In this document: positions 1 through 64,000 of the stretch, piece after piece
Position numbering within the stretch: the first letter of the stretch is position 1
Layout of the letters: every line of letters begins with the position of its first letter
Assembly: GCA_963714675.1 (NCBI GenBank)
Contig: CAVQPG010000016.1
Span: 10,988 to 74,987, forward strand
Direction of reading: 5' to 3'
Length of the DNA: 64,000 nt
Source of the DNA: an uncultured Chloroflexia bacterium
GTDB taxonomy: Bacteria > Chloroflexota > Limnocylindria > Limnocylindrales > CSP1-4
Notes under the pieces: generated by a model
The model's database searches: none
Seen by the model: the letters and a program-made list of their open reading frames with translations, nothing else
What the model was told of the DNA's origin: nothing
Translations under genes and position numbers: made by a program

Positions 1-418
1 GGAACGGCGTGAGTGGCGTCTCGAGAGACAGCGCGACCGTGACCAACTCGGGCGTGTCGACCTCGACGGCGACCTCCCAGCGGCTGGCCCACAACTCGCC
101 GTGGAAGGGGATCTCGGCACCGCGATAGACCACGCCCGGGCCGCCATTGGGCAGGCATTCCTGCCAACCACCCTCCCACTCGTCGAGGAAAGCCCAGACG
201 CCCGACGCCGGCCGACGACCACCGGGCATCGGTGGCTGCAGCCCAGCGGAGCTCCGCCAGAGGACGTCCGTGTCGGACCCCTTGTGCACGAACGACACGA
301 TGTCGCTGCCCTTGTCTGGCAGCAGCTCCACCCGGACCAGCTCGTTCTCGAGCGCGATGACGCGTCTGCCGGCCTCGACGAAGTCACGGACCCGTGCCCC
401 GAAGTGACGCGCCGCCAT
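1..418 (-). CDS. aldose 1-epimerase-like / DUF4432-type mutarotase-fold protein (5' part only, runs off the window)
   Basis: Open-ended, so absent from the ORF track. Minus-strand translation from ATG 418-416 gives MAARHFGARVRDFVEAGRRVIALENELVRVELLPDKGSDIVSFVHKGSDTDVLWRSS...WEGGWQECLPNGGPGVVYRGAEIPFHGELW, the N-terminal pattern of mutarotase-fold proteins. Its ATG overlaps the TGA of the corrinoid gene (ATGA). Confidence 0.5.
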   Translation of the reverse strand, partial: MAARHFGARVRDFVEAGRRVIALENELVRVELLPDKGSDIVSFVHKGSDTDVLWRSSAGLQPPMPGGRRPASGVWAFLDEWEGGWQECLPNGGPGVVYRGAEIPFHGELWASRWEVAVEVDTPELVTVALSLETPLTPF

Positions 419-1071
419 CACGCCTGCCTCACCCTCTCCGGAATCATGCCCAGAGCGACCTTGACCACGTCGACGGCGCGGGCGGCGTCGGTCGCGAAAC
501 CGTCCGCACCGATCTGGGTCGCGTACTCCTCGGTGACTGGGGCGCCACCGACGATGATCTTGGTGTCCGCGATGTCGCTCGCGCGCACCGCAGCAACGAC
601 ATCGGCCATGGCGGTCATGGTGGTCGTCAGCAGGGCCGAGAGACCGATGACGTCGGCATTGTTCTCGCGGGCGGCCTCGACGAACCGTTCGGCCGGGACG
701 TTCGTGCCCAGGTCGACGACCTCGAGGTTGGCGCCCTTCCACATCATCGAAACGAGGCCCTTGCCGATGTCGTGCAGGTCGCCCTGGACCGTCCCGATGA
801 CGACCGTGTGCTGCGGTTGCATGCCCGACTCGACGAGCGCCGGCTCGAGCTCGGCGAGCGCTTCCTTCATCGCGCGCGCCGCGATGAGCATGCCTGAGAC
901 GTAGACGTCTCCGGCCTGGAAGCGATCGCCGATGGCGGCCATGGACGCGGTCATCGCGCCCAGGATCTCCGGGGCGGGGGTGCCCTCCGCGAGCGCGTCA
1001 CGGGTGAGCGACCGCGCGGCATTGGCGTCGCCGTCTTCGATGGCGGTGCCCAGTGGGGCCAGGTCGGTCAT
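418..1071 (-). CDS. corrinoid (cobalamin-binding) methyl-carrier protein, MtaC/MtbC-like
   Basis: 217-aa ORF with a helical cap followed by a Rossmann B12-binding domain. It has the DxHxxG motif (GDLHDIGK) and IIVGGAPV. ATGA overlap with the upstream URO-D-family gene. Confidence 0.85.
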   Translation of the reverse strand: MTDLAPLGTAIEDGDANAARSLTRDALAEGTPAPEILGAMTASMAAIGDRFQAGDVYVSGMLIAARAMKEALAELEPALVESGMQPQHTVVIGTVQGDLHDIGKGLVSMMWKGANLEVVDLGTNVPAERFVEAARENNADVIGLSALLTTTMTAMADVVAAVRASDIADTKIIVGGAPVTEEYATQIGADGFATDAARAVDVVKVALGMIPERVRQA

Positions 1072-2366
1072 GGCGTCGTGCTCCTCTTGTCGTATGCCTC
1101 GAGCAGGTACTCGTAGACCTCGCGTGGGCTGTCGGTGCGGCGATCGGGGACCGGCTCGTACCGTCCGTCCGCCAGTAGGCCGAGCATGGGCGAGTAGTCC
1201 TGCAGGAAAGCGACCCCGCGCAGCTCGATCAACTCCGCCATGCGGTCGAAATAGGGTCGGTAGTCGAGCGGGGTGAAATCGCCGATGAACAGCACCAGGC
1301 GGTCCTTTACGCGCTCGTGCAGCTTCACGAGGGCGTCGAAGTCGTGCAGGGTGAACACGTTCAGGCCCTTCAGCCCATCCGTGGCCAGGAAGCTGTCGGC
1401 GTGATGGCTAGCGTTGCCGCAGTAGTGGACGATGCCGCCATCGAAGGCCGTGAGGATGCGGGAGTTGTAGGGCACCACGAACTCGCGGTACAGGTCGGCA
1501 TCGATGAGGACGGCGTCGTCGTCAGACAACCAAACGCCGATGTTCTCGCCGGTATACATCGACTGGTTGGCGATGCAGTAGCCGGGAGGATCGCCGATCA
1601 GGTCCTTCTGGGCCTGGACCCAGGTGATGAGTCCGTCGGTGATGACGTCCATCAGCTGGTGCATCGCCACGGGGTCATCCATCATGAGATAGATGAGCTT
1701 GTCGTAGCCCATCAACTGGTTGGCAGTGGTGAGCGGACCCTGGTGGTCGGTGAAGCCGATCGGCAGGTCGCTGTTCTCCTTCATGTAGCGCAGGTACTCG
1801 AGGACGGTGGGCATCAGGCCATCGCGCTCGGGATCGGGGACACGCAGGCGGCGGATGTCATCCGGACCCTGCACGGGGTAGTACGTGGGGTCAGCAGCCG
1901 GGTCCTGGCCCGGGTGGAACTCGACGCGACAACCGAAGGCGGAGGCTGCCACGACCGTGCCGAACCACGGCATCAGGTAGGGCACCCAGTCGTCGTCGAC
2001 GTTGCGGAGATGGTTCAGGTACCAGCGCTCCTGGGCGCTGACTGCCGCGGCGGGGTCGGTGTAGAACGTGTCCGGGACGGTCTCTGGTGCGTGCCCGAAG
2101 ACCCAGGCCACGGCGTCTGTCACTGATGCGACAGGCCGCTCCATAGGCTCGAAGGCGAACACCGCGTCCATGCGTGGTTTGGTGCGAGCGAGCCGCTCCT
2201 CGTACCGGCGCCGCAGCTCGGCACGCTCTGTCGCTTCGAGCGGCACTCCATAGTCCTGCTGGCTGTCTAGATCGTTCATTGGTGTTCGGACCCTCCCTGG
2301 CGACGGCCTCGTTGGTTGCATCCTCGGCCGCTGACCTCCATACCGCTTGTCATCCGGCGAACTCAT
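1068..2366 (-). CDS. URO-D-family (MtaA/CmuA-type) methyltransferase, putative substrate:corrinoid methyltransferase
   Basis: 432-aa ORF with URO-D-like TIM-barrel sequence and an H-x-C-G motif (IVHYCGN). The start is uncertain: 2366 overlaps the end of the SMP-30 gene, and internal ATGs at 2321 or 2279 are plausible. Translationally coupled to the corrinoid gene. Confidence 0.75.
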   Translation of the reverse strand: MSSPDDKRYGGQRPRMQPTRPSPGRVRTPMNDLDSQQDYGVPLEATERAELRRRYEERLARTKPRMDAVFAFEPMERPVASVTDAVAWVFGHAPETVPDTFYTDPAAAVSAQERWYLNHLRNVDDDWVPYLMPWFGTVVAASAFGCRVEFHPGQDPAADPTYYPVQGPDDIRRLRVPDPERDGLMPTVLEYLRYMKENSDLPIGFTDHQGPLTTANQLMGYDKLIYLMMDDPVAMHQLMDVITDGLITWVQAQKDLIGDPPGYCIANQSMYTGENIGVWLSDDDAVLIDADLYREFVVPYNSRILTAFDGGIVHYCGNASHHADSFLATDGLKGLNVFTLHDFDALVKLHERVKDRLVLFIGDFTPLDYRPYFDRMAELIELRGVAFLQDYSPMLGLLADGRYEPVPDRRTDSPREVYEYLLEAYDKRSTTP

Positions 2367-3234
2367 TCGTGGTCAGCCCCGTGACGCCCGGTCGACACAC
2401 GAAGGTGGCCCCCGCGAGCGGCTGCTCTCGAAGGGCATCGGCATCGAGGGCATACGCTGCGGACGTGATGTAGAGGTCCCGAAGATCGGGGCCGCCGAAA
2501 CACACGCTGGTCGGCTGCGTGACCGGAAGCCCGACCCTGCCCCTCAGCGCACCATCTGGCCGATAGCAGCGCACTTCGCCTCCGTAGAACAGCGCGACCC
2601 AGACATTGCCCTCGGCATCGACCGTCAGCCCATCTGGCATCCCCTCGTCCTGCGCGAACGCGACGAGACGGGATGGTTCGCCGAGCCCACCGCTCGCTGC
2701 GTCGAACGGATAGGCGTCGATGGCGTAGTTGCCCGAGTCGATGAAGTACATGACGTCGCCGCCGGGGCTCCAGCCCAGACCATTGGCGATCGTGAGGTCC
2801 GGCAGCACTCGCGTCACGGAGTGATCGGCGTCCACGCGATAAAGCGAGGCTGCCCCCTCGGAAAAGTCGAAGGCCATCGTGCCCGCCCAGAGTCGACCCT
2901 GAGGGTCGCACTTGGCATCGTTCATGCGGTTGCCGGGATTGTCACCCTCGATCGGCGCGAAGATGCGGACCTCATCATCTCCCTCATCGAGGAAACCGAT
3001 GCCGTCGCGCATCGCGACGACCAGTCCACCCGCGGCGCGAGGCATCGCGGCACCGACCTCCTGACCGACGCTGATCTTGTCAAGCGATCCGCTCGTCGGG
3101 TCGAGCCGATAGATCAAGCCCGGTGAGACATCGACGAAGAGCAGGGTGCCGGTGCGCGCGTCCCACGAGGGACCCTCGCCGACATCAGCGCCGACCTCGG
3201 CGACCGGCGTCACCTTCACGTCATCGAGACCCAT
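2350..3234 (-). CDS. SMP-30/gluconolactonase/LRE-family sugar lactonase
   Basis: 294-aa ORF. The N-terminus GEGPSWDARTGTLLFVDVSPGLIYRLDP and beta-propeller repeat pattern are typical of regucalcin/gluconolactonase. Confidence 0.85.
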   Translation of the reverse strand: MGLDDVKVTPVAEVGADVGEGPSWDARTGTLLFVDVSPGLIYRLDPTSGSLDKISVGQEVGAAMPRAAGGLVVAMRDGIGFLDEGDDEVRIFAPIEGDNPGNRMNDAKCDPQGRLWAGTMAFDFSEGAASLYRVDADHSVTRVLPDLTIANGLGWSPGGDVMYFIDSGNYAIDAYPFDAASGGLGEPSRLVAFAQDEGMPDGLTVDAEGNVWVALFYGGEVRCYRPDGALRGRVGLPVTQPTSVCFGGPDLRDLYITSAAYALDADALREQPLAGATFVCRPGVTGLTTNEFAG

Positions 3235-3252
3235 AGCTGCCTCCCTGCGAGC

Positions 3253-4002
3253 TCAGAAGTTGCCGAGCGAAGAACCGCCATCGACCAGGTATGTGGACCC
3301 GGTGATGTGGACAGCGGCCGAGCTGCTCAGGAAGATCACTACCGCCGCGACATCCTCAGGCTGCTGCAGCGCACCGAGTGGCACCGCCTTGGCCGCCCGT
3401 GCCGCGTACTCCGCATTGCGCTCCGCCTCTGCTCGCGCAAGCCCGGCGTTGACGATCCCGGGGGCAACCAGGTTGCAGCGGATGCCGTCCTTGGCATGCT
3501 CGAGCGCGATGGACCTCGCGAGCATCTGCAATGCGGCCTTGGTCGCCGAGTACGGAGCGATCTCTGGCCAGGGCCGCTCGCCGACCCATGAGCCACTCAG
3601 CACGATGGAGCCAGCGGTCCCGTCGCGCACGAAGCGCCGGACCGCCGCCTGCGTGACGTGGAAGTTCCCCGTGAGATTGATGTCGATCTGGCGCTGCCAG
3701 GATTCCACGCTGACGTCGATGTACGGAGTGGGCTCGACGATGCCGGCGTTCCCGATGACGATATCGAGCCCCTCGGGGGCATCGATGAAGGCATCGACGG
3801 CCGCGCGGTCTGTGACGTCCGCGGTGACGTACGTGAGACGCTCCGGCGGCTGACCATCGAGCAGCGCGGCGGCGCGTTCGGGACCGGAACGGCCTACGCC
3901 GACGACCGTCGCTCCGGCGTCGAGGAATGCATGGCAGACCGCGCGGCCGATATCGCCCGCCGCACCTGTGACCAGGACAGTCTTGCCATCGAACTCCGCC
4001 AT
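3253..4002 (-). CDS. short-chain dehydrogenase/reductase (SDR)
   Basis: 249 aa, with the TGAAGDIG cofactor motif and catalytic YSATK. ATGA overlap with the upstream dehydratase gene. Confidence 0.85.
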   Translation of the reverse strand: MAEFDGKTVLVTGAAGDIGRAVCHAFLDAGATVVGVGRSGPERAAALLDGQPPERLTYVTADVTDRAAVDAFIDAPEGLDIVIGNAGIVEPTPYIDVSVESWQRQIDINLTGNFHVTQAAVRRFVRDGTAGSIVLSGSWVGERPWPEIAPYSATKAALQMLARSIALEHAKDGIRCNLVAPGIVNAGLARAEAERNAEYAARAAKAVPLGALQQPEDVAAVVIFLSSSAAVHITGSTYLVDGGSSLGNF

Positions 4003-5177
4003 CAGGACCCCTTTCCGCTATCACCAGGTCGCAGGTCCACGACCTCCATGATCGAATCCTTGCTGAACAGCGCCGGGTCGATGGGCTCGAATGGGTGCTC
4101 GGCGATGGCAGCGTGATCCAGTTCGACGCCGAGACCGGGCGCTTCAGAGACGTCGATGTGCCCGTCGACCACCCGCGGGGCGCCGAGGACGACCTCGTGT
4201 CGCCATGAAACATCCCAGGGCTCGAGCATCTCCTGGATCTGGAAGTTGGGGCTCACCACGTCCACAGCCAGGGTGGCGGCCGTGGCCACGGCACCGTTGG
4301 GGTTGTGCGGTGCGATCTGCACGAACCACGACTCAGCCATCGAAGCGATCTCTCGAGCCTCCGCGATGCCTCCGACGTGGAGCACATCGGGCTGCAGGAT
4401 GTGGACCGCGCCGACTTCGATCAGTCGCCGCGCATCCAGCCGTGAGTAGCAACGCTCTCCTCCGGCGATGGGGACACGGCTGTGCTCGGTGACGTGACGC
4501 ATGGCGTCGGCGTTACCCGGCGGTACCGGCTCCTCGAAGAAGAAGCAGCCGTACTCCTCAAGGCGCTGAGCGACCGTCAGGGCCGCGTGTACGCTGAAGC
4601 GACCGTGGCCCTCGATGAGGAGCGCGACCTTGGGCCCCAGCGCCCGCCGCAGCGAGCCCACGATGTCCATGGCCAGGTCGATCTCGTCGATGGTAGGCGC
4701 CAGGCCGGCTCGCCCGAAGGGGTCGAACTTGAGGGCGCGATAGCCGAGCTCGACTACCTCGGTGGCCCGCTGTACCCATTCATCGACCGTCTGGACACCG
4801 AAGTACCACCCGTTGGCGTAGACCGGGAGCTTCCCGTGGACGCGCCCACCGAGCAACTTCCAGACGGGCTGTCCGAGCTGCTTGCCCATGATGTCCCAGA
4901 GCGCGATCTCGACCGCTGCCAGTCCGGTCCCGGCGACGTACCCGCCGACCCAGAACGGGTCACGGGTGAGCAGCCGGCGGACGCCGGCGATGGACGTGGC
5001 GTCGGCTCCGATGAGCACGCGGCGCAGATCCTGGAGGTGGCCCTGGATGGTGAGTTCGCGACCTTCCAGCGTGGCCTCGCCCAGCCCGATGAGGCCAGTG
5101 TCAGTCTCGACCTCGACGAAGACCCAGTTTCGCCAGCCGGCGTGGCATGGATACCAGCGGAGATCAGCGATGTGCAT
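4002..5177 (-). CDS. enolase-superfamily sugar-acid dehydratase (mandelate racemase/muconate-lactonizing family, galactonate-dehydratase-like)
   Basis: The ORF 4002..5261 is trimmed to ATG 5177 (MHIADLRWYP...FVEVETDTGLIGLGEA), which follows GGGAGAG. The capping and barrel domain pattern is typical of the family. Confidence 0.8.
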   Translation of the reverse strand: MHIADLRWYPCHAGWRNWVFVEVETDTGLIGLGEATLEGRELTIQGHLQDLRRVLIGADATSIAGVRRLLTRDPFWVGGYVAGTGLAAVEIALWDIMGKQLGQPVWKLLGGRVHGKLPVYANGWYFGVQTVDEWVQRATEVVELGYRALKFDPFGRAGLAPTIDEIDLAMDIVGSLRRALGPKVALLIEGHGRFSVHAALTVAQRLEEYGCFFFEEPVPPGNADAMRHVTEHSRVPIAGGERCYSRLDARRLIEVGAVHILQPDVLHVGGIAEAREIASMAESWFVQIAPHNPNGAVATAATLAVDVVSPNFQIQEMLEPWDVSWRHEVVLGAPRVVDGHIDVSEAPGLGVELDHAAIAEHPFEPIDPALFSKDSIMEVVDLRPGDSGKGS

Positions 5178-6273
5178 CGGGCTCTCCCGTGGTCGGCGCA
5201 TCGTCATCGTCCGGGCCGAGAGTCGACTTGCGGAACATGCGCTTCTTGCGCACTTGGTCAAGGCCCGCGGCCAAGATGACCACGGCTCCGACGAAGAGGT
5301 TCTGCAGCGTGGAGTCGACCTTCAGCAGGATGAGCCCGGTGGTCAGGATGCTCAACAGGACGGCTCCGATGACCGTGCCTCGGATCGAGCCGATGGAGCC
5401 CGAGATGCTCGTTCCACCGATGACGACAGCCGCGATGACCTCGAGCTCGAAGCCTCCGCCCAGGGATGGTGGGCCGGAGCTCAACCGGGACGCCATCAAC
5501 ACGCCGGCGAAGGCGGCCAGTGCGCCGCCGAGGACGTACGTGGCGATGGACACCTTGACGACATTGATGCCGACGCGTCGGGCGCCGTCGCGGTTGCCGC
5601 CTACCGCCCGCACCGTCCAGCCGAAGTTCGTCCGCTCCAGCAGGATGTCCATCAGGATCGCCACCACCGCGGCGATGATGATCAGCAGCGGCAGGCCCAG
5701 GAACTCCCCCTGACCGACGGCCGTGAACTCGTCCGGTAGCGGCCCGATCGGATTGCCGCCTGAGAGCGTGACGACCAGTGACCGGACGGCGAATAGTGTT
5801 CCGAGCGTCACGATGATGGGCGGGATGCTGACGAAGTTGACGAGCGTGCCGTTGACCAGACCGACGGCAACGCCAGTGGAGATCCCGAACCCGAACGCCA
5901 GGGGGACGGCCCAGCCGGCATCGGCGGCCCAGGCCGCGCTCACCGCTCCGGCAGCGAAGACCGACCCGATCGAGAGGTCCAGGCCGCCACCGATCAGGAC
6001 GAAGGTGGAGCCTGCGCCGACGATGATCAGGAACACGGCGTTGCGCAGGATGTTGATCCAGGTCTGCTGGTCCAGGAAGCGGTCGTTCTGCGTAGCGCCC
6101 AGCACCACGAAGATGATGATGACCACGATGAGCGCACTTGCGCTGCTCGAAGCGATGCGGCGCCAGCGCGACTGCGAGACGGAGGCCAGGCCGACGTCCG
6201 AGGTGCCGCCGCTGGGATCGCCCGCGGCGGCGGCCGCTGGGGGGATGCTGCTGGTCGAACCCGAGTCAGGCAT
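5164..6273 (-). CDS. sugar ABC transporter permease (CUT2/RbsC-type)
   Basis: Hydrophobic multi-span ORF. I chose ATG 6273, which overlaps the ATPase stop by 8 nt; the longer ORF start at 6378 lies inside the ATPase gene. Confidence 0.8.
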   Translation of the reverse strand: MPDSGSTSSIPPAAAAAGDPSGGTSDVGLASVSQSRWRRIASSSASALIVVIIIFVVLGATQNDRFLDQQTWINILRNAVFLIIVGAGSTFVLIGGGLDLSIGSVFAAGAVSAAWAADAGWAVPLAFGFGISTGVAVGLVNGTLVNFVSIPPIIVTLGTLFAVRSLVVTLSGGNPIGPLPDEFTAVGQGEFLGLPLLIIIAAVVAILMDILLERTNFGWTVRAVGGNRDGARRVGINVVKVSIATYVLGGALAAFAGVLMASRLSSGPPSLGGGFELEVIAAVVIGGTSISGSIGSIRGTVIGAVLLSILTTGLILLKVDSTLQNLFVGAVVILAAGLDQVRKKRMFRKSTLGPDDDDAPTTGEPDAHR

Positions 6274-7082
6274 CTGAGGCACGCCTTCCCGCCTCATGGT
6301 CACCGGGCAAGGCGCCGGTGATGAGCCCGACGAGCTCCTCCGGTGTCGTCTCTGCGACTTGGCGGATCCCTTGCACACGGCCGAGCCGCATCACCTGGAC
6401 ACGGTCAGCGACCCTGAACACGAACGAGACGTCGTGGCTGATGAGGACCACGGCCTTGCCGTTGGCGCGCAGCTCACCCACGGTGTCGGCGACCTGTTGG
6501 GTCTCCCTGACGCCCAGGGCGGCCGTCGGCTCATCCATGACCACGATGGGGTTGTCATCGCGGATGGCGCGGGCGATGGCGACGCCTTGTCGCTGGCCGC
6601 CAGAGAGCTCGCCCACCGGTACACGCACAGATGGCAGGCGTACCCGCAGCGCGCGAATGGTGGCGGCGGCCTCATCGATCATCCGCGGCCGATCCGCGAA
6701 GAAGTGCCACCGGCTCAGGGGTTGGCCGAGGAACATGTTGGCGGCTACGTCGAGCGTCTCTACCAGGGCCAGGTCCTGGAAGACGGTCGGAGACACCCAT
6801 CGATCGGGCTACGTGTGGATCACTGCCCCTGAGGGTCTTGCCCCTGATACGGAGCTCGCCCTTGTCCAGGGCGTAGACGCCCGAGATGACCTTGACCATG
6901 GTGGACTTGCCGGCACCGTTGTCACCGACGATGGCCAGCACCTCGCCTGGATACGCGTTCAGCGAGACATCCCGAAGTGCGACCACGTGACCGAAGGCCT
7001 TCCACGCTCCCATCAGCTCGAGGGCTGGTGTGGTGCTCGGAACGTCAGGTCCGGTGCCGACTTCGGGAGTGCTCGCTTGCAC
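6266..7082 (-). pseudogene. sugar ABC transporter ATP-binding protein, reading frame broken once
   Basis: The Walker A motif (GDNGAGKST) is in ORF 6672..7082. The signature and Walker B motifs (LSGGQRQ, VVMDEPTAAL) are in ORF 6266..6796. The frames join at about 6795 (..ARSMGVS / TVFQDLALVE..). Confidence 0.8.
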
Positions 7083-7093
7083 GATGGAGGACC

Positions 7094-8083
7094 CTAGCTC
7101 GCGGGTTCGAGGCTGGGGATGAACTCGGCCGGGCAGCCACCGTATGGCAGCCGATCGGCCGTGACCGGGTCGACGTCGATCGGCCAGAGGGTCTGCTCGG
7201 GACCATTTCCAGCCTGGTCAGCCTTGATCAGCTCTCCTGCGAACGGAGAGGCCCAGAAGTAGCACTGGGTCAGCGTGGTCGTGATCCAGCCATCCTCGAT
7301 CGCGGCCAGGGTCGGATCGAGGGCGTCGATCGACAGGACGAAGACCTCACCGGGCTCCAGACCCGCCTCAGCGAATGCTGCCGGGACTACGCCCGGAGCT
7401 GCGCCTTCGATCAGCCACAGGGCGTCCATCTCGGGATAGGCGAGGCTGATGGCGCCCAGCTTCTCAGCGGCCTCGGCCGGGTCGGAGTTGTCCGTTTCCC
7501 AGGCCAGTTCGGTGATGCCCGGGTATTCGGCCGCGACCTGCGCGCGGAAGCCTTCGACCTGCGCCACCTGGTTGGGCGTCTCGCGCGCCGTGCCCAGGAT
7601 GACGACGTTGGCTTCTGGCCCCACTTCGGCGGCGATGATGTCCGCGGAGACCTTGCCGTACTCGGCATTGTCCGTGCCGACAGAGTAGTCGGCTGCTTCG
7701 TCGATGCAGCCGATCGACACGACGGTGATACCTGCGGCCTGCGCTTCACCGATGACACCGCTGAAGGCTGCCGGGTCCAGACTGCAGGTGATGATGCCGT
7801 CAGCGTCGTCGGCGATAGCCTGCTCCATCATCGAGATCATGGCCGGGATATCGATGGTGTCCGGCCCCACCAGCGTGGGCGAGTAGCCGATGCGGTCTGC
7901 CGCGGCCGCGAAGGCCTCGTCCGACTGGCCCCAGGCTTGGAAGCTGGGCAGCGGGTTGACGTACCAGATGTTCAATGGGTCATCGCCATCCTGGGCGTGG
8001 ACAGGTCCCACCGCCACAGCTGCCAGAGCCAGGCTTGCCAGCGCTGCAGTGACCTTGGACCGAGTGTGCCGATTGCGTTGCAT
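7094..8083 (-). CDS. sugar ABC transporter periplasmic substrate-binding protein (CUT2/RbsB-like)
   Basis: Start chosen at ATG 8083 (MQRNRHTRSKVTAALASLALAAVAVGPVHAQ, a signal peptide) after GGAGA. Periplasmic-binding-protein type I pattern. Confidence 0.75.
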   Translation of the reverse strand: MQRNRHTRSKVTAALASLALAAVAVGPVHAQDGDDPLNIWYVNPLPSFQAWGQSDEAFAAAADRIGYSPTLVGPDTIDIPAMISMMEQAIADDADGIITCSLDPAAFSGVIGEAQAAGITVVSIGCIDEAADYSVGTDNAEYGKVSADIIAAEVGPEANVVILGTARETPNQVAQVEGFRAQVAAEYPGITELAWETDNSDPAEAAEKLGAISLAYPEMDALWLIEGAAPGVVPAAFAEAGLEPGEVFVLSIDALDPTLAAIEDGWITTTLTQCYFWASPFAGELIKADQAGNGPEQTLWPIDVDPVTADRLPYGGCPAEFIPSLEPAS

Positions 8084-8271
8084 GGATCTCCGAACCTCCC
8101 TCTTCGTTGCGTCGATCGCGACGTGCCACACTAGAGGTATGACGTCACACCTCACTCTACCTAGCCATGTCAACCCCCAAAGATGAGCGTGGAACTGCCT
8201 ATCGAAGGTGCTTCTCGCTTGAAGCCAGGAGCTGGGAAGAAGGGCTGGTGCAGTGGATGTATGATGTCTAC

Positions 8272-9067
8272 ATGAGTGTCACGATGAGCCCGGCCGACCC
8301 CAAGACTCGAACTCATGGGACCACTACAGCGAAGAGCGATGGGAGGTCACGCACCGAGATCCTCACCGCTCGTTTGGTCGACGAGATCATCAGCGGTTCG
8401 TTTGCCCCTGGCAGCACGGTACCGACCGAGGCACAGATCGGAGAGGCGAACGGCGTCAGCCGCACGGTCGTGCGCGAGGCGATCAAGATCCTCGAGGAGA
8501 AGCAGCTCGTACGCATCGATCGCGGACGAGGCACCGTCGTACTGCCTCGGCGCGAGTGGAGGATGCTCGACGCGGCGACGCTCTCTGCGCGGATCCGCCA
8601 CGGAGACGGCGAGGTGGTGGTCCGTGAGCTCATCGTGGTGCGCAAGGGACTCGAGCCTGAGCTCGCGGCGATCGCTGCGTCGTGCGGAACGGCCGAATTC
8701 GATCGCGTCGATCGGGGCTCGTGTCGAGGCCCTCGCGCGCTCGATCGGAAATGAGTCTGACTACCGTGCTGCCGATGGGCACTTCCACGAGGCCATTGCC
8801 GAAGCGGCAGGGGTGGCCATCGCCGCCGAATTCCTGCGTGTCATGCGCGAACCGCTGGATCTTGGTCGCCAGCTCACCGACCTGATCCCCGACGCCATCG
8901 CCAGCGCGCATCAGGACCACCTCGACGTCTTCGCAGCCATCGGGGAGCGCGATCCAGAGGCAGCTCGCGCCGCGATGCGGCGACATCTCGAATGGGCAGA
9001 GGAGCGGCTAGGGCTGGCACTCGATCCCAAGACACAGCCGTGTGCTCAGCTGACGTCACGACCCTGA
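8272..9067 (+). pseudogene. GntR/FadR-family transcriptional regulator, frame broken once
   Basis: The winged-helix part (PTEAQIGEANGVSRTVVREAIKILEEKQLV) is in the frame of ORF 8167. The FCD-type C-terminal part (GARVEALARSIGNESDYRAADGHFHEAIAEAAG...) is in the frame of ORF 8315. The switch is at about 8680. Confidence 0.75.
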
Positions 9068-9112
9068 TCGCTACGCCCCAGCGCGTCAGGTAGCGCGGTC
9101 GTCTCGGACTCC

Positions 9113-9420
9113 GTGATCAGGACGGGATTGGCGACTCGGCACGACGGTCCAGGGCCGCGGCTCATCTCACCGAGCGACCATCAGCGCTTCGCGATGCCGC
9201 AGCAGCGGCAGCCGGGCGCAGACGTGACCGCCCACGGTGGCCCCGTCGCCGATCACATCTGCGGCGACACGACCCCGATCGTCGAGGACTTCGTGCGCCG
9301 CCCGGCGCCCGGCTCCCGGCTCCCGGAGACCGACCACGTCACCGACAAGCAGAAGGCCAAGGACCTGCCAGGAGTTGCCCGAGAACGTGGTCAACCGTCA
9401 CACCTGGCGACCCTCCCCGC
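9113..9420 (+). pseudogene. mosaic remnant: internal fragment of a URO-D-family methyltransferase fused to a copy of the xylA 3' end
   Basis: 9130-9370 reads ..LISPSDHQRFAMPQQRQ..VTAHGGPVADHICGDTTPIVEDF..DHVTDKQKAKDL. This parallels residues of the 19700-20732 gene (20310-20520, roughly 75-80% nt similarity by eye) but has no N- or C-terminal part. From about 9370 the sequence ccaggagttgcccgagaacgtggtcaaccgtcacacctggcg matches the last xylA codons at 31450-31491. Confidence 0.6.
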
Positions 9421-10058
9421 TCCCGCGACGCTACGCCAGCAGCGCCTGCGCCACGATTCGCCGCGGTAGCGGCATCCTTGGCGAAGCCGTCGGCCCCGAT
9501 CTCGGCCGCGAACTCGTCGGTCACGGGGGCCCCGCCCACGAGGATCTTGGCCGCCGGGTCGGCGGCGCGCACGGCCTCGACCGCGGCCTTCATGCCCACC
9601 ATCGTGGTGGTCAGCAGGGCGCTGATGCCGACGATGTCGGCCCCATGCTCCACCGCCGCCTCGGCGAAGGCCTCGGGGCTGACGTTGGTGCCGAGGTCGA
9701 CGATCTCGAAGTTGGCGCCTTTGAGCATCATGCCCACGAGGTTCTTGCCGATGTCGTGGAGGTCGCCCTGCACGGTGCCGATGACGGCGGTGTGCTCGGG
9801 CCGGATGCCGCCCGCCGCGAGCAGCGGCTCGATGAGCACGGTGGCCTCCTTCATGGCGTGCGCGGCGATGAGCATCTCGGGCACGTAGACGCCCTCGTTG
9901 CAGGCGAACTTGCGGCCCACCTCGGTCATGGCCACGGTCATGGCGTCGAGGATGACCTTGGGCCCGACGCCCTCGTCGATGGCGGCCTGGGTCAGCTTCA
10001 CGGCGCCGGCACGGTCGCCGGCCTCGACGGCGGCGGTCAGGGCAGCTAGGTCGGCCAT
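9339..10058 (-). CDS. corrinoid methyl-carrier protein (copy 1 of a near-identical pair)
   Basis: Protein identical to ORF 31582..32241 except one residue (A/G) up to ..AATAANRGAGAAG. It has DxHxxG (GDLHDIGK). The 3' end is uncertain (see the finding on the alternative-frame TAG at 9432). Confidence 0.8.
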   Translation of the reverse strand: MADLAALTAAVEAGDRAGAVKLTQAAIDEGVGPKVILDAMTVAMTEVGRKFACNEGVYVPEMLIAAHAMKEATVLIEPLLAAGGIRPEHTAVIGTVQGDLHDIGKNLVGMMLKGANFEIVDLGTNVSPEAFAEAAVEHGADIVGISALLTTTMVGMKAAVEAVRAADPAAKILVGGAPVTDEFAAEIGADGFAKDAATAANRGAGAAGVASRERGGSPGVTVDHVLGQLLAGPWPSACR

Positions 10059-10075
10059 GGGTGGTGCTCCTCCTG
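9432..10075. repeat. 0.64-kb dispersed repeat, copy 1 (pairs with 31614-32258, same orientation)
   Basis: By-eye alignment shows only about six substitutions over about 640 nt. Similarity stops at 10075/32258 upstream of the start codon, and at the cta (TAG on the minus strand) at 9432/31614. Confidence 0.8.
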
Positions 10076-10111
10076 GTGGTGGTATTGGCGATGGATGAGG
10101 CAGGTGATATG

Positions 10112-10124
10112 GTCATCGTATGAC
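10112..10124. promoter_or_regulatory. candidate GntR-type operator GTCAT-N3-ATGAC
   Basis: gtcatcgtatgac lies in the divergent intergenic region between the corrinoid gene (start 10058) and the cyclase/ADH/GntR operon (10186). The same arms occur at 14367-14379. Confidence 0.35.
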
Positions 10125-10185
10125 ACTCGCCGGCGCAAAGGAGGCGAATCGATGATGACGGGGCTTGTCGAGTGGTCAGGAGACG

Positions 10186-10664
10186 ATGACCATCCACGAC
10201 ATATCCATGCCCGTCTCACCTGAGATGGTGTTCTGGCCAGAGACGACCGTCCCAGCCCTAGAATGGGAGATGCTGATGTCGCGCGGCATATCGCCGACGT
10301 CAGCCGCTGGACGCTGGGTGCGCTCAACGGAACGCACATCGACGCGCCCTCGCACTTCTTGCCCAACGCGCCCGGCCTCGACAGCGTACCGCTCCAGCCC
10401 TTGGCCAGACGTACGTTGGTCGTCGAACTGCCTGATAGCGTGACTACGATCTGTTCCGAAGATCTGCCCTGGCCTGAGGACGAAACGGCTGGGAGGCTGC
10501 TGTTGAAGACGTCCAACTCGAGCCGTCGCCTCAAGCGCGCGGTCTTCGACGAGGCGTGCGTTGGCATCGAGCCCGGCCCCTACCGGCTGACGATCCTGCC
10601 ACTTCGTCTGGTGGGGGCCGAGGCCGCTCCAGCTCGTGCCATCCTCGAGGAGACCTCGACGTGA
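10186..10664 (+). pseudogene. cyclase-family (kynurenine-formamidase-like) protein, frameshifted and apparently internally deleted
   Basis: MTIHDISMPVSPEMVFWP.. (frame of ORF 10165) continues in the frame of ORF 10263 with the HxGTHxDxPxH-type motif (NGTHIDAPSHF). The C-terminal part (..VFDEACVGIEPGPYRLTILPLRLVGAEAAPARAIL) looks about 40 residues too short for the family. Confidence 0.55.
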
Positions 10665-11731
10665 TGCGAGCGGTCCGCTGGCACGGACGGGGGGACGTCC
10701 GTCTTGATCTGGTGCCCGACGCGCCGATGCCAGGCCCGGGCGAGGTTAGGCTGCGAGTGGATTGGTGTGGGATCTGCGGCACCGATCGGGAAGAATGGCG
10801 TGCCGGGCCGTTGTTCATCCCGACCGACGAGCCTCACCCGATGACCGGCACCTCCGCGCCACTCACGCTGGGCCACGAGGTTGCCGGCACCGTCACCGAC
10901 GTCGGCGAAGGCGTGAGTGGGATCAAACGGGATGATGTGGTCGCGCTCGACGGGTTGCTCACCTGCGGCACATGCTGGTGGTGTGAGCGTCATGAGTTGA
11001 CCCTCTGCCCTCAGCTGGCTTCTATCGGTCTTCACGTCGATGGCGGATTGGCCGAGGCGATGACCGTCTCAGCTCGGATGGCGATCGTCGTTCCGGACGG
11101 ACTTGACACTGAGACCGCAGCGCTCGCCGAGCCGGTCTCGGTCGCCATTCGTGCCCTCCGAAAGGGCCGTCTCACTGAGGGCGAGCAGGTGCTCGTCCAG
11201 GGCGCTGGCATGATCGGGCTGGCCGCGATGCGAGCGGCGCAGGCGCTCGGCGCTGCGTCGGTGACGGTTGCCGCGCGATCGGAGCGCCGGCGAGCACAAG
11301 CGCTCGCGATGGGCGCTGACGCGGTCGTGGACCCGAGCGCACCGGGTTTCCTCGACGAAGTCCGGGCGCTGCACGACGGTAGAGGCCCCGATCTGGTGGT
11401 CGAGGCGGCCGGTACGCCACACGCGTGCGCCCAGGCCGTCAGCGCCTCACGGCGAGGTGGCCGTGTCGTCTTCCTGGGCCTGCCATCAGAGACCGGCCAG
11501 CTCGACTACTTCGAGCTGGTCTCCACCGAGCGTGAGCTCATCGGCTCGCTCTCGCACGTGTGGGACGAGGACCTGGCTGAGGCCGTGTCGATGCTGGGCG
11601 AGGGCCTGCTGCGCGCCGACGAGGTCGTCGCGGCCCGCATCCCGCTCGAGGCGACCGTCGATGTCGGGTTCGAGTCGATGACCAGCAGCGACCTACTGGG
11701 TGTGAAGATACTGGTCAGCCCATGGATATGA
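10664..11731 (+). CDS. zinc-dependent medium-chain alcohol/polyol dehydrogenase (MDR family)
   Basis: Start chosen at ATG 10664 (MRAVRWHGRGDVRL..), which overlaps the preceding TGA. Motifs: catalytic GHEVAGTV, the structural-zinc Cys cluster CGTCWWCERHELTLC, and Rossmann VQGAGMIG. Confidence 0.85.
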   Translation: MRAVRWHGRGDVRLDLVPDAPMPGPGEVRLRVDWCGICGTDREEWRAGPLFIPTDEPHPMTGTSAPLTLGHEVAGTVTDVGEGVSGIKRDDVVALDGLLTCGTCWWCERHELTLCPQLASIGLHVDGGLAEAMTVSARMAIVVPDGLDTETAALAEPVSVAIRALRKGRLTEGEQVLVQGAGMIGLAAMRAAQALGAASVTVAARSERRRAQALAMGADAVVDPSAPGFLDEVRALHDGRGPDLVVEAAGTPHACAQAVSASRRGGRVVFLGLPSETGQLDYFELVSTERELIGSLSHVWDEDLAEAVSMLGEGLLRADEVVAARIPLEATVDVGFESMTSSDLLGVKILVSPWI

Positions 11732-11756
11732 CGCACGGCATGGTGACGGTGATGAT

Positions 11757-12527
11757 GTGACGCCCTCTGCGGCGGCTGCTCCCCGCTTCCGCACAGACAA
11801 GCTCAGCGAGAAGGTGACCCGGGTCCTCGCTGGCCGCATAGTCGTGGCAGTCGGCTCGGGAGCGAACGTACACCTGCCCACAGAGCAGGAAGTGTGCGAG
11901 GAGTTCGGGGTATCCAAGACCGTGGCTCGTGAGGTCATGGCGCGTCTGGAGGCCCTCAAGCTCGTCTCGGTGCGGCACGGCCGTCGAATGCAGCTCCGAC
12001 CAGCCTCCGATTGGAACTACCTTGATCCGCTCATGCTCGAGCTACAGGACGAAGCGGGCGTGCGTCGCCTAGTAGGTGAGCTCACCGACGTACGGATGCT
12101 GATCGAGCCAGAGGCGGCAGCTCGGGCGGCGGAGGCAGCGTCGCCGGATCAGATCGTCATCATGCGCGAGTCGCTTGATGGCATGCGCGAGAACATCCAC
12201 CGGCCGCATGTCTTCCTCGAGCACGACATCGCGTTCCACCGAGAAGTGGTGGTCTCGGCACGGAACCGCGTCATCTCACATCTCGTAGACGCGATTGCCG
12301 ATCTCATGCGCACGAGTCGGCGCCTGACCAACGCTGTACCAGGTGCCTTGGCCCACACGGTCGAAGACCATGCCGCCGTGCTGGCCGCCATCGAGGCGCG
12401 CGATGCAGAGGGTGCCAGGCGAGCTATGCGCGACCACATCCTCTGGGGCGCCCAGCGCGCAGGCGTGCTGCCCGAAGACGGGTCCGATACGCGACATCGA
12501 GAGTGGATCGCCCAGGACCAGTCCTAG
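11757..12527 (+). CDS. GntR/FadR-family transcriptional regulator
   Basis: 256 aa with a winged helix (PTEQEVCEEFGVSKTVAREVMARLEALKLV) and an FCD-type C-terminal domain. Intact. Confidence 0.8.
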   Translation: MTPSAAAAPRFRTDKLSEKVTRVLAGRIVVAVGSGANVHLPTEQEVCEEFGVSKTVAREVMARLEALKLVSVRHGRRMQLRPASDWNYLDPLMLELQDEAGVRRLVGELTDVRMLIEPEAAARAAEAASPDQIVIMRESLDGMRENIHRPHVFLEHDIAFHREVVVSARNRVISHLVDAIADLMRTSRRLTNAVPGALAHTVEDHAAVLAAIEARDAEGARRAMRDHILWGAQRAGVLPEDGSDTRHREWIAQDQS

Positions 12528-12578
12528 CCGCGCGAGGTTCGGCGTGCTCGCTGTCCGACGCCGTTGGGCCGCGGCTAG

Positions 12579-14319
12579 CTAGTGGCTAGTGGGCTCGTAC
12601 GGCTCCCAGTCCACGCCTGGTCCTCCTTCGAGGAAATCGAGATCAGCCCCGGAGTCGGCCTGTCGGACGTGCTCGATGTAGAGCCGCCCGTACCCACGAG
12701 TGAAGCGTGGAGTAGGCGGCGTCCAAGCCCCACGTCGTGCCGCCAATTCCTCGTCATCCACCCGTAGCTCGAGTCGCCGAGCATCTACATCGAGCTCGAT
12801 GAGGTCACCATCTCGCACGAACGCCAAGGGTCCGCCGACCGCCGACTCGGGCGCCACGTGCAGGACACATGTGCCGTAGGCCGTTCCGCTCATACGGGCG
12901 TCCGAGATGCGCACCATGTCGCGAACCCCCGCCTGCCAGAGCTTGGCCGGGATGGGCAGCTGTCCCCATTCGGGCATGCCCGGCGCGCCGACGGGGCCGC
13001 CCATGAGCTGCACCAGACACCGAGTCAGGCTCGACGTCGAGGTCAGGACCGTCGATCCGGTCCATGAGGTCCTGCTTGTCACGGAAGACGACGGCCGGCC
13101 CCACGTGGCGCCGCAAAGCCGGGTCCATGGCCGTTTGCTTGAGGACCGCCCCGTCAGGCGCGAGGTTCCCGCGCAGGACCGCCAGACCACCCTCTCTCGC
13201 CAGCGGCTCCTCGCGCCGTCGGATGACCGAGGTATCGAGGTTCTTGCCCTTATCGGCGTAGTCGCCAGCGAGCTCCCACTGACGGTCGCCGCCTCCAGCT
13301 CGAGCAGGGGTGCGATCTCCTGGAGCACGGCTGGCACGCCACCGGCGTAGAAGAACTCCTCCATCTGGTGCTCACCCGCCGGCCGCACATCGACGATCCA
13401 CGGAGTCGTTCGGCTGATCTCGTCGAAGGTGTCGATGGCCAGCGGCACGCCGACCCTTCCCGCGAGCGCCAGCAGGTGGATGACCGCGTTGGTGCTCCCG
13501 CTGACCGCATTGAGGACGGTGATGGCATTGCGGAACGCGGCCTCCGTCAGGACGTCGACGGCCGTGGCCCACCCTCGAGCGCCATCGCCACGATGCGCTC
13601 GCCGGTCTCCTCTGCGAGACGCAGCGCGGCGGCTGTCCACCGCGGGGATGGCGGCCGATCCGGGCAGGGTCAAGCCCATGGCTTCGGCGATGATGGCCAT
13701 GGTGGAGGCGGTGCCGAGCACGCCGCAGTGCCCCGCGGACCGAGCGACACAGGTCTCAAGCTCGGCCCACCGTTCGTCGGAGTAGTCGCCGGCGCGCCGC
13801 CGGTCCGACGCATTCCAGATCGCGCTGGCTCCTGCGAGCTCTTCATGGCCGCTGCGACCTCGCAGCATCGGCCCTCCGGTCAACAAGATCAGCCGGGATA
13901 TCGGCGCTGGCCGCTGCCATCATCAGCGCGGGCGTGGTCTTGTCGCAGCTCGACAGCAGCACCGCCGCGTCGAGCGGGTTGGCGCGCAGCGACTCCTCGG
14001 CCTCCATCGCGAGAAGGTTTCGGTAGAGCATGGTCGTGGGCTTCATCAGCGGTTCGCTGAGGGACATGGCGGGCAGTTCCAGAGGAAAGCCCCCGGCACG
14101 CCAGACCCCCCGCTTGACCGCCTCGGCTAGGTTGCGGAGGTGGGCATTGCAGTTCGCCACCTCGCTCCAGGTGTTGACGATCCCGATGACGGGGCGGTCT
14201 TCCGTGAACACCGTACCTGAGAACCCCTGCGCCCGCATCCAGCCACGGTGGATGACCCCGTTGAGATCATCGGGCCCGAACCACTGCGAGCTTCGGAGCC
14301 GACTGCGACGTTCACCCAA
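12579..14319 (-). pseudogene. IlvD/Edd-family sugar-acid dehydratase, about five frame breaks
   Basis: The N-terminal part with SCDKTTPALMMAA is in ORF 13843..14319. The rest is spread over ORFs 12579..13886 and 12805..13128. Frame switches are near 13895, 13640, 13570, 13270 and 13015. Conserved blocks include GHCGVLGTASTM and GMPEWGQLPIP. Confidence 0.8.
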
Positions 14320-14347
14320 AACGTTCTCCTTGGTCCAGTTTCAGGGG

Positions 14348-14376
14348 TTGACAGCGTTATCACATGGTCATATTAT
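14348..14376 (+). promoter_or_regulatory. sigma-70-type promoter (TTGACA - 17 nt - TATTAT)
   Basis: ttgaca at 14348-14353 and tattat at 14371-14376, in the only AT-rich patch of the intergenic region. It lies 155 nt upstream of the ABC operon start at 14531. Confidence 0.55.
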
Positions 14377-14379
14377 GAC
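14367..14379. promoter_or_regulatory. candidate GntR-type operator GTCAT-N3-ATGAC overlapping the -10 box
   Basis: gtcatattatgac is a perfect 6+1+6 palindrome. It has the same arms as the site at 10112-10124. Confidence 0.4.
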
Positions 14380-14530
14380 TATATCAGCAGGTGAGTAGCG
14401 ACCTGCGGCGGGCTGTCGGACGGACCGTGTCCTTGGAGCTGCCAAGGGGGTTCGTGGCCTGATAAGGAGGGCCCGTTCCGAGCGGCCAGCAGATCGATCG
14501 GCTCGGGTCGGCAAGGAAGGAGTCACGAGA

Positions 14531-15522
14531 GTGGTACGGACACGCATCGTCGGGAGCCTCGGCGCAGCAGCTCTGATCGCGACGTCCCTGTCGGGGACCG
14601 CGGTCGCACAGGATGGGGACTACGAGGTCGCCTTCGCGATCCCGACGTCCCAGGCGACGTACTTCACGGCCTATGACAACGCCGTCAAGGAACTCGCCGA
14701 GGAGCTCGGAGTCAGCGTCAAGTTCGCATTCGCGGAAAACGACGCGGCCAAGCAGAACCAGCAGGTGGCCGAGTTCATGACGGCCGGCGCCGATGCCGTT
14801 GTCGTGGCCCCGGTCGACGTCGATGCGTCGCTGCCCGGCATTACCGCCTACGCGGACGCCGAAGAGCCCATCATCACCAGCAACCGGTTCGTCAACGGCG
14901 AGTACGGCGGCGTGGATGGCGCCAACCCCAAGGTGCACACTGGCTTCTCCGACTTCGAGATCGGCCGCAATCTGGGCGAGCTCATGGTCGTCGCGTGTGG
15001 CGACAAGGACCCGTGCAATGTGATCATGGAGCAGGGCACCATCGGCTCGTCTCCCAGATCGAGCGTGATCGCGGCGCCTTCGAGGTGCTCGATGCCAACT
15101 CGGCCATCAACGTTATCGACAAGCAGACCAACGACTTCCAGCAGTCCAAGGCCATCGAACTGACCGACCAGCTGCTGGTCAAGCACCCCAGCGGAAGCAT
15201 CGACGTCATCGGCGTGCACGACGACGCCTCGGCAGTCGGTGTGGTCACCTCCGTCGAGCGCGCAGGTCGCCAGGATGAGATCAACGTAGTCGGAGTGGGC
15301 GGCAGCATGGAAGGCGTCGACGCCATCGCGGAAGGCCGCATGTTCGGCACCGTCTGGGTGTCACCGCGGCTCGACGGCATCCTCGCCCTGGAGGCAGCTG
15401 TGGCGCTCCTCAACAGCGAAGTGCCAGAGGGTCTCGCCGAGATCGAGGGCCGACCGACCGTGCCGGTGCCGATCGTGCAGGTCACCATTGACAACGTGGC
15501 TGACTACCCCGGCGAGTGGTGA
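14531..15522 (+). pseudogene. sugar ABC transporter substrate-binding protein (CUT2), frame broken once
   Basis: GTG start after GGAAGGAG, with a signal peptide (MVRTRIVGSLGAAALIATSLSGTAVAQ). ORF 14531..15163 continues in ORF 14995..15522, with the switch at about 15045. Confidence 0.75.
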
Positions 15523-15596
15523 GCTAGCGCTCAGCCGATCTAGCAGCGGCGCGCCGCCTATAACATGGGCGGCGCGCCGACTTCGTACAGGGGGCG

Positions 15597-17106
15597 ATGC
15601 TGATGGCAACCGCGCTGCACCTCGAGTCGCTCTCCAAGCACTTCGGTGGCGTTCGCGCACTGAGCGACGTCAGCCTGCGACTGGAGTCAGGTCAGGTCCT
15701 GGGTCTGATCGGCGAGAACGGGGCCGGGAAGTCCACTCTCATCAAGATCCTCAATGGTGTACACCGGGCCGACGGTGGGAGCATCTTGCTTGACGGCAGG
15801 GAGGTCTCGTTCGGCTCTCCGGCCGAGGCGCTTCGCGCTGGCGTGGCCACGGTCCACCAGGAGAGCAGCCTTGTTCCCAACCTGGACGTGGCCGCCAACC
15901 TGATGCTGGCCCACGAGTCGGCGAGCGGCAACGGGAGCCTCCTCGTCAGCCGGCGCAGCACGCACAAGGCAGCTCGTGTGCTGATGGACAAGACGGGCTT
16001 CGACATCGCCCTTGACACGCCGGCCGCCGAGCTCTCGGTGGCGCAACGTCAGCTCGTGGAGATCGCCCGAGCCCTGGCCATGGCAGCGACCGTGCTCATC
16101 CTCGACGAGCCGACTGCCGCCCTGAGCCCCGACGAGGTCGAGGTGCTCTTTGGTGCCATCCGCGACATCCGCGACCAGGGCGTGCCCGTCGATCTACGTC
16201 TCACACCGTCTCGAGGAGATCCCGCTCATCTGCGATCGCGTGGCGGTGTTGCGCAATGGAACGCTCGTCGGCGAGCTCGAGGGTGCCGAGGCGACGCACG
16301 ATCGCCTGGTGCCGCTGATGCTTGGCCGCGATGTCAAGGCGCTCTACCCGGACCGTGACAGCTCACCCGGGGAGACGGTGCTGGAGGTGAACAATCTTCG
16401 TGCCCCCGGCCTCCAGGACATCTCTCTCGATATCCGCAAGGGCGAGATCGTGGGCCTCGTCGGGGCACTCGGTGGAGGCCAGCGTGAGGCTGCACGCGCC
16501 ATCGTCGGCGTCGATCAACGCTCAAGTGGCGAGGTTCTCGTCGATGGGCGCTCGGTCCGTGCCAACGATCCGCGCGCCGCCATCGATGTCGGCGTGGCCT
16601 ATGTCACTGGCGACCGGCGCGACTCGACGCATCCTGGCTTGGCCATCGAGTCGAACTTGTCGTTGCCCTGGCTCTGGACTGACTCCAAGTGGGGAGTCGT
16701 GCGAGCACGCGCTGTACGAAAGCGTGTCGAGAACCTGATCGACACGTTCAGCATCAGGACCACGGGCCCGGAGCAGCTGATGGTCGATCTCAGCGGCGGC
16801 AACCAGCAGAAGGTGCTGTTCGCCAGATGGGCCCCGCTAGCGCCCCGGCTGTTCGTTCTGGACGACCCCACGCTGGGCGTCGATATCGGGTCCAAGTCGG
16901 AGGTCTACCAGCTCCTACGCCACTTCACCTCAGAGGGCGCCGCTGTCCTATTGGTCACATCCGACCTGGAGGAGGTCATCCACACCGCCGACCGTATCGT
17001 CGTGATGCGACACGGCTCCATCGCCGCCGAGATCGCGGGTGACACCGCGACCGAGGCGGAGATCGTACGCATCGCCCACGGCTTCGCCGCGGCCGACGCA
17101 GCCTGA
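15597..17106 (+). pseudogene. two-domain sugar ABC transporter ATP-binding protein (RbsA/MglA-like), frame broken once
   Basis: Walker A (GENGAGKST), LSVAQRQ and ILDEPTAAL are in ORF 15597. The second cassette (LSGGNQQK, VLDDPTLGVD) is in ORF 16150. The switch is at about 16190 (..DQGVPV / YVSHRLEE..). Confidence 0.8.
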
Positions 17107-17122
17107 TCAAGGACGGGGAGGC

Positions 17123-18146
17123 ATGAGCGATATCCGCAGCGAGGCCGTGATGAACCAGGGCGGCTCCGCCGGCGGCAACGGCAACGGAGGGCAGCGCTCC
17201 CTGCTTTCCCGGATCAATACCGCGCTCGACCTGCGACGGAACGGCCTCGCGTTGTTCGCACTCGCCATGGTCGGCGTGGTGGCGTTGATCCGCCCCGACT
17301 TTGTCTCGATCGACAACTTCGTCAGCATCCTCCGAGGTCAGTCGTTCATCGGGATCATCGCGGTCGGCATGGCCATCGTCATGATCGCGGGTGGTTTCGA
17401 CCTCTCGGTGGCGCGGGTGGCCGCGCTATCTGGCGTGATCGTCGGCACGCTCCACTACTTGGGGCCGGTCCCGGCGATCGCAGCAGCGCTCGGCGTGGCT
17501 GCGCTCATCGGCCTCATCAACGGCACGCTCATCACGCGCGCACGTGTGAACCCGTTCGTGGTGACGTTGGGCATGTTCTCGATCGCCTCCTCCTTGACGC
17601 TGGTGGCATCGGGTGGTGAGACCCGCAGGGGCTTCGACCCGTGGTTGCTGAGCATCAGCGAGGGCGACATCGGACCCGTTCCGGCGCCGATCGTCTACTT
17701 TCTCGTCACCGCCGTCGTCTGCCACTTCCTGCTGAGCCGGACGCGCTTCGGTCGTTACGTCTACGCCGTCGGCGGAAGCGTCGAAGCCAGTCGCCTCGCA
17801 GGCGTGCCCACGAGCTGGGTCATCACCGCCTCCTACGTGATCGTCTCGCTCTGCGCTGGCATCGCCGGCGTGGTCATCACCTCGTACCTGCGGTCGGCCA
17901 CGCCGGGTGCCTTCGCCGGTGGCGAGCTCGACGCGATCGCTGCGGTCATCCTCGGCGGCGTCCGGCTCGGCGGCGGCGTGGGCACCATCCCACGCACGGT
18001 GCTTGGCGTGCTCATCCTCGGAGCCATCGGCAATGCCCTCATCTTCCTGGGCATCGACCCGTTCTGGCAGGGCTTCGTCAAGGGCTCCGTGATCGATCAT
18101 CGCCGTCGCCATCGACGCGCTGCAGAACCGATCTCGACGAGGATGA
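17123..18146 (+). pseudogene. sugar ABC transporter permease (CUT2), frame break near the 3' end
   Basis: ATG 17123 follows GGGGAGG. The ORF is a hydrophobic multi-span protein. After ..FVKGSVI the natural tail IIAVAIDALQNRSRRG-stop (TGA 18144-18146) is in another frame, with the break at about 18095. Confidence 0.7.
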
Positions 18147-18198
18147 GCCCACTGACATGCGACAGCTGGTTCGTCGACAGGCTTCGGAGCCGCAACCC

Positions 18199-19590
18199 AT
18201 GAGCGTCTATCGGGTAGAGCTCGCGGAAACCGAGCTGCCCCTGTTCGGGCTCCCACAAGACCAGCCGACCATCCCACCTGCCATCTATGAAGCGCGGGTC
18301 GGCGCGCTTGAGGCACGCTATCTCTCGGACGGGTTCGATGCCTTCCTGGTCTACGCCGACCGTGAGCACTTCGCCAACATGGCCTACCTCACCGGCTACG
18401 ACCCGCGGTTCGAGGAGGCGTTGCTGGTCTTGCGCCCCGGGCGGACGCCGGTGCTACTCGTGGGCAACGAAGGTCTCGCCTACGCGTCGGTCTGTCCAGT
18501 GCCCGTGGACGTCGTGCTCTGCCAGACGCTCAGTCTCGTGGATCAGCCCCGTGATTCGAGCCCTCCGCTCGCAGATATCCTGGCCGGGACCGGGCTGGAC
18601 GAGGGCATGCGCCTCGGCGTCGCTGGTTGGAAGTACTTCTCAGCACTCGACTCGCCTCGACCGAGCGAGTGGCTCGAGATTCCCAGCTTCATCGTCGATA
18701 GCCTCCGCCAACTGGGTTTGGTGCTGCAGAACGCGAACGACATCCTGATGCACCCCGACGGTGGACTGCGGGTCGTGAACGACGTCCACCAACTCGCTGC
18801 CTTCGAGTACTCGGCTGCGTACGCGTCACAGGGCGTGCGGGACGTGGTGTTCGGCCTTCGAGAGCAGATGACCGAGTACGACGCATGCGCTCTCGCCGGC
18901 ATGCGTGGCATGCCTGTCGGCTTTCATCCTTTGCTGCTGAGCGGTGAGCGGACAAGCCTCGGCTTAGGCAGTCCTTCGACTCGGCGTATCTCGCTTGGCG
19001 ATCCGATCGTGACCGCCATCGGCTACTGGGGCAGCAACACCGCTCGCGCCGGGTTCGTGGCACGGAGCGAGGCGGACCTGCCGGAGTCGATTCCGGACTA
19101 CGTGGATCGGCTGGTCGTGCCATATTTCCGGGCGGCCGTGGCGTGGTACGAGACAGTCGGCATCGGTGTGACCGGAGGTGAGCTCTATGCGGCCGCGATG
19201 GAGCACATCGGCGACCCGTTCTTCGGTGTCACACTCAATCCCGGCCACCTCATCCACCTCGAGGAGTGGCTCAGTTCACCGGTGTGGCCAGCATCGACGA
19301 TTCCCCTTGTGTCAGGTATGTACTGGCAGGTCGACATGATCCCCGCGACCGGCAGTGCGTACTTCACCACGAACATCGAAGACGGCATCGCCTTGGCTGA
19401 CTCGGCGCTGCGCGCCGAAATCGCAGTTTCGTATCCCGATGTGTGGTCACGGATCGAGGCACGCCGCCTGTTCATGCTCGATGTCCTCGGCATCCGGCTG
19501 AGACCCGAGGTCCTGCCCTTCTCGAATATGCCCGCCTACCTTCCTCCGTTCTGGCTATCCCCGAGCCGTGCCATGCGAGTGATCCGATGA
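18199..19590 (+). CDS. creatinase/prolidase-fold (M24-like) protein, function unknown
   Basis: The real gene starts at ATG 18199 (MSVYRVELAETELPLFGL...). The 5' part of ORF 17641..19590 is read-through from the permease region. An N-terminal creatinase-like segment (FDAFLVYADREHFANMAYLTGYDPRFEEALLVL) is followed by a pita-bread-like C-terminal half. The assignment is moderate. Confidence 0.5.
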   Translation: MSVYRVELAETELPLFGLPQDQPTIPPAIYEARVGALEARYLSDGFDAFLVYADREHFANMAYLTGYDPRFEEALLVLRPGRTPVLLVGNEGLAYASVCPVPVDVVLCQTLSLVDQPRDSSPPLADILAGTGLDEGMRLGVAGWKYFSALDSPRPSEWLEIPSFIVDSLRQLGLVLQNANDILMHPDGGLRVVNDVHQLAAFEYSAAYASQGVRDVVFGLREQMTEYDACALAGMRGMPVGFHPLLLSGERTSLGLGSPSTRRISLGDPIVTAIGYWGSNTARAGFVARSEADLPESIPDYVDRLVVPYFRAAVAWYETVGIGVTGGELYAAAMEHIGDPFFGVTLNPGHLIHLEEWLSSPVWPASTIPLVSGMYWQVDMIPATGSAYFTTNIEDGIALADSALRAEIAVSYPDVWSRIEARRLFMLDVLGIRLRPEVLPFSNMPAYLPPFWLSPSRAMRVIR

Positions 19591-19699
19591 GGACTTCGCC
19601 TTCTGATCGTGCCGACTCAAGACTCCGAGCCCTCCTTGCGATGCTCGCCCCGGTCAGTGAGCGCCGTCGCAGGATCAGATTCACCGAAGGGAGCATCAA

Positions 19700-20732
19700 G
19701 TGAACTCGATCGAGCGTGTCGCCGCGGCCATCGAACTGCGGACTCCTGACCGGGTCCCTGTCGACCTGCACAACTTCCTGCCGGCAGCCCAGGCATTCGG
19801 GCGGCCGTTCACCGAGACCTTCCGGGATGGGGAGCTGCTCGCACAGGCGATGCTCGACGCGTGGCGGGAGTTCGGCCACGACATGATCCTGCTGGAGAAC
19901 GGGACCGGCTGCAACGCCGAAGCCTGTGGGGCTGATGTCAGCTACCGCGACGATGCCTCGCCCGTGGCCGAGAAGCCGCTCATCACGTCGCTTGCCCAGG
20001 TCGCGAATCTGCATCGTGCCGGACCCCGAGACGACCTTCCCGCAGAACGAGATCCTGAAGGCCACGAGGATCCTGTCGAAGGAGATCGGGGACCAGGCCT
20101 GGATCGTCGCCCGCGCGGACCAGGGACCCTTCGACCTGGCCGCCCAGCTCTTCGGGATGCAGAACCTGATGATGGCCATGGCCATGGGCGAGACTGACGG
20201 CGTCAACGCCCTGCTCTCGTACTGTCGCGAGGTCACGACCCGCTACGCCTATGCGCTGCTCGATGCCGGCGGGCGCTCGACATCCATCGGTGAGCCGGTC
20301 TCGGGGCCGGGGCTGATCTCTCCACGCGACTACCAACGCTTTGCCATGCCGCAGCAGCGCCAGCTCGTTGAGGACGTCACCGCTCACGGTGGAATCGTGG
20401 CCAACCACATCTGCGGCGACACCATCCCGATCTTCGAGGACTTCATGGCGACGGGCGCCCAGATCCTGGAGATCGACCACGTCACCGACAGGCAGAAGGC
20501 CAAGGACTTGTCTCGCGGCAAGACCTGCCTGCTCGGTACGCTCGACACCAATACCATCACGCTCGGAACGCCCGGCGAGGTCGAGGACGAGGTGCGGGAG
20601 GCGATCGACATCCTGGCCCCGGACAGTGGCTTCATCATCGGTCCCGGCTGCGCCCTGGGTCCCGAGACACCCGCGGACAACGTCCATGCGCTGATCGAAG
20701 CGACACACAAGTACGGCGCATATCCACTCTGA
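19700..20732 (+). pseudogene. URO-D-family (MtaA/CmuA-type) methyltransferase, frame broken once
   Basis: ORF 19700..20197 (MNSIERVAAAIELRTPDRVPVDLH..) continues in ORF 19926..20732, with the switch at about 20012. It has both parts of the MtaA-type zinc motif, H-I-C-G (ANHICGD) and a downstream GPGC. Confidence 0.8.
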
Positions 20733-20789
20733 TCGAGTGCGGGTTTGCGAGAGATAGAGACACAGCGAGACTGAGGAGATGTCCCTGGC

Positions 20790-21452
20790 ATGACGACGAC
20801 CGACCAGTCGACCCTCATCGCGACCCTCCGGAAGGTGGCCTACAGCGCCGTCATCTCCGACTGTTGCGACCAGATCGGTCTGCGAAACCAGACCATGGCA
20901 GCAGGCATCGTGCCCCTGTCGGGTAGCGCCGAGGTCCTGGTCGGGTTCGCCCGACCGGTCATGAGCGTGGCCGTCGACGCCATCCCGGACCAACCGTATC
21001 GGGCGGAGATCGACTTCATCGACTCACTGCGCCCGGACGATGTCGTAGTCGGGACGGTCGAAGCCCCGAGTGCCTTCTGGGGCGAGCTGTTCTCCACAGC
21101 TGCCCGTGCCCGTGGCGCTGTCGGCGTCGTAGTCGATGGTCTCGTGCGGGACCAGGCTCGGATCCGGGAGCTCGGCTTCCCGGTCTACGCACGGGGCGCC
21201 CGGCCCACGGACAGCCTGGGGCGCATCTCCATCAAGGAGCGTGACACCACCATCGAGGTGGCCGGCGTCAGCGTCGCGACCGGCGACCTTGTGGTCGCTG
21301 ACGAAGATGGTGTGGCGGTGGTGCCGAAGGAAGCGATCGAAGAGGTCGCCACCCGCGCGATCGAGAAGGCGACCACGGAGAACCGAGCCCGACAGATGCT
21401 CGAGGATGGTGCGCTCCTGCGCGACGCGTGGGACCGCTTCAAGGTGTTGTGA
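20790..21452 (+). CDS. RraA-family protein (HMG/CHA-aldolase / oxaloacetate-decarboxylase-like)
   Basis: 220 aa with the typical GELFSTAARARGAVGVVVDGLVRD block. Intact. Confidence 0.8.
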   Translation: MTTTDQSTLIATLRKVAYSAVISDCCDQIGLRNQTMAAGIVPLSGSAEVLVGFARPVMSVAVDAIPDQPYRAEIDFIDSLRPDDVVVGTVEAPSAFWGELFSTAARARGAVGVVVDGLVRDQARIRELGFPVYARGARPTDSLGRISIKERDTTIEVAGVSVATGDLVVADEDGVAVVPKEAIEEVATRAIEKATTENRARQMLEDGALLRDAWDRFKVL

Positions 21453-22329
21453 CCGACCTCGCCGGCATCTACGCCCCCATCTGCACGCCCTTCGATCCAC
21501 GCGAAGAGCTCGACCTCGGAGGACTGCGTGCGAACCTCGCCCGCTACGCCGAGGCGGGCATCCATGGCCTGCTCGCGCTCGGCAGCAATGGTGAGAACCG
21601 CAGCCTCGACGAGGCCGAGCGCCTCGAGGTGCTGGACACGGTCGTTCGCCACAGGGGCGACGGCCAGGTCGTCATGGCCGGTGCGACGTACGACGCCCAG
21701 CGTCCGGCGGAGCGCTTCCTGGCCGCCGCCGCTGACCTCGGCGCCGACTGCGTCCTCGTCCTCGCTCCCGGCTACCACCGCAAGCAGATGACTGAGGACG
21801 TGCTCTATCGCTACTTCTCGACGCTCGCGGACGGATCTCCGCTCCCGATCGTGGTCTACAACGCTCCGGGCTTCAACGGCATCGTGCTCACGCCCGAGCT
21901 GGTCGGCAGGCTCTCCGAGCACGACAACATCATCGGCATGAAGGACAGCGCGTCGGACGGCATCGAGGCGTTCCTGGCGCTGCAGAGCGCGAGCTTCGCG
22001 GTGCTCGCGGGGTCTGCCAACTTCCTGTTCCGGGCCATGCTCGAAGGGTCGCCGGGCGGCACGGTGTCGCTGGCCAACTCGTTCCCGGCACTAGCGCTGC
22101 GACTGTACGAGCTGGGCCTGGCGCGCGAGACCGTGGAGGGGCCGGCCTACCAGGAGCGGGTGACCCGCATCAACCGCGCCATCTCGGGTGCCCACGGCGT
22201 GGCCGGCGTCAAGGCTGCCATGGACCTGGCCGGCTACGTGGGCGGGATCCTCGCCGGCCGTTGCTGCCACTCGGGGACGATGATCGCCACCGCCTGCAGG
22301 CCGCCCTGGAGGAAGAGGGGCTCCTCTGA
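21449..22329 (+). pseudogene. DHDPS/NAL-family (class I, Schiff-base) aldolase or dehydratase, frame broken near the 3' end
   Basis: The GTG start overlaps the rraA-like stop (GTGA). Motifs: GSNGE and the Schiff-base lysine context IIGMKDS. After ..LAGYVGG the native tail (..PLLPLGDDD..LEEEGLL-stop at 22327-22329) is in another frame, with the switch at about 22255. Confidence 0.75.
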
Positions 22330-23693
22330 TGGGCGCGGACATCCTGGCCCTGGACGTCGGCACTTCCGGGCTCAAGGCCGGTGTCTTCGGGCCCGACCTC
22401 GACGAGCGCGCGGTCGTCAGCCGAAGCTACGAGATCCGCGTCTCAGCCGATGGCGAGGCAGACGTGTCGCCAGAGGCGTGGTGGGCCGCCATCGTCGATG
22501 CTTGCGCCGAGCTCTACCGGCATCTCGATGATGTCGGCGTCATCTCGTTGTCGGTGACCACGCCGGGACTCACCCCCATGGCCGCCGACGGCCGACCGCT
22601 CGGGCCGGCCATCCTCATGCTCGACGGTCGTGCTCATGAGCAGGCGGCAGCTATCCGCGAGGCCGTCGGCGAGGAGCGTTTCCTCGCAGAGGCCTGCAAC
22701 CTGCCCGTGTCGGGCGGCTCCTCGCTCGCGAGCATCCTCTGGATCCGCGACCACCAGCCCGAGGTCTGGGATGCGGCCGCGATGTTCGGCCACACCAACA
22801 CCTACGTGGCCAAGCGCCTCACCGGCGAGTGGGCCATCGACCCCTCGACGACATCGATCACCGGTCTGTACGCCACCGCCCGCAACGACCTTTCCTGGAA
22901 CGATGACGTATTGGCGGCTGCCGGTATCGAACCGAGCCGACTGCCGAGGCTGATGCAGTCCTTCGATCCGGTCGGGCAGGTCCTTGCGAGCGCCGCCGAG
23001 GAGTTGGGAGTGCCCCGCGATGCCGTGGTCTTGTGTGGCGGCAATGACGCCTCGCTGGCAGCCTGGTCGGGCGGCCTGACCGAGCCCGGCGACGCCAACA
23101 TCATCAGCGGCACGACTGACATCGCCAACGTCTGCACGGACCGGCCGGTCGCATCACGCGACTTCAACGTCCGCGCCCATGTGTTGCCCGGTCGCTGGCT
23201 GACGTTCTTCGTGCTCAACACCGGCGGCGCGGCCCTGGACTGGTTCTGGCGATCGTTCTGTCGCGAGATGAGCGCGGATGACTTCTATGGCGACTACCTG
23301 CCCGCGACACTGACATCCTTCCTGGCTGACGCCCACCTGGGCGCGCGAGATGACGGGCTGCCTCGATACATCCCCTATCTCTCGGGGAGCCGCTATGCCG
23401 TGGAGCCGCAGACCGCGTCGTACTCCGGCATCAGCCTGGGCACTTCCCGAGACGACCTGCTGCTGGGCATGGTCAAGGGCAATCTGCGCTACCTCGGCGA
23501 TCATCTTGCGCACGTGCAGACGTTGATCCGGGTGAACCAGCGGGTCGGGATCTCCGGAGGAGCAGCCCGGATAGAAGGCATGCTCGCCGCGCGCCGCCGC
23601 TGGACAGGCGACTTCGACTATTCCTTCCAGGACCAGTCGTCGCTCCTGGGCGCGGCCATGCTCGGGCGTGTCTATCAAGGCGGCGCGATGTGA
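22329..23693 (+). CDS. FGGY-family carbohydrate kinase (copy 1)
   Basis: 454 aa with the N-terminal LALDVGTSGLKAGVF motif. Intact. The start overlaps the upstream stop (TGATG). Confidence 0.85.
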   Translation: MGADILALDVGTSGLKAGVFGPDLDERAVVSRSYEIRVSADGEADVSPEAWWAAIVDACAELYRHLDDVGVISLSVTTPGLTPMAADGRPLGPAILMLDGRAHEQAAAIREAVGEERFLAEACNLPVSGGSSLASILWIRDHQPEVWDAAAMFGHTNTYVAKRLTGEWAIDPSTTSITGLYATARNDLSWNDDVLAAAGIEPSRLPRLMQSFDPVGQVLASAAEELGVPRDAVVLCGGNDASLAAWSGGLTEPGDANIISGTTDIANVCTDRPVASRDFNVRAHVLPGRWLTFFVLNTGGAALDWFWRSFCREMSADDFYGDYLPATLTSFLADAHLGARDDGLPRYIPYLSGSRYAVEPQTASYSGISLGTSRDDLLLGMVKGNLRYLGDHLAHVQTLIRVNQRVGISGGAARIEGMLAARRRWTGDFDYSFQDQSSLLGAAMLGRVYQGGAM

Positions 23694-23718
23694 GCGACGA
23701 GAGGAGCGACTGAGACCG

Positions 23719-24564
23719 ATGGCAGCGACGAGAACGATGGTGGCCGAGGCCATGCAGAACGGCTATGCCGTGCCCGCGATCAACATCGTCAACCAGTTGA
23801 CGATGGAGGCGGTGCTGGCCGCGGCGCAGGAGCTGCGCAGCCCGATGATCGTGCAGACCTCCGTCAAGACCGTCCGCTCCCTCGGGCTCCCGATCCTGAA
23901 GGCCATGTGGGACTCGACCTCCGCAACGGTCGACGTCCCCGTCGCGCTCCACCTCGACCACTGCCCAGACCGAGAGGTCATCAGCGCCTGCCTCGCCGCT
24001 GGCTGGGACTCGGTGCTCTTCGACGCCCACGAGCTGTCGGTCGAGGAGAACGAGCGCCAGTGCATCGAGGTCGTGGCCGAGGCACGACGGTACGGCGCGG
24101 ACGTCGAGGGTGAGATCGAGGGCATCACCGGCGTCGAGGACGGCATCGGCAGCGATGATGAGGGTCCTACCCAGGCGCTCGACGTCGCAGTCGGCTTCAT
24201 CGAGCGCACGGGTGTCGACATCTTCGCGCCCGCCATCGGCAATGCCCACGGGATGTACGCGGCCCGCCCTCGACTCGACCATCAACGCATCAGCGACCTC
24301 GTCGAGGCCAGCGGGATCCCCATGGCCCTGCACGGCGGCACCGGGCTCTCCCCCGACCAGTTCAGCGATCTCATCGCCCGAGGCTGCGCCAAGGTCAACG
24401 TCTCGACGGCCTTGAAGATCGCCTTCATGGAAGCCAACCGCGCCTATCTGGCCGAGCACCCTGACGCTGCCGACCCGCCGGCGCTCTTCGCCCACGTGCG
24501 CGAGGCGGTGATGGAGATGGCCCGTACCCACATCCGCCTCTTCGGCGCCGTGGGCAAGGCATGA
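23719..24564 (+). CDS. class II ketose-bisphosphate aldolase (FBA/tagatose-bisphosphate aldolase family, copy 1)
   Basis: ATG 23719 follows GAGGAG. Motifs: YAVPAINIVNQ, LHLDHC, HGGTG. 281 aa, intact. Confidence 0.85.
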   Translation: MAATRTMVAEAMQNGYAVPAINIVNQLTMEAVLAAAQELRSPMIVQTSVKTVRSLGLPILKAMWDSTSATVDVPVALHLDHCPDREVISACLAAGWDSVLFDAHELSVEENERQCIEVVAEARRYGADVEGEIEGITGVEDGIGSDDEGPTQALDVAVGFIERTGVDIFAPAIGNAHGMYAARPRLDHQRISDLVEASGIPMALHGGTGLSPDQFSDLIARGCAKVNVSTALKIAFMEANRAYLAEHPDAADPPALFAHVREAVMEMARTHIRLFGAVGKA

Positions 24565-25481
24565 CCGCGCTCATCTTCGACTGCGACGGGGTCCTCGCCG
24601 ACACGGAACGATACGGACATCTGCCAGCGTTCAACCAGACGTTCGCCGAGTTCGGGCTGCCGGTGCGCTGGTCGGAGGAGGACTACGCGGTGGCCCTGCG
24701 CATCGGCGGCGGCAAGGAGCGCATGGCCTCGCTGCTCACGCCCGCGTTCGTGGCCGAGGCCGGCCTGCCCACCGACCCCGAGGGCCAGGCAGCGGCGGTC
24801 GCGAAGTGGCACGGGCGCAAGACCGAGCTGTACGTCGACATGGTGCGAGCCGGAGCCCTGCCGGCGCGGCCGGGCATCGCGCGCATCGTGGCTGAGTCGC
24901 GTGCGGCCGGCTGGCAGCTGGCGGTGTGCTCGACCTCGGCCGAGCCGTCGGTGCGGGCCATCCTCGAGGACGCGGTCGGTGCCGAGGCCGCCGCTGCCTT
25001 CCTCGTGCTGGCCGGCGATGTCGTGCCCCGCAAGAAGCCGGCGCCCGACATCTACCTGTTGGCACTCGAGCGGCTCGGTGTCGCGCCGGCCGAGTGCATC
25101 GTGATCGAGGACTCGCGCAATGGCTTGCTCGCGGCGGTCGCCGCCGGCCTCACGACCGTGGTGACGGTCAACGGCTATACCCGCGACGAGGGCTTCAGCG
25201 AGGCAGCACTGGTGGTCTCGTCGCTGGGCGATCCCGAGAGCGAGCCCATCGAGGTCCTCGCGGACCGGGCCGATGTGCGGCCGGGCATGCATGCTCGGAT
25301 AGACGAGGACGCGACGCCAGAGCTTCTTGGCGAGCGTCTGGTCAGGGCGTGGATCGACCGAGCAGATCACCGATCCGTGGCTGGCCGAGGGTTTCGCGAC
25401 CTGGCTCTCGACCCTCGCTCTCGCCGATATGACCTGCGGGGACGCCACGGATCATCCAGGACCCGACGCTCCCGACCTTGA
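24561..25481 (+). CDS. HAD-superfamily phosphatase (CbbY-like, copy 1) with a chimeric 3' end
   Basis: It has the DxDG motif (FDCDGVLADTE) and an intact core up to ..ADRADVRPG. Beyond 25285 the ORF runs into duplication-junction DNA, so the last ~65 codons are not homologous to the native tail seen in copy 2. Confidence 0.75.
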   Translation: MTALIFDCDGVLADTERYGHLPAFNQTFAEFGLPVRWSEEDYAVALRIGGGKERMASLLTPAFVAEAGLPTDPEGQAAAVAKWHGRKTELYVDMVRAGALPARPGIARIVAESRAAGWQLAVCSTSAEPSVRAILEDAVGAEAAAAFLVLAGDVVPRKKPAPDIYLLALERLGVAPAECIVIEDSRNGLLAAVAAGLTTVVTVNGYTRDEGFSEAALVVSSLGDPESEPIEVLADRADVRPGMHARIDEDATPELLGERLVRAWIDRADHRSVAGRGFRDLALDPRSRRYDLRGRHGSSRTRRSRP

Positions 25482-25805
25482 CGCCTGGATCGAGCGGGAG
25501 CGCAGAGGCCATGCCGCTCGTGGACTGGCAGTGGGTCACGGCCTGCCGACTCGTGGAGGCCGGTGCGGCTGTCATCGGCGACGAGGCCATGGTCGAGCTC
25601 ATCGCGGACCTCATCGACGCCCCTGTGCCGGTGGGTACGAGCCATTGGCTCGCGGGTACTCTCACGTGACATGTCCGACGGCCTCGACTCGCTCGTGGCA
25701 GCCCTTGACGCGGCGAGAGTCGATCACTAGGTGGCCGTTCGGCGCGACGGCAGCTGATCCTGCGGGGCCCCGGACCCGGCGGATTCACTGCGCCCGGACG
25801 ATGTC

Positions 25806-26213
25806 GTGGTCGGGACCGTCGAAGCCCCGAGTGCCTTCTGGGGCGAGCTGTTCTCGACGGCTGCCCGCGCCCGTGGCGCGGTCGGTGTCGTAGTCGACGG
25901 TCTCGTGCGGGACCAGGCTCGGATCAGGGAGCTCGGCTTCCCGGTCTACGCACGGGGCGCCCGGCCCACCGACAGCCTGGGGCGCATCTCCATCAAGGAG
26001 CGTGACACCACCATCGAGGTCGCCGGCGTCAGCGTCGCCACCGGCGACCTTGTGGTCGCCGACCTGGACGGCGTGGCGGTGGTGCCGAAGGAAGCGATCG
26101 AGGAGGTCGCCACGCGCGCGATCGAGAAGGCGACCACGGAGAACCGAGCCCGACAGATGCTCGAGGATGGTGCGTTCCTGCGCGACGCGTGGGACCGCTT
26201 CAAGGTGTTGTGA
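25806..26213 (+). pseudogene. 5'-truncated RraA-family gene (copy 2)
   Basis: The 135-aa ORF corresponds to residues ~86-220 of 20790..21452 (VGTVEAPSAFWGELFSTAARARG...). The N-terminal third is missing at the duplication boundary. Confidence 0.8.
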
Positions 26214-27093
26214 CCGACCTCGCCGGCATCTTCGCTCCCATCTGCACACCGTTCGACTCGAGGGAAGAGCTCGACCTTGGCGGCATGCGTGCGAACCTCG
26301 CCCGCTACGCCGAGGCGGGCATCCACGGTCTGCTCGCGCTTGGCAGCAATGGTGAGAACCGCAGCCTCGACGAGGCCGAGCGCCTCGAGGTGTTGGACAC
26401 GGTCGTTCGCCACAGGGGCGTCGGTCAGGTCGTCATGGCCGGTGCGACGTACGACGCTCAGCGTCCGGCGGAGCGCTTCCTGGCCGCCGCCGCTGACCTC
26501 GGCGCCGACTGCGCCCTCGTCCTCGCTCCTGGCTATCACCGCACGCAGATGACCGAGGACGTCCTCTATCGCTACTTCTCGACGCTCGCGGACGGATCTC
26601 CGCTGCCGATCCTGGTCTACAACGCCCCGGGCTTCAACGGCATCGTGCTCACGCCCGAGCTGGTCGGCCGGCTCGCCGGGCACGACAACATCATCGGCAT
26701 GAAGGACAGCGCATCGGCGGGCATCGAGGCGTTCCTGCCGCTACAGGACGCGAACTTCGCGGTGCTCGCCGGTTCGGCCAACTTCCTGTTCCGGGCCATG
26801 CTCGAAGGGTCGCCGGGCGGCACGGTGTCGCTGGCTGACTCGTTCCCGGCAGTGGCGCTGCGACTGTACGAGCTGGGCCTGGCTCGTGACGACCGTGGAT
26901 GGGCCTGCGTATCAAGAGCGGGTGTCCCGCATCAACCGCGCCATCTCGGGTGCCCACGGCGTGGCTGGCGTCAAGGCTGCCATGGACCTGGCTGGCTACG
27001 TGGGCGGCGATCCCTCGCCGGCCCCTACTGCCACTTGGGGAGGATGAACGCGATCGGTTGCGGGCCGCGTTGGAAGAAGAGGGGCTCCTGCTG
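26210..27093 (+). pseudogene. DHDPS/NAL-family protein (copy 2), about two frame breaks and no separate stop before the kinase ATG
   Basis: GTGA overlap as in copy 1. Frame switches are near 26890 and 26995. The tail ..PLLPLGEDERDRLRAALEEEGLLL runs in frame into MGADILALDV of the kinase (ORF 26899..28458). Confidence 0.7.
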
Positions 27094-28458
27094 ATGGGTG
27101 CGGACATCCTGGCGCTGGACGTCGGCACTTCCGGGCTCAAGGCCGGTGTCTTCGGGCCCGACCTCGACGAGCGCGTGGTCGTCAGCCGAAGCTACGAGAT
27201 CCGCGTGTCGGCCGACGGCGGGGCGGATGTGTCACCTGAGGCGTGGTGGGCCGCTATCGTCGATGCCTGCGCCGAGATCCGTCCGCATCTCGACGACGTC
27301 AACGTCATCGCCCTGTCGGTGACCACGCCCGGACTGACGCCGATGGCTGCCGACGGTCGAGCCCTCGGGCCGGCCATCCTGATGCTCGATGGTCGCGCCC
27401 ATGAGCAGGCGGCACGCATCCGGGCGGCCGTGGGCGAGGAGCGCTTCCTCGCGGAGGCCTGCAACCTGCCCGTGTCTGGCGGCTCCTCGCTCGCGAGCAT
27501 CCTCTGGATCCGCGACCACCAGCCCGAGGTCTGGGCTGCGGCCGCGATGTTCGGGCACACCAACACGTACGTGGCCAAGCGTCTCACCGGCGAGTGGGCC
27601 ATCGACCCCTCGACGACATCGATCACCGGTCTGTATGCCACCGCCCGCAACGACCTCTCATGGAACGACGACGTACTGGATGCCGCCGGTATCGAAGCGA
27701 GCCGACTGCCGAGGCTGATGCAGTCATTCGATCCGGTCGGGCAGATCCTCGCGGGCGCCGCCGAGGAGCTGGGCGTGCCCCCGGATGCCGTGGTCCTGTG
27801 CGGCGGCAACGACGCCTCGCTGGCGGCCTGGTCGGGCGGCCTGACCGAGCCCGGCGACGCCAACATCATCAGCGGCACCACGGACATCGCCAACGTCTGC
27901 ACCGATCGGCCGGTCGCGTCGCGCGACTTCAACGTCCGCGCTCATGTCTTGCCCGGCCGCTGGCTCACGTTCTTCGTGCTCAACACCGGCGGCGCGGCCC
28001 TCGACTGGTTCTGGCGGTCGTTCTGTCGCGAGATGAGCGCCGATGACTTCTATGGCGACTACCTGCCCACGACCCTGGCTTCCTTCCTGGACGACCCTGA
28101 CCTGGACGTGCGAGATGCCGGGCTACCCCGCTACGTCCCGTACCTGTCGGGGAGTCGCTATGCCGTGGAGCCGCTGACAGCGTCGTTCTCCGGCATCAGC
28201 CTGGGCACCTCCCGAGACGACCTGCTGCTCGGATTGGTCCGAGGCAATCTGCGCTATCTCGGCGAACATCTGGAGCACGTGCAGACGTTGATCGAGGTGA
28301 ACCACCGGGTCGGGATCAGCGGGGGAGCGGCCCGGATCGAGGGCATGCTCGCCGCGCGCCGCCGCTGGACGGGCGACTTCGACTACGTCTTCCAGGACCA
28401 GTCGTCGCTCCTGGGCGCGGCCATGCTCGGGCGCGTCTATCAAGACGGCGCAACGTAG
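27094..28458 (+). CDS. FGGY-family carbohydrate kinase (copy 2)
   Basis: ATG 27094. 454 aa, colinear with copy 1, intact. Confidence 0.85.
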   Translation: MGADILALDVGTSGLKAGVFGPDLDERVVVSRSYEIRVSADGGADVSPEAWWAAIVDACAEIRPHLDDVNVIALSVTTPGLTPMAADGRALGPAILMLDGRAHEQAARIRAAVGEERFLAEACNLPVSGGSSLASILWIRDHQPEVWAAAAMFGHTNTYVAKRLTGEWAIDPSTTSITGLYATARNDLSWNDDVLDAAGIEASRLPRLMQSFDPVGQILAGAAEELGVPPDAVVLCGGNDASLAAWSGGLTEPGDANIISGTTDIANVCTDRPVASRDFNVRAHVLPGRWLTFFVLNTGGAALDWFWRSFCREMSADDFYGDYLPTTLASFLDDPDLDVRDAGLPRYVPYLSGSRYAVEPLTASFSGISLGTSRDDLLLGLVRGNLRYLGEHLEHVQTLIEVNHRVGISGGAARIEGMLAARRRWTGDFDYVFQDQSSLLGAAMLGRVYQDGAT

Positions 28459-28483
28459 GTAGCACGAGGAGCGACCGAGACCG

Positions 28484-29329
28484 ATGGCAGCGACGAAGAC
28501 GATGGTGGCCGAGGCCATGAAGGGCGGGTATGCCGTGCCCGCGATCAACGTCGTCAACCAGTTGACGATGGAGGCGGTGCTGGCGGCAGCGCAGGAGGCG
28601 CGCAGCCCCATGATCGTGCAGACCTCGGTCAAGACCGTCCGCTCCATCGGGCTCCCGGTCCTGAAGGCCATGTGGGACACGACCTCCACGACCGTCGACG
28701 TCCCCGTCGCGCTCCACCTCGACCACTGCCCCGACCGCGAGGTCATCAGCGCCTGCCTCGCTGCCGGCTGGGACTCGGTGCTCTTCGACGCCCACGAGCT
28801 GTCGGTCGAGGAGAACGAGCGCCAATGCATCGAGGTCGTGGCCGAGGCGCGACGGTACGGCGCCGACGTCGAGGGTGAGATCGAAGGTATCCGCGGCGTC
28901 GAGGACGGCATCGGCTCCGACGACGAGGGCCCCATCCAGACGCTCGGCGTCGCGGTCGGCTTCATCGAGCGCACGGGTGTCGACATCTTCGCGCCCGCCA
29001 TCGGCAATGCCCACGGCATGTACGCGGCACAGCCGACGCTCGACCACCAGCGCATCAGCGACCTCGTGGAGGCCACCGGTATCCCCATGGCGCTCCATGG
29101 GGGCACGGGCCTGTCCCCCGACCAGTTCAGCGACCTTATCACCCGTGGCTGCGCGAAGGTGAACGTCTCGACGGCGCTGAAGATCGCCTTCATGGAGGCC
29201 AGCCGCGCCTATCTGACCGAGCACCCTGACGCGGCCGACCCGCCGGCGCTCTTCAGCTTCGTGCGCGATGCGGTGATGGACATGGCCCGTACCCACATCC
29301 GTCTCTTCGGTGCCGAGGGCAAGGCATGA
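28484..29329 (+). CDS. class II ketose-bisphosphate aldolase (copy 2)
   Basis: 281 aa, with the same motifs as copy 1. Intact. Confidence 0.85.
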   Translation: MAATKTMVAEAMKGGYAVPAINVVNQLTMEAVLAAAQEARSPMIVQTSVKTVRSIGLPVLKAMWDTTSTTVDVPVALHLDHCPDREVISACLAAGWDSVLFDAHELSVEENERQCIEVVAEARRYGADVEGEIEGIRGVEDGIGSDDEGPIQTLGVAVGFIERTGVDIFAPAIGNAHGMYAAQPTLDHQRISDLVEATGIPMALHGGTGLSPDQFSDLITRGCAKVNVSTALKIAFMEASRAYLTEHPDAADPPALFSFVRDAVMDMARTHIRLFGAEGKA

Positions 29330-30101
29330 CCGCACTCATCTTCGACTGCGACGGCGTCCTCGCTGACACCGAACGATACGGGCACCTGCCGGCGTTCAAT
29401 CAGACCTTCCGTGAGTTCGGCCTGCCCGTGCAGTGGACCGAGGAGGAGTACGGGGCGGCCCTCCGCATCGGCGGTGGCAAGGAGCGCATGGCCTCGCTGC
29501 TCACGCCCGCGTTCGTGGCCGAGGCCGGTCTGCCGACCGATGCGGAGGGCCAGGCGGCAGAAGTGGCGAAGTGGCACCAGCGCAAGACCCAGTTGTATGT
29601 CGAGATGGTCAGGGCCGGCGAGCTGCCGCCGCGTCCGGGCATCGCCCGCATCGTGGCCGAGGCGCGCGCCGTCGGGCTGGCAGCTGGCGGTCTGCTCGAC
29701 CTCGGCCGAGCCGTCGGTGCGGGCCATCCTCGAGAACGCCGTCGGGGCCGAGGCAGCAGCCGGGTTCCTCGATCCTCGCCGGCGACGTGGTACCGGCCAA
29801 GAAGCCGGCCCCCGACATCTACCTGCTGGCACTCGAGCGGCTCGGTGTCGCACCGACCGAGTGCGTCGTCGTCGAGGACTCGCGCAACGGGCTGCTGGCG
29901 GCCACCGCAGCCAGTTTGGCCACGGTCGTCACCGTCAACGGCTATACCCGCGACGAGGACTTCAGCGAAGCCGCCCTGGTGGTCTCGTCGCTGGGCGATC
30001 CCGACAGTGAGCCCATCGAGGTCCTGGCGGACCGGGCCGATGTGCGGCCGGGTGCGTTCATCGTGCTGTCCGACCTCCATGCGTGCGTCGGCCATGTCTA
30101 G
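29326..30101 (+). pseudogene. HAD-superfamily phosphatase (copy 2), two frame breaks, native C-terminus retained
   Basis: FDCDGVLADTE is in ORF 29326, ..GWQLAVCSTSAEPSVRAILE.. is in ORF 29411, and ..LAGDVVPAKKPAPDIYLLALERLGV...RPGAFIVLSDLHACVGHV-stop is in ORF 29433. Switches are near 29680 and 29765. Confidence 0.75.
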
Positions 30102-30159
30102 AATCAACGCACCCCTCGATCTCGAGTCCACCTCGCAGCCATCGACAGGAGCTCCCGCC

Positions 30160-31509
30160 ATGACCGAACCAGTTCTTCAGCGACGTACCGGGTCGGATCC
30201 CCTTCGCCGGGCTCGCGTCCAACGACCCCCTCGCCTTCAAGGTGTATGAGCCCGATCGCATGGTCCTGGGCAAGCGCATGGAGGAGCACCTGCGCATCGG
30301 CGTCTGCCTGTGGCACTCGTTCGCCTGGGACGGGCGGGACATGTTCGGCGTGGGGACGCTCGACCGGCCCTGGCTGGACCCGGCCATGGACCCCATGGAC
30401 GCGGCCCGGCTGAAGATGTCGGTGGCCTTCGAGTTCCTCGAGAAGCTGGGCATGCCCTACTACTGCTTCCACGATATCGACGTGGCACCGGAGGGGGCCA
30501 CCTTCCGCAGAGTTCCAGTCCAACCTCGACGCGCTCGTCGAGGACGCCCTGGGCTACCAGGAGCGGACCGGCGTGCAGCTGCTGTGGGGCACGGCCAACC
30601 TCTTCACCAACCCGCGCTACCAGGGCGGGGCCTCCACCAATCCCGATCCGGAGGTCTTCGCCTACGCCGCGGCCCAGGTCCGCAACATGCTCGAGGTCAC
30701 GCAGCGCCTCGGCGGCACGAACTACGTGCTGTGGGGTGGCCGTGAGGGCTACGACTCGCTGCTCAACACGGACCTCCGACGCGAAGGCGAGCAGCTGGCC
30801 CGCTTCCTGCACCTCGTGGCCGAGCACAAGGCCAAGATCGGCTTCGAGGGCATGCTCCTCATCGAGCCCAAGCCGCAGGAGCCGACCAAGCACCAGTACG
30901 ACTACGACTCGGCCACGGTCCACGGCTTCCTCGCGCGTCACGGGCTCGAGGACGAGTACAAGCTCAACATCGAGGCCAACCACGCCACGCTCGCCGGCCA
31001 CAGCTTCCACCACGAGATCGCCTACGCCGTGGCCAACGGCATGTTCGGCTCGGTCGACGCCAATCGCGGCGATCCCCAGATCGGCTGGGACACCGACCAG
31101 TTCCCCAACTCGGTCGATGACCTGGTCATGCCCATGTACGAGATCCTCAAGGGTGGCGGGTTCGCCCGCTGGCGGCGGCTTCAACTTCGACGCCAAGCTT
31201 CGACGCCAGAGCAGCGACCGCACGGACCTGTTCTACGCTCACATCGGCGGCATCGACACCCTGGCACAGGCGTTGCTCGTGGCTGCGGACATGATCGAGG
31301 ACGGCGAGCTGGCCGCGATGGTCGAGCAGCGATACGCCGGCTGGTCCGGCGAGCTCGGCTCCGCCATCATGTCCGGCCAGCTGTCGCTGGCCGAACTCGG
31401 TGACCGGGTCGCGGCCGGGGAGATCACGCCCAGCCCGGTGAGCGGGCACCAGGAGCTGTACGAGAACGTCGTCAACCGGCACGCCTGGCGCGCGGACAGC
31501 TCCTCCTAG
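30160..31509 (+). pseudogene. xylA: class II xylose isomerase, about three frame breaks
   Basis: ATG 30160 follows AGGAG. Conserved blocks ([99 protein letters not shown]) lie in three frames. Switches are near 30170, 30505 and 31165. Confidence 0.85.
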
Positions 31510-31520
31510 ACCCAGTAGGG

Positions 31521-31574
31521 CCTCCTCGCGAAGAGCGAGCGGCGCCGGCCCGAGGGGCCGACGCCGCGAGGAGG
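31521..31574. terminator. long GC-rich hairpin between convergent xylA and the corrinoid gene (candidate bidirectional terminator)
   Basis: cctcctcgcg (31521-31530) pairs with cgcgaggagg (31565-31574), with further inner pairing (ggcgccggccc / gggccgacgcc, one mismatch). There is no U-tract. Confidence 0.45.
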
Positions 31575-31581
31575 AGGACTG

Positions 31582-32241
31582 CTATCGCGGGGACGCGGCC
31601 CCGATGATGCGATCTAGGCCAGCAGCGCCTGCGCCACGATTGGCCGCGGTGGCGGCATCCTTGGCGAAGCCGTCGGCCCCGATCTCGGCCGCGAACTCGT
31701 CGGTCACGGGGGCCCCGCCCACGAGGATCTTGGCCCCCGGGTCGGCGGCCCGCACGGCCTCGACCGCGGCCTTCATGCCCACCATCGTGGTGGTCAGCAG
31801 GGCGCTGATGCCGACGATGTCGGCGCCGTGCTCCACCGCCGCCTCGGCGAAGGCCTCGGGGCTGACGTTGGTGCCGAGGTCGACGATCTCGAAGTTGGCG
31901 CCTTTGAGCATCATGCCCACGAGGTTCTTGCCGATGTCGTGGAGGTCGCCCTGCACGGTGCCGATGACGGCGGTGTGCTCGGGCCGGATGCCGCCCGCCG
32001 CGAGCAGCGGCTCGATGAGCACGGTGGCCTCCTTCATGGCGTGCGCGGCGATGAGCATCTCGGGCACGTAGACGCCCTCGTTGCAGGCGAACTTGCGGCC
32101 CACCTCGGTCATGGCCACGGTCATGGCGTCGAGGATGACCTTGGGCCCGACGCCCTCGTCGATGGCGGCCTGGGTCAGCTTCACGGCGCCGGCACGGTCG
32201 CCGGCCTCGACGGCGGCGGTCAGGGCAGCTAGGTCGGCCAT
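31582..32241 (-). CDS. corrinoid methyl-carrier protein (copy 2 of the near-identical pair)
   Basis: 219 aa with DxHxxG (GDLHDIGK) and ILVGGAPV. It lies downstream of the URO-D-family gene 32340..33423. The 3' end is uncertain (alternative-frame TAG at 31614). Confidence 0.85.
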   Translation of the reverse strand: MADLAALTAAVEAGDRAGAVKLTQAAIDEGVGPKVILDAMTVAMTEVGRKFACNEGVYVPEMLIAAHAMKEATVLIEPLLAAGGIRPEHTAVIGTVQGDLHDIGKNLVGMMLKGANFEIVDLGTNVSPEAFAEAAVEHGADIVGISALLTTTMVGMKAAVEAVRAADPGAKILVGGAPVTDEFAAEIGADGFAKDAATAANRGAGAAGLDRIIGAASPR

Positions 32242-32258
32242 GGGTGGTGCTCCTCTCT
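31614..32258. repeat. 0.64-kb dispersed repeat, copy 2 (pairs with 9432-10075)
   Basis: See copy 1. Confidence 0.8.
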
Positions 32259-32339
32259 GGTGGTGGGCTGCAGCGGAACGGTTGGTCAGGTTCGTGTCGG
32301 TCTTCGCATCAAGCCGCCGGTACGACCGACGGAGTTGGC

Positions 32340-33423
32340 CTAGGTCGGGTACCTCCCGTGCTCCTGCACGGTCTCATACAGGGCGATGAGGTTCTCGATC
32401 GGCGTTTCGGGCAACACGTAGTCGTGGCTGGGTGAGGCGACATAGCCCCCTCCGGGCATCATGACATCCAGGACCTCGCGCGTCTTGGTCCTCACCAGGT
32501 CGGGCGTGCCCTGGATCAGGACGAACTGGGTATCGATGCAGCCGTTCATCAGGATCTTGTCGCCGAACGCGGCCTTGAGCTCCGCCGGCTCCATACCCCT
32601 CGCCGATGGCTGCAGCGCCTGCAGGCCATCGAGGCCGGACTCGATCATCGCGGGGATGAGGGGCGCGAAGCCGCCGCAGCAGTGCATCATCACCTTGAGC
32701 CCGTAGTCGTGGCCCAGGTCCGCGAGGCGTTTCAGGTGCGGCGCGAAGAAGCGTCGGAACGTGGCCTCGCTCATCAGCGGCCCGTTCATGCCGCCGAAGT
32801 CGTTGCCGATGAAGAAGATGTCGATGAGGTCGGCCGCGGCGTCGAAGATGCGCTGGCTGACCCCGAAGTAGTAGTCCACGATGTGCTCGAGCAGGGCATC
32901 GACCAGCTCGGGTTGCTCGTACATGCTGACGAGCAGCTCCTCCATGTCGAGCAGGTCGATGGCGTCGTGCCAGAACGGGGACCAGTCGCCTCCCAGGATC
33001 GCGTACTCCCCCTGCCAGGCTTCGATCTCGCTCCTGATGCCGGCCGCACTCATCCAGGCTGGATCGGGCCAGGGATAGTCGTGCACGTCACTCGAGCGTG
33101 GCGCCAGCCAAGGGGTGACTTCGGGGCATGCCCCAACCGTAGCCGTGGCGTTCCACCCCGAACGGCGACCGATACGTGGAGCCAGGGGCCAGGTTCGCAT
33201 CGGGGCCGTGCTCGATGGGGCCCGCATAGGTCGCGTGCACGCGCCGGAAGTCGTCTCCGAGGAAGACCGAGAGCGCTTCGTCGCTCGCCAGGCCCAAGTG
33301 GTCGATCATGGCCTCCCTGGTCTCGGGGGCAGCACCGAACCAGGCCGGCACGCGGTCTGGCTCCTCGAAGGCGAAGGCCGCCAACACGCGGTCCCTCGAT
33401 GTCATGGAGCTGTGGCCGGGCAT
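32340..33423 (-). pseudogene. URO-D-family (MtaA/CmuA-type) methyltransferase, frame broken once
   Basis: ATG 33423 follows AAGGAGGA (MPGHSSMTSRDRVLAAFAFEEPDRVPAWFG.., frame of ORF 33088..33915). It continues in ORF 32340..33227 from ..DVHDYPWPDPAWM.., with the switch at about 33100. It has an H-C-C-G motif (VMMHCCGG). Confidence 0.8.
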
Positions 33424-33476
33424 CGGTTCCTCCTTGCTACGCGGACCCGTGCGTGGCCCACGTCCCTCGCGGGCCG

Positions 33477-35184
33477 CTAGAACAGTCCCACCGGCTTGCC
33501 GTACTCGTCGATGTCGACGTTGTTCCCGGCGGGCTGGCTGGGCAGGCCGGGCATGGTGCGCATGTCGCCCGCGAGCGGGTAGATGAAGCCCGCTCCCGCG
33601 GCGAGCTTCACGTCGCGGATGGGGACGCGGAAGCCGCTCGGGCGGCCGAGCAGCTTGGGGTCGTGTGAGATGGACAGGTGCGTCTTGGCCATGCACACCG
33701 GCAGGTGGCTGTAGCCGAGGCGGTCGTACTCGGCGAGGGCCTTGGCCGCGGCCGGCGCGATAGTCCACGCCGTCGGCGCCGTAGACCTTGACCGCGATGG
33801 TCTCGATCTTGTCGGGCAACGACATCTCGTCGGGGTAGAGCAGCCGGAAGTCGCTCTCTTCGTCGCAGGCGTCCCAGACGGCGGCGGCCAGCGCCTCCGC
33901 ATCCGGCACCGCCATCGGCCCAGTGCGTGGTCACCACGGCGTCACGCGCGCCGGCCGCCAGGGCCACCTCGCGGATGGCCTCGAACTCGGACTCGGCGTC
34001 GCCGGGGAAGGCGTTGGTGGCCACCACCACCGGCACGCCGTACTGGCGCACCATCTCGATGTGCGCCGCGAGGTTCTCGCCACCGACGCGCACCGCCTCG
34101 GGGTTCTCCTCGAGGAGCGCCGGGTCGAGCGGCTTGCCGGCCACGATGGTCCCGACACCGCCGTGCATCTTGAGCGCCCGGACCGTGGCCACCACGACCG
34201 CACAGTCGGGCGCCATGCCCGAGGCCCGGCACTTGATGTCGAAGAACTTCTGTGCCCCCATGTCCGCGCCGAAGCCGGCCTCGGTGACGACGATGTCGAC
34301 TGGTGGCGAGCGCCACGCGGTCGGCCAGGATGGAGCTGTTGCCGTGGGCGATGTTGGCGAAGGGGCCAGCGTGCACGAACGCCGGCCCGCCCTCGAGCGT
34401 CTGCAGCAGGTTGGGCTTGATGGCGTCGAGCAGCAGCACGGTCATGGCACCGGCCACCTGCAGGTCTTCCGCGGTCACGGCCTTCGCCCGAGCGATCGGT
34501 GGCCATGACGATCCGGCCCAGGCGTGCGCGCAGGTCGAAGACGTCGGTCGCGAGCGCGAGGATGGCCATGACCTCGCTGGCCACGGTGATGACGAACTCG
34601 CTCTCGCGGGGCACACCGTTGAGCCGACCGCCCAGGCCGATGTTGACGTTGCGCAGGGCCCGGTCGCTGATGTCCACGACCCGCGGCCAGCGGATGGAGA
34701 AGGGGTCGATGTCGAGCGGGTTGCCGTGATGGAGGCTGTTGTCCAGGAACGCGCTCGCGAGGTTGTGCGCGGCACCGATGGCGTGCACGTCACCGGTGAG
34801 ATGGAGGTTGAAGTCCTCCATGGGGATGACCTGGCTGTAGCCGCCGCCGGCCGCGCCGCCCTTGATGCCGAAGACCGGACCGAGGGATGGCTGACGGATG
34901 GCCACGGCGGCTCGATGGCCGATGCGGTTGAGCCCCTGCACCACGCCCACGGTGGTGGTCGTCTTGCCCTCGCCGAGCGGCGTCGGCGTGATGGCGGTCA
35001 TGACCACGTACTTGCCGCGCGGGTTCTCACGCTCCACGCGCTCGAGGCCCTCGAGCGTGACCTTGGCCTTGGTGACGCCGTAGCGTTCGATCTCGTCTGG
35101 CCGCAGGCCGAGCTCGGCGGCGATGTCGTCGATGGGGCGGGGGGTGACCGAGCGTGCGATGTCGAGGTCGGTCATGGCGGTCAT
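33477..35184 (-). pseudogene. fhs: formate--tetrahydrofolate ligase, at least four frame breaks
   Basis: ATG 35184 follows AGGAGA. The P-loop block [13 protein letters not shown], then [10 protein letters not shown], then the C-terminal MAKTHLSISHDP...GFIYPLAGDMRTMPGLP are spread over ORFs 33931..35277, 33942..34793, 33608..34261, 33088..33915 and 33477..33902. Switches are near 34495, 34310, 33925 and 33775. Confidence 0.85.
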
Positions 35185-35212
35185 CGTATTCGTCTCCTGC
35201 GGCTCGGGGTGG

Positions 35213-36105
35213 CTAGGCGGTGCGGACGGACGGCGCGCCCACGGCGACCTGGCGGGTGGCCTGGTCGCGCGCGGCACGCATGAGATGGGTGAGCAGGATG
35301 GCGTTGGTCAGCGGGCCGACGCCGCCGGGCACGGGCGTGATGGCCGAGGCCACCTCGACAGCTGATTCGAAGTCGACGTCCCCGACGAGCGTGTCGCCGA
35401 CGACGTTGATGCCCACGTCCACGACCACGGCGCCGGGCTTGAGCATGTCGCCGGTCACCAGCCGTGGGCGGCCCACGGCCACGACCACCACGTCCGCCTG
35501 CCGCAGGACGGCCGCGAGGTCGGGCGTGCGCGAGTGGCACATGGTCACGGTCGCGTGCTCGCGCAGGAGCAGCTGCGCGGCCGGCTTGCCGATGACGTTG
35601 GAGCGACCCACCACCGCGGCGTGCTTCCCGGCCAGCTCCACGCCCGAGCGCTTGAGCAGCTCCACCGAGGCGTGAGCCGTGGCGGGCAGGTAGCCCTCGT
35701 AGCCGAGCGCCAGCAGGCCCGCGTTCAGGGGATGGATGCCGTCGATGTCCTTGCGCGGGTCGAGCGTGTCGAGCACGATGCGCAGCGGGATACGCTCGGG
35801 GAGCGGCTGCTGGACGATGATGCCGGCGACCTCGCGCTCGGCCCCGAGGGCGCCGATGGCGCGGGCCAGCTCCTTCTCGGTACAGTCCCCCTCGAGCTCC
35901 ACCAAGCCGTCCGCTCGATGCCGACCTTGCGGCAGCCCGCGACGATGCGCTCGAGGTAGACCATCGAGGGCGCATCGGCACCGGCCACCACCACGGCCAG
36001 CTCCGGGGTGTAGCCGAACTGGTCCTTGAAGGCCGCCACGTCCGCGGCCACACCTTCACGGATCTCAGCGGCGACCGGTCCCCCCTTGAGCAGCTCGGCG
36101 GTCAT
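35213..36105 (-). pseudogene. folD: bifunctional methylene-THF dehydrogenase / methenyl-THF cyclohydrolase, frame broken once
   Basis: The N-terminus is in ORF 35725..36105. The rest is in ORF 35213..35905 ([28 protein letters not shown]). The switch is at about 35910. Confidence 0.85.
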
Positions 36106-36129
36106 CGCTGTCCTCCCTGCGCGCCCCGG

Positions 36130-37168
36130 CTACGACAGCTTGCCGGCGCGGAACGCCTCGATGAAGCCCATGCCGTAGGCGTCTTCGCCGGTCAGCATGG
36201 CCCTGGCCAGGACGTAGGCCTCCGATTCGCGGTCGGGGTTCAGCGCCGCGGCCACGTCCGCGACCGGGTCGATGATGCCACTGTCCTGGCCGGCTTCGAC
36301 GCAGAGGTCGAGGAAGACGTCGCTGATGATGCGCCGGGCCGGCAGGCCGAAGCTGATGTTGCTCACGCCGCCGGTGATGTGGACCTCGTCGCCGAAGCGC
36401 TCGCGGATGGTGCTGACGGCATCGAGATAGGCCTGGCCGGCCATGGGGTCGACGCCGATGGGGATGACCAGCGGGTCCACGTGCAGCGAGGTCTCCGGCA
36501 GGCCCAGCTCGAGGGCCATGCCGATGATCTGCTCGGCCCGCTCGACGCGATCCTGCGTGCCCGAGGGCATCGACGCGCCGGTGCACGAGAGCACGACCGG
36601 CGTGCCGCGCTCCTTGACCAGCTCCAGCACCTCCGGTCGCTCGGTGGAGGCGGAGTTGACCATCGGCGTGGCGCCAGCGGCCCAGCCGGGATCGACCGCG
36701 TCGAGGCCGGCTTCGAGCACCGCGGCGTCGGAAGAGTCGATCGACAGGGGCACGCTCGAGGCGGGACCGACCGCGGCCACCAGCCACTGCATGGCCTCGA
36801 GCCGGCCGTCGACCTCGGAGCTGATCTCGTCCACGTTGAGGTCGAGGTAGTCGGCGCCACCGGCGATCTGCCGCTCGGCCATCCAGGCCACGTAGCGGGC
36901 GGCGGCATCCGCCTGCCTCGCCGCCGGCGAGGCCCTGGCGCACCGCGGCCATGACGTGCTTGATGCGCTCGCTCGTCGTGAACTCCTTCGACTCGAGGAT
37001 GGAGTCGGGGAGGGGGACCCACGACTCACCGTCCCCGTCCGGGAAGCGGATACCGGGCCGGCCGTCGGGGGCCACGCCGCCACGGACACCCTCGCGCTTG
37101 ACGATGCGGCTGCAGTGGATGTTCTCGCCGATGATGATGAACTCGGTGCCGCCGACGGCCTGCTTCAC
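36130..37168 (-). pseudogene. pterin-binding methyltetrahydrofolate:corrinoid methyltransferase (CmuB/AcsE/MetH-pterin-domain-like), frame broken once
   Basis: GTG 37168 follows AAGGAGA and overlaps the metF-like stop (GTGA). The N-terminus FIIIGENIHCSRIVK is in the frame of ORF 36065..37423. The barrel (GADYLDLNVDE, PLSIDSS, ITGGVSNISFGLP) is in ORF 36130..37089. The switch is at about 36925. Confidence 0.75.
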
Positions 37169-38652
37169 GCTTGCTCTCCTTGCTTGTCTCGGGCGTAGTG
37201 GTCGCGCCCCAGGAACGTGTTGGCCCAGGCGCTGGTGCCGCGCAGGGCGTTGTCGCCGATGACGGGTGCGCGATCGAGCATGGTCATGGCCTCGCCGTAG
37301 GGGCGCAGCCGGTCGTAGGCGACCGACCAGACACAGGGCTTGCCGGGCACCTCGCATTCGCCGTCGATGGAGCCGCCACAGGGGCCGTTGCGCTGGTTCT
37401 TGGCGCAGGCACCCTCGGGGCACTGGTAGGCGATGTCGGGCAGCGAGCAGTCACCGCAGTCCTGGCAGTCGAACATGGGGATCTTGACCGCCTGCTCGAG
37501 GACGTGAGCGGGCCACATCAGGTGGGCCGACTCCAGGGCACCGTAGAAGCGCCGCCCGAGCGCGAAGCCCCTCGACTCGGGCTCGAAGGCGACGTCATGG
37601 ACGAGGCGGTTGAAGCGGTACCCCAGCGGCACGCGCTTGGTCCGGGTCGGTGGCGTGGGCACGGCCGAGGCCAGCTGCGGCAGGTCGCCCTGCTGGTACA
37701 GGCGGTGGGGGTCGGCCTCGGGGTAGTGGATGTCGGGCAGCAAGGCCGCCAGTCGGACTGGAACTCGTCAGCCATGCCCAGGACCTTGTCGATCTCGGCA
37801 GTGTTGCGCTGGCCCGCGATGTAGGCGCCGGCGAAGCCCATGCCCCGCACCACGGCCACTTGCTTGGCCGCGAACTCGAGGAAGGCGGCTCGGCCCTTGT
37901 CGTCGGCCGCGGCCTGCTTCTGGGCCCAGGCCAGCTGTGCCTCGTTGAGGCGGATGCCCGGGACACCGTCGCGATCGAAGACCGAGGCCACGCCCTTGGA
38001 GAGGATGTACACCGAAGCCATCAGCGGGATGGGCTGCAGCTGCTCGGCGTTCCACTGCAGCAGCTCCGACCACGAGCGGGTGTCGTAGCCGACCTGCGTG
38101 ATGGCCACGTCAGCACCGGCGCGGATCTTGAGTGCCAGCTTGAGGTACTGCGGGACCAGGTCCGACTCGAGGGCCTTGAAGGGATTGATCGCGCAGCCGA
38201 TGGTGAAGCTCGGTCCGTACCGGCCGGCGTCGCGCAGCATCGAGATGAGCCCCACCGAGTCGATGTCGAAGACCGCGCGCGAGCGGCCGCCGAAGCCCTC
38301 CTTGGGATAGTCACCCGAGAGCGCCAGCGTGTTGGTCAGGCCTTCGCTCGCGAGGCCGTAGACGGTGGACTGGAGGGCCGCTCGGCTGCGATCGCGGCAG
38401 GCCAGGTGGACGACGCACTCGCCGCCCATGCCCTGGATGGCCTGGCCGAGGGTGAGCGGGCCGAGGCGCACGAAGCCGCCGGCGTTGTCGGTGACGGTGA
38501 GGGCGGTGACGCGCTCGTCGACGGTCAGCTCGCGAGCGGTCTCGCGGTGGCGCTCGCCGGCGTCGTCCTGCAGCGGGCCGGCCCAGGGCACCAGCTCCAC
38601 GAGCGTGGTGCTGCCGTCGTTGCGTGCGAGAGATTCCGCGAATGCGCTCATC
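37165..38652 (-). pseudogene. metF: methylenetetrahydrofolate reductase fused to a Cys-rich MetV-like C-terminal domain, frame broken once at the domain junction
   Basis: ATG 38652 follows GGAGGA. The MTHFR blocks (VHLACRDRS, LALSGDYP) are in ORF 37518..38744. The C-terminal domain (CQDCGDCSLPDIAYQCPEGACAKNQRNGPCGG) is in ORF 37165..37743. The switch is at about 37745 (..ADEFQSDWR / LLPDIHYPE..). Confidence 0.7.
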
Positions 38653-38715
38653 GACCCTTCAGTCCTCCACGAGCCTGTCGGCCCGACTCGCACGGTAGTG
38701 TCCACGCGACCCTCA

Positions 38716-38729
38716 GTCAACCGGTTGAC
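38716..38729. promoter_or_regulatory. LacI-type operator, perfect palindrome GTCAACCGGTTGAC
   Basis: It lies 64 nt upstream of the metF-like start codon, in the gap after the URO-D gene 38822..40081. Identical 14-mers occur at 55584 and 56748, and a one-mismatch copy at 59103. Confidence 0.6.
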
Positions 38730-38821
38730 CAGCAAAGGTGCCACTTGGCAGGGTGGAGATCCGACCAGCGGACTGATCGGGGCGGGAAGGGCCAGCAGCG
38801 ACGAGCCAGCGCGGCCGTTCC

Positions 38822-40081
38822 TCAGCGGTACTCGTCGACCGCTTCGTACATGGCCTCGATGTTCTCGGGTGGGATGTCCGGGAGCATGTTGTGGGCGGTG
38901 GCGAAGACGAATCCACCACCCGGCGCCAGCGCCTCGATGTTGCGCCGGACGTGGTCGCGCACCTCATCGGGCGTGCCCCGGGGCAGCACCTTCCGCGTGT
39001 CGGCACCGCCGCCCCAGAAGGTGATGTCATCGCCGAAGGCCCGCTTGAGCTTCTCGGGCTCCATGTCGCGGGCGCTGATCTGCACCGGGTTGAGGATGTC
39101 CACGCCGGTCTCGATGATGTCCGGCAGCAGGTCATAGAGCGACCCGCAGCTGTGCAGGAACGTCTTCATCGAGCTGCGCTCGTGGACGTAGGCATTGAGG
39201 GCGGCATGGCGTGGCTTGAAGATGGCGCGGTAGGTGTCGGGCGACATCAGGGGACCGTTGTCCATGCCCAGGTCATCGCCGAAGCGCACGATGTCGACCA
39301 GGTCGCCGACCGACTCGATGACGTGGTCGAGCGTTTCGAAGTGCACCTCCAGCAGCGCGTCGAGCAGGCGCTCCACGTTGGCCTGATCGACCACCAGGTC
39401 CATGAGGAAGTTGTCGATGCGGCGCAGGAACGTGCCCCACTCGAAGAGGTTGCAGCCGACCACCACCATCAGTGCCCGGTCGGTCGACGCACGCAGCGCC
39501 ATCGTCCGGGTTCGCAGCGTCTCCCAGAATCCCTCGTCGCCGGCGTGATCCCAGGGGCTGTGGACGAGCCCCGACCAGAGCACCAGCGGCATGACCCGGG
39601 GCAGGTCCGTGAGGTCGTCGGGATAGCCATCGAGGTAGGGGAAGTAGGTCTGGTCGAAGAAGGCGGCACCCTTGGGCATGGCCGCGATGCGCAGTCCCTC
39701 GTCGGTGAAGGCCTCGAGGGCGCCGTCCGGCTGCAGCACCGGGTCGAACCAGACGGGGATCTCGGTGGCGACGCCGCTGGGCAGTGTCAGCGGCTTCCAG
39801 TCGGCGTCGTCGGCGTCGAACGTGCGGCCGATGTCCACCGCGTCGATGCGCAAGCGGTCGAGCAGCTCGTCCGACGGTTGGGCCAGCTGCTGCACGACGT
39901 CGTACACGCGCGTGCGCTGGTCGGCGGTTCCGAGGTGCCTGACCAGGTTGGCATGGGCGACCGCGGAGATGCCCGAGCTGGGGTTGGAGCCGAGGTCGAC
40001 CGCCAGCCGGTCCGGCTCACGATGCTCGATCGTCGCGAGGACGCGCTCGCGCGCGGTCATCGCTGTTCCCGGTTCGGCCAT
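38822..40081 (-). CDS. URO-D-family (MtaA/CmuA-type) methyltransferase
   Basis: Intact ORF. I prefer ATG 40081 (MAEPGTAMTARERVLATIEHREPDRLAVDLG) after GGAGGA rather than 40096. It has an H-S-C-G motif (FLHSCGS) and the family C-terminus ..PPENIEAMYEAVDEY. Confidence 0.8.
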   Translation of the reverse strand: MAEPGTAMTARERVLATIEHREPDRLAVDLGSNPSSGISAVAHANLVRHLGTADQRTRVYDVVQQLAQPSDELLDRLRIDAVDIGRTFDADDADWKPLTLPSGVATEIPVWFDPVLQPDGALEAFTDEGLRIAAMPKGAAFFDQTYFPYLDGYPDDLTDLPRVMPLVLWSGLVHSPWDHAGDEGFWETLRTRTMALRASTDRALMVVVGCNLFEWGTFLRRIDNFLMDLVVDQANVERLLDALLEVHFETLDHVIESVGDLVDIVRFGDDLGMDNGPLMSPDTYRAIFKPRHAALNAYVHERSSMKTFLHSCGSLYDLLPDIIETGVDILNPVQISARDMEPEKLKRAFGDDITFWGGGADTRKVLPRGTPDEVRDHVRRNIEALAPGGGFVFATAHNMLPDIPPENIEAMYEAVDEYR

Positions 40082-40162
40082 GTCTCGCTCCTCCATCGTT
40101 CATGCGGTCCCGTCGTCCGGCGATAGCAGCCAGGGTCCGCTCCCGGCCTGCTCAGGGTTTGA

Positions 40163-40928
40163 TCAGCCCATCCAGGCACCGCCGGTCACGTTCACGATGG
40201 CCCCGGTCATGAAGCTGGCATGGTTGGAGGCGAGGAAGACCGCGACCGCTGCCACCTCGGCTGGATCGGCTTGGCGGCCGAGTGGCGTGCTCTCGACGAA
40301 CGCCTGCGTTGCTGGCGTAAATCCGGCACGCTGCATGGGTGTGTCGACGATGCCGGGTGCGATGCTATTCACGCGGATGCCGTGGGGGCCGAAGTGCCGC
40401 GCCATCGCATACGTGAGCGAGATGATGCCGCCCTTGGATGACGCGTACGCCGGTGCCGAGCTGGGACCGCCGGTCGTTCCCGAGAGTGAGCTGAAGGTGC
40501 AGATGCTGCCGTCCGCCCCGGTCTGACGCATATGCTCTCCGGCGACTCGCGCCAGGAAGAAGGTGGACTTCAGGTTCGTGTCGAGCTGCCAGTCCCAGGC
40601 TGCCTCGCTCACGTCCTCGAAGGGCTCGCGCTTGAACACGCCCGCCGCGAGCACGACGGCACGGACATCACCCAGGTTCGTCGCTGCAGCCTCGACCAGG
40701 TCAGCGTGGGCCCCCAGATCGTTCACATCGACGCTCACGGCCTGGTGCGGCCCTCCAGGTAGTGAGTCGACCACGGCGCATACGTCGACGCGCTTCAAGT
40801 CAACGGCACAGACCCGAGCACCGACCGCGGCGAATGCTCTGGCGCTGGCCTCGCCGATGCCCGAAGCAGCGCCGGTGACGATGACACCGTGGGAGCTCGA
40901 GACCCCAGCCTCCGCGCGTGCCGTCCAC
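40163..40928 (-). pseudogene. short-chain dehydrogenase/reductase (SDR), frame broken near the 5' end
   Basis: The body is in ORF 40163..40798 (catalytic YASSK). The cofactor motif VIVTGAASGIG is in the same frame upstream, but has no start codon. The GTG at 40928 (VDGTRGGWGLEL..) is one frame off, and removing one C at about 40875 joins them. Confidence 0.7.
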
Positions 40929-40935
40929 GGCTCGC

Positions 40936-41698
40936 TTAGGAGCCTTCGGTGGCGAGCCGCAGGTCGTCGGCGACAGCGCTGAGATGTGCAGACATCTCCT
41001 CGCGCGCCCGCTCCGGGTCACGCTTGCGGAGCGCCTCGACGATGCGGCGATGGCCATCGATCCCGTGATCGGGTCCGAGCCTGGTCTTGGCGACCTTGCG
41101 GCGCAACTCGATCTGGAGCTCCGCGACGGAACCCAGGACGATGACGTAGAGGGGGTTGTGTGCGGCCTCTGCGAGGACCATGTGGAACTCCAGGTCACGA
41201 TTGACGAGTGCCGTCGGTGTCTGCCATGGAGGTAGCCGATTCGATGACCAGGACTTCGAGCTTCTCGATCTGCTCGTCGCCAGCACGCGTGGCGGCATGT
41301 GCCGCGATCTCCGGCTCCAGCCCGGATCGCAACTCCATGAGATCGACGATCGAGACGACGCTGCCCCCGATCACCGATACGAGTTCCGGGTCGATGAGGC
41401 GCCAGCGCTGTCGAGGGGTAACGCGCATGCCTGAGCCTTGCACGACCTCGACCAGCCCCTTGGTGCTGACGATGCGGACCGCTTCCCGGACCGCAGACTT
41501 GCCCACCGAGTACTCCCGCACCAGCTCCGCTTCGGTCGGCAGCAACGTGCCTGCTTCGAGGTCACCTTCGACGATCTGGCGGATGAGGCGGCTGGCGATC
41601 TGGTCCGGTATCCGGGTGCGCTGCACGGCTGATGCCGAGCGGGCCGGTGTCCGCTCGCTACCGAGGGTGGCGGACCCCGGAGGGCGTGGCCCAGTCAA
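40936..41698 (-). pseudogene. GntR/FadR-family transcriptional regulator, frame broken once
   Basis: The winged helix (PTEAELVREYSVGKSAVREAVRIVSTKGLV) is in ORF 41195..41698. The FCD domain tail (DLEFHMVLAEAAHNPLY..) is in ORF 40936..41298. The switch is at about 41235. Confidence 0.75.
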
Positions 41699-43217
41699 GC
41701 GAGGTCCTTCATGATCTTCTCGCTGATCTCGTCGTAGACGCGCGAGTTCTCGATCTCGGCCACGATGCGGCCGCCTTTCATGACCAGGATGCGATCAGCG
41801 AGCCGGACCATCTCGGGCATGTCGCTGGAGATCAGCAGGATGGCCTTGCCCGACCGGGCCAGGTCCCAGATGAGCTCGTGCAGGGCGTCCTTGGTCTTGA
41901 TGTCGATACCGATGGTGGGTTCGTCGACGATGAGGATGTCGGCCTCTGCGGCGAGCCACTTGGCGATGCTGACCTTCTGCTGGTTGCCGCCGCTGAGATT
42001 GCCCACGGTCTGCTCCAGCGACGGCGTGCGCACGTCGAGCTCCTCGGCATACTTGGCGGCGATCGCCCGCTCCTCGGCGCCGGGCACCCAGCCCAGAGCG
42101 CGGGATAGGCGACGCCACAGGGTCACCGAGATGTTGAAGATGATGTCCTTGTCCAGGATCAGCCCGTCGTTCTTGCGATCCTCGCTGACATAGCCGATGT
42201 GATAGCGGCCCAGCGCTTCGGCGACACTGCCGATCCTGGCTTCCTTGCCGTTCACGAGCGATGGTGCCGCCGGTGACCTCGACTGGCGCCGATGACGGCG
42301 TGGGCGAGCTCGGTGCGCCCCGCGCCAACCAGTCCATACAGGCCCAGGATCTCGCCGGGGAAGACCTCCAGGCTGGCTCCCACGACGCCGTCGATGGTGT
42401 CCACGTCGCTGAGCGTGAGGGCGGCCTGATCGCCCCTTGGCGGTCGCTCCGGCAGGTCGGCATCCTTCCTGGTGCGACCGATCATCCACGAGACGAGCTG
42501 GTCGCGGGTGAGGCCCTCCAAGCGGTTCGCCGGAAGCTACGTTCTTGCCGTCACGCAGGACCGTCACGCGGTCGCATAGCTCGAAGACCTCTTCCAGCTT
42601 GTGCGTGACTACGAGCACGGCCACGCCGCGATCGCGCAGCGAGCGCAGGATCTCGAAGAGGTGCGCGGCCTCGTGCGGGGTGATCGAGGCGGTGGGCTCG
42701 TCGAGCAACAGCACCCGGCTCTCCAGGGCCAGGGCACGCACGATCTCGACCTGCTGCATCTCCGCGGCAGAGAGCCGAACAGCCTGCCGGGTCACGGGAA
42801 TGTCCAGGTCCATGACTTCCAGCCAGCGGGCGGCCTCGCGGTTGACGGTGTCGTAGTCGACGAAGACCGAGCCGCGCAGGGGCATGCGCTCGATGAGGAT
42901 GTTCTCGCCGACCGAGAACTCGGGGATGAGGTTGCGCTCCTGGGGCACCGAGGCGATGCCGGCTTCGATCGACTCGCGCGGGTCTGCCGAACTGGACGTC
43001 CTGGCCGTCCATGCGCAGCGTTCCGCTGTCCTGGCCATAGAGGCCGGTGATGATCTTGATGAGCGTCGACTTGCCGGCGCCGTTCTCGCCCACGAGGGCG
43101 TGGATCTCGCCGCCCTTGAGCTCGAGCGAGACAGTCGTCCAGGGCCTGCACGCCGGGGAAGGCCTTGCTGACGCCCATGGCCTCGAGCGCGACCGTGTGT
43201 CGCAGCTGGTCGGTCAT
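41695..43217 (-). pseudogene. two-domain sugar ABC transporter ATP-binding protein, about five to six frame breaks
   Basis: The ATG 43217 segment [28 protein letters not shown], Walker [13 protein letters not shown] (ORF 42551..43093), LLLDEPTAS, the second Walker A GLVGAGRTEL (ORF 42252..42521), and LSGGNQQK/IVDEPTIGID (ORF 41695..43038) lie in different frames. Confidence 0.8.
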
Positions 43218-43218
43218 C

Positions 43219-44213
43219 TCAGCGTCCTCTGCGGGCACGCCCGACCTGGTGGCCACGTGGCTGGCATAGACGGTACCGAGGATGAACAGCCCGAGCAACA
43301 GCTCCACGTAGATGGGGTCGATACCGAGGTGCACGAGCGAGTTGTCGATGATGGCGATGATGAGCGCCGCAAGGATGAGGCCGATGATGCGCACCGATCC
43401 TCCGGTCAGCGCCACGCCGCCGATGATGGGCACGGCGAAGGAGACCAGCAGCCAGGACTGGCCGATCTGGGGCTGAGCTGCGCCCAGCTGCGCGGCCCAG
43501 AGCATGCCCGCACGCGCCCGCCAGCAGTCCGGAGATGACGTGCGCCCAGACGATGCGCCGGCCCACCGGGATGCCCGCTGTCTGGGCGGCGCCGAGGTTG
43601 CCACCCACGGCCAGGATCTGGCGTCCCACCAGCGTGCGGTAGAAGAACACCGCGAGGGCACCCAGGGTCGCGAGCGTGATGAAACCCATCAGCGGGGAAG
43701 AAGCCCAGGCGGGCCTGGCCGAAGGCCGTGAAGCCCAGCATCGAGGTCGTAGTACGGCTGGGCGTTGGTGATACCCAGGGTCAGCCCCAGGAAGACGCTG
43801 GCGGTGGCGATGGTCACGATGAAGGCATTGAGGCCCGTGCGCGCCACGATGATGCCGTTGAGCGCGCCGCAGGCCGCGCCGGTAGCGAGGCCCCCACCGA
43901 TAGCCAGCCACACCGGCAGGCCCCAGGCGTCCATGATGCCGCCCGCAGCGATGGCGGCGAGGCCGCCGATGCCGCCGACCGAGAGGTTCATCTGGCCGAT
44001 CGACAGGACCGTCATCTGCGCGGCTCCGATGAGCACCGCTGTGGCCACGCTGCGCAACACCACGAAGACGTTGAAGTCGGACAGGAACGAGTCCGACATG
44101 AACGACATCATGACCACGATCACGATGAGGATGGTCAGCAGGCCGGCCCAGCTGTACTGCGACAGCCTCGAGATCCAGCGGCGCCCGTCCGCCATCGATG
44201 CCGACCGCGTCAC
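43219..44213 (-). pseudogene. sugar ABC transporter permease (CUT2), at least three frame breaks
   Basis: Hydrophobic segments are split between ORFs 43689..44213, 43219..44223 and 42792..43661. Confidence 0.7.
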
Positions 44214-45185
44214 TTGCGTGCACCCAGTGAGAGACGCGTCATGGTGACCGAACGGACGCGGTCAAGGCTGACTGCCAGTAGCAGGATGAGACCCAGGAAG
44301 AAGTTCACGAAGAAGTTGCTGACGTTGAGCAGGAGCACGCCGTTGGTGATGCCGGCGACCAGGAAGCCGCCGACGATGGCCCCACCGACCGACACGCTGC
44401 CGCCGGTGATGGCGGTGCCGCCGATGACGGCGATGGCGAACGAGGGCAGGAGCCAGTCCATGCCGATACGCGGGACCGCGTCGGCGAGCATGGCCGCGGT
44501 CATGATGCCCGCCAGGCCCGCTAGCAGTCCCGAGAGCATGTGGGTCTTGATGATGGTGGCGCCCACGGGGATGCCGGACATGGCTGCGGCGCGGCGATTG
44601 GATCCGACGGCCAGGATCTCGCGGCCCAACTTGGTCTTGTTGTAGAGCAACCACAACAGAACGGCTGCCAGCAGCATCACCAGCACCAGCGGCGAGACCG
44701 GGAAGCCGAGGACGCGGATGCGGCTGAAGGTCAGGAACGCCGAGGGCAGGTCGTCATAGCTCTGTGCCTGGGTGATGGCCAGCATCAAGCCCGTGAAGAC
44801 GCTGGCGGTGGCGAGGGTGATGATGAAGCTGTTGATGCCTGTGCGGACGGTGAGCACGCCGTTGAGGGTTCCCATCAGAGCGCCCAGCGCGAGGGCGATG
44901 GGGATGGCCAGGAAGGGCGAGAGGGCGAACACCTCCATCAGTCCACCGGCACACATCGCCACGCCGCCGCCGATGGCCCCCAGCGAGAGGTTCATCTCGC
45001 CCGCGGAAAGGGCGATCATCTGCCCGAATGCGATGACGATCTGCACGGCTGCGAAACGCAGCAGGGTGAACAGGTTGAAGTCGCTCAGGAAGCCTTGGGC
45101 GAAGATGGCGAACGACGCCCAGAAGACGAAGCGTCACGGCCAGCAAGCCAAGCCTGGATTGGTTGCGCCGGAGGGCGTTTCTCAT
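44210..45185 (-). pseudogene. sugar ABC transporter permease (CUT2), frame broken once near the 5' end
   Basis: The body is in ORF 44210..45046. The N-terminus MRNALRRNQSRLGLLAVTLRLL.. is in ORF 44754..45185. The switch is at about 45110. Confidence 0.75.
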
Positions 45186-45313
45186 CAGCCTCTAGTGCAG
45201 TCTCCGGCGGCCGCGTCGCGGCTGACTCGAGGCGCGGTACCGGCAGTGGCTGGACTCGCGATGGGCGGCCCTCGAACGGGCCGCCCACGCTGTCGTGCTG
45301 GCCTAGGGGCAGG

Positions 45314-46346
45314 TCAGGTACTGCAGTGGGGAACGATCTCGGCGATGCCGGCGGTGACGACCTTGAGGTCATCGCCGTAGCTCTCGACGTTGTCGGCATC
45401 GATCAGCAGCGTGCCCGAGTCCACGAAGTACGGGGCATCTTCTGCCACAGTGCAACCCTTGGCCAGCATGGCCAGGATCTTGGAACCCACGAACGCCTGT
45501 CCGTAGGGGTTCTGGGCCATGGTGCCGTCGATGATGCCGTCACGGATGGCGTCGAGAACGATGGGGTCATCGTCGATGCCGACCATACGGATGCGGCCGT
45601 CACCGAGGTTGCGCAGCGCCGTCGCCGACACGGTGGAGGGCACGTAGGCCGTCGTCACGATGCCGTCGATCTCGTCGCCACGAGCCGCCAGGAACGAGTT
45701 GATCTTCTCGTCTGCTGACTCCTGGTCGTCGATGTCGGCGAGGTGCTCCACGATGGTGACCGCGCCGTCGGTCTCAGCCACCGCACGCTCGACCGCGTCG
45801 ATGCGAAGCGTCGTGTTGGGGTCGACGAGGAAGCCGGTGCCGTGCATGATCGCGCCTTCGCCACCCATGGCCTCGATCAGCGCCTTGGTGCCGAGGTAGG
45901 CAGAGTTGGCCACGTCGGTGCCGAAGCAGAAGGCCGCGTCGGTGGGCTCGGTCACACAGCCGGCGATGGCCATGACCGGGAAGCCGGCTGCAGACAGCTC
46001 GCTCATGATGGCGTTGGTGGCGTTGGCGTCACCGGGGAAGATGCCGAAGGCGTTGAAGCCCTGGGCGGCCATGCTGTTGAGGAGCTGGTTCTGGTCGTTC
46101 GAGGTTCCACGCGGGCGGAGCGCGGAATTCGCTCTCACCGAGTCCGTTCGCCTGCGACGGAGTCGGCCAGGCCGGGCTCCATGGGCAGGAAGTAGGGGTG
46201 CGGGCCGCCGGGGACGATCGCGACGCGGACGTCGGAGAAGTCCATCTCCTCTGCCTGCGCGACGGCCGGCGCGGCGATCGCGAGACGCCATGAGTGCGCT
46301 GAGGCCCAAGCCTCCTAGTCGGATGGCCCGTGATACTGGTTGCCAT
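45314..46346 (-). pseudogene. sugar ABC transporter substrate-binding protein (CUT2), several frame breaks in the 5' quarter
   Basis: ATG 46346 follows GGAGG. The signal peptide and mature N-terminus (..LAIAAPAVAQAEEMDFSDVRVAIVPGGPHPYFLPMEPGLADS..) are readable only by hopping frames between 46100 and 46310. The rest (NDQNQLLNSMAAQGFNAFGIFPGD...) is in ORF 45314..46309. Confidence 0.7.
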
Positions 46347-46634
46347 CTGTACCTCCAAGGGTTCGTGGATGACGAAGAGCGTTGTGCGATGGTGACTGGC
46401 GCCGTGGGCCGTCACCGGGCAGCGAGTCGTACCGCTGCCGTCGAGTCGATGTTCCCGGTCCGGTCTGTCCACCTCCCCTCACTCGTCGTGCTCGATCGAC
46501 GGTCCTCCCTGACGGCGATCACACAGCGGCTGTAGCAGGTCAGCTGTTGAGCGTATCACCTGATGAATATGCTATGTTGGCGCGCAATGAATGCCTGAAT
46601 GGTCACCCACATCCACCACAACGCCTCAGGATCG

Positions 46635-47811
46635 ATGCTCACCAGCAACGCCCGCGTACGGGCGGCCCTCGAGCACCGCGAGCCCGACCGCGTCCGCTCG
46701 ACTTCGGGGGAGCCGAGGTGGCGGGCATCAACGTCCACACCATGCGCAGGCTGCGCGCAGCGATCTTGGCCTGAGCCCGGAGGTACGAGGTCGACGAGCA
46801 CGCGTCATCCAGACCGGCAAGATCGGCGATGACCTCATCGAGCGACTGGGCGTGGACGTCAAGATCGTGCCGCCGAACGAGCCTCCTCCGACCGGGGCCT
46901 CGAGCAGGACCTCGGGCTCGTCGGCGACCACTACCGCTACATCGACGAGTTCGGCATCGGTTGGCAGATGCCGAAGGTCGGCGGGCACTACTACGACCTC
47001 TATCTGCATCCCTTCGCCGGCGTCGATACGGTCGAGGAGGTCGAGGGCTACCCCTGGCCGGATATGCTCGATCCGCGCTCGCTTCGCGGGCATGAAGGAG
47101 CACGCGCGGGCGGTCGCTCGCGACGAGCAGAAGGCAGTCTTTCTCGGCCGGGCCAGCTCGGGCATGTGGGAGCACGTCATGTGGATGACGGGCTACGAGA
47201 AGTACTACATGGACATGGTCATCAACCCCAAGCTCTGCCAGGCCAAGATGGAGAAGATCCTCGAGCTCAAGATGCAGTACTGGGGCCGGGTCCTCGAGCT
47301 GGTCGAGGAGGACTACGTCGTCGTCTCCTGCGCTGACGACCTTGGTGGCCAGAACGGACTGCTGGTCTCGCTCGATATGTACCAGGAGCTGGTCTGGCCC
47401 TACCACCGGCGCCTGTTCCAGTTCCTCAAGTCGACGCCATCGAAGGCCAAGGTCTACGTCTTCTTCCACAACGATGGCGCCATCTACGAGACGCTGCCGC
47501 TGCTGATCGAGGCCGGCGTCGACATCATCAATCCCTGGCAGGTCAACTGCGCGGGCATGGATGACACCGCCAAGTTCAAGCGCGAGTTCGGCAAGCGACC
47601 TCACGGTCTGGGGCGGCAGCTGCGACACGCAGCGGGTGCTGCCCTTCGGGACGCCGCAGGAGGTGCGCGACGAGACGCAGTCGCCGCATCGACGACCTGG
47701 CGCCCGGCGGCGGCTACGTCTTCGCGCCCATCCACATCATCCAGAACGGCGTGCCCATCGAGAACGTCATGGCCATGTGGGAGACACTCGCAGGAGGACG
47801 GCGTCTACTGA
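46635..47811 (+). pseudogene. URO-D-family methyltransferase paralogue, at least six frame breaks, Cys of the H-x-C-G motif replaced (H-N-D-G)
   Basis: MLTSNARVRAALEHREPDRV.., MPKVGGHYYDLYLHPFAGVDTVEEVEGYPWPDMLDP, the central block in ORF 46591..47811 (..VFFHNDGAIYETLPLLIEAGVDIINPWQ..), ..LTVWGGSCDTQRVLPFGTPQEVRDE.. and ..GGYVFAPIHIIQNGVPIENVMAMWET.. are in different frames. Confidence 0.7.
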
Positions 47812-47917
47812 GCCCGGGCATCGCGACGGCGCCAGCGCACCGCGGCATCTGGGCTTCGGTACGATGAGACGCCGAGCCGAGGGGCACTCGACCCGCCGTG
47901 ATCAGGGGAGTGATCGA

Positions 47918-48786
47918 ATGGCGAAGTTCGAAGGCCGAACCGGGCTCGTAACCGGAGCTGGCTCAGGCATCGGGGCCGCGACGGCTCGCCGTCTCATCGA
48001 GGACGGGGCGCGCGTCACTGGCATGGACCGCGACGAGGCGGCCTGGAGCGCACGAAGGCGGCGCTGGGCTCGCTGGCGGAACGGTTCACGCCGTTCGTCG
48101 GCGACGTCACCGACAAGGCCGCACGAGCCGCCGCCATCGCGGCTGCGGTGGACGCCGACGGCAGCACTGCACATGCTCGTCAACAACGCCGCGGTGTTCC
48201 TGCTGGCAGGCCCCGGCGCGACCGAGGAGCAATGGAACGAGACGCTGGCGGTCAACCTGCTGGCGCCCGCCTACCTCTCTGACGAAGCCACTCCGGCGCT
48301 CAGTCGGCGAGCGGCCGTGGCGCCATCGTCAACATCGCCAGCATCGCGGGTCACGTCGGGCAGATCGACCGCCAGACCTACAACGCCAGCAAGGGCGGCA
48401 TCCTCGAGCTGACGCGCTGCCAGGCGCTCGACCTGGCACCCCACAAGATCAGGTCCAACAGCGTGAGCCCCGGTTGGATCTGGACCGAGGTCCTGGAGCG
48501 CTTCTCCGAGGGCGATCGGCCCAAGTGGGAGGCCGTGTGGGGCAAGTACTGCGCGATGGACCGCTGCGCCGAGCCCAGCGAGGTGGCCGCGGCCATCGCC
48601 TTCCTGCTGAGCGACGACGCGAGCTTCGTGACCGGCGCCGACCTCCCGGTCGACGGCGGCTACCTCGCGCTAGGTCCCGAGGGCGGCTTCAAGCTGACGA
48701 CGCTGTCCGGGTCGCGAGGACGACTGAGGGATCAGCCGGCTGCGCCATCGTGGCGACAGGCACCCGAGCACGTCCATCGCACCTGA
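47918..48786 (+). pseudogene. short-chain dehydrogenase/reductase (SDR), about three frame breaks; 3' end uncertain
   Basis: ATG 47918 follows AGGGGAG, with the TGAGSGIG motif. The catalytic region YNASKGG and the tail ..FVTGADLPVDGGY are in the frame of ORF 48463..48786. Confidence 0.7.
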
Positions 48787-50287
48787 AGCGCTCGCATCTG
48801 AGGGCCCGATCTGCCACGAGATGATACTTCGTCTCGAGGTACTCGTCGAGGCCCCACTTGCCGCCTTCGCGGCCGAGGCCCGAATTCCTTGACGCCGCCG
48901 AACGGCGCCTGCGGGGTGGACGGCAGGCCGTCGTTGGCGCCGATGATGCCGTACTCGAGCGCTTCGGCGACGCGCATGAGGCGCGAAGCGTCGCGCGTGT
49001 ACAGATAGGCCGCCAGGCCGTAGGGCGTGTCGTTGGCCATGGCCACGGCGTCAGCCTCGTCGCTCGAAGCGCATCACGGGGGCGACGGGCCCGAACGTCT
49101 CCTCGGTCATGATGGCCATCCCGGGCTGGACGCCGGTGATGACGGTCGGCGCGAAGAAGCGGTCGGCATGGCCGTCAGGCGGCGGCAGTCGCTTGCCGCC
49201 GGTCACGATGGTGGCGCCGCCCGCGACGGCGTCGGCGACGTGCTCCTCGACCTTGGCGATCGCCCGGTCATCGACCAGCGGGCCGATGTGCGTGCCCGGA
49301 GCTGAACCCGTCGCCGACCGACGAGGGCCTCCGAAGCGGCCGTCAGCGCCTCGACGAAGCGGTCGTGGATGCCCGACTGCACGTAGACGCGATTCGCGCA
49401 GATGCAGGTCTGGCCGGCATTGCGGTACTTGGACGCGAGGGCCCCGGCGACCGCCAGGTCGAGGTCGGCGTCGTCGAACACGAGCACCGGTGCGTGTCCA
49501 CCGAGCTCCAGGCCCAGCCGCGTCACGTGCTCGGCTGCGAGCACCATGAGGCGCTTGCCGACCTCGGTGGAGCCGGTGAAGGACAGCGCACGCACGCGCG
49601 CGTCCGCGAGCAGGGTCTCGGCGATGACACCGGCCGTTCCGGGCACGACGTTGACGACGCCCGCAGGGATGCCCGCCTCGACGCAGAGCTCGCCGAGGGC
49701 CAATGCGCTCAGCGGCGTCTTGCTGGCGGGCTTCACGATCATCGTGCAGCCGGCGGCCAGCGCGGGGCCGAGCTTGCGCGTGATCATCGCCGAGGGCAGG
49801 TTCCAGGGCGTGATGGCCGCCGTGACGCCGATCGGCTGGCGAAGCACCAGGATGCGCTTATCGGGCACGAACGCCTGGACCACCTCGCCGTAGATACGCT
49901 TGGCCTCCTCCGCGCTCCACTCGATGAAGCCCGCGGCGTAGGCGATCTCCCCGCGCGATTCGGCTACCGGCTTACCGACTTCCAGCGTGATCAGCTGCGC
50001 CAGTCGGTCCTGGTCTCGCATCATGAGGTCGAACAGGCGGCGCATCACCTTGGCTCGCTCGCTGCCAGGAGCTCGCTGCCCAGGCAGGGAACGCTGCATG
50101 GGCAGCGTCGATGGCCGCGGTGACATCGGCTGCGCCTCCTTCGGGCACCGTCGCGATGAGCTCGTCGGTCGATGGGTTGCGCACTTCGATCTCGGCGCCC
50201 GCTTTGCGCGGCAACCCACTGGCCGCCGATCAATGCGCCGATCAGCGATGGCTCGCTCCCGTTGACATCAGTCGCCTCCCATGGCAT
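48732..50287 (-). pseudogene. NAD(P)-dependent aldehyde dehydrogenase (succinate-semialdehyde-dehydrogenase-like), about five frame breaks; both ends uncertain
   Basis: The core is in ORF 49203..50219 (FTGSTEVG, ELGGHAP, catalytic GQTCICANR). The N-terminal and C-terminal parts (..[15 protein letters not shown].., ..PFGGVKE..) are in other frames. Confidence 0.75.
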
Positions 50288-50407
50288 CCAGCGTTGCACC
50301 GCGCCCGTTTGCCAGCAAATCATCGGGTGATAGGATGAATACTATCCAAGGCGACCGCGCTCTGCCGGCTGGATCACGTCGGATGGCCGCACTGACAGGA
50401 GGAGTCG

Positions 50408-51329
50408 ATGCTCGACACTGACCACCAGCGCCGCAGCTGGTATCGCCAGATGCTGCTCATCCGCATCTTCGAGGACACGGTCCAGCGCGATGTTCATGGC
50501 CGGCCGGATCGAGGGCACCACGCATCTCTGTCAGGGCCAGGAGGCAGTCTCCGTCGGCGCCATCGCCGCCATGCAGCCCGGTGACGTGCAGACCAACACC
50601 TACCGCGGTCATGGCGAAGCGCTCGCGCATGGGACACCGCCTCGAGGTCGCGATGGCGGAGCTGCATCGGTCGTGCCACGGGGGGTTCCAAGGGCCTCGG
50701 CGGCTCGATGCACCTGATCGACACCGGGCACGCGGCAACATCGGAGCCAACGCCATCGTCGGGCAGCCGGCATGCCGATCGCCGTCGGGGCGGCCATGGC
50801 CTTCAAGCTGCGCGGGATCCGCAACGTGGCGCTGACGTTCATGGGCGACGGCTGCCACCAACATCGGCACGTTCCACGAGTCGCTGAACATGGCTGCGGT
50901 GTGGGCGGCGCCGGTCGTCGTGATCATCACCAACAACCTCTACGGCGAGTACTCGCCCGGTGCGCATGACCACGCCGATCGATGACCTGGCGCGCCGCGC
51001 CGATCCCTACGAGATGCCAGGCGTCATCGTCGACGGCCAGGATGTGGAGGCGGTGCACGCGGCGACTTCGCGAGGCGGTGGCCAGGGCACGTGCCGGTGG
51101 CGGCCCCAGCCTGCTGGAGATGAAGACGTACCGCTACCGCGGCCACTCGCGTTCCGATCCGGCCAAGTATCGCGTTCGAGGGGGAGCTCGAGGCCTGGAA
51201 GGAGCGAGATCCGCTGCTCGTCCTTGGAGGGCGCCTCGTCAGACGAGGGCCTCATGTCCGCGGACCAGCAGGCCGCCATGCACGCGGAGGTCGAGGCGTC
51301 AGGTCGAGGCCGCGATCGAGCGCGGCTGA
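50408..51329 (+). pseudogene. thiamine-diphosphate-dependent 2-oxoacid (pyruvate/acetoin/branched-chain) dehydrogenase E1 alpha subunit, about ten frame breaks
   Basis: ATG 50408 follows AGGAGGAG. The blocks [86 protein letters not shown] each sit in a different short ORF (50490, 50581, 50772, 50960, 50982 and others). Confidence 0.75.
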
Positions 51330-51369
51330 AGCCGCACCCTATCTGACGACTCGAGGAGGCTGCGCAGCA

Positions 51370-52431
51370 ATGTCTACGCCAGACTGACCATACCGGCCGC
51401 CGCGCTTGCGGACGAGGCCATGGAGATGACCTATCGCGAGGCGGTGAACGCCGCGCTCGATGAGTCGATCGGCTGAGCGATCCGTCGGTCGTGTTCATGG
51501 GTGAGGACGTGGGCAACGAGGGCGGCGTGTACAAGACCAACGTCGGGTCTGCGCGGAGAAGTACGGCGAGCGCGTCATCAACACGCCCATCTGCGAGAAC
51601 GGTTTCACGGGCGTGGCGCTGGGCATGGCCGTCATGGGCATGCGTCCCATCGTCGAGTTCATGTTCGCGGACTTCATGCCCACCGCGGCTGACGCCATCA
51701 TCAACCAGCTGCCCAAGTACCGCTTCATGAGCGGAGGCCAACTGTCGGTGCCGGTCACACTGCGCGTGGTCTCTGGGGCAGGAGCCGTTTCGGCTCACAG
51801 CACAGCGCCTCTGGCGAGTCCTGGTTCATGGGGCAGCCCGGGCTTGCGCGTGGCCGCCGCCGGGACTCCGGCGGCGGCCTATGAGCTGCATCAGGGCCGC
51901 CGTCCGCTGCGATGACCCGGTCATCGTGCACGAGCACAGGCTGATGTACCTGCGCAAGGGTCCGGTCCGGCGCGGTGTGGTCGCTGAGATGGGCAAGGCA
52001 TCGCGTCGAGCGGGCCGGCTCCGACGTGACCATCGTGGCCACGATGCTGATGGTCGAGCGCGCGCTGCAGGCAGCTGACCATGCTCGAGGCCGAGGGCAT
52101 CGATGCCGAGGTCATCGACCTGCGTTGGATCCGCCCACTCGACCTCGAGACGGTCACGTCCGCGGTCGAGCACACCGGCCGGCTGGTGGTGGCTGAGGAG
52201 CAGTGGCATGAGGCCGGCTGGGGCGCCACGCTCATCAGCCGATTGACCATGAACGGAGTCCACATGGCCTGCTCGACCACGCAGCGTGGCCATGCTCGAT
52301 GACATCCCCGTGCCCTTCGCGGCGCCCGCTGGAAGACGCGGTCATGCCTTCGGTGGAGCGCATCGCGGACGAGGTTCGTGCGAGCCTGACTCTGACGATG
52401 AGCGCTGGAGCGGCGCCTTGACGCTCCGCTC
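51370..52431 (+). pseudogene. 2-oxoacid dehydrogenase E1 beta subunit, many frame breaks; ends approximate
   Basis: ATG 51370 follows GAGGAGG. The blocks MTYREAVNAALDE, VFMGEDVG..GGVYK, NTPICENGFTGVALGMAVMGMRPIVEFMFADF, LEAEGIDAEVIDLRWIRPLD, GRLVVAEE are scattered over three frames. Confidence 0.7.
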
Positions 52432-52494
52432 GAGCGCAGTGGAGACGCGCGAGACGCCTCAGCGGTCCGCTGCGCAGGCTCGCGGCACCGCGGG

Positions 52495-53682
52495 CTACTC
52501 CTCCGGCAGGTCGAGCGGGTACTGCCCGTACTCTCGGACGAGCCCGACGATGGTGTCGTACGTCTTGCCCGAGACGTCGCTGGAGACCGAGTGGTCGGAC
52601 ATGAACACGTAGCCGCCACCGTAGGCGGCACGGAGCCGGTGCAGGACCTCGCGTCGCAGCTCCTCGGGGTCGCCTCGCTCCCACACGCGCATGTCGCTGT
52701 TGCCGCAGAACGTGAGCCGGTGGCCCAGGCGCTCGCGAAGCTCGACCACGTCCAGGTCCGCCTTGGCCTCCAGCGGGTTGTAGCCGTCGAGCCCGATCTC
52801 GATCATGTCCTCGAGGTAGCTGTTGGCGTTGCCGCAGCCGTGGAAGATGACCGGCAGGTCGTGCTCGTGGCAGAGCTCGATGATGCGCGCGATGGTGGGC
52901 TTGTAGTACCTGCGCCAGTAGGTCGGGCCCATGAACAGGCCCTTGCGGTAGGCAGCGTCACCCCAGATGACCATGCCGTCGAGATAGCCATCGGCGGCCT
53001 CGATCTGGGCCTTGGTCACCGCGTAGCTGAACTCGCCGATGCGCAGCAGCTGCTCGCCGAAGCGCTCGGGGTGCTCGCCGATCCAGGTCAGGGTGTTGAG
53101 CTGGCCCAGCAGGCGAGTGGTGATCTCGGAGGCCTCGGTGATGCTGCCGTAGACCGGGAAGTCCGGATGCAGTGACCTGACCGTCTCCACCCACGGCGGG
53201 CTGTTGCGTTCGAAGCCATCGCCCACGCCGGCGATCTGGTTGTCACCGGCCTCGAAGTAGCGCCGACGGTCGGTGGGGTCGTCGAACTCGAAGGCCTCCA
53301 TCTTCTCGATGGTGTCGGTCTCCCAGCTGACCTGCTCGGGCATGGGCAGGTCGAAACGCTTGCGGATGGTCGTCTCGAAGCCCGTCTTGACCACTACCTC
53401 TTCGTCGTCCTCGCGGATGGTCTCGAACGGTCGGATATGCGGATCCATGTTCGGGACCGTGACGATGAAGTCGAGGTCGTAGTGGTAGTAGGGATCGGCG
53501 TCCGCGGGCAGGCCCAGCTCCTCCTGCCAGCGCTTGCGGAAGCTGCCCCAGAAGAAGTCACTGATGGGCACACGGTCCGGCTCTTCGTGCGCGAAGGTCT
53601 TGCGCATCCGCTCGAGCTTCTCGAGCGTCGACGGCTTGCGCTCGGCCGATGCGCCCGAGCCGTAGGTGCTGAACATGCTCAT
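52495..53682 (-). CDS. URO-D-family (MtaA/CmuA-type) methyltransferase
   Basis: Intact 395-aa ORF with an H-G-C-G motif (VIFHGCGN) and the family tail GGGYVFMSDHS. It lies immediately downstream of a corrinoid gene. Confidence 0.8.
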   Translation of the reverse strand: MSMFSTYGSGASAERKPSTLEKLERMRKTFAHEEPDRVPISDFFWGSFRKRWQEELGLPADADPYYHYDLDFIVTVPNMDPHIRPFETIREDDEEVVVKTGFETTIRKRFDLPMPEQVSWETDTIEKMEAFEFDDPTDRRRYFEAGDNQIAGVGDGFERNSPPWVETVRSLHPDFPVYGSITEASEITTRLLGQLNTLTWIGEHPERFGEQLLRIGEFSYAVTKAQIEAADGYLDGMVIWGDAAYRKGLFMGPTYWRRYYKPTIARIIELCHEHDLPVIFHGCGNANSYLEDMIEIGLDGYNPLEAKADLDVVELRERLGHRLTFCGNSDMRVWERGDPEELRREVLHRLRAAYGGGYVFMSDHSVSSDVSGKTYDTIVGLVREYGQYPLDLPEE

Positions 53683-53705
53683 GGTGTGTATGTACCCCCG
53701 TTCGC

Positions 53706-54356
53706 TCAGGCTGAGCCGATGACCGACTTGGCGATCTCAGCCGCGGCGCCGGCGTCGGCGGCGAAGCCGTCCGCCTGCACCTCGTCGGCGAACTCCTGTG
53801 AGACCGGCGCCCCGCCGATGATGATCTTGGTATCCACGCCGCTGGCCCTGACCGCTGCCACCGCGTCTCGCATGTGCGGCATGGTGGTCGTCAGCAGCGC
53901 TGACATGCCCACGATGTCCGGCTGGTACTCCTGGGCCGCCGCAGCGAAGGCGGAAGGGGAGACGTTGACGCCCAGGTCGATGACCTCGATGTTGGCGCCA
54001 CGCCACATCATGCCCACGAGGTTCTTGCCGATGTCATGGAGGTCGCCCTCGACGGTGCCGATGACGGCCGAATGCGGCGCCCGCTGTCCGCTCTCGGCGA
54101 TGAGCGGCTCGAGGATGGCCAGCGAAGCCTTCATGGCGTTGGCGGCGATGAGCATCTCGGGTACGAAGATCTCGTCCTGCTGGAAGCGCTCACCGATGAC
54201 GGCCATGCCCGGGACCAGCCGGGTCTCGATGATCGCGCCCGGCTCCTCACCTTCTTCCAGGCATCGCTGTGTCAGCTCGACGGCTCCAGCCTTGTCGCCG
54301 TCGATGATGGCCTGGGTCAGTGGGTGCATCTCGGCCAAGGTCGTCCTCCCCTCCAT
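53706..54356 (-). CDS. corrinoid methyl-carrier protein
   Basis: It has DxHxxG (GDLHDIGK) and IIIGGAPV. The longer ORF to 54602 overlaps the upstream gene. Alignment with the other corrinoid proteins puts the start at 54329-54356 (an ATG at either end, or the TTG at 54338 after GGAGGGGAGGA). Confidence 0.8.
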   Translation of the reverse strand: MEGRTTLAEMHPLTQAIIDGDKAGAVELTQRCLEEGEEPGAIIETRLVPGMAVIGERFQQDEIFVPEMLIAANAMKASLAILEPLIAESGQRAPHSAVIGTVEGDLHDIGKNLVGMMWRGANIEVIDLGVNVSPSAFAAAAQEYQPDIVGMSALLTTTMPHMRDAVAAVRASGVDTKIIIGGAPVSQEFADEVQADGFAADAGAAAEIAKSVIGSA

Positions 54357-54429
54357 GGCAGGCCCAGCCTGTGGGCCCGCGTGCTTGCGGTATCCATGCG
54401 TCATCCTTCCGACGCGGCGCTCGAGATCG

Positions 54430-55569
54430 TCAGTTGCTCCCGGGCGCCTCCGATCCGACGTCGACGACCTGTTCGGTCTCCCCGGAGCGGTACAGCGCGT
54501 CGACCAGGCGCAGTGTCTTGAGGTTGTCGCGCGCGCCGGACTCCGGCTCGCCGCCATCGTGCATGGCGCGCAACAGCGAACCGACCGGGCCCAGGAAGGC
54601 ATCGGGCACCCAGCGACGGGTCACCGGATAGGGCAGCCAGCCATCGGTGGGCATCACCCGGCTCCAGAGCTCGAGCGTATCGGGTCGTCCGTGCGGGTAG
54701 TCGGAGAGCAGACCCAGGGTGCCCCGGATGGCGCCTTCAGAACCGTCGATGCGGAAGCGGGCTTCGTTGTCGCCCGCGAGGTTCTCCTGGTTGGAGTGGA
54801 CCAGGCCGCGCACGTCCCCGGGGTAGATGAGCACGCTCACTGTCCGCGTGTCGCCGATCGGCTTCTGGCCCGGCAGGCGCCACTGCGTCCCGAACACCTT
54901 GGTGGGCTCGCCCAGGAACGCTCGCAGCGTGTCGATGTAATGGATGGAATGGAAGTAGATCTCGAGCTTGGGCGCCTGCCCCAACCAGCCCCAGCCGGCG
55001 AGGTCGGTGTCGATGTTGACCTCGAAGGAGATGGTCGTGACCTCGCCGATCCAGCCGCGTTCGATCATGGCGCGGGCGGCACGCATGCCTTCCTCGTAGC
55101 GCATCTGCTGCTGGACGGCCACCTTGCGGCCGAGTTCGTCGGCCCGCGCCACGATCCTGGCCGCGTCTTCCACGTCGAGCGCCAGCGGCTTCTGGCACAT
55201 CACGTCTTTGCCGGCCTCCAGCGCTCGCAGGGCGATCTCGACCTGGGCCTCGGGTACGACCGCGATGTCCACCACCGCCACGTCGGGGTCGCCCAGCAGC
55301 TCGTCGAGCGTGTCGTAGACGCGGAGGATACCGTGCGCCTGGGCCAGCCGCTCGGCATGGCTGCGGTCACGGCCCCAGACGCCGGGTACCGGGATGCCCG
55401 CCGATCGATACACGGGCAGGTGGCCCACGTCCAGGATGGCGCCGGTGCCCACTAGCGCGACCGGGCGGATGTAGCGTTCCGGCAGCGAGAGGTCGCAGGC
55501 ATCGGCGATCTCCGCCAGCCAGCCCATCATGTCAGCGGTTCCCACGCTCGCATCTGCCATGTATAGCAA
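54430..55569 (-). CDS. Gfo/Idh/MocA-family NAD(P)-dependent oxidoreductase
   Basis: It has a Rossmann N-terminus (IRPVALVGTGAI) and the family EKP-like block (VMCQKPLAL). The start is uncertain (TTG 55569, or ATG 55560 or 55530). Confidence 0.8.
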   Translation of the reverse strand: MLYMADASVGTADMMGWLAEIADACDLSLPERYIRPVALVGTGAILDVGHLPVYRSAGIPVPGVWGRDRSHAERLAQAHGILRVYDTLDELLGDPDVAVVDIAVVPEAQVEIALRALEAGKDVMCQKPLALDVEDAARIVARADELGRKVAVQQQMRYEEGMRAARAMIERGWIGEVTTISFEVNIDTDLAGWGWLGQAPKLEIYFHSIHYIDTLRAFLGEPTKVFGTQWRLPGQKPIGDTRTVSVLIYPGDVRGLVHSNQENLAGDNEARFRIDGSEGAIRGTLGLLSDYPHGRPDTLELWSRVMPTDGWLPYPVTRRWVPDAFLGPVGSLLRAMHDGGEPESGARDNLKTLRLVDALYRSGETEQVVDVGSEAPGSN

Positions 55570-55583
55570 CCGGGGCTGGGCAA

Positions 55584-55597
55584 GTCAACCGGTTGAC
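55584..55597. promoter_or_regulatory. LacI-type operator, perfect palindrome GTCAACCGGTTGAC
   Basis: It lies in the 37-nt gap between the LacI stop (55607) and the oxidoreductase/corrinoid/URO-D operon start. Confidence 0.6.
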
Positions 55598-55606
55598 CTA
55601 CGCTGC

Positions 55607-56667
55607 TCAGCGGTCGCGATGCATCTTGATGTAGGCCGTCGTGCCCGGACCGCGCGCCCCCGGGGGAGGCATCGCCACGGTGGCTCCGGGGGAGATCCGG
55701 ATGGCCTCCTGGAGCGTCTCGTGGATGGGTACATCCCAGGCGTTGTCGAGCAGCAGTTCCACGGCCCTGCGGCCGAGCTCGCGCAGCGGCATCTCCACGC
55801 AGGTCATGGCCGGAAGGCGGTAGTCCTCGGCCGGCAGCTTGTGGAGCGCGATGAGCGAGACGTCACCCGGCACCGACAGCCCGTGTCGGTGCAGAGCGTG
55901 CCACACGCCAAGACCCTCGTTGGCGTCCGCGGCGACGATGGCCGTCGGTGGCTCGGGGCTCTTGAGGAACTCGCGCACCGCGGCCGCCCCGCCCTCGGGC
56001 GTGTAGTCGGTGCTCACGAGCCAGCTCGGATCGAGCCACAGGTCGGCTGCTGCCATGGCATCGCGGAAGCCGTCCTGGCGTCGCTCGGCCGTGTCGACCC
56101 CCGCGGGTCCCCCGGCCCAGCCGATGCGGGTGTGGCCGTGGCTGATGAGGTACTCGGTGGCCATGAGCGCCGCGTGTTCGTCGTCGAGGATGACCCAGCG
56201 CTCGGCGCTGCCCGAGCGGCGGTTGACCAGCAGGGTCGGCACGCGCGGGTCCCCGAACAGCTCGTCGGCGTCATAGCCGGCGCGCAGGCCGGCCACGAGG
56301 GCACCGTCCACAGCTCCACTTCGCAGGAGGCGCAGATAGCGCTCGGTGAGCTCGCCCTCGTGCGAGGCCGTCCAGAGCAGCAGACCACGCGCTTCGGCCA
56401 CCTCCTCCGCGCCCGCGATGATGGGCACGATCAGCGGGTTGCCCGAAGGGACCAGCAGGCCGATGGCCCCGGCACGCGCCCGGGCCAGGCCCCGGGCATG
56501 GAAGTTGGGCCGGTAGTCGAGGGCGGCGGCCGCCTCCTTGACGCGCTGGCGGGTCTCCGCACGGACGCGCAGTGTCGGATCCCCGCTGAGCACCTTCGAG
56601 ACGACCGCACGGTCGACCCCGGCGCGGCTGGCCACGTCGGCGATGGTGGTTCGACCCGGTTCCTTCA
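55607..56667 (-). CDS. LacI-family transcriptional regulator
   Basis: ATG 56667 (MKEPGRTTIADVASRAGVDRAVVSKVLSG, the LacI HTH) followed by a periplasmic-binding-protein-like sugar-sensor domain. Confidence 0.85.
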
Positions 56668-56747
56668 TGCGCGCATCCCGTCGATGGTGCCTGAGCGGCG
56701 CTCGATCACACCTGGTCGCCGCAGCATGCGCGTATCGTCCCTCCTTG

Positions 56748-56761
56748 GTCAACCGGTTGAC
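56748..56761. promoter_or_regulatory. LacI-type operator, perfect palindrome GTCAACCGGTTGAC
   Basis: It lies in the divergent intergenic region between lacI (start 56667) and the gene starting at 56842. Confidence 0.6.
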
Positions 56762-56841
56762 GCGAGTCGACCGCGGGGGCTACCGTCTGTCGCCGGTGAT
56801 GGCGAGGACATGGTCCGCCCTCGCCGGGGGAGGAGCAGGAG

Positions 56842-57699
56842 ATGCGGTTCGGCGTCCTCGGCGTGATCTGGAGCGATTGGGCAGACGTGAGCTACGAGCT
56901 GGTCGCCTTCGCGCGCGAGCTCGGGTTCACGGGCATGGGTGCCCACCTGACCGTGCCGGCGTCGACCATCACCGACGAGATCGCCCGGAACGTCCGGGCC
57001 AGCATCGACGCCAACGGCCTCGACTTCTTCCAGCTCTGGGGGCCGTACCCCACCATCATCAGCGAGGACGAGGAGGTCAGGCGCGCCGGCGTCGAAGGTG
57101 CCTGCGATGTCGTGCGCCTGGCAGCGCGCCTGGGCGTGCCGAGCTCCGGCGTACGCCCCACCAGCCACAACCCCCGTGGCGACTGGTGGCCGCACCCGGA
57201 GAACCACAGCCCGGCGAGCGAGGACCGCCTCGTGCGCAGCATCTCCGAGATCCTCGAGGTGGCCGTGCCAGCGGGGGTGAAGGTCGTGCTCGAGGCCCAC
57301 GCGACCTCGACGCTCGATTCGGCCGAGCGCGTCCGACGTGTCATCGAGCGTACGGACCCTGCCGGGGTCACGGTCAACATCGACCCGGTCAATTTCGTGC
57401 GCGACCTGCCCACCGCCTTCGACTCCACGGCCATGATCGACGAGTACTTCGACATCTGCGGCCCGTACTGCGACACCGTCCAGATCAAGGACTGCTACCT
57501 CGAAGACCGCTTCGTCGTCCATATCGCCGAGACCATCCCGGGCACGGGCATGCTCGACATCGACACCGTGCTGCGACGGACCGAGGCCCTGGGTCCTGAC
57601 ATGTACGCCGTGGTCGAGCACCTGCCGGTGAACCAGATCGGACTGGCCAAGCAGCACCTCAGCGCACGAGCGGCGGCCCTCGGCATCGAGGTCCACTGA
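56842..57699 (+). CDS. sugar-phosphate isomerase/epimerase (xylose-isomerase-like TIM barrel; IolE/MocC-type fold)
   Basis: Intact 285-aa ORF with the pattern typical of the AP-endonuclease-2/IolE-like TIM-barrel family (..VVLEAHA..NIDPVNF..). Confidence 0.7.
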   Translation: MRFGVLGVIWSDWADVSYELVAFARELGFTGMGAHLTVPASTITDEIARNVRASIDANGLDFFQLWGPYPTIISEDEEVRRAGVEGACDVVRLAARLGVPSSGVRPTSHNPRGDWWPHPENHSPASEDRLVRSISEILEVAVPAGVKVVLEAHATSTLDSAERVRRVIERTDPAGVTVNIDPVNFVRDLPTAFDSTAMIDEYFDICGPYCDTVQIKDCYLEDRFVVHIAETIPGTGMLDIDTVLRRTEALGPDMYAVVEHLPVNQIGLAKQHLSARAAALGIEVH

Positions 57700-59063
57700 T
57701 GAGGTCCGCCGACCCGGAGCGACTGCGTCGGCTGGCACGCGAGCACCTGTGGATGCCCTATTCACCGCCGGGGGCGCAGGGGCCGGTGCGAGACGAGATC
57801 CGCATCATGACCCACGGCCGAGGGGTACGGACCTGGGACCTCGATGGCAAGGAGTACCTCGATGGCACATCCGCCCTCGAGGCCCTCATCCTCGGGCATG
57901 CCGACGAGGAGGTGGTCGAGGCCATCGCCGAGCAGGCTCGCACGATGTCCTTCGTCGACGTCTTCCGCTTCGTGACACCACCCCAGGTGGAGCTGGCCGC
58001 GGAGCTGGTGGCGGCATCACCGGGCATGGCCATGGCGCACTTCACGCCCGGGGGTGCGGAGGCCGACGAGGTGGCCATCAAGATGGCGCGCCAGTATCAC
58101 GCGCTGCGAGGCGAGCCCTATCGCATGAAGGTCATCACCCGCCAGGGAGCCTTCCACGGCGTGACCGCCGGTGCGATGGCGCTCGACGGACAGTACTTCG
58201 CCTCCCGCAACGTGGTCTACGACGGCGGGGTCAGCTGGGGCCGGACCGTCCCGGCCGGCGCCTGTCCGCGGTGCGACTTCGGCAAGGCCAGCCGTCACCT
58301 GGCCTGCGTCCACGCCATCGAGGCGACCATCCGGGCGGAGGGACCCGAGACCGTCGCGGCGGTGGTCGTCGACCCGTGTGCCACGGCCATCGCCGTGTCC
58401 GTCCCGCCGGTCGGCTACCTGCGCGACCTGCGTGAGGTGTGCGATCGCCATGGCGTGCTGCTCGTGGTCGACGAGGTCATCACCGGCATGGGCCGGACCG
58501 GCAAGCTGTTCGCCACCGAGTGGGACGGCATCGTGCCCGACTTCATCACCATGTCGAAGGCGCTCAGCTCCGGCTACGTGCCCATCGGGGCCGCGCTCAT
58601 CTCGCCCAGGGTGCGGGATGCCTTCCTCGAGCACGAGGGCGTGTTCCTGCACGGGCACACGTACGCCGGCCATCCCGTGGCCGCCGCTGCCGCCCTGACC
58701 GTCCTGCGCCGCGTCATCCGAGACGACCTCGCCGGACGTGCGGCCACCCTGGGGGCTCGCCTGCTCGAAGGTGTGCGTTCGCTGAGCCACCACCGTTCCT
58801 TCTGGGATGCCCGCGGCAAGGGCCTGTTGACCGGCCTCGAGATCGTGCGCGACAACGGCACCGGGGAGGACTTCGACGATCCCCTCGCGGCCGGCAACGC
58901 GCTGCGCATCGCGGCCCGCGAACGTGGTCTCACGACGCTGCTGCTGCACCCCGGCAACGTGCTCTTCGTGGCCCCCGCGGTGGTTGCCAGCGAGGAGCAG
59001 ATCGACCGGATGGTGGCCATCCTCGACGACGCTCTGGGCGACATCGAGGCAAGCCTCGCGTGA
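57699..59063 (+). CDS. class III (omega-type) PLP-dependent aminotransferase
   Basis: Intact 454-aa ORF with VVDEVITGMGRTGKLFA and the PLP-lysine context ITMSKALSSGY. The start overlaps the upstream stop (ATGA-type junction). Confidence 0.85.
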   Translation: MRSADPERLRRLAREHLWMPYSPPGAQGPVRDEIRIMTHGRGVRTWDLDGKEYLDGTSALEALILGHADEEVVEAIAEQARTMSFVDVFRFVTPPQVELAAELVAASPGMAMAHFTPGGAEADEVAIKMARQYHALRGEPYRMKVITRQGAFHGVTAGAMALDGQYFASRNVVYDGGVSWGRTVPAGACPRCDFGKASRHLACVHAIEATIRAEGPETVAAVVVDPCATAIAVSVPPVGYLRDLREVCDRHGVLLVVDEVITGMGRTGKLFATEWDGIVPDFITMSKALSSGYVPIGAALISPRVRDAFLEHEGVFLHGHTYAGHPVAAAAALTVLRRVIRDDLAGRAATLGARLLEGVRSLSHHRSFWDARGKGLLTGLEIVRDNGTGEDFDDPLAAGNALRIAARERGLTTLLLHPGNVLFVAPAVVASEEQIDRMVAILDDALGDIEASLA

Positions 59064-59102
59064 TGGGCAGCTGGGGCCGTGCCATCCGTGGCGGGCACGG
59101 TG

Positions 59103-59116
59103 GTCAACCGCTTGAC
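59103..59116. promoter_or_regulatory. LacI-type operator variant GTCAACCGCTTGAC (one central mismatch)
   Basis: It lies in the gap between the aminotransferase stop (59063) and the amidohydrolase start (59197). Confidence 0.45.
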
Positions 59117-59196
59117 TCGGGGTATGTCCAACGGCTACCGTGGCTCGGGTCCGGGCCCGGGGACCGCGGCCTGAACGGCTCGAAAGGGGGTCGTGC

Positions 59197-60049
59197 GTGA
59201 TCGTCGACAGCCACCAGCACTTGTGGGATCTCGAAGAGGTCGACTACCCGTGGCTGGTGCCCGACTACGGGCCGATCTATCGCACCTTCAAGCCGGCGGA
59301 GCTTGAACCGCAGCTGGCCGCGGCAGGGGTCGACCGCACCGTGCTGGTGCAAGCGGCCAACTCCTTCGCCGACACCGATTCCATGCTGCGCCACGCCGAC
59401 GCCTACGACTGGATCGGCGCGGTCGTGGGCTGGGTGCCGCTCGAGGATGCCCACGAAGCGGCGCGCGTCCTCGATGGTCGGTACCTGCGGAACCCGTGGT
59501 TCAAGGGCGTGCGCCACCTCAATCACGAGGAGGCCGACCCCGACTGGCTGGTGCGCCCGGCTGTCCTCGACGGGCTCAAGGTGCTGCAGGAGCGCGGCGT
59601 GCCCTACGACGTCGTCGCAGTCTTCCCGCTGCACCTGGGACACGTGCCGGCACTGGCGCAGGCCTGCCCCGATCTGCCCATGGTCATCGACCACCTGGCC
59701 AAGCCGCCCATCGCCAGCGGCGACTACGACGCCTGGAAGGCCGACGTTGCGCGCGGCCGCGGAGTACCCCAACGTCCACGCCAAGCTCTCGGGTCTCAAC
59801 ACGGCCGCGGATTGGGAGACCTGGACGGGGGCCGACCTGGTGGAGTCGATCGGCTACGCGCTGGAGGTCTTCGGCGCCGAGCGCCTGATGTTCGGCGGCG
59901 ACTGGCCGGTGGCCATCCTGGCCGGCGACTACGCCAAGGTCTGGGCCGAGACCAACAGGGCGCTCGACGAACTGGGCGTGCAGGTGAGCGATCGCGCTGC
60001 CATCCTCGGTGGCACCGCGGCCCGGTTCTACTCGATCGAGGGGGAGTGA
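59197..60049 (+). pseudogene. amidohydrolase-2-family sugar lactonase-like protein, frame broken once
   Basis: GTG 59197 follows AAAGGGGG, with the VIVDSHQHLWD metal motif. ORF 59140 continues in ORF 59303..60049 (..AAEYPNVHAKLSGLNTAADW...GGDWPV..), with the switch at about 59755. Confidence 0.75.
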
Positions 60050-60372
60050 TGAAGCGGTACGGACAGCTCATCGGCCTGAAGCCCGAGCACTACGACGAGT
60101 ACGTCAAGGCCCATGCGGACGTGTGGCCGGGCGTGCTGGCCAAGATCGGCGACTGCAACATCCGCAACTACTCGATCTTCCACCGCAAGGGCCAGCTCTT
60201 CGCCTACTTCGAGTACGTCGGCGACGACTTCGAAGCCGACATGCAGAAGATGGCGGACGACCCCGAGACCCAACGCTGGTGGGACTGGATGATGCCCCTG
60301 CAGGAACCCCTCGCCGATCGTGACGAAGGGGAGTGGTGGAGCGACATGGAGGAGGTATTCCATACGGATTGA
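60049..60372 (+). CDS. rhaM: L-rhamnose mutarotase family protein
   Basis: 107 aa (MKRYGQLIGLKPEHYDEYVKAHADVWPGVLAKI..NYSIF....LFAYFEY.GDDF..DM..MA.DP.TQRWW), the typical RhaM pattern. The ATG overlaps the upstream TGA. Confidence 0.85.
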   Translation: MKRYGQLIGLKPEHYDEYVKAHADVWPGVLAKIGDCNIRNYSIFHRKGQLFAYFEYVGDDFEADMQKMADDPETQRWWDWMMPLQEPLADRDEGEWWSDMEEVFHTD

Positions 60373-60441
60373 CCCGACCAAGGGATAGGGCCGCACACGC
60401 GGCAGAGAACCGGATCCGACCGGAGGAGTAGAGGAGCAAGG

Positions 60442-61812
60442 ATGCGCGACACCATGACCATCAAGGGCGGGCGCTTGGCGATCCCGCTGGCGGCAGCTCT
60501 TGCCGCGACCGCGCTGGGCGCAGGCACCGCGCTGGCCCAAGGTGAGCCGGCCGATGCCGGCCTCGACCAGGACCTGTCCGGCGTGACCATCAAGATGGCG
60601 ACCATCGGTGGCCAGCCGTACGAGGCCATGTACGACTCCATCAGTCGTTTCGAGGAGGCCACCGGCGCGACCGTCGAGATCGTCTTCCTGGGCGACGGCT
60701 TCGAGATCGACCGCTACCTCAAGACCAACTACGCGGCAGGCACGACCGACTTCGACGTGGCCTGGAACCACACCAGCTTCATGTCCCAGTACACCAACTT
60801 CGTGGAGCCGCTGCAGGACTACTTCACCGAGGAGGAACTGGCCGCCTTCTCGCCCAGCATCATCGAAGCCGCCACCATCGACGGCAACCTGCAGCTCATT
60901 CCGCGACACGCGGACATCAGCGCGTTGCACTACCGCACGGACCTGTTCGGGGACGCCGACCTTCAGGCGGCCTTCGAGGCCGAGTATGGCTACCCGCTGG
61001 CCCCGCCCACGACCCTCGACCAGATGTACGACATGTCGGAGTTCTTCGTGGGCCAGGGTGTGGTCGCGTACGGCACCGAGTTCGCGGGCCGGGAAGAAGC
61101 GCTCGCTGGTCGCTTCTATGAGGTCCTCTTCGCCAACGGCGGGGATTACTTCGACGCTGACTTGAATCCCATCTTCGACTCCGAGGCTGGCGTCCTGGCT
61201 GCTACCTGGATGCGCGACCTGTACGCCAACGGCCTCATCCCCGCAGATACTCCCAACCTGCTGTGGCCTGAGGTCGCGGCCAACTTCTGCAATGGCGACG
61301 TCGCCTTCTACCTGGAGTGGTACGGCTGGTATTCGTACTTCCAGGATCCCGAGTCCTGTCCCGCCGTCGCCGGTAACTTCGGCCTGGCCCGCGGACCGGT
61401 GGGCGCTGCTGACGTCCACACCGGCTGGGCCGGTGCGCATGCCTTCAGCGTGGCCAAGTCCTCGCAGAACAAGGATGCCGCCGTCCAGCTTGTGAAGTTC
61501 CTCACCTCTGAGGCGGTCGAGTACGACGAGGCCAAGCTCGGCGTGCTGCCGGTTCGAGCCGACGTTTCGGCGCTTGTCCAGGCCGACGCGGCCGCGTCCG
61601 ACGTCGCGCTCGACAGCGAACGCCTTGCCCTCGCTGAACTGCAGGTCAGCGAGGACTTCCGGACGCCCCCGCTGTTCGCTGACTGGATCAGCTTCACCGA
61701 CACGTGGGCGCCCACGCTCCAGGGCATCATCCTTGGTGACCTGACCGTCGAGGACGGTCTGGCCAAGGGTGTCGCCGACACCAAGGACCTGCTCTCCAGC
61801 CTCGGCTACTGA
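60442..61812 (+). CDS. carbohydrate ABC transporter substrate-binding protein (CUT1, family 1 SBP)
   Basis: Intact 456-aa ORF with a signal peptide (..LAAALAATALGAGTALAQG). Confidence 0.8.
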   Translation: MRDTMTIKGGRLAIPLAAALAATALGAGTALAQGEPADAGLDQDLSGVTIKMATIGGQPYEAMYDSISRFEEATGATVEIVFLGDGFEIDRYLKTNYAAGTTDFDVAWNHTSFMSQYTNFVEPLQDYFTEEELAAFSPSIIEAATIDGNLQLIPRHADISALHYRTDLFGDADLQAAFEAEYGYPLAPPTTLDQMYDMSEFFVGQGVVAYGTEFAGREEALAGRFYEVLFANGGDYFDADLNPIFDSEAGVLAATWMRDLYANGLIPADTPNLLWPEVAANFCNGDVAFYLEWYGWYSYFQDPESCPAVAGNFGLARGPVGAADVHTGWAGAHAFSVAKSSQNKDAAVQLVKFLTSEAVEYDEAKLGVLPVRADVSALVQADAAASDVALDSERLALAELQVSEDFRTPPLFADWISFTDTWAPTLQGIILGDLTVEDGLAKGVADTKDLLSSLGY

Positions 61813-61824
61813 GCAACCGCTCGC

Positions 61825-61856
61825 AGAGGGGCCGCGCCAGCAGGTGCGGCCCCTCT
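61825..61856 (+). terminator. perfect 11-bp GC-rich hairpin after the SBP gene (attenuator/terminator candidate)
   Basis: agaggggccgc (61825-61835) pairs with gcggcccctct (61846-61856) around a 10-nt loop. There is no U-tract. The position after an SBP gene fits differential-expression hairpins in ABC operons. Confidence 0.4.
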
Positions 61857-61900
61857 CGACGTGACGGCCTGACCCGACAGCACCCGATGCCATCCGACTG

Positions 61901-62863
61901 ATGACGACTGACGCCGCCCGACTGCCCGGCACGCTGCCGCCACCGGACCGAGAGTCCGCGCTTGCCCGGCTGCGGCGCCGACAGTGGTTCCCATATCTCA
62001 TGACGCTGCCGGCGCTTCTCATCGTGCTGGCTGTCGTCGTCTTTCCGATGGTCTACGCGCTCTATGTTTCGTTTACGCCATTCCATCTGTTGAGGCCGGA
62101 CACGACCTCTCAGTTCGTGCTCGACGACATGTTCAATAACTACGCCCGTCTGGCCCGGGACGACGTGTTCTGGCGGGCACTGCGCAACACGGTCATCTTC
62201 ATGTTCGTTACGGTGAACGCGTCCCTGATCATCGGCTTCGGCATGGCCATGATGATGGCTCGGATGACCTTCGCGACCGGACCGGCGCGTACGCTCCTGA
62301 TGATCCCGATGATGTTCGCCCCGGTCCTCATCGGTTTCCAGTTCGCCTGGTTCTTCAACGCCACGGTCGGCCTGGTCAATAACGCGTTGACCACGCTGGG
62401 GTTGATCTCGCAGCCGATTCCGTTCCTCATCGACGAGCCCACCGGCATGGTGTCGCTGATGCTGGCTTCGATCTGGATGATGGTCCCCATCGTGACCATC
62501 GTGCTGTTGGCCGGCCGCCTCTCCTTGTCTGAGGAGCTGTACGACGCCGCCTCAGTCGACGGGGCCTCCGTGTATCAGCGGATGCGGCACATCACCATCC
62601 CGCAGATGCGGCCATTCTTCGTCATCGTGCTGTTGCTGCTCTCGCTCGATATCGCCCGCTCGTACGACATCGTGCGCATCATGACCGACGGCGGACCTGC
62701 GCACCGCACTGAACTCATCTGGACCTATGCCGGCCAGCTGGCCATTCGCAACTCCCAGTTCGGCATGGCCTCGGCGATGTCGATGACCGGCGTCGTTCTC
62801 GGCGTGGCCTTCACGTTCTATCTCTTCCGCCAGATGATGCAACTGCGCAAGGACATGGGATGA
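61901..62863 (+). CDS. carbohydrate ABC transporter permease (CUT1, MalF/UgpA-like)
   Basis: Intact 320-aa multi-span ORF with an EAA-type loop (..LYDAASVDGASVYQRMRHITIPQM..). Confidence 0.85.
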   Translation: MTTDAARLPGTLPPPDRESALARLRRRQWFPYLMTLPALLIVLAVVVFPMVYALYVSFTPFHLLRPDTTSQFVLDDMFNNYARLARDDVFWRALRNTVIFMFVTVNASLIIGFGMAMMMARMTFATGPARTLLMIPMMFAPVLIGFQFAWFFNATVGLVNNALTTLGLISQPIPFLIDEPTGMVSLMLASIWMMVPIVTIVLLAGRLSLSEELYDAASVDGASVYQRMRHITIPQMRPFFVIVLLLLSLDIARSYDIVRIMTDGGPAHRTELIWTYAGQLAIRNSQFGMASAMSMTGVVLGVAFTFYLFRQMMQLRKDMG

Positions 62864-63774
62864 CAAGCACTGCGCCGACCACCTCGAACACCACTCCTTC
62901 CGCCAGGTCCCGCCATACCACACGCCGTCGCATCCACTGGCGCGATATCGGCGCCAACTGGCTCGCCTTCACGGTCCTCACGCTCCTGGCACTGCCGGCC
63001 ATCTGGATCATCCTGACGGCCTTTCGGCCGAACCTGGAGGTCAACGCCTCACCCCCGATCTGGATCCCGCAGACCATCACACTCGATGCCTTCGGGCAGC
63101 TCTTCGGCCTTAACCCGGGTCTCGCCGCCGGAGTCCCGGTCGGGAGTTACCTGGTCAACTCGCTGTCTGTGGCGCTGCTCGCCACGGCGGTGTCGGTGCC
63201 GATCGGTACAGCGGCAGGCTACGCATTCTCGCGATTCGACTTCGTCGGCAGCCGTATGTTGCTGCTCCTGCTCCTGCTCACCCGCGCCGTCCCTGGGATC
63301 GCACTGAGCCTGCCCCTGTTCTTGCTGATGCGGACGGTCGGCCTCGTGGACACGGTCCACGGACTCGCCCTCGTCTACATCGCGCTGAACATCCCCTTCA
63401 CCGCGTGGTTGATGGATGGCTTCTTCCGGCGCATCCCGAAGGAGCTCGACGATGCTGCCTTCGTTGACGGGGCCAGCCACTGGCAGACCTTCTGGAAGAT
63501 CGATCTGCCCCTAGCGCTACCGGGACTCGGTGCCGCGGCCGTCTTCGCCTTCCTGGCCGCTTGGAACGAGTACCAGATCGCCAGCATCATGACCAAGACA
63601 CCGGCGGCCAAGACGTTCCCAGTCGGACTGTTCGACTTCACCGGCCAGTTCACGGTCGACTGGCGGGGCATGGCTGCGATGTCCGTGCTGATGATGATCC
63701 CCGCCATCATCTTCGTGATGCTGATGTCGCGAAGCCTGACCCGGGGCCTCACCTTCGGAGCCGTGAAGGGGTAG
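62860..63774 (+). CDS. carbohydrate ABC transporter permease (CUT1, MalG/UgpE-like)
   Basis: Intact 304-aa multi-span ORF with an EAA loop (..LDDAAFVDGASHWQTFWKIDLPLA..). ATGA overlap with the previous permease gene. Confidence 0.85.
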   Translation: MTSTAPTTSNTTPSARSRHTTRRRIHWRDIGANWLAFTVLTLLALPAIWIILTAFRPNLEVNASPPIWIPQTITLDAFGQLFGLNPGLAAGVPVGSYLVNSLSVALLATAVSVPIGTAAGYAFSRFDFVGSRMLLLLLLLTRAVPGIALSLPLFLLMRTVGLVDTVHGLALVYIALNIPFTAWLMDGFFRRIPKELDDAAFVDGASHWQTFWKIDLPLALPGLGAAAVFAFLAAWNEYQIASIMTKTPAAKTFPVGLFDFTGQFTVDWRGMAAMSVLMMIPAIIFVMLMSRSLTRGLTFGAVKG

Positions 63775-63778
63775 CGAG

Positions 63779-64000
63779 ATGACGCGACTGTACGAGCCGA
63801 ACTGGCGCATCGAAGCCGGCGCGGGACGCGATCTGCGCATCGGCCTCATCGGCTGTGGCGGCATCGTCTCGGGCGCCCACCTGCCGGCCTACCAGGCGGC
63901 CGGCCTGCAGGTGACGGCCGTCTTCGACGTCGACCAGGAGAAGGCCCGCAAGGTCGCCGACGACTTCGCTATCCCGGCGGTCGCATCCTCGGCCGAGGAG
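63779..64000 (+). CDS. Gfo/Idh/MocA-family oxidoreductase (5' part, runs off the window)
   Basis: Open-ended, so not in the ORF track. ATG 63779 gives MTRLYEPNWRIEAGAGRDLRIGLIGCGGIVSGAHLPAYQAAGLQVTAVFDVDQEKARKVADDF, a classic N-terminal Rossmann segment of the family. Confidence 0.7.
   Translation, partial: MTRLYEPNWRIEAGAGRDLRIGLIGCGGIVSGAHLPAYQAAGLQVTAVFDVDQEKARKVADDFAIPAVASSAEE

Follow-up and report, generated by a model that had tools for sequence, protein, structure and literature searches.

The 64 kb stretch of DNA that was analysed, referred to here as the window, belongs to a soil Chloroflexota bacterium that is Limnocylindria-like. A 7 kb block within it carries metFV, a gene for a pterin-binding methyltransferase (MT II), folD, fhs, a URO-D-superfamily methyltransferase gene (urod360) and a corrinoid protein gene (cpB), in this order on the minus strand (Table 1). 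Domain identities were established with Pfam on the ORF pieces of the window and with NCBIfam on the intact orthologues of a relative, L001. These agree with the gene set and order proposed previously from the sequence alone, for which the coordinates were correct to within 1 nt. The GTGA overlap that had been reported is also present, the metFV stop and MT II start sharing 4 nt; the other gaps between cluster genes are 24–170 nt. The mt414 gene, immediately upstream of metFV and with an unbroken reading frame, was absent from the sequence-only reading, as was the co-directional array that continues upstream to approximately 46.3 kb and comprises a ribose-type ABC transporter, a GntR/FCD regulator and an SDR.

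Table 1. Positions of the block, its upstream array and the methyltransferase and corrinoid protein paralogues in the 64 kb window.
Feature	Positions	Strand	Basis and remarks
Corrinoid protein, pair 1	424-1086	minus	Pfam
URO-D methyltransferase, pair 1	1086-2279	minus	Pfam
URO-D gene fragment	9145-9367		Pfam; near cpB duplicate
cpB duplicate, 98.8% identical	9431-10082	minus	Self-BLAST, Pfam, alignment
URO-D methyltransferase paralogue	19700-20714	plus	Pfam URO-D positions 3-346 over both pieces; frame-broken at about 20010
cpB, corrinoid protein	32241-31582	minus	B12-binding_2 PF02607, B12-binding PF02310
urod360, second URO-D-superfamily corrinoid methyltransferase	33423-32340	minus	Pfam URO-D
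fhs, formate-THF ligase	35184-33477	minus	Pfam FTHFS
folD, methylene-THF dehydrogenase / methenyl-THF cyclohydrolase	36105-35213	minus	THF_DHG_CYH PF00763, THF_DHG_CYH_C PF02882
MT II, pterin-binding, predicted methyl-corrinoid:THF methyltransferase	37168-36130	minus	Pterin_bind PF00809
metFV, MetF-MetV fusion (MTHFR with Cys-rich MetV-like C-terminal domain)	38651-37165	minus	PF02219, PF12225
mt414, URO-D-superfamily corrinoid methyltransferase, putative MT I (substrate:corrinoid)	38822-40096	minus	Pfam URO-D; intact
SDR	40163-40798	minus	Pfam, ORF list
GntR/FCD regulator	40936-41698	minus	Pfam, ORF list; broken
Double-ABC ATPase	41695-43218	minus	Pfam, ORF list; broken
Two BPD_transp_2 permeases	43134-45130	minus	Pfam, ORF list; one broken
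Peripla_BP_4 sugar-binding protein	45326-46284	minus	Pfam, ORF list
URO-D methyltransferase paralogue	46890-47777	plus	Pfam URO-D; frame-broken; resembles mt414 and the L021 URO-D protein
mt395, URO-D methyltransferase	52498-53715	minus	Pfam, NCBIfam
cpA, corrinoid protein	53718-54356	minus	Pfam, NCBIfam

The metFV and MT II genes are neighbours in every related locus of sufficient length (16/16). In 9 related loci folD and fhs are next, although in one of these, L005, the contig stops inside folD and folD alone is visible. A corrinoid gene, with or without a URO-D gene, is next in order in 5 related loci, and a gene of the mt414 type is found upstream of metFV in 8. On comparative sequence evidence the cluster is no chance juxtaposition, and the gene spacing together with the conserved synteny argues for a single transcription unit.

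The best PDB sequence matches of MT II (E 4e-27) are 4O0Q, 4O1E and 4O1F, the Desulfitobacterium hafniense O-demethylase methyltransferase with bound methyl-THF, and the L001 orthologue matches NCBIfam NF005719 (E 1e-50). Foldseek comparison of the AF2 model (pLDDT 92) gives the O-demethylase methyltransferase component (1e-17), MeTr (3e-16) and the MetH folate domain (3.5e-15), whereas true dihydropteroate synthase (DHPS) is reached at 3e-8, ten orders of magnitude weaker than the best match. The protein thus groups with the corrinoid:THF methyltransferases, to which it is predicted to belong, and identification as a DHPS was rejected because these match better by both sequence and structure. 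Against the AcsE model it scores 93.5 bits, the cut-off being 370. The AF2 model has a beta insertion of roughly 40 residues after strand 1. Intact MT II homologues of about 345 aa number in the hundreds, and distant ones adjoin genes for RACo activase, DUF1638, a corrinoid protein and a URO-D methyltransferase.

For mt414 (AF2 model pLDDT 85) the best Foldseek match is MtaA (4AY7/4AY8, E 5e-14), followed by URO-D decarboxylases (1e-9), and H303-x-C305 and H390 are invariant among 31 homologues. MtaA 4AY7 is likewise the best PDB match of urod360 (E 5e-10); the HxC motifs of the two align, with the third Cys of MtaA replaced by His. The URO-D proteins of the window type fall below the curated NCBIfam cut-off for MtaA/CmuA (80 bits for urod360 on TIGR01463 mtaA_cmuA, cut-off 235), and no Meth_synt_2 or S-methyl_trans matches were found for them in Pfam or NCBIfam. 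The DxHxxG cobalamin motif of cpB reads DLHDIG, and corrinoid proteins of this type match the NCBIfam corrinoid-protein models at E 1e-40 to 1e-43. The PDB relatives of metFV are MTHFRs and it fits an Fe-S 'type 3' MTHFR. The FolD of L001 is intact and matches the NCBIfam models at E 1e-87, while its Fhs scores 783 bits on NF010030 (cut-off 652). These assignments support the presence in the block of a predicted enzyme for each step between methyl-corrinoid and formate (MT II, MTHFR, FolD and Fhs), as had been claimed for a full THF module beside a methyltransferase/corrinoid pair.

All four THF genes are frame-broken, as had been seen earlier, and the breaks are more numerous than noted then, extending to urod360 and the tail of cpB. 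One nt is missing from metFV at about 37742–37747, the MT II gene has an extra A at 36914, and folD has 2 extra nt at 35909–35913, its Pfam domains being split over two frames. Four single extra nt are present in fhs (34484, 34299, 33900 and 33763), where five successive ORF pieces in three frames together span FTHFS profile positions 2–556. An extra C is found in urod360 at 33094. The extra T at 31639 in cpB alters only the C-terminal tail, the stop otherwise being at 31614; it is shared by the duplicate corrinoid gene and may be genuine. In total there are nine breaks, none inside a homopolymer, the classic Nanopore failure. In an alignment of 9 genomes all are indels of 1–2 nt private to the window; no nonsense codons or in-frame indels occur in the block. 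Break density is approximately 1.3 per kb here versus 0.4–0.5 per kb elsewhere in the window, so the breaks are patchy.

In L001, at 95.5% nucleotide identity, all of the cluster genes are intact. Removal of the indels from the window generates full-length proteins that are 96.6–98.6% identical to those of L001 and free of internal stops, including metFV (97.0%; 495 aa and intact in L001) and Fhs (97.5%). The window lineage has been under purifying selection, with 60 synonymous versus 24 non-synonymous substitutions (71% synonymous, neutral expectation about 27%, p = 3e-17), compared with 155:45 on the L001 branch (Fisher p = 0.29). Breaks are also found well beyond the block. The nearby xylA has three more 1 nt insertions unique to the window and is intact in three relatives, the rest of the window has at least 20 further breaks in at least 14 unrelated genes, and approximately 40% of window genes, including transporters, xylA and dehydrogenases, have equivalent breaks. 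The relatives are Nanopore-only MAGs assembled with Flye and one round of Medaka, for which the authors report errors where coverage is low (PMC12313526). Sibling Nanopore MAGs have 0–3 such breaks over the aligned region and L005, L008 and L009, the contig names of which suggest short-read assemblers, have none.

The Nanopore-only relatives, the intact L001 genes, the clean repair and the window-wide occurrence of breaks make assembly or sequencing error the best reading of these data. Were the breaks genuine, this strain would carry a methyl-oxidation module that was inactivated not long ago and is now in decay. Nine breaks within 7 kb that spare every homopolymer, at a density above the window average, could be read in this way, as could the indel common to two paralogous corrinoid copies and the segmental duplications and gene fragment, which suggest rearrangement. 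Decay is nevertheless very unlikely, since the block has frameshifts only, its synonymous share resembles that of the intact relative, and a loss of some 40% of genes would hardly be expected in a free-living bacterium that has intact relatives at 95% identity, in a data type with a known tendency to such errors. It is likely that the block is a functional operon for methyl oxidation in the living organism, damaged in silico. The uncertainty over function that had been attached to the breaks is largely removed, given that they are window-specific, window-wide and absent from orthologues.

In total, six URO-D methyltransferases and four corrinoid proteins are encoded in the window, amid sugar transporters and sugar-acid enzymes, with a single set of MT II, MetF, FolD and Fhs. 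Pair 1 adjoins genes for an SMP-30 lactonase, an SDR, an MR/MLE dehydratase and an ABC transporter, and the methyltransferase gene at 19700 is followed by RraA-like and DHDPS-like aldolases, an FGGY kinase, a class II aldolase and a HAD phosphatase. The mt395/cpA pair is immediately upstream of mt414 in L001, and the order transporter, URO-D methyltransferase, corrinoid protein recurs in L020–L023. In five more independent contigs, from more distant relatives, such pairs are again next to catabolic regulators and ABC transporters for sugars, a recurrence that points to methylated sugars as candidate methyl donors. No reductive activase (RACo/RamA) or DUF1638 gene is present in the 64 kb, and neither a formate dehydrogenase nor a partner that would accept electrons from MetFV was seen there.

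Bacterial clusters of a corrinoid methyltransferase, corrinoid protein and H4folate methylase transfer the methyl group of a donor to H4folate (PMC10418091). We consider it probable that the system here is of this kind, with MT I, a corrinoid protein and MT II as its three components, and that it is coupled to a Wood-Ljungdahl methyl branch run in reverse. A zinc-type URO-D methyltransferase, mt414 and/or urod360, would act as MT I and demethylate an imported methylated substrate, passing the methyl group to cpB, a small B12 protein with its corrinoid in the Co(I) state. MT II would then transfer the methyl group from methyl-Co(III) to tetrahydrofolate, the MetF-MetV fusion would oxidise methyl-THF to methylene-THF, FolD would convert this to 10-formyl-THF, and Fhs in reverse would release formate and ATP. 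All enzymes of the THF branch are reversible, so the direction of flux rests on context; an ATP yield from Fhs, the electron acceptor used by MetFV and the nature of the substrates are inferred as well. The proposal that the block is a shared sink is reasonable in so far as it holds the only THF set in the window; it is probably the common sink for all six MT I paralogues and the four corrinoid proteins encoded there, although the role itself is deduced from gene content.

The same reversibility would allow a biosynthetic direction, in which formate is converted to methyl-THF by Fhs, FolD and MetFV, the pterin methyltransferase charges the corrinoid protein in the manner of MeTr or the MetH folate domain, and a zinc URO-D/MetE-like methyltransferase methylates a thiol such as homocysteine, the whole being a methionine synthase split over several proteins and dependent on a corrinoid protein. 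There are precedents for split MetH and for core methionine synthases fed by a corrinoid protein (PMC7857596), two of the MT II relatives, the MetH folate domain and AcsE, work in that direction, and the fold and HxC zinc motif of the URO-D-type proteins are common to the thiol-methylating MtaA and MetE. In addition, L008 has a Meth_synt_2 (core-MetE-like) gene just upstream of metFV-MT II, and this pair is the best-conserved part of the cluster. This direction is unlikely, however, as six URO-D and four corrinoid proteins in a 64 kb catabolic island fit substrate-specific MT I enzymes rather than one housekeeping synthase, and none of the URO-D proteins matches Meth_synt_2 or S-methyl_trans. 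The recurrence of the pairs with sugar transporters and regulators in the five further contigs, and the distant MT II homologues with RACo, corrinoid protein and URO-D genes amid sugar-acid genes and with metF absent, also speak against it. Least probable of the readings considered is that the URO-D/corrinoid pairs are methyl-sulfur or methyl-selenium MtaA-like (Mlp) enzymes, unrelated to the sugar genes, with the THF module merely nearby. A thiol methylase, MtaA, is their closest neighbour in sequence and structure, and the clustering of mlp with corrinoid protein genes is common across bacteria (PMC10418091). Type 1 mlp clusters by definition have no THF methylase within 20 kb and do have a Ram activase (PMC10418091), yet here the THF methylase sits between two URO-D genes, Ram is absent from the 64 kb, and the overlap, short gaps and conserved synteny favour one transcription unit.

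The description of methyl oxidation in this block as 'cmu-like' holds only for its logic. As in Methylorubrum extorquens CM4, the methyl group would pass from corrinoid to THF to formate, with the folate enzymes encoded nearby. CmuA is an MT I fused to its corrinoid domain, whereas these are separate genes here, and CmuB is MtrH-like rather than a PF00809 protein such as MT II. PurU of CM4 acts by hydrolysis and yields no ATP, in contrast to Fhs, and the URO-D proteins are under the mtaA_cmuA cut-off. The MTHFR of CM4 is a methyl-THF-oxidising type 4 enzyme (PMC11868366), not a MetF-MetV fusion.

A closer model is the three-component O-demethylase, Cdm or Mtg type with a reversed Wood-Ljungdahl methyl branch. 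The O-demethylases of acetogens and D. hafniense comprise MT I (such as OdmB/VdmB/MtvB), a corrinoid protein, MT II and an activating enzyme. As in the window, separate proteins serve as UroD-superfamily MT I, corrinoid protein and pterin-barrel MT II and the methyl group ends on THF, and it is their MT II that the window protein matches best in both sequence and structure. They differ in that the MT I proteins here are nearest to MtaA among solved proteins, with an H-x-C...H motif and about 70–100 extra residues, that MT II here has the beta insertion, that the window lacks an activase, and that the setting is sugar rather than aromatic catabolism in an uncultured Chloroflexota host. The MT I of O-demethylases and dehalogenases belong to the UroD superfamily, and their MT I/CP/MT II organisation has been described (PMC13222342). 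Cdm of Acetobacterium dehalogenans, acting on chloromethane, has this layout (CdmB MT I, CdmC CP, CdmA MT II) and supplies CH3-H4F to the central C1 pathway (PMC13222342). CdmB is zinc-free with a hydrophobic haloalkane tunnel, in contrast to the window proteins with their putative zinc motif, and no sequence matches between these and CdmB-type proteins were obtained. The Wood-Ljungdahl methyl branch, reversed in methylotrophic acetogens, has the same enzyme set including an Fe-S MetV partner of MetF, and a MeTr-like pterin methyltransferase connects THF and the corrinoid protein. The system here differs in having MetF and MetV in one polypeptide and a small MtaC/MtgC-like protein as corrinoid partner; CODH/ACS and CoFeSP were not detected in the window, and the AcsE-model score is below cut-off.

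In the ligM-metF-ligH operon of Sphingobium lignivorans SYK-6, ligH encodes a formyl-THF synthetase, so that Fhs in place of PurU would not be new. A demethylase that makes methyl-THF is encoded there with an MTHFR that oxidises it, although LigM is corrinoid-independent and GcvT-like and the MTHFR is type 4 (PMC11868366). The idea of a module dedicated to methyl-THF oxidation next to a demethylase is therefore established, and it is the sugar-gene setting of such a module that is new. In the literature searched, the only carbohydrate O-demethylation is by a cytochrome P450 acting on 6-O-methyl-D-galactose, which is oxidative, requires O2 and releases formaldehyde (PMC6292453). The system described here would, if the proposed reading is true, differ from this route as a non-oxidative methyl transfer that keeps the methyl group on THF.

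The array at 40096-31582 comprises seven genes of methyl transfer and tetrahydrofolate (THF) metabolism, with gaps between genes of 24–170 nt (Table). ORF pieces and Pfam matches bear out the gene calls and coordinates of the sequence-only reading, which had placed a complete methyl-to-formate THF module next to a methyltransferase/corrinoid pair. Upstream on the same strand, to ~46.3 kb, Pfam identifies an SDR, a GntR/FCD regulator and a ribose-type ABC transporter with an ATPase, two permeases and a Peripla_BP_4 binding protein. An ABC ATPase ORF at 41695-43038 carries an Arg/Pro/Gly-rich stretch of ~95 residues between two well-conserved ABC halves, which looks like an out-of-frame segment with a compensating frameshift at each end. 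The G+C content of the 64-kb window is ~68%. The window contains no riboswitch (cobalamin, THF) or other RNA at Rfam gathering thresholds, and no tRNAs were found. No sigma-70 promoters or intrinsic terminators were found between 31.0 and 46.8 kb by a scan that is uninformative for this phylum.

Table. Genes of the array and the rhaM homologue of the window, with the coding-frame differences from related loci
Feature	Position	Strand	Basis of call or remark	Frame-breaking difference	Site of difference
mt414, URO-D family, intact	40096-38822	minus	ORF pieces and Pfam		
metFV, MTHFR with Cys-rich 'MTHFR C-terminal' / MetV-like domain	38651-37165	minus	ORF pieces and Pfam	1 nt missing	~37742-37747
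Pterin_bind protein (MT II)	37168-36130	minus	GTG start, 4-nt overlap with metFV stop	extra A	36914
folD, FolD	36105-35213	minus	ORF pieces and Pfam	2 extra nt	35909-35913
fhs, formate-THF ligase (Fhs)	35184-33477	minus	ORF pieces and Pfam	four extra nt	34484, 34299, 33900, 33763
urod360, second URO-D-family gene	33423-32340	minus	ORF pieces and Pfam	extra C	33094
cpB, corrinoid protein, B12-binding_2 / B12-binding	32241-31582	minus	DLHDIG motif	extra T	31639
rhaM homologue	60049-60369				

Scanning of species-representative genomes with the pterin protein identified 17 loci. Uncultured Chloroflexota, under the label 'Chloroflexia' or 'Candidatus Limnocylindrales', account for all 17, and most are MFD MAGs. 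The related locus L001 has 95.5% nucleotide identity to window positions 40071-31611. In locus L006, a second metFV (48% identical) and pterin methyltransferase (29%) lie on the opposite strand directly after fhs (13468-15939). Genes for the alpha and beta subunits of a TPP-dependent E1 dehydrogenase, fused or split and sometimes accompanied by a DeoR regulator, recur beside metFV-MT II or a corrinoid methyltransferase system. These are found at 50400-52400 in the window, where they are heavily frame-broken, and in L003, L008, L011, L013, L016, L018, and L019.

The frame breaks had been taken as a reason to doubt the function of the module. They are indeed present in all four THF genes, but very probably reflect an error-rich stretch of a long-read assembly rather than a dead module. 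When the window is aligned with eight relatives, L001 among them, all of the frame-breaking differences in coding regions are indels of 1–2 nt that occur only in the window among the aligned relatives. Each of the seven genes is one open frame in L001. With the extra bases deleted and the missing base filled, the window genes give full-length products with no internal stop, which are 96.6–98.6% identical to those of L001. Selection is evident in the substitutions counted on each branch with L002 as the outgroup. On the window branch, 62 of 84 substitutions are at third positions and the synonymous to non-synonymous ratio is 60:24, indistinguishable from the 155:45 of the intact L001 branch (Fisher p = 0.29). 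Both are far from the neutral expectation of ~27% synonymous (p = 3e-17).

The breaks extend beyond the array. The unrelated neighbour xylA has three further single-base insertions unique to the window, at 31169, 30506, and 30171, and is intact in L001, L002, and L010. Coding-frame segmentation and Pfam continuity reveal at least 20 further breaks in at least 14 other window genes, including those for ABC ATPases, permeases, binding proteins, an IlvD/EDD dehydratase, a HAD phosphatase, an SDR, an aldehyde dehydrogenase, the E1 dehydrogenase, an amidohydrolase, and two more URO-D proteins. The MFD MAGs, from the long-read catalogue of Microflora Danica, are Flye assemblies of Nanopore reads (PMC12313526). 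These were polished with one round of Medaka and no short-read polishing, and Nanopore-associated errors in the low-coverage MAGs are acknowledged by the authors (PMC12313526). The sibling Nanopore MAGs L003 and L012 have one such break each in the metFV-to-fhs alignment, and tblastn comparison finds further split genes in L002, L003, L006, L011, L012, and L014. There are no breaks in L005, L008, and L009, the contig names of which suggest short-read assemblers. The density of indels is patchy, at ~1.3 per kb in the array, and inspection by eye found no homopolymers or convincing common context around them. One indel, the extra T at 31639, also occurs in the second, 98.8% identical corrinoid copy at 9431-10082 and may therefore be genuine but harmless. 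An exact-protein look-up of the window corrinoid protein returned no record, which fits an altered C-terminus. This is a clear case in which the apparent pseudogenes of a long-read MAG should not be taken as biology.

The pterin protein (MT II) matches PF00809 and NCBIfam NF005719, the methyl-THF:corrinoid/Fe-S protein methyltransferase domain (E 1e-50). Its closest solved relatives by sequence are 4O0Q/4O1E/4O1F (E 4e-27), with MeTr and the MetH folate domains next. The AlphaFold model, based on an alignment with 32 homologues, has a pLDDT of 92 and gives the same order in Foldseek, with 4O0Q/4O1E/4O1F at 1e-17, MeTr at 3e-16, and the MetH folate domain at 3.5e-15. Genuine dihydropteroate synthases reach only 3e-8. 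The possibility that 36130-37168 groups with the dihydropteroate synthases, which had been set in advance as grounds for refuting the original proposal, is therefore contradicted by NCBIfam, by the PDB sequence matches and by Foldseek, and the corrinoid methyltransferase grouping stands. The depositors' molecule name for 4O0Q, 'Dihydropteroate synthase DHPS', is misleading, since the titles of 4O0Q/4O1E/4O1F describe a 'methyltransferase component involved in O-demethylation' in apo, THF- or methyl-THF-bound form. The protein is far under the NCBIfam cut-offs of both AcsE proper and MetH (93.5 bits against 370 for the AcsE model), and AcsE proper is rejected on this score and on the lack of CODH/ACS in the window. 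Sequence and predicted structure both place MT II among the pterin-binding TIM barrels of the MeTr and MetH-folate-domain kind. In the family, the first barrel strand is predicted to be followed by a beta insertion of ~40 residues, which is missing from the solved relatives. Intact MT II homologues of ~345 aa are found in metagenomes in the hundreds.

The URO-D proteins have MtaA as their sole near solved relative (E 5e-10 and 5e-6 by sequence). With the model of mt414 (pLDDT 85), Foldseek ranks MtaA first at 5e-14, followed by uroporphyrinogen decarboxylases and MetE. On TIGR01463 (mtaA_cmuA), which has a cut-off of 235 bits, three URO-D proteins reach 80, 58, and 35. As judged from sequence, they are members of the superfamily that lie outside the MtaA/CmuA family. 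The zinc ligands of MtaA are H-x-C ... C. The H-x-C of this site is kept in the URO-D proteins, and a His replaces the downstream Cys. All 31 mt414-family homologues compared have this His, and so do urod360 and mt395, the latter being the methyltransferase paired with the corrinoid protein cpA. The UroD superfamily includes O-, S- and halogen-demethylating MT I enzymes (substrate:corrinoid methyltransferases) as well as thiol methylases (PMC10418091; PMC13222342).

There are six URO-D genes in the window (1086-2279, 19700-20714, 32340-33423, 38822-40096, 46890-47777, and 52498-53715) and four corrinoid genes (424-1086, 9431-10082, 31582-32241, and 53718-54356). Two of the URO-D genes, mt414 and urod360, flank the module, which ends in the corrinoid gene cpB. 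The translated cpB has PF02607 and PF02310 and carries the DxHxxG motif as 'DLHDIG'. In a search for the partner of mt414, the four corrinoid copies of the window were about equally similar to the corrinoid proteins of other loci. At 9145-10082, the cpB copy (98.8%) adjoins a 220-nt fragment with 78% identity to the central part of a URO-D gene (20296-20510); this looks like the remnant of another methyltransferase/corrinoid protein pair or an assembly duplication.

The THF genes encode the complete set of the Wood-Ljungdahl methyl branch: Fhs, FolD, MetF, and MetV. Fhs scores 783 bits, above its NCBIfam equivalog cut-off of 652, both Pfam domains of FolD are found, and the MetV-like Cys cluster is in the same polypeptide as MetF (MTHFR and PF12225). 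In the proposed route, an MT I, either mt414 or urod360 or both, would move the methyl group of the substrate to the Co(I) of a corrinoid protein. MT II would then hand the methyl group to THF, and MetFV, FolD and Fhs in reverse would oxidise it to formate, with a yield of one ATP. The C1 part would be the Wood-Ljungdahl methyl branch in reverse. The analyses establish the domain identities, family placement, synteny, and selection; the direction of flux and this ATP yield are putative, as are the electron acceptor of MetFV and the substrates. Within the 64-kb window there is a single set of MT II, MetF, FolD, and Fhs among six URO-D and four corrinoid genes, and it is therefore plausible that the THF module is a shared sink for the methyltransferases of the window.

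A biosynthetic role would require the module to operate in the opposite direction. Relevant to this is a Meth_synt_2 (core-MetE-like) gene in locus L008 (5059-6072), upstream of E1 alpha/beta and metFV-MT II in a contig with a name that suggests a short-read assembly. A canonical split MetH is rejected for the window, as the URO-D proteins have no S-methyl_trans or Meth_synt_2 domain. Three-component corrinoid methyltransferase systems encode an ATP-dependent reductive activase (RACo/RamA). Genes for the reductive activase RACo and for DUF1638 adjoin the MT II homologues in L018 and L019, yet tblastn with the L018 proteins found neither in the 64-kb window; a copy of the activase may be located elsewhere in the genome. 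DUF1638 adjoins the corrinoid protein in several related systems (L007 10796-11533, L018, and L019) and appears to be an accessory of corrinoid methyltransferase systems.

The whole window is a carbohydrate island, and by Pfam all six methyltransferases sit among sugar genes. These include at least three ribose-type ABC systems, an SMP-30 lactonase, MR/MLE and IlvD/EDD dehydratases, RraA-like and DHDPS-like aldolases, an FGGY kinase, a class II aldolase, a HAD phosphatase, xylose isomerase, GFO/IDH/MocA oxidoreductases, a xylose-isomerase-like TIM-barrel protein, and GntR/FCD and LacI regulators. A segmental duplication of 4.3 kb (21021-25285 and 25782-30052, 90% identity) contains the RraA-like and DHDPS-like aldolase, FGGY kinase, class II aldolase, and HAD phosphatase genes; the second copy has a truncated RraA-like gene and a frame break in its HAD gene. 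On the plus strand at 18187-19539, a 451-residue ORF with good coding statistics and no Pfam match at E <= 1e-5 separates an ABC permease gene from the URO-D gene at 19700.

The same setting recurs outside the window. Five independent contigs (L020-L024), one of which is labelled Caldilineaceae, carry mt414 homologues of 64–77% identity. Four of the five (L020-L023) share the gene order permease, Peripla_BP_4, ATPase, URO-D methyltransferase, corrinoid protein, and variously contain a rhaM mutarotase, L-fucose isomerase, RbsD/FucU, FAA hydrolase, an epimerase/dehydratase-like protein, and GFO/IDH/MocA. The fifth (L024) has rhaM, a URO-D methyltransferase, a corrinoid protein, and a short pterin-binding methyltransferase. 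Likewise, the MT II homologues of L018 and L019 (64% identity) are found with RACo, DUF1638, a corrinoid protein, and a URO-D methyltransferase amid sugar-acid genes, and L018 also has an apionate lactonase. This recurrent linkage makes methylated sugars, 6-deoxyhexoses above all, a candidate substrate class.

It is possible, and we put it forward tentatively, that the URO-D/corrinoid pairs are previously undescribed zinc- and corrinoid-dependent carbohydrate demethylases acting on imported methylated sugars, sugar acids, or cyclitols. The demethylated sugar would then pass into the adjoining catabolic pathway, with the methyl group kept on THF and oxidised by the module. Candidate donors are 2-O-methyl-L-fucose, O-methyl-rhamnoses, 2-O-methyl-xylose, 4-O-methyl-glucuronate, and pinitol; S-methyl sugars, methylthioribose for example, are less probable donors. 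Between 52498 and 60369, mt395/cpA are followed by genes for GFO/IDH/MocA, LacI, a xylose-isomerase-like TIM-barrel protein, a class III aminotransferase, amidohydrolase_2, a rhaM-like protein, and an SBP_bac_1 transporter. Such a combination is reminiscent of the catabolism of inositol, inosamine (rhizopine-type) or amino sugars, where a demethylation step would fit well. In the literature searched, carbohydrate demethylation is described only for an O2-dependent P450, and no corrinoid-dependent demethylation of a sugar or cyclitol was found.

The carbohydrate context is the part of the finding most worth pursuing. The conserved link between methyltransferases and sugar uptake and catabolism is a testable candidate for the demethylation of O-methylated plant and microbial sugars, and a corrinoid enzyme would act where O2-dependent P450s cannot. 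If the proposal is correct, soil and sediment Chloroflexota (Limnocylindria-like and Caldilineae-like), which are abundant, have their own compact array from methyl to formate and ATP, using B12 and folate chemistry with no need for oxygenases. One MT II and C1 module could then serve many substrate-specific methyltransferases, and soil carbohydrate turnover would be tied to B12 demand and C1 (formate) fluxes. For this module in Limnocylindria, the searched literature holds only a general mention that MAGs carry corrinoid methyltransferase genes.

The logic of the chloromethane (cmu) pathway is common to the route proposed here. The substance of the sequence-only reading is retained, but its 'cmu' label is an analogy only, and membership of the cmu system fails on four features. 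CmuA is a methyltransferase fused to a corrinoid domain, whereas the window genes are separate and 98 nt apart. The last cmu step is the formyl-THF hydrolase PurU; Pfam scans found no PurU or formyl-transferase domain in the window, and the array has Fhs in its place. The URO-D proteins of the window are under the MtaA/CmuA cut-off. The MTHFR of strain CM4 is of type 4, and an Fe-S 'type 3' has also been defined (PMC11868366). The cmu type 4 enzyme is S6MTHFR-like, single-domain and methyl-THF-oxidising, whereas the window has a MetF-MetV fusion, the domain layout of which fits type 3 (PMC11868366). The Wood-Ljungdahl pathway differs as well, in that its coupling of AcsE, CoFeSP and CODH/ACS is not seen; Pfam scans of the window found neither CODH/ACS nor CoFeSP.

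Bacterial corrinoid methyl-transfer clusters usually include the gene for the H4folate methylase along with that for the corrinoid protein (PMC10418091). All three components of the MT I, corrinoid protein and MT II systems are present in the window, and their organisation matches that of the O-demethylase and Cdm systems (PMC13222342), except for the encoded activase of such systems. The ligM-metF-ligH operon of Sphingobium already provides a precedent for a dedicated methyl-THF-oxidising module encoded next to a demethylase (PMC11868366). If the proposed route is correct, the array would extend the known corrinoid demethylation systems by one lineage and one gene organisation.

What the first reader, a model, noticed from the sequence alone, without database searches (positions are those of the whole stretch)
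38716..59116. Identical 14-bp palindrome GTCAACCGGTTGAC upstream of the sugar operons and of the THF C1 block
Seen in sequence: perfect copies lie at 38716-38729 (64 nt before the metF-like start), 55584-55597 (before the oxidoreductase/corrinoid/URO-D operon) and 56748-56761 (divergent lacI / isomerase-aminotransferase promoter). A one-mismatch copy (GTCAACCGCTTGAC) lies at 59103-59116, before the lactonase/mutarotase/ABC operon. All four are intergenic. I found no other full copy by eye. Established knowledge: LacI-family operators are palindromes with an AA-N-CG-N-TT core, which this sequence has (AACCGGTT). Inference: the LacI-family protein at 55607-56667 co-regulates carbohydrate uptake and oxidation genes, a corrinoid/methyltransferase pair, and the C1-THF module 17 kb away. 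This is independent cis-regulatory support that methyl-group oxidation and sugar catabolism belong to one pathway.
Basis: partly seen in the sequence, partly recalled or inferred. Interest (0 to 1): 0.7.

Follow-up and report, generated by a model that had tools for sequence, protein, structure and literature searches.

The report
LacI repressor operator shared by four promoters
A 14-base palindrome that sits on the -35 box of four promoters is very probably the binding site of the neighbouring LacI-type repressor, which thereby switches on together a sugar-like uptake and oxidation pathway, a vitamin-B12-dependent methyl-transfer system and the folate enzymes that oxidise the methyl group, in uncultured soil Chloroflexota.

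Summary
There are three perfect copies of GTCAACCGGTTGAC and one one-mismatch copy, all intergenic. About 0.25 copies with two mismatches or fewer are expected by chance. Both lie inside duplicated aldolase genes and lack the central CG, so they are probably irrelevant.

Comparative evidence strongly supports the interpretation. I fetched 28 orthologous LacI loci by protein similarity alone (Limnocylindria-type Chloroflexota, one Acidimicrobiia). The palindrome or a close variant precedes lacI in every one. It recurs before the same operons at fixed distances and never falls in a homology-defined coding segment. It is invariant while the flanks are only 40-50% conserved.

In relatives the folate C1 block is either fused downstream of the lacI-oxidoreductase-corrinoid-methyltransferase operon or lies divergent from lacI, sharing one palindrome with it.

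Each site overlaps a TTGAC -35 box, with a conserved -10-like hexamer 17-18 nt downstream. This suggests repression by promoter occlusion, with autoregulation.

The element is a new member of a known kind. The unusual part is the regulon content, which hints at corrinoid-dependent demethylation of a methylated carbohydrate. Binding, effector and substrate are untested.

The parts
56748..56761 (.). Operator O1: perfect palindrome in the divergent lacI / TIM-barrel promoter region. It carries TTGAC on both strands, so it overlaps the putative -35 boxes of both promoters.
   Evidence: It is invariant in 15 of 15 orthologous regions while the flanks show 0.48 column identity.
55584..55597 (.). Operator O2: perfect palindrome between the lacI stop and the GFO/MocA oxidoreductase-corrinoid-URO-D operon.
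   Evidence: It is conserved in 16 orthologous regions, with a fixed TATACA(T) box 17 nt downstream of TTGACT.
59103..59116 (.). Operator O3: one-mismatch, asymmetric variant GTCAACCGCTTGAC before the amidohydrolase/RhaM-ABC transporter operon.
   Evidence: The same asymmetric variant is invariant in 13 orthologous regions.
38716..38729 (.). Operator O4: perfect palindrome between the URO-D gene 38822-40096 and the MTHFR-like gene that heads the C1/THF block.
   Evidence: It is conserved before MTHFR-like genes in L001, L002, L003, L013, L016-18, L026, L030, L032, L035 and L041, 56-63 nt from the start codon.
55607..56668 (-). LacI/GalR-family regulator (353 aa), the proposed binder. It has an HTH_LacI domain, a hinge YRPNFHARGLA and a periplasmic-binding-protein-like effector domain.
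   Evidence: Pfam, solved structures, alignment to E. coli LacI. The recognition helix VDRAVVSKVLS is invariant in all orthologs.
56781..56786 (+). Putative -10 box TACCGT of the TIM-barrel/aminotransferase promoter, 18 nt after -35 TTGACG (56757-56762).
   Evidence: A conserved island (rc GACGGTAG) at fixed distance in 13 of 15 orthologous regions. It is not picked up by the consensus scanner.
56723..56728 (-). Putative -10 box CATGCT of the lacI promoter, 18 nt after -35 TTGACC (rc of 56747-56752).
   Evidence: CATGCT or CATCCT is conserved at fixed distance. This is inference.
55560..55565 (-). Putative -10 box TATACA (preceded by TGC) of the oxidoreductase operon promoter, 17 nt after -35 TTGACT (rc of 55583-55588).
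   Evidence: TATACA is invariant in 16 of 16 regions, including distant orthologs L022 and L024.
59136..59141 (+). Putative -10 box TACCGT of the amidohydrolase/RhaM operon promoter, 18 nt after -35 TTGACT (59112-59117).
   Evidence: CACGGTAG (rc) is conserved at fixed distance in 11 of 13 regions.
38692..38697 (-). Putative -10 box TACCGT of the C1-block promoter, 17 nt after -35 TTGACT (rc of 38715-38720).
   Evidence: TACCGT or TACCTT sits at the same distance in the four class-D regions.
52495..55560 (-). Regulated operon 1: GFO/IDH/MocA oxidoreductase (54430-about 55560, start codon uncertain), corrinoid protein (53706-about 54380, longest ORF runs to 54602) and URO-D/MtaA-like methyltransferase (52495-53682).
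   Evidence: Pfam and NCBIfam; synteny.
56842..59063 (+). Regulated operon 2: xylose-isomerase-like TIM-barrel protein (56842-57699) and class III aminotransferase (57699-59063).
   Evidence: Pfam; synteny.
59197..63774 (+). Regulated operon 3: Amidohydro_2 (L-fucono-lactonase-like) fused to RhaM mutarotase (59197-60372), solute-binding protein (60442-61812) and two permeases (61901-63774).
   Evidence: Pfam and NCBIfam.
31582..38651 (-). Regulated operon 4 (the extent downstream of FTHFS is inferred). It holds MTHFR-like (about 37749-38651), MetV-like DUF5981 (37165-37743), pterin-binding methyl-corrinoid:THF methyltransferase (36130-37089), FolD (35213-36055) and FTHFS (about 33477-35277, frameshifted). 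These are followed on the same strand by URO-D (32340-33305) and a corrinoid protein (31582-32373).
   Evidence: Pfam and NCBIfam. The same gene order occurs in L001, L003, L015, L016 and L035.
23788..23801 (+). Look-alike GTCAACCAGTTGAC inside a class-II aldolase gene. It is probably not an operator. Its twin lies at 28553-28566 in the duplicated copy.

Best explanation
GTCAACCGGTTGAC is the operator of the LacI/GalR-family repressor encoded at 55607-56668.

Proposed mechanism. A dimer binds the two GTCAAC half-sites with its helix-turn-helix heads and inserts the hinge-helix leucines into the central CG. At all four sites the right-hand TTGAC of the palindrome is the -35 box of a promoter, with a conserved -10-like hexamer 17-18 nt downstream. 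Bound repressor would therefore exclude RNA polymerase. At the divergent site one dimer would cover both back-to-back -35 boxes, which gives autoregulation of lacI. Three sites lie between co-directional genes, so bound repressor may also block read-through. An unknown pathway metabolite bound to the sugar-binding domain would release the repressor.

Proposed regulon. It couples an ABC importer, a lactonase-like/mutarotase fusion, a GFO/MocA oxidoreductase, a TIM-barrel isomerase-like enzyme and an aminotransferase with a corrinoid methyltransferase system and the MTHFR-FolD-FTHFS route from methyl-THF to formate.

Shown here: motif, positions, conservation, co-occurrence with the regulator, and gene content. 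Inferred: binding, repression, promoter elements, effector and substrate.
For: 1. Enrichment. The window holds 6 copies with up to 2 mismatches against 0.25 expected.

2. Co-occurrence. 28 orthologous LacI loci were fetched by protein similarity only. All carry the palindrome or a 1-2 mismatch variant before lacI. In most it lies 34-80 nt upstream of lacI. In L009, L014 and L027 it lies before an SDR gene whose stop overlaps the lacI start. The non-orthologous Streptomyces LacI locus L029 has none.

3. Location. In 584 kb of loci there are 57 perfect and 26 one-mismatch copies, with 0 inside homology-defined coding segments. Distances to start codons are tightly fixed.

4. Phylogenetic footprint. 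Column identity is 0.98-1.00 in the palindrome against 0.40-0.50 in the 40-nt flanks. The only other conserved islands are hexamers at a fixed 17-18 nt from TTGAC.

5. Link to the C1 block. In L001 (LacI 97% identical), L002, L003, L015 and L032 the URO-D-MTHFR-MetV-pterin methyltransferase block (continuing to FolD-FTHFS where the locus extends far enough: L001, L003, L015) directly follows lacI-GFO-corrinoid-URO-D. In L013, L016-18, L026, L030, L035 and L041, lacI and MTHFR are divergent neighbours sharing one perfect palindrome.

6. The protein fits. HTH_LacI and Peripla_BP domains pass the Pfam cut-offs. It shows full-length similarity to CcpA, RbsR, PurR and LacI structures. The hinge Ala and Leu align with LacI L56, the feature tied to a central CG (PMC2329647). 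The recognition helix is invariant among orthologs.

7. Agreement with family-wide rules in PMC4052901: even palindromes with a central CG, most sites 30-140 nt upstream of the start codon, and 72% of regulators autoregulated.

8. Position. The operator centre lies about 2-3 nt upstream of the -35 box, the range where CcpA represses (PMC2329647).
Against: There is no experimental binding or expression data.

The consensus sigma-70 scanner finds no promoter at any site. The -10 assignments (TACCGT, TATACA, CATGCT) rest on conservation only.

The conserved core is 14 bp, shorter than the 16-22 bp usually reported for the family.

In this window URO-D 38822-40096 and the ABC operon upstream of it have no palindrome at their own promoter region (46310-46590). 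Transcription could therefore read into the C1 block independently of the regulator.

The flank of the 38716 site resembles the lacI-promoter flank of loci where lacI sits there, so the site could in principle be a relic.

Only about 10 kb on each side of lacI was examined in relatives. No whole genome was scanned.
Confidence: 0.85

Rival explanations
1. The site before the C1 block (38716) is an evolutionary leftover. It comes from an ancestral arrangement in which lacI sat between MTHFR and URO-D, and it no longer regulates anything in this genome. Only the three sites around lacI would be functional.
For: The flank of the 38716 site is homologous to the lacI-promoter flank of the MTHFR|lacI divergent loci L013, L016 and L026. 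The window's 38.8-47.8 kb segment is syntenic with L016 minus lacI.
Against: The palindrome is perfect, and TACCGT is kept at the right spacing in four loci with the same 'after URO-D' arrangement, although their flanks have only 0.40 column identity. A decaying relic should have accumulated changes. The regulator 17 kb away has the same invariant recognition helix as the MTHFR-adjacent paralogs.
Confidence: 0.07
2. The LacI-family protein binds the palindrome but activates transcription, or activates some promoters and represses others, as CcpA and Cra can.
For: LacI-family activators exist. For CcpA the outcome depends on site position (PMC2329647).
Against: The site overlaps the -35 hexamer itself, which is already a near-consensus TTGAC. 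CcpA activation sites lie 21-31 nt upstream of the -35 box, while sites at about -4 repress. Most family members are repressors released by a ligand (PMC4052901).
Confidence: 0.04
3. The palindrome is simply a pair of back-to-back -35 promoter boxes or the site of another, unlinked DNA-binding protein, and its neighbourhood with lacI is incidental.
For: TTGAC occurs on both strands of the motif. One unrelated high-GC contig (L037) has the same 14-mer before a GntR/HutC-like gene.
Against: The full palindrome is kept at three unidirectional promoters, where one TTGAC would be enough. lacI is the only gene constant across all rearranged contexts. Distant orthologs carry co-varying variants: GTCAATCGGTTGAC at 58-63% identity and GTCAAGCGCTTGAC at 52%.
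Confidence: 0.03
4. It is a dispersed repeat, an RNA hairpin or terminator, or a chance occurrence.
For: It is a perfect palindrome, and one copy lies just after the lacI stop codon.
Against: Zero of 83 copies fall in homology-defined coding segments, and positions relative to start codons are fixed. RNA folds are no more stable than shuffles (z from -0.97 to +0.56), and no U-tract terminator is found. Rfam gives no match. Chance expectation is 0.25 per window.
Confidence: 0.01

Closest known systems
LacI/GalR-family local repressors with central-CG palindromic operators (PurR, CcpA, RbsR, GalR type; regulon reconstructions of Ravcheev et al. 2014, PMC4052901)
   Same: The domain architecture is the same, including a hinge helix with Ala/Leu. 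The operator is an even palindrome with a central CG. The sites lie 30-140 nt upstream of start codons. The regulator is autoregulated, clusters with its targets, and controls sugar-type ABC transporters and oxidoreductases.
   Different: It is not an ortholog of any curated named regulator; the best NCBIfam hit is RbsR at 153 bits against a cut-off of 382. The half-site GTCAAC, with recognition residues R20/A21/K25 in place of LacI Y17/Q18/R22, is not described in the searched literature. The conserved core is 14 bp. The regulon includes corrinoid methyltransferases and the THF C1-oxidation enzymes, which is unusual for the family.
Corrinoid-dependent O-demethylase / methyltransferase systems of anaerobes (URO-D/MtaA-like methyltransferase, corrinoid protein, pterin-binding methyl-corrinoid:THF methyltransferase, e.g. 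Mtv/Odm-type; named from my own knowledge)
   Same: The regulated genes include MtaA/CmuA-like URO-D proteins, a B12-binding corrinoid protein, a pterin-binding methyltransferase similar to methyl-THF:corrinoid methyltransferases, and then MTHFR, FolD and FTHFS.
   Different: All matches fall below the NCBIfam equivalog cut-offs. No activating enzyme was identified. Control is by a sugar-type LacI regulator. The system is embedded among sugar-like transport and oxidation genes in Limnocylindria-type Chloroflexota rather than in an aromatic-ether context. It is also not the mlp cluster type of PMC10418091, which by definition lacks THF methylases.
Cytochrome P450 carbohydrate demethylases (6-O-methyl-D-galactose; PMC6292453)
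   Same: This is a known solution to the same presumed problem, removing a methyl group from a sugar before catabolism.
   Different: The chemistry and proteins are entirely different: oxidative P450 there, corrinoid/THF methyl transfer here. The link is only at the level of the hypothesis.

Membership tests
LacI/GalR-family transcription factor | N-terminal HTH_LacI DNA-binding domain | tested here: met
   PF00356 matches residues 8-55 at 46.3 bits against a cut-off of 27.
LacI/GalR-family transcription factor | C-terminal periplasmic-binding-protein-like effector domain | tested here: met
   PF13377 scores 101.9 bits and PF00532 81.5 bits. There are full-length matches to CcpA, RbsR, PurR and LacI structures.
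LacI/GalR-family transcription factor | Hinge helix with conserved Ala and Leu that contacts the central CG | tested here: met
   In YRPNFHARGLA, L61 aligns with LacI L56. The hinge Leu is invariant in all 28 orthologs; the rest of the hinge varies only in L019, L023 and L025. The rule comes from PMC2329647.
LacI/GalR-family transcription factor | Membership of a named orthologous group (RbsR, PurR, CcpA, GalR and others) | tested here: not met
   All 17 NCBIfam hits are far below their curated cut-offs.
LacI-family operator | Even palindrome with a central CG pair | tested here: met
   The motif is GTCAAC-CG-GTTGAC. 1173 of 1303 family motifs have a central CG (PMC4052901).
LacI-family operator | Typical length of 16-22 nt | tested here: inconclusive
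   Only 14 columns are invariant. Position +8 is often C(A) on one side, and the Acidimicrobiia ortholog L025 has a longer palindrome, TTTTGGTCAAGCGCTTGACCAAAA.
LacI-family operator | Position in the promoter region, mostly 30-140 nt upstream of the start codon | tested here: met
   In the window the distances are 64 nt (MTHFR), 80 nt (TIM barrel), 79 nt (lacI), 80 nt (amidohydrolase/RhaM) and 22-55 nt (GFO, start uncertain). In relatives the distances are fixed.
LacI-family operator | Co-occurrence with the regulator gene and conservation before orthologous targets (phylogenetic footprint) | tested here: met
   28 of 28 orthologous loci carry it. Column identity is 0.98-1.00 in the palindrome against 0.40-0.50 in the flanks.
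LacI-family operator | Specific binding by the regulator and release by an effector | not testable with these tools
   This needs EMSA, footprinting, DAP-seq or reporter assays.
Corrinoid-dependent methyltransferase (O-demethylase-type) system | Substrate:corrinoid methyltransferase, corrinoid protein and methyl-corrinoid:THF methyltransferase encoded together | tested here: met
   The window has URO-D/MtaA-like genes (52495-53682, 38822-40096, 32340-33305), B12-binding proteins (53706-54602, 31582-32373) and a Pterin_bind gene (36130-37089).
Corrinoid-dependent methyltransferase (O-demethylase-type) system | ATP-dependent reductive activase (RACE/Ram) | not tested
   None was recognised among the ORFs scanned. 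Not every ORF of the window was scanned.
Dispersed intergenic repeat (REP/MITE-like) | Many copies irrespective of gene context, including in or between unrelated genes | tested here: not met
   Within the Chloroflexota/Acidimicrobiia loci the copies occur only at regulon promoters. The 12 in-context hits of the metagenome pattern scan lie in the same gene context, and 4 are unrelated contigs.

The most novel reading that the evidence does not exclude
The regulon defines a previously undescribed catabolic route in abundant soil and freshwater Chloroflexota (Limnocylindria). A methylated carbohydrate would be imported, demethylated by a corrinoid-dependent URO-D-type methyltransferase onto tetrahydrofolate, and its methyl group oxidised to formate with ATP gain. 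Candidate substrates are an O-methyl 6-deoxyhexose, an O-methyl cyclitol or a methylated amino sugar. The sugar skeleton would be oxidised through the GFO / TIM-barrel / lactonase branch, all under one LacI-type repressor. This would be a first corrinoid-dependent carbohydrate demethylase. The known carbohydrate demethylases found in the literature search are P450 monooxygenases (PMC6292453).
Probability: 0.35. Interest if true: 0.75.

Novelty: new member of a known kind. Interest (0 to 1): 0.5.

Why it matters
The operator itself is textbook LacI-family biology. It is nevertheless a well-supported regulatory motif for an uncultured Chloroflexota lineage in which, as far as my searches show, no transcription-factor site has been described. 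It also gives a functional grouping that gene order alone does not give in this genome.

Here the C1/THF block lies 17 kb from the regulator. The shared operator and the fused or divergent arrangements in relatives show that it belongs with the transporter, the oxidoreductase and the corrinoid methyltransferases.

This turns a vague cluster of URO-D paralogs into a testable hypothesis. One induced pathway would strip a methyl group from a carbohydrate-like substrate by B12 chemistry and burn it through folate. The regulator's effector-binding domain offers a direct handle (ligand screening) for finding the substrate.

Tried and rejected
1. The consensus sigma-70 and terminator scan of the site regions gave 0 promoters and 0 terminators. 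The -10 boxes proposed here are non-consensus and rest on conservation.

2. The RNA hairpin or terminator reading was rejected. Folds are no better than shuffles, and Rfam finds nothing in the window, including no cobalamin riboswitch.

3. Full-text search for the 14-mer found 0 papers.

4. The look-up of the source contig through the last permease gene found no record, so the window could not be extended.

5. The metagenome scan for palindrome + N18-19 + TACCGT, run to find new regulon members, gave 16 hits. Twelve are the same lacI, TIM-barrel or MTHFR promoters, three are low-GC chance hits, and one (L037) is an unrelated GntR-like context. No new member was found.

6. Three-mismatch copies in the window are too weak to interpret and were not pursued. 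The SBP/ABC promoter region at 46310-46590 has no site.

7. The two genic one-mismatch copies were rejected as operators. They are coding, duplicated and have lost the central CG.

8. The mlp methyltransferase clusters (PMC10418091) were considered and rejected as the same system, because they exclude THF methylases.

9. NCBIfam equivalogs for the pathway enzymes all fall below cut-off, so no substrate assignment was possible.

Full report
OBSERVATION. A search of the window finds GTCAACCGGTTGAC perfectly at 38716, 55584 and 56748. GTCAACCGCTTGAC lies at 59103. With up to two mismatches there are 6 matches against 0.25 expected from dinucleotide shuffles, and no shuffle reaches 6. Both lie inside paralogous class-II aldolase genes at the codons V-N-Q-L-T. 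They are 4765 bp apart, the same offset as a 4.76 kb tandem duplication. They therefore represent one coding event, and they lack the central CG. Three-mismatch copies are weak and were not interpreted: 6 such copies, against about 2.7 copies expected at up to 3 mismatches.

GENE MAP.
- On the minus strand: lacI (55607-56668), a GFO/IDH/MocA oxidoreductase, a B12-binding corrinoid protein and a URO-D/MtaA-like methyltransferase (52495-53682).
- On the plus strand: a xylose-isomerase-like TIM-barrel protein, a class III aminotransferase, an Amidohydro_2 (L-fucono-lactonase-like)/RhaM fusion, a solute-binding protein and two permeases.
- 17 kb away on the minus strand: URO-D (38822-40096), then the site, then MTHFR-like, MetV-like (DUF5981), a pterin-binding methyltransferase, FolD and FTHFS. 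A further URO-D and a further corrinoid protein follow.
All four sites are intergenic. Many ORFs look frameshifted (FTHFS, an SDR, an aldehyde dehydrogenase, a permease), as expected for a long-read metagenome assembly.

COMPARATIVE TEST. Homologs of the regulator are numerous in Chloroflexota and 'Candidatus Limnocylindrales' MAGs. I scanned species-representative genomes with an alignment of 24 orthologs. This returned 29 loci selected by protein similarity only.
- All 28 orthologous loci (52-97% identity) carry the palindrome or a close variant before lacI. The 27%-identical Streptomyces locus has none.
- In three loci the site precedes an SDR gene whose stop overlaps the lacI start.
- The same sites recur after lacI before the oxidoreductase, and before the amidohydrolase/RhaM gene. 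The latter always shows the same asymmetric one-mismatch variant.
- Orthologs at 58-63% identity have GTCAATCGGTTGAC. The Acidimicrobiia ortholog (52%) has two copies of GTCAAGCGCTTGAC inside a longer palindrome.
- Over 584 kb of loci there are 57 perfect and 26 one-mismatch copies. None lies inside a homology-defined coding segment. Distances to start codons are fixed: 56-63 nt for MTHFR, mostly 76-95 nt for the TIM-barrel and amidohydrolase genes (extremes 53-118), and 34-80 nt for lacI.
- Column identity is 0.98-1.00 in the palindrome and 0.40-0.50 in the 40-nt flanks.

THE C1 BLOCK.
- In L001 (regulator 97% identical), L002, L003, L015 and L032, the block starting at URO-D 38822 runs directly downstream of lacI-GFO-corrinoid-URO-D. 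The palindrome is retained before MTHFR in L001, L002, L003 and L032.
- In L013, L016/17, L018, L026, L030, L035 and L041, a 73-75% identical copy of the regulator is the divergent neighbour of MTHFR. One perfect palindrome lies between them.
- The window's arrangement looks like the L016 arrangement without lacI. The flank of the 38716 site is homologous to the lacI-promoter flank of those loci.
- The palindrome and its -10-like box are intact in four loci with this arrangement, although the flanks have diverged. This argues against a dead relic.

MECHANISM. At every site the right-hand TTGAC plus one base reads as a -35 hexamer. The only other conserved island is a hexamer 17-18 nt downstream. 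It is TACCGT for the TIM-barrel, amidohydrolase and MTHFR promoters, TATACA for the oxidoreductase promoter, and CATGCT or CATCCT for lacI. The consensus scanner does not call these promoters, so the assignment is an inference from conservation. The palindrome contains TTGAC on both strands, so at the divergent site one bound dimer would cover both -35 boxes.

The protein has the HTH_LacI and sugar-binding domains and shows full-length similarity to CcpA, RbsR, PurR and LacI structures. Its hinge helix has Ala and Leu aligned with LacI L56. In this family that residue intercalates at the central CG (PMC2329647). The recognition helix VDRAVVSKVLS is invariant in all orthologs.

Family-wide surveys report even palindromes with a central CG, sites mostly 30-140 nt upstream of start codons, and autoregulation in 72% of cases (PMC4052901). 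For CcpA, sites at about the -35 box repress. The best-supported reading is therefore a ligand-released repressor that occludes four promoters, including its own. Three sites lie between co-directional genes, so road-blocking of read-through is an additional possibility, by inference.

ALTERNATIVES. A hairpin or terminator role is not supported. A dispersed repeat is excluded. A bare double -35 element does not explain why the full palindrome is kept at unidirectional promoters. Another regulator is unlikely, because lacI is the only constant neighbour through several rearrangements.

WHAT IT IS RELATIVE TO KNOWN SYSTEMS. It is a new local regulon of the LacI/GalR family. It is not an ortholog of any curated regulator, and its half-site does not appear in the searched literature. 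The unusual feature is the regulon content: a corrinoid methyltransferase system and the methyl-THF-to-formate route, co-regulated with sugar-type transport and oxidation genes.

The window as a whole holds at least six URO-D paralogs, three corrinoid proteins and several sugar-acid pathway genes. Only the four promoters described carry this operator. Distant orthologous loci lack the methyltransferases but keep the TIM-barrel protein and, depending on the locus, the GFO oxidoreductase, the amidohydrolase/RhaM gene and sugar ABC-transporter genes. L025 adds enolase-superfamily dehydratases and an FMN-dependent dehydrogenase. This hints at a 6-deoxyhexose-like core pathway onto which demethylation was grafted in the Limnocylindria-type clade. 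The hint is speculative. The substrate, the effector and the role of the aminotransferase remain unknown. The carbohydrate demethylases found in the literature search are P450 enzymes (PMC6292453).

VERDICT. The element is a new member of a known kind. Interest is moderate, and it comes from the pathway hypothesis the regulon makes testable.

Noticed in passing
window 21021-25285 and 25782-30052: A tandem duplication of about 4.76 kb at 86-94% identity. It carries an RraA-like aldolase, an FGGY sugar kinase, a class-II aldolase and a HAD hydrolase. It explains the two genic look-alike copies of the palindrome.
   Followed up: partly
window 1068-2372, 19887-20732, 32340-33305, 38822-40096, 46591-47811, 52495-53682; corrinoid proteins 9339-10112, 31582-32373, 53706-54602: The 64 kb window holds at least six URO-D/MtaA-like paralogs and three B12-binding corrinoid proteins. 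They are interleaved with sugar ABC transporters, an SMP-30 lactonase, an enolase-superfamily dehydratase and an IlvD/Edd dehydratase. Only part of this island carries the palindrome, so other regulators must control the rest.
   Followed up: partly
window 33477-35277 (FTHFS), 47561-48786 (SDR), 49203-50267 (aldehyde dehydrogenase), 43219-44261 (permease), 37518-37749 (MTHFR ORF overrun): Several genes are split or run on in the wrong frame, with Pfam matches covering only part of the profile. This looks like indel errors of a long-read metagenome assembly rather than pseudogenes. Many related loci come from 'MFD' MAGs and show the same kind of breaks.
   Followed up: no
window 38730-38821 compared with L013 2358-2430 and L016 9925-10000: The sequence between the 38716 palindrome and the URO-D stop is homologous to the lacI promoter/leader of loci where lacI sits next to MTHFR. 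This suggests that lacI was lost or moved from this position. Relative to L001, the window has about 12.4 kb (40097-52494) inserted between the two URO-D genes.
   Followed up: partly
window 59103-59116 and class-C sites in L001-L028: The one-mismatch asymmetric variant before the amidohydrolase/RhaM operon is itself invariant in 13 orthologous loci. This suggests a deliberately weaker or differently tuned operator rather than drift.
   Followed up: partly
L025 4519-4590: The Acidimicrobiia ortholog has two copies of GTCAAGCGCTTGAC 40 bp apart. The first sits in a 24-bp palindrome, TTTTGGTCAAGCGCTTGACCAAAA. This hints that the full operator may extend beyond 14 bp and that two dimers may bind there.
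   Followed up: no
L037 2242-2280: An unrelated high-GC metagenome contig has the same 14-mer plus TACCGT at the same spacing. It lies between a GntR/HutC-like regulator gene and an unknown gene. This could be chance or an unrelated operator.
   Followed up: partly
window 1-64000: No Rfam family reaches its gathering score anywhere in the window. In particular there is no cobalamin riboswitch, despite three corrinoid-protein genes.
   Followed up: yes
window 46310-46590: The divergent promoter region between the Peripla_BP_4 binding-protein operon and URO-D 46591 has no palindrome. It contains a locally AT-richer stretch (46550-46600) that may hold a different regulatory site.
   Followed up: no
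L003 and L019 (same MAG); L016 and L017 (same MAG): Single MAGs can carry two copies of the regulator. One pair is 85% and 67% identical to the window's protein, and the other pair is near-identical. All have the same recognition helix and the same palindrome, so cross-regulation between paralogous regulons is likely.
   Followed up: no

Follow-up and report, generated by a model that had tools for sequence, protein, structure and literature searches.

The sugar locus at the end of the window (the whole stretch of DNA analyzed, 64,000 nucleotides from a soil Chloroflexota bacterium) is one LacI-controlled regulon, as delimited by its predicted operators. On balance, we favor a role for this regulon in the use, by corrinoid-dependent O-demethylation, of a methylated 6-deoxy-L-hexose, for which 2-O-methyl-L-fucose is the likeliest candidate. 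The analysis computed gene content and synteny, the common operator, the distribution of the orthogroup, and co-occurrence across genomes.

Gene content and synteny of the locus

All of the genes listed in an earlier note on this DNA were present at or near the positions given there, with strong Pfam matches. On the minus strand, a URO-D-fold, MtaA-like protein (named U6; 52495-53682; URO-D, 5.7e-21) is preceded, at a distance of 23 bp, by a stand-alone corrinoid (cobalamin-binding) protein (CP; 53706-54356; B12-binding, 9.7e-26; B12-binding_2, 5.2e-23) with the motifs GDLHDIGK, SALLTT, and GGAP. Upstream of CP are a Gfo/Idh/MocA oxidoreductase (GFO1; 54430-55560; 1.7e-20), which leads the GFO1-CP-U6 operon and falls below all NCBIfam cutoffs, and a LacI-family repressor with LacI HTH and Peripla_BP_3 domains (55607-56668; start ATG at 56668). 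The plus strand encodes an AP_endonuc_2 (xylose-isomerase-like) TIM-barrel protein (56842-57699; 3.7e-23), a class III (omega-transaminase-type) aminotransferase (57699-59063; 1e-84), an Amidohydro_2 lactonase (59194-60049), a RhaM-family mutarotase-like protein (60049-60372; 2.8e-32), and a CUT1-type ABC importer (60442-63774; SBP_bac_1 and BPD_transp_1) made up of an SBP (60442-61812) and two permeases (61901-62863 and 62860-63774). A second Gfo/Idh/MocA oxidoreductase (63779-64864, plus strand) continues past the end of the window at 64000 and is followed by a Lyase_1 gene (64861-66216), an order conserved in relatives.

The stop codon of the lactonase gene overlaps the ATG of the RhaM gene (TGATG). 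An open reading frame at 59140-60372, considered as an amidohydrolase-RhaM fusion, was rejected as an artifact, a frame left open in high-GC DNA. The single frame break reported previously is real in the assembly: the amidohydrolase leaves its first frame at about 59754 and resumes in the next at about 59759, a one-base break within gcgcgcggccgcgg. Eight relatives of the genus have both halves in the same frame, so the break probably arose in assembly rather than by decay; the nearest relative (L033) also has a frame break, at another site. The N-terminal two thirds of the protein match NF052480 (4.4e-31), and an intact ortholog (L025:8484-9392) matches PDB 4DLF over its full length (9.4e-38). 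The best characterized relative of the lactonase, to which it is homologous, is fuconolactonase (L-fucono-1,5-lactonase).

A comparison with related genomes, as the earlier note had suggested, found the full 11.5 kb to be colinear in at least nine genomes of the genus. Rearranged relatives keep single operons, namely, lactonase-GFO1-CP-U6 (G009 and L038) and GFO1-RhaM-SDR-CP-U6 (L039 and L043), and GFO1 remains fused to CP-U6 in all of them. The conserved core consists of the lactonase, GFO1, CP, the URO-D protein, and RhaM. The aminotransferase lies outside this core and is an accessory gene; it is exactly deleted in the otherwise colinear G036, while in G009 it forms one operon with the TIM-barrel and Lyase_1 genes.

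A common operator

With up to one mismatch allowed, the 14-bp palindrome GTCAACCGGTTGAC has five noncoding copies in the 3.16-Mb assembly, all on this contig. These copies precede GFO1-CP-U6, LacI/TIM-aminotransferase, lactonase-RhaM-ABC, an operon running from MTHFR to FTHFS, and an E1 operon. Within the window, six matches were observed versus 0.25 expected. Site O1 (55584-55597; GTCAACCGGTTGAC) overlaps a -35-like TTGACT, 17 nt from TATACA, ahead of GFO1. O2 (56748-56761) lies in the divergent region between the LacI and TIM-barrel genes, with TTGACG-18 nt-TACCGT directed toward the latter, and the LacI gene is flanked by O1 on one side and O2 on the other. O3 (59103-59116; GTCAACCGCTTGAC, one mismatch) is accompanied by TTGACT-18 nt-TACCGT before the lactonase operon, and O4 (38716-38729), an exact copy, by TTGACT-17 nt-TACCGT before a minus-strand C1 operon. 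In general, the right half-site coincides with a -35-like TTGAC at four of the five sites (the exception being 69139), and a -10-like hexamer follows 17 to 18 nt later at the same four, with TACCGT at three. The one-mismatch variant at O3 is identical in all relatives, and the operator positions, including this variant, are kept in at least 10 orthologous loci. It is because the operator copies are shared, their positions are conserved, and most are combined with promoter-like elements that we assign the genes to one predicted regulon.

The C1 operon (31582-38744, minus strand; Pfam) is a candidate sink for the methyl group. It encodes MTHFR (37518-38744), a pterin-binding methyltransferase (MT II; approximately 36271-36882, C16:47258-47869; PF00809 match), a frame-broken FTHFS (33088-35277), a second URO-D protein (32340-33423), and a second corrinoid protein (31582-32241). 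The MT II of this genome thus sits within an operator-bearing operon.

Neighborhoods of U6 orthologs in other phyla

The U6 orthogroup is strongly conserved, with 63 to 75% identity over at least six phyla. RhaM is encoded close to U6 in 41 of the 69 loci from other phyla, no more than 250 bp away in 21 of these, and RhaT in 26. The RhaM of our locus is 49 to 66% identical (37% for one locus) to the RhaM proteins encoded near these U6 orthologs and scores below the YiiL equivalog cutoff. GH29 and GH95 fucosidases are further neighbors outside Chloroflexota, as is GH139, whose sole characterized activity, to our knowledge, is that of a 2-O-methyl-alpha-L-fucosidase. In 11 loci, GH139 is a same-strand neighbor of U6, and in 7 it is directly adjacent. 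It was identified through matches to PDB entries 9HMB (4.8e-131) and 9HYQ (4.5e-97), which are 2-O-methyl-fucosidase structures (PMC12282258). Because U6 orthologs in other phyla adjoin GH139, 2-O-methyl-L-fucose is the favored substrate; for the present locus, this assignment would be carried over from orthologs that are 63 to 75% identical. The earlier view that the substrate could not be decided from sequence was thus too cautious, as the cross-phylum adjacency of GH139 points, if indirectly, to 2-O-methyl-L-fucose.

The same mechanism (corrinoid-dependent removal of an O- or N-methyl group linked to sugar catabolism) may instead act here on another substrate, such as 3-O-methyl-L-rhamnose, a methylated L-galactose, or a methylated amino-deoxyhexose. 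We regard this as unlikely, albeit worth serious consideration. The names RhaM and RhaT are rhamnose-type, and the SBP of the CUT1 importer has only remote relatives among solved SBPs (e.g., MalE3 and SmoF) and resembles no solved fucose binder. GH139 was not found in this genome or in 49 genomes of the genus. Moreover, the genome encodes at least 13 URO-D-like paralogs; therefore, specificities clearly diversify. If the substrate were an amino-deoxyhexose, the amino group would go to the sub-module of TIM barrel, transaminase, and Lyase_1, which shares the operator and is a single operon in G009; the transaminase, however, is dispensable in G036. The identity of U6 to orthologs linked to GH139, GH29, and GH95 lies in a range at which specificity is usually kept, and fuconolactonase as the closest characterized relative of the lactonase likewise argues for a fucose-type sugar.

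U6 as a candidate corrinoid methyltransferase

We consider U6 to be a candidate methyl-sugar:corrinoid methyltransferase (MT I). Residues H281-G-C283 align with H-I-C of MtaA (4AY7), where HemE has FTKGG; U6 thus shares with MtaA-type zinc methyltransferases an H-x-C motif that HemE lacks. HGCGN and SDHS are invariant among 14 U6 orthologs from several phyla. The third Cys ligand of MtaA is missing from U6, which counts against an MtaA-like reading, and U6 scores only 35 to 45 bits on the NCBIfam models of characterized MtaA, CmuA, and MtbA, far below their cutoffs (235 to 600). An AlphaFold2 model of moderate quality (pLDDT 71.6) has the URO-D fold by Foldseek, which ranks HemE and MtaA equally, with no separation.

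Such low scores, and a fold search that does not tell U6 from HemE, would also suit a URO-D-fold enzyme (e.g., a metal-dependent isomerase, decarboxylase, or hydrolase) with another 6-deoxyhexose role alongside RhaM, the Chloroflexota CP then serving neighboring paralogs or the C1 operon. RhaM is indeed the most constant U6 neighbor outside Chloroflexota, where CP adjoins U6 in only 3/69 loci. We nevertheless judge this explanation improbable. The H-x-C motif is invariant, and CP adjoins the U6 ortholog in 13/14 Chloroflexota loci, at 20 to 90 bp, in addition to the three loci elsewhere. A stand-alone corrinoid protein (210 to 235 amino acids) is encoded in 15/15 U6-carrying genomes of other phyla, and RACo, otherwise rare, in 14/15, versus 1/14 control genomes. 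Of 151 Bacteroidales genomes, 2 carry U6 and 10 carry RACo, and both U6 genomes are RACo positive (hypergeometric P of ~0.004, where one of the two is the seed genome). Outside Chloroflexota, a corrinoid dependence of U6 is thus suggested mostly by genome-wide co-occurrence. In U6-bearing Verrucomicrobiota and Bacteroides genomes, the C1 gene set found here (MTHFR, MT II, and FTHFS) adjoins CP and RACo; in our genome, U6 shares its predicted operator with these three genes, and the one RACo is on another contig.

The TIM-barrel protein and aminotransferase

The TIM barrel had been described as IolE/MocC-like. Its superfamily (AP_endonuc_2) stands, while no NCBIfam model, including IolE, was matched at 1e-5 and no PDB sequence at 0.01. 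Among its best 120 homologs (72 to 96% identity), the named sources are all Limnocylindrales except for one Deferrimicrobium metagenome-assembled genome; on these matches, the family is lineage restricted. The best PDB matches of the aminotransferase are omega- and amine-transaminases.

It is very doubtful that the locus degrades an O-methylated aminocyclitol (rhizopine- or pinitol/inosamine-like), with inositol dehydrogenase activity supplied by Gfo/Idh/MocA, a dehydratase step of the IolE/MocC type by the TIM barrel, and conversion of the inosamine by the aminotransferase. While Gfo/Idh/MocA, AP_endonuc_2, and aminotransferase genes do occur together under one operator, both Gfo/Idh/MocA proteins reach 75 to 79 bits against an IolG cutoff of 355, IolE is unmatched, the TIM-barrel family is confined to its lineage, and the aminotransferase is of the omega type and lost in G036. 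Furthermore, the cross-phylum neighbors of U6 are all deoxyhexose or fucoside genes, with no iol gene among them. Of the earlier interpretation, the inositol/inosamine/rhizopine option therefore finds no support, and the corrinoid-demethylated deoxyhexose is retained; an O-methylated deoxyhexose handled by a corrinoid system in place of an oxygenase fits the linkage of U6 to RhaM, RhaT, and GH29/GH95/GH139.

A chance neighborhood of unrelated adjoining units is already disfavored: genes are dense and sugar loci abundant in the region, but the common operator unique to this part of the genome, the retained gene order and fused operons of relatives, and the independent linkage in other phyla tie the corrinoid protein/methyltransferase pair functionally to the flanking sugar genes, as the earlier note had proposed.

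Proposed pathway

For the favored reading, a methylated 6-deoxy-L-hexose as substrate, we infer all catalytic steps, the substrate itself, and that demethylation precedes oxidation. We found no description in the literature of a sugar demethylase of this kind, in which Co(I) attacks an aliphatic sugar ether; such an attack is chemically harder than that on aryl ethers. The absence of an obvious fuconate dehydratase from the regulon also counts against the scheme. The TIM barrel, omega-transaminase, and Lyase_1 are under the operator yet have no part in the scheme, which likewise counts against it.

The sugar would be imported by the CUT1 ABC system; as the genus lacks GH139, it would enter free or in a small glycoside. 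The RhaM-like protein would equilibrate the anomers. U6, as methyltransferase I, would polarize the ether at a His-Cys-(Asp/His) metal site, and the deoxyhexose would be freed as Co(I) of the adjacent CP accepts the methyl group. The demethylated sugar would be oxidized to a lactone by a Gfo/Idh/MocA dehydrogenase (GFO1 being the candidate sugar 1-dehydrogenase), and the fuconolactonase homolog would open the lactone. Co(II) would be re-reduced by the RACo-type activase encoded on the other contig. The pterin-binding methyltransferase II of the co-regulated C1 operon would pass the methyl group to tetrahydrofolate, and MTHFR and formate-tetrahydrofolate ligase may then convert methyl-tetrahydrofolate to formate.

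Gene content and integrity of the locus

The assembly analyzed comprises 3.16 Mb in 25 contigs (68% G+C; estimated completeness, 81%), of which the window covers C16:10988-74987. Every gene listed in the earlier note was matched by Pfam. The minus strand carries U6, a URO-D family protein (52495-53682), a corrinoid protein (CP; 53706-54356), a Gfo/Idh/MocA oxidoreductase (GFO1; 54430-55560), and a LacI regulator (55607-56668). On the plus strand follow an AP_endonuc_2 TIM barrel (56842-57699), a class III aminotransferase (57699-59063), an Amidohydro_2 protein, here called the lactonase (59194-60049), RhaM (60049-60372), a CUT1 SBP with two permeases (60442-63774), and a second Gfo/Idh/MocA oxidoreductase (GFO2), whose gene begins at 63779 and extends beyond the end of the window. 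Judging by conservation in relatives, the string continues beyond the window with Lyase_1 (64861-66216), an SDR on the opposite strand (66225-66989), a protein of 331 aa that no Pfam model matched, and a MetE-like protein. Because none of the locus proteins reached a curated NCBIfam cutoff, the names used here are family level only.

The lactonase gene contains the frame break that the earlier note had reported: the frame changes between ~59754 and 59759, inside gcgcgcggccgcgg. Both halves share one frame in eight genomes of the genus, and in the closest relative (94 to 98% identical) the gene is broken at a different site. This pattern is more in keeping with random assembly errors than with inheritance of a pseudogene. 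An apparent lactonase-RhaM fusion (59140-60372) was discarded as an open-frame artifact.

Two proteins of the downstream string merit description. The 331-aa protein (L001:5064-6059 on the continued contig, equivalent to window 67064-68059) lies between the SDR and MetE-like genes, is 83 to 98% identical among relatives, and carries an LDPCGSCG motif. The short MetE-like protein (Meth_synt_2; L001:6101-7132, equivalent to window 68101-69132) lies immediately ahead of the operator at 69139, is likewise conserved in relatives, and keeps both the H-x-C (SLHLCFGNF) and the C-terminal DCG motifs; it may transfer methyl groups from methyl-corrinoid to homocysteine.

A putative palindromic operator shared by sugar, corrinoid, and folate genes

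A 14-bp perfect palindrome, GTCAACCGGTTGAC, lies to either side of the LacI gene and ahead of another three operons. The whole assembly contains four exact and three one-mismatch copies, all of them (7/7) on contig C16 and within a 45-kb span; six matches were observed in the window versus 0.25 expected. One-mismatch copies at 23788-23801 and 28553-28566 were dropped as operators: they are coding coincidences, found within a pair of paralogous coding sequences whose flanks are almost the same (...INIVNQLTMEAVLAAAQE...). The putative operator at 55584 has GFO1-CP-U6 downstream, that at 56748 lies before LacI, divergent from the TIM barrel and aminotransferase genes, and that at 59103 precedes lactonase-RhaM-ABC-GFO2. 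The copy at 38716 heads a minus-strand operon (the C1 operon, 31582-38744) encoding MTHFR, a pterin-binding methyltransferase, formate-THF ligase (FTHFS), a second URO-D protein, and a second corrinoid protein. The last copy, at 69139 beyond the window, has a 2-oxoacid dehydrogenase E1 alpha/beta pair downstream.

At four of the five operators, the right half-site is a -35-like box, TTGAC(T/G), followed 17 to 18 nt on by a -10-like hexamer (TACCGT at three, TATACA at one); the spacing at 69139 does not fit. These boxes were identified by eye, and a consensus promoter/terminator scan returned no promoters and one terminator-like site. Because the half-site doubles as a -35-like box, a bound repressor would occlude the promoter. 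Operator positions recur in at least 10 orthologous loci, including the one-mismatch variant before the lactonase. The regulator itself combines an N-terminal LacI helix-turn-helix with a periplasmic-binding-protein-like sensor domain (Pfam), the expected makeup of a LacI-family repressor with a palindromic putative operator. Taken together, the shared palindromes, the promoter-box overlap, and the conserved positions lend good support to the predicted coregulation, which would place the corrinoid pair under common control with the sugar genes and with a sink for folate C1 units.

The regulon gains modules in some sister genomes. In G026, LacI and the TIM barrel are separated by an additional 10 kb (L023:5900-16200), and G066 and G028 have the same insert. 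It contributes another two copies of the operator, together with a gene resembling M20 peptidases, an ABC transporter of the CUT2 type for monosaccharides, and a beta-propeller lactonase with seven blades. We also note that two E1 alpha/beta pairs, both without E2 or E3, flank the locus here (L001:7139-9195, equivalent to window 69139-71195, with an exact operator copy directly ahead, and window 50408-52431), as they do in G012. The first pair is followed by a 433-aa protein without a Pfam match (L001:9248-10549, equivalent to window 71248-72549, beyond the window end). Its family occurs near U6 orthologues in 13 loci, seven of them outside Chloroflexota, and also directly behind another URO-D paralogue at C25:293710. 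Profile comparison by hhalign links it distantly to a URO-D-type family (probability, 91.8%; E, 7e-7).

U6 represents a separate URO-D-like orthogroup

U6 belongs to the URO-D superfamily (PF01208; 75.4 bits versus a cutoff of 23.9) but scores below the cutoffs of TIGR01463 (35.3 versus 235.4 bits), NF040654 (35.8 versus 400), and NF041608 (33.7 versus 600). It belongs to no curated family and makes up an orthogroup of its own. U6 is also remote from all solved structures, with only weak sequence matches in the PDB (HemE at 2.6e-5, over the C-terminal third; MtaA 4AY7 at 7.6e-4). An AlphaFold2 model of moderate quality (pLDDT, 71.6) retrieved HemE structures and 4AY7 as top Foldseek matches (probability, 1.00; TM, 0.57 to 0.67), nearly equally, so that the fold search left U6 unassigned between the methyltransferase and decarboxylase branches. 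By sequence models and context, U6 does not qualify as HemE: no HemE model occurs among its NCBIfam matches at 1e-5, and its neighbors are all sugar genes.

Like MtaA/MtbA (4AY7) and the MtaA-like domain of CmuA, U6 is a predicted TIM barrel of URO-D fold. Its H-x-C-G-N motif aligns with zinc ligands of MtaA, H281-G-C283 falling on the zinc-binding H-I-C of 4AY7, where HemE has FTKGG. Near the estimated position of the third ligand, however, the Cys of MtaA is replaced by S-D363-H364-S; both HGCGN and the downstream SDHS are invariant among U6 orthologues of several phyla. U6 further differs from MtaA, MtbA, and CmuA in scoring 35 to 45 bits against model cutoffs of 235 to 600. Unlike MtaA and MtbA, it has no coenzyme M context, and the direction proposed here is from substrate to Co(I) rather than from methyl-Co to a thiol.

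A protein search with U6 retrieved 5,303 proteins at E ≤1e-10, and a genome scan yielded 541 confirmed relatives. The best 80 of these 541 are 63 to 98% identical, have generic annotations only, and come from Chloroflexota, Verrucomicrobiota, Planctomycetota, Lentisphaerota/Kiritimatiellia, Bacteroidota, Hydrogenedentota, and Acidobacteriota; the orthogroup is large and unusually conserved. The genome itself, at 3.16 Mb and 81% completeness, encodes at least 13 URO-D-like paralogues (~25 to 41% identical to each other; contigs C1, C3, C4, C16, C17, and C25) and at least six stand-alone corrinoid proteins.

A candidate multicomponent demethylase

CP combines a B12-binding_2 cap with a B12-binding domain, both above Pfam cutoffs, and its GDLHDIGK, SALLTT, and GGAP motifs carry the DxHxxG, SxL, and GG signature of the type. 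Because it falls below the cutoff of TIGR02370 (161.8 versus 215.3 bits), CP is of the MtaC/MtbC/MtgC type by architecture and not a named equivalog. A pterin-binding domain (PF00809; 36271-36882) within the coregulated C1 operon provides a candidate MT II, the pterin-binding methyltransferase, and the genome has one RACo, or corrinoid-reducing activase (PF14574; C19:90794), whose gene occupies C19:89849-91501. With U6 as the putative MT I (substrate:corrinoid methyltransferase), the gene set of a multicomponent O-demethylase would be complete.

A stand-alone corrinoid protein of 210 to 235 aa, besides MetH and 40 to 60% identical to CP, was present in 15/15 U6-carrying genomes of other phyla. 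A RACo-type activase was found in 14/15 of them, compared with 1/14 control genomes, and the two genes are often neighbors. One MAG of Bacteroides and one of Verrucomicrobiota have the CP/RACo genes next to MTHFR, MT II, and FTHFS, which matches the gene set of our C1 operon. An even sample of 151 Bacteroidales genomes contained U6 in two and RACo in 10, with both U6 genomes positive for RACo (2/2); since one of the two is the seed genome, this co-occurrence is supportive rather than strong.

A conserved core and a separable amino submodule

At least nine genomes of the genus keep the 11.5-kb locus colinear. Lactonase-GFO1-CP-U6 forms a single operon in G009 and in locus L038, and two other loci (L039 and L043) carry a GFO1-RhaM-SDR-CP-U6 operon. 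A divergent orientation of lactonase and GFO1 in G009, G068, and G005 was ruled out, the genes being codirectional within one operon. G036 lacks exactly one gene, the aminotransferase, and G009 keeps the TIM barrel, the omega-transaminase, and Lyase_1 in a separate operon (L041:15072-18662). The conserved core is U6, CP, GFO1, lactonase, and RhaM, and the "amino" genes are a separable submodule.

The inositol and rhizopine reading of the earlier note did not hold up. GFO1 and GFO2 score 74.9 and 79 bits against the IolG model TIGR04380 (cutoff, 355), and the TIM barrel matched no NCBIfam model at 1e-5, IolE included. A PDB sequence search with the TIM barrel gave no match. It belongs to a lineage-restricted family: its best 120 homologues are close relatives only (72 to 96% identity; named sources Limnocylindrales bar one), so that no outside context is available for it. 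The closest PDB sequences to the SBP are distant maltose and sulfoquinovosyl-glycerol binders, and GFO1 matched generic family members; the PDB results for TIM barrel, U6, SBP, and GFO1 thus fix no substrate. The aminotransferase is of the omega type. We note that Lyase_1 of the G009 operon is adenylosuccinate-lyase/PcaB-like; together with the transaminase, it may point to C-N lyase and transamination steps acting on some amine.

Even with its frame broken, the lactonase matches the L-fucono-1,5-lactonase model NF052480 (4.4e-31; 108.5 bits, below the cutoff of 400), and an intact orthologue matches PDB 4DLF at 9.4e-38 over its full length. 4DLF and 4DNM are attributed to the L-fucono-1,5-lactonase of Burkholderia multivorans (BmulJ_04915). 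The lactonase of the locus is a homologue of L-fucono-1,5-lactonase with a putative specificity. RhaM exceeds the cutoff of the Pfam rhaM domain (111.5 versus 23.4 bits) and falls below that of TIGR02625 (RhaM/YiiL; 51.9 versus 99.6).

Neighbors of U6 in other phyla

Among 69 U6 loci outside Chloroflexota, RhaM occurs nearby in 41, within 250 bp in 21 and one gene away in ~12. These proteins are 49 to 66% identical to the RhaM of our locus (37% in one case), which belongs to a RhaM-like subfamily of its own, distributed along with U6. Other neighbors in the 69 loci are RhaT (n = 26), GH139 (n = 11), AraC regulators (n = 10), a second URO-D paralogue (n = 9), and a corrinoid protein (n = 3); in Chloroflexota, a corrinoid protein adjoins U6 in 13/14 loci. 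GH29 and GH95 fucosidases also stand beside U6 in other genomes.

The GH139 neighbor, a DUF5703 protein of 780 to 800 aa, matches PDB entries 9HMB (4.8e-131) and 9HYQ (4.5e-97), which are structures of the GH139 2-O-methyl-alpha-L-fucosidase BT0984 (PMC12282258). GH139 releases 2-O-methyl-L-fucose from rhamnogalacturonan II. It is always encoded on the U6 strand and is directly adjacent in seven loci (Bacteroidota, Planctomycetota, and Lentisphaerota). This adjacency suggests 2-O-methyl-L-fucose as the substrate, which GH139 would supply to U6 orthologues; the enzyme is not part of the locus described here. A search of our genome and of 49 from the genus, a set without a positive control, yielded no GH139; members of the genus would on this basis scavenge free methyl sugar.

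Bacteroidota appear to carry methyl-sugar modules in duplicate. In a Sunxiuqinia MAG, GH139-U6-RhaM-RhaT is followed downstream by a second cassette (L109:13535-17192), which encodes an FGGY kinase along with another URO-D paralogue and another RhaT-like transporter.

Proposed pathway

In the scheme that we infer, the CUT1 system would import the methylated sugar, and U6 would move its methyl group onto Co(I) of CP. MT II would pass the methyl to tetrahydrofolate for oxidation to formate, with RACo repairing oxidized cofactor. The freed L-fucose-type sugar would be oxidized by a Gfo/Idh/MocA dehydrogenase, and the L-fucono-1,5-lactonase homologue would open the resulting lactone. An aldonate (fuconate) dehydratase was not found in the regulon, and the TIM barrel, omega-transaminase, and Lyase_1, all under the putative operator, have no place in the scheme.

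We consider it moderately likely that the locus is a regulon for corrinoid-dependent demethylation of methyl-deoxyhexoses. Of the two substrate classes offered in the earlier note, the O-methylated deoxyhexose with corrinoid demethylation is retained, given the shared operator, synteny, and cross-phylum neighbors; the aminocyclitol is set aside by the IolG and IolE comparisons. That the substrate is 2-O-methyl-L-fucose specifically is a more tentative proposal.

Comparison with known demethylation systems

Aryl methyl ether O-demethylases of acetogens and Desulfitobacterium, such as Odm/Vdm of Acetobacterium dehalogenans and MtvABC of Moorella, consist of MT I, a corrinoid protein, MT II, and an activating enzyme. 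Activation of corrinoid O-demethylases has been discussed previously (PMC6739815). The same four roles can be assigned here: U6 would be the substrate-specific methyltransferase and CP the small corrinoid protein, with its DxHxxG motif, while a pterin-binding protein would act as methyl-Co:THF methyltransferase and RACo as the activase. However, the proposed substrate is an aliphatic sugar methyl ether rather than a phenyl methyl ether, U6 has no significant sequence match to any characterized MT I, the components are spread across a sugar regulon with a putative LacI operator, and the host is a soil Chloroflexota bacterium, not an acetogen.

Aerobic methylotrophs use chloromethane by means of cmuAB with metF, folD, and purU. 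As in that system, corrinoid methyl transfer would here be coupled to a dedicated oxidation of tetrahydrofolate-bound carbon to formate outside strict anaerobes, with MTHFR, MT II, and FTHFS under the operator common to the sugar genes. Unlike in that system, formate-THF ligase replaces PurU, the methyltransferase and the corrinoid domain reside on different proteins, and the proposed methyl donor is a sugar ether. A related anaerobic system has been described (PMC13222342).

Full-text literature searches gave no description of a corrinoid-dependent sugar demethylase. A study of mlp gene clusters concerns methyl-sulfur and selenide clusters and does not mention sugars (PMC10418091). The only sugar demethylase found was the oxygen-dependent cytochrome P450 of marine Bacteroidota, which acts on 6-O-methyl-D-galactose and releases formaldehyde (PMC6292453). 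There too, the methyl ether must be removed before the sugar enters central catabolism; in contrast, the system proposed here belongs to an unrelated family, would be oxygen independent, and would keep the methyl on folate. The resemblance to the nonphosphorylative L-fucose pathway lies in a lactonase homologue paired with sugar dehydrogenases, with an SDR in relatives, although that pathway uses an SDR where the locus has a Gfo/Idh/MocA dehydrogenase, and the regulon lacks a fuconate dehydratase. Relative to known corrinoid systems, the locus differs in substrate class, in MT I sequence family, and in its wiring into a LacI sugar regulon.

Implications

Sugars common in pectin (rhamnogalacturonan II) and in algal and bacterial glycans are blocked from catabolism by methyl ethers. 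The study of the 2-O-methyl-fucosidase does not mention demethylation or catabolism of the released sugar (PMC12282258). A B12-dependent demethylase, if confirmed, would fill this gap in the fate of the GH139 product. With a chance that we place somewhat short of even, the U6 orthogroup is the missing 2-O-methyl-L-fucose catabolic enzyme of several hundred species in at least six phyla, gut-type Bacteroides included, always accompanied by a corrinoid protein/RACo/folate hub, with the URO-D-like paralogues forming a methyl-sugar toolkit. The locus is a clean test bed for this idea, with one repressor, one operator, and a defined protein set.

If the proposal is correct, U6 would provide the first example of an aliphatic sugar methyl ether being cleaved in a corrinoid-dependent manner, and carbohydrate ethers would join aryl ethers, methanol, amines, and halides among the substrates of corrinoid methyltransferase chemistry. 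Plant-derived methyl groups would gain an oxygen-free route into folate C1 metabolism, and glycan turnover in soil and gut would be tied to cobalamin supply. For the genus, its 13 or more URO-D-like paralogues, several in sugar-uptake loci of their own, would amount to a general oxygen-independent toolkit for scavenging methylated sugars, with the methyl groups going to formate and perhaps, via the MetE-like enzyme of the regulon, to methionine.
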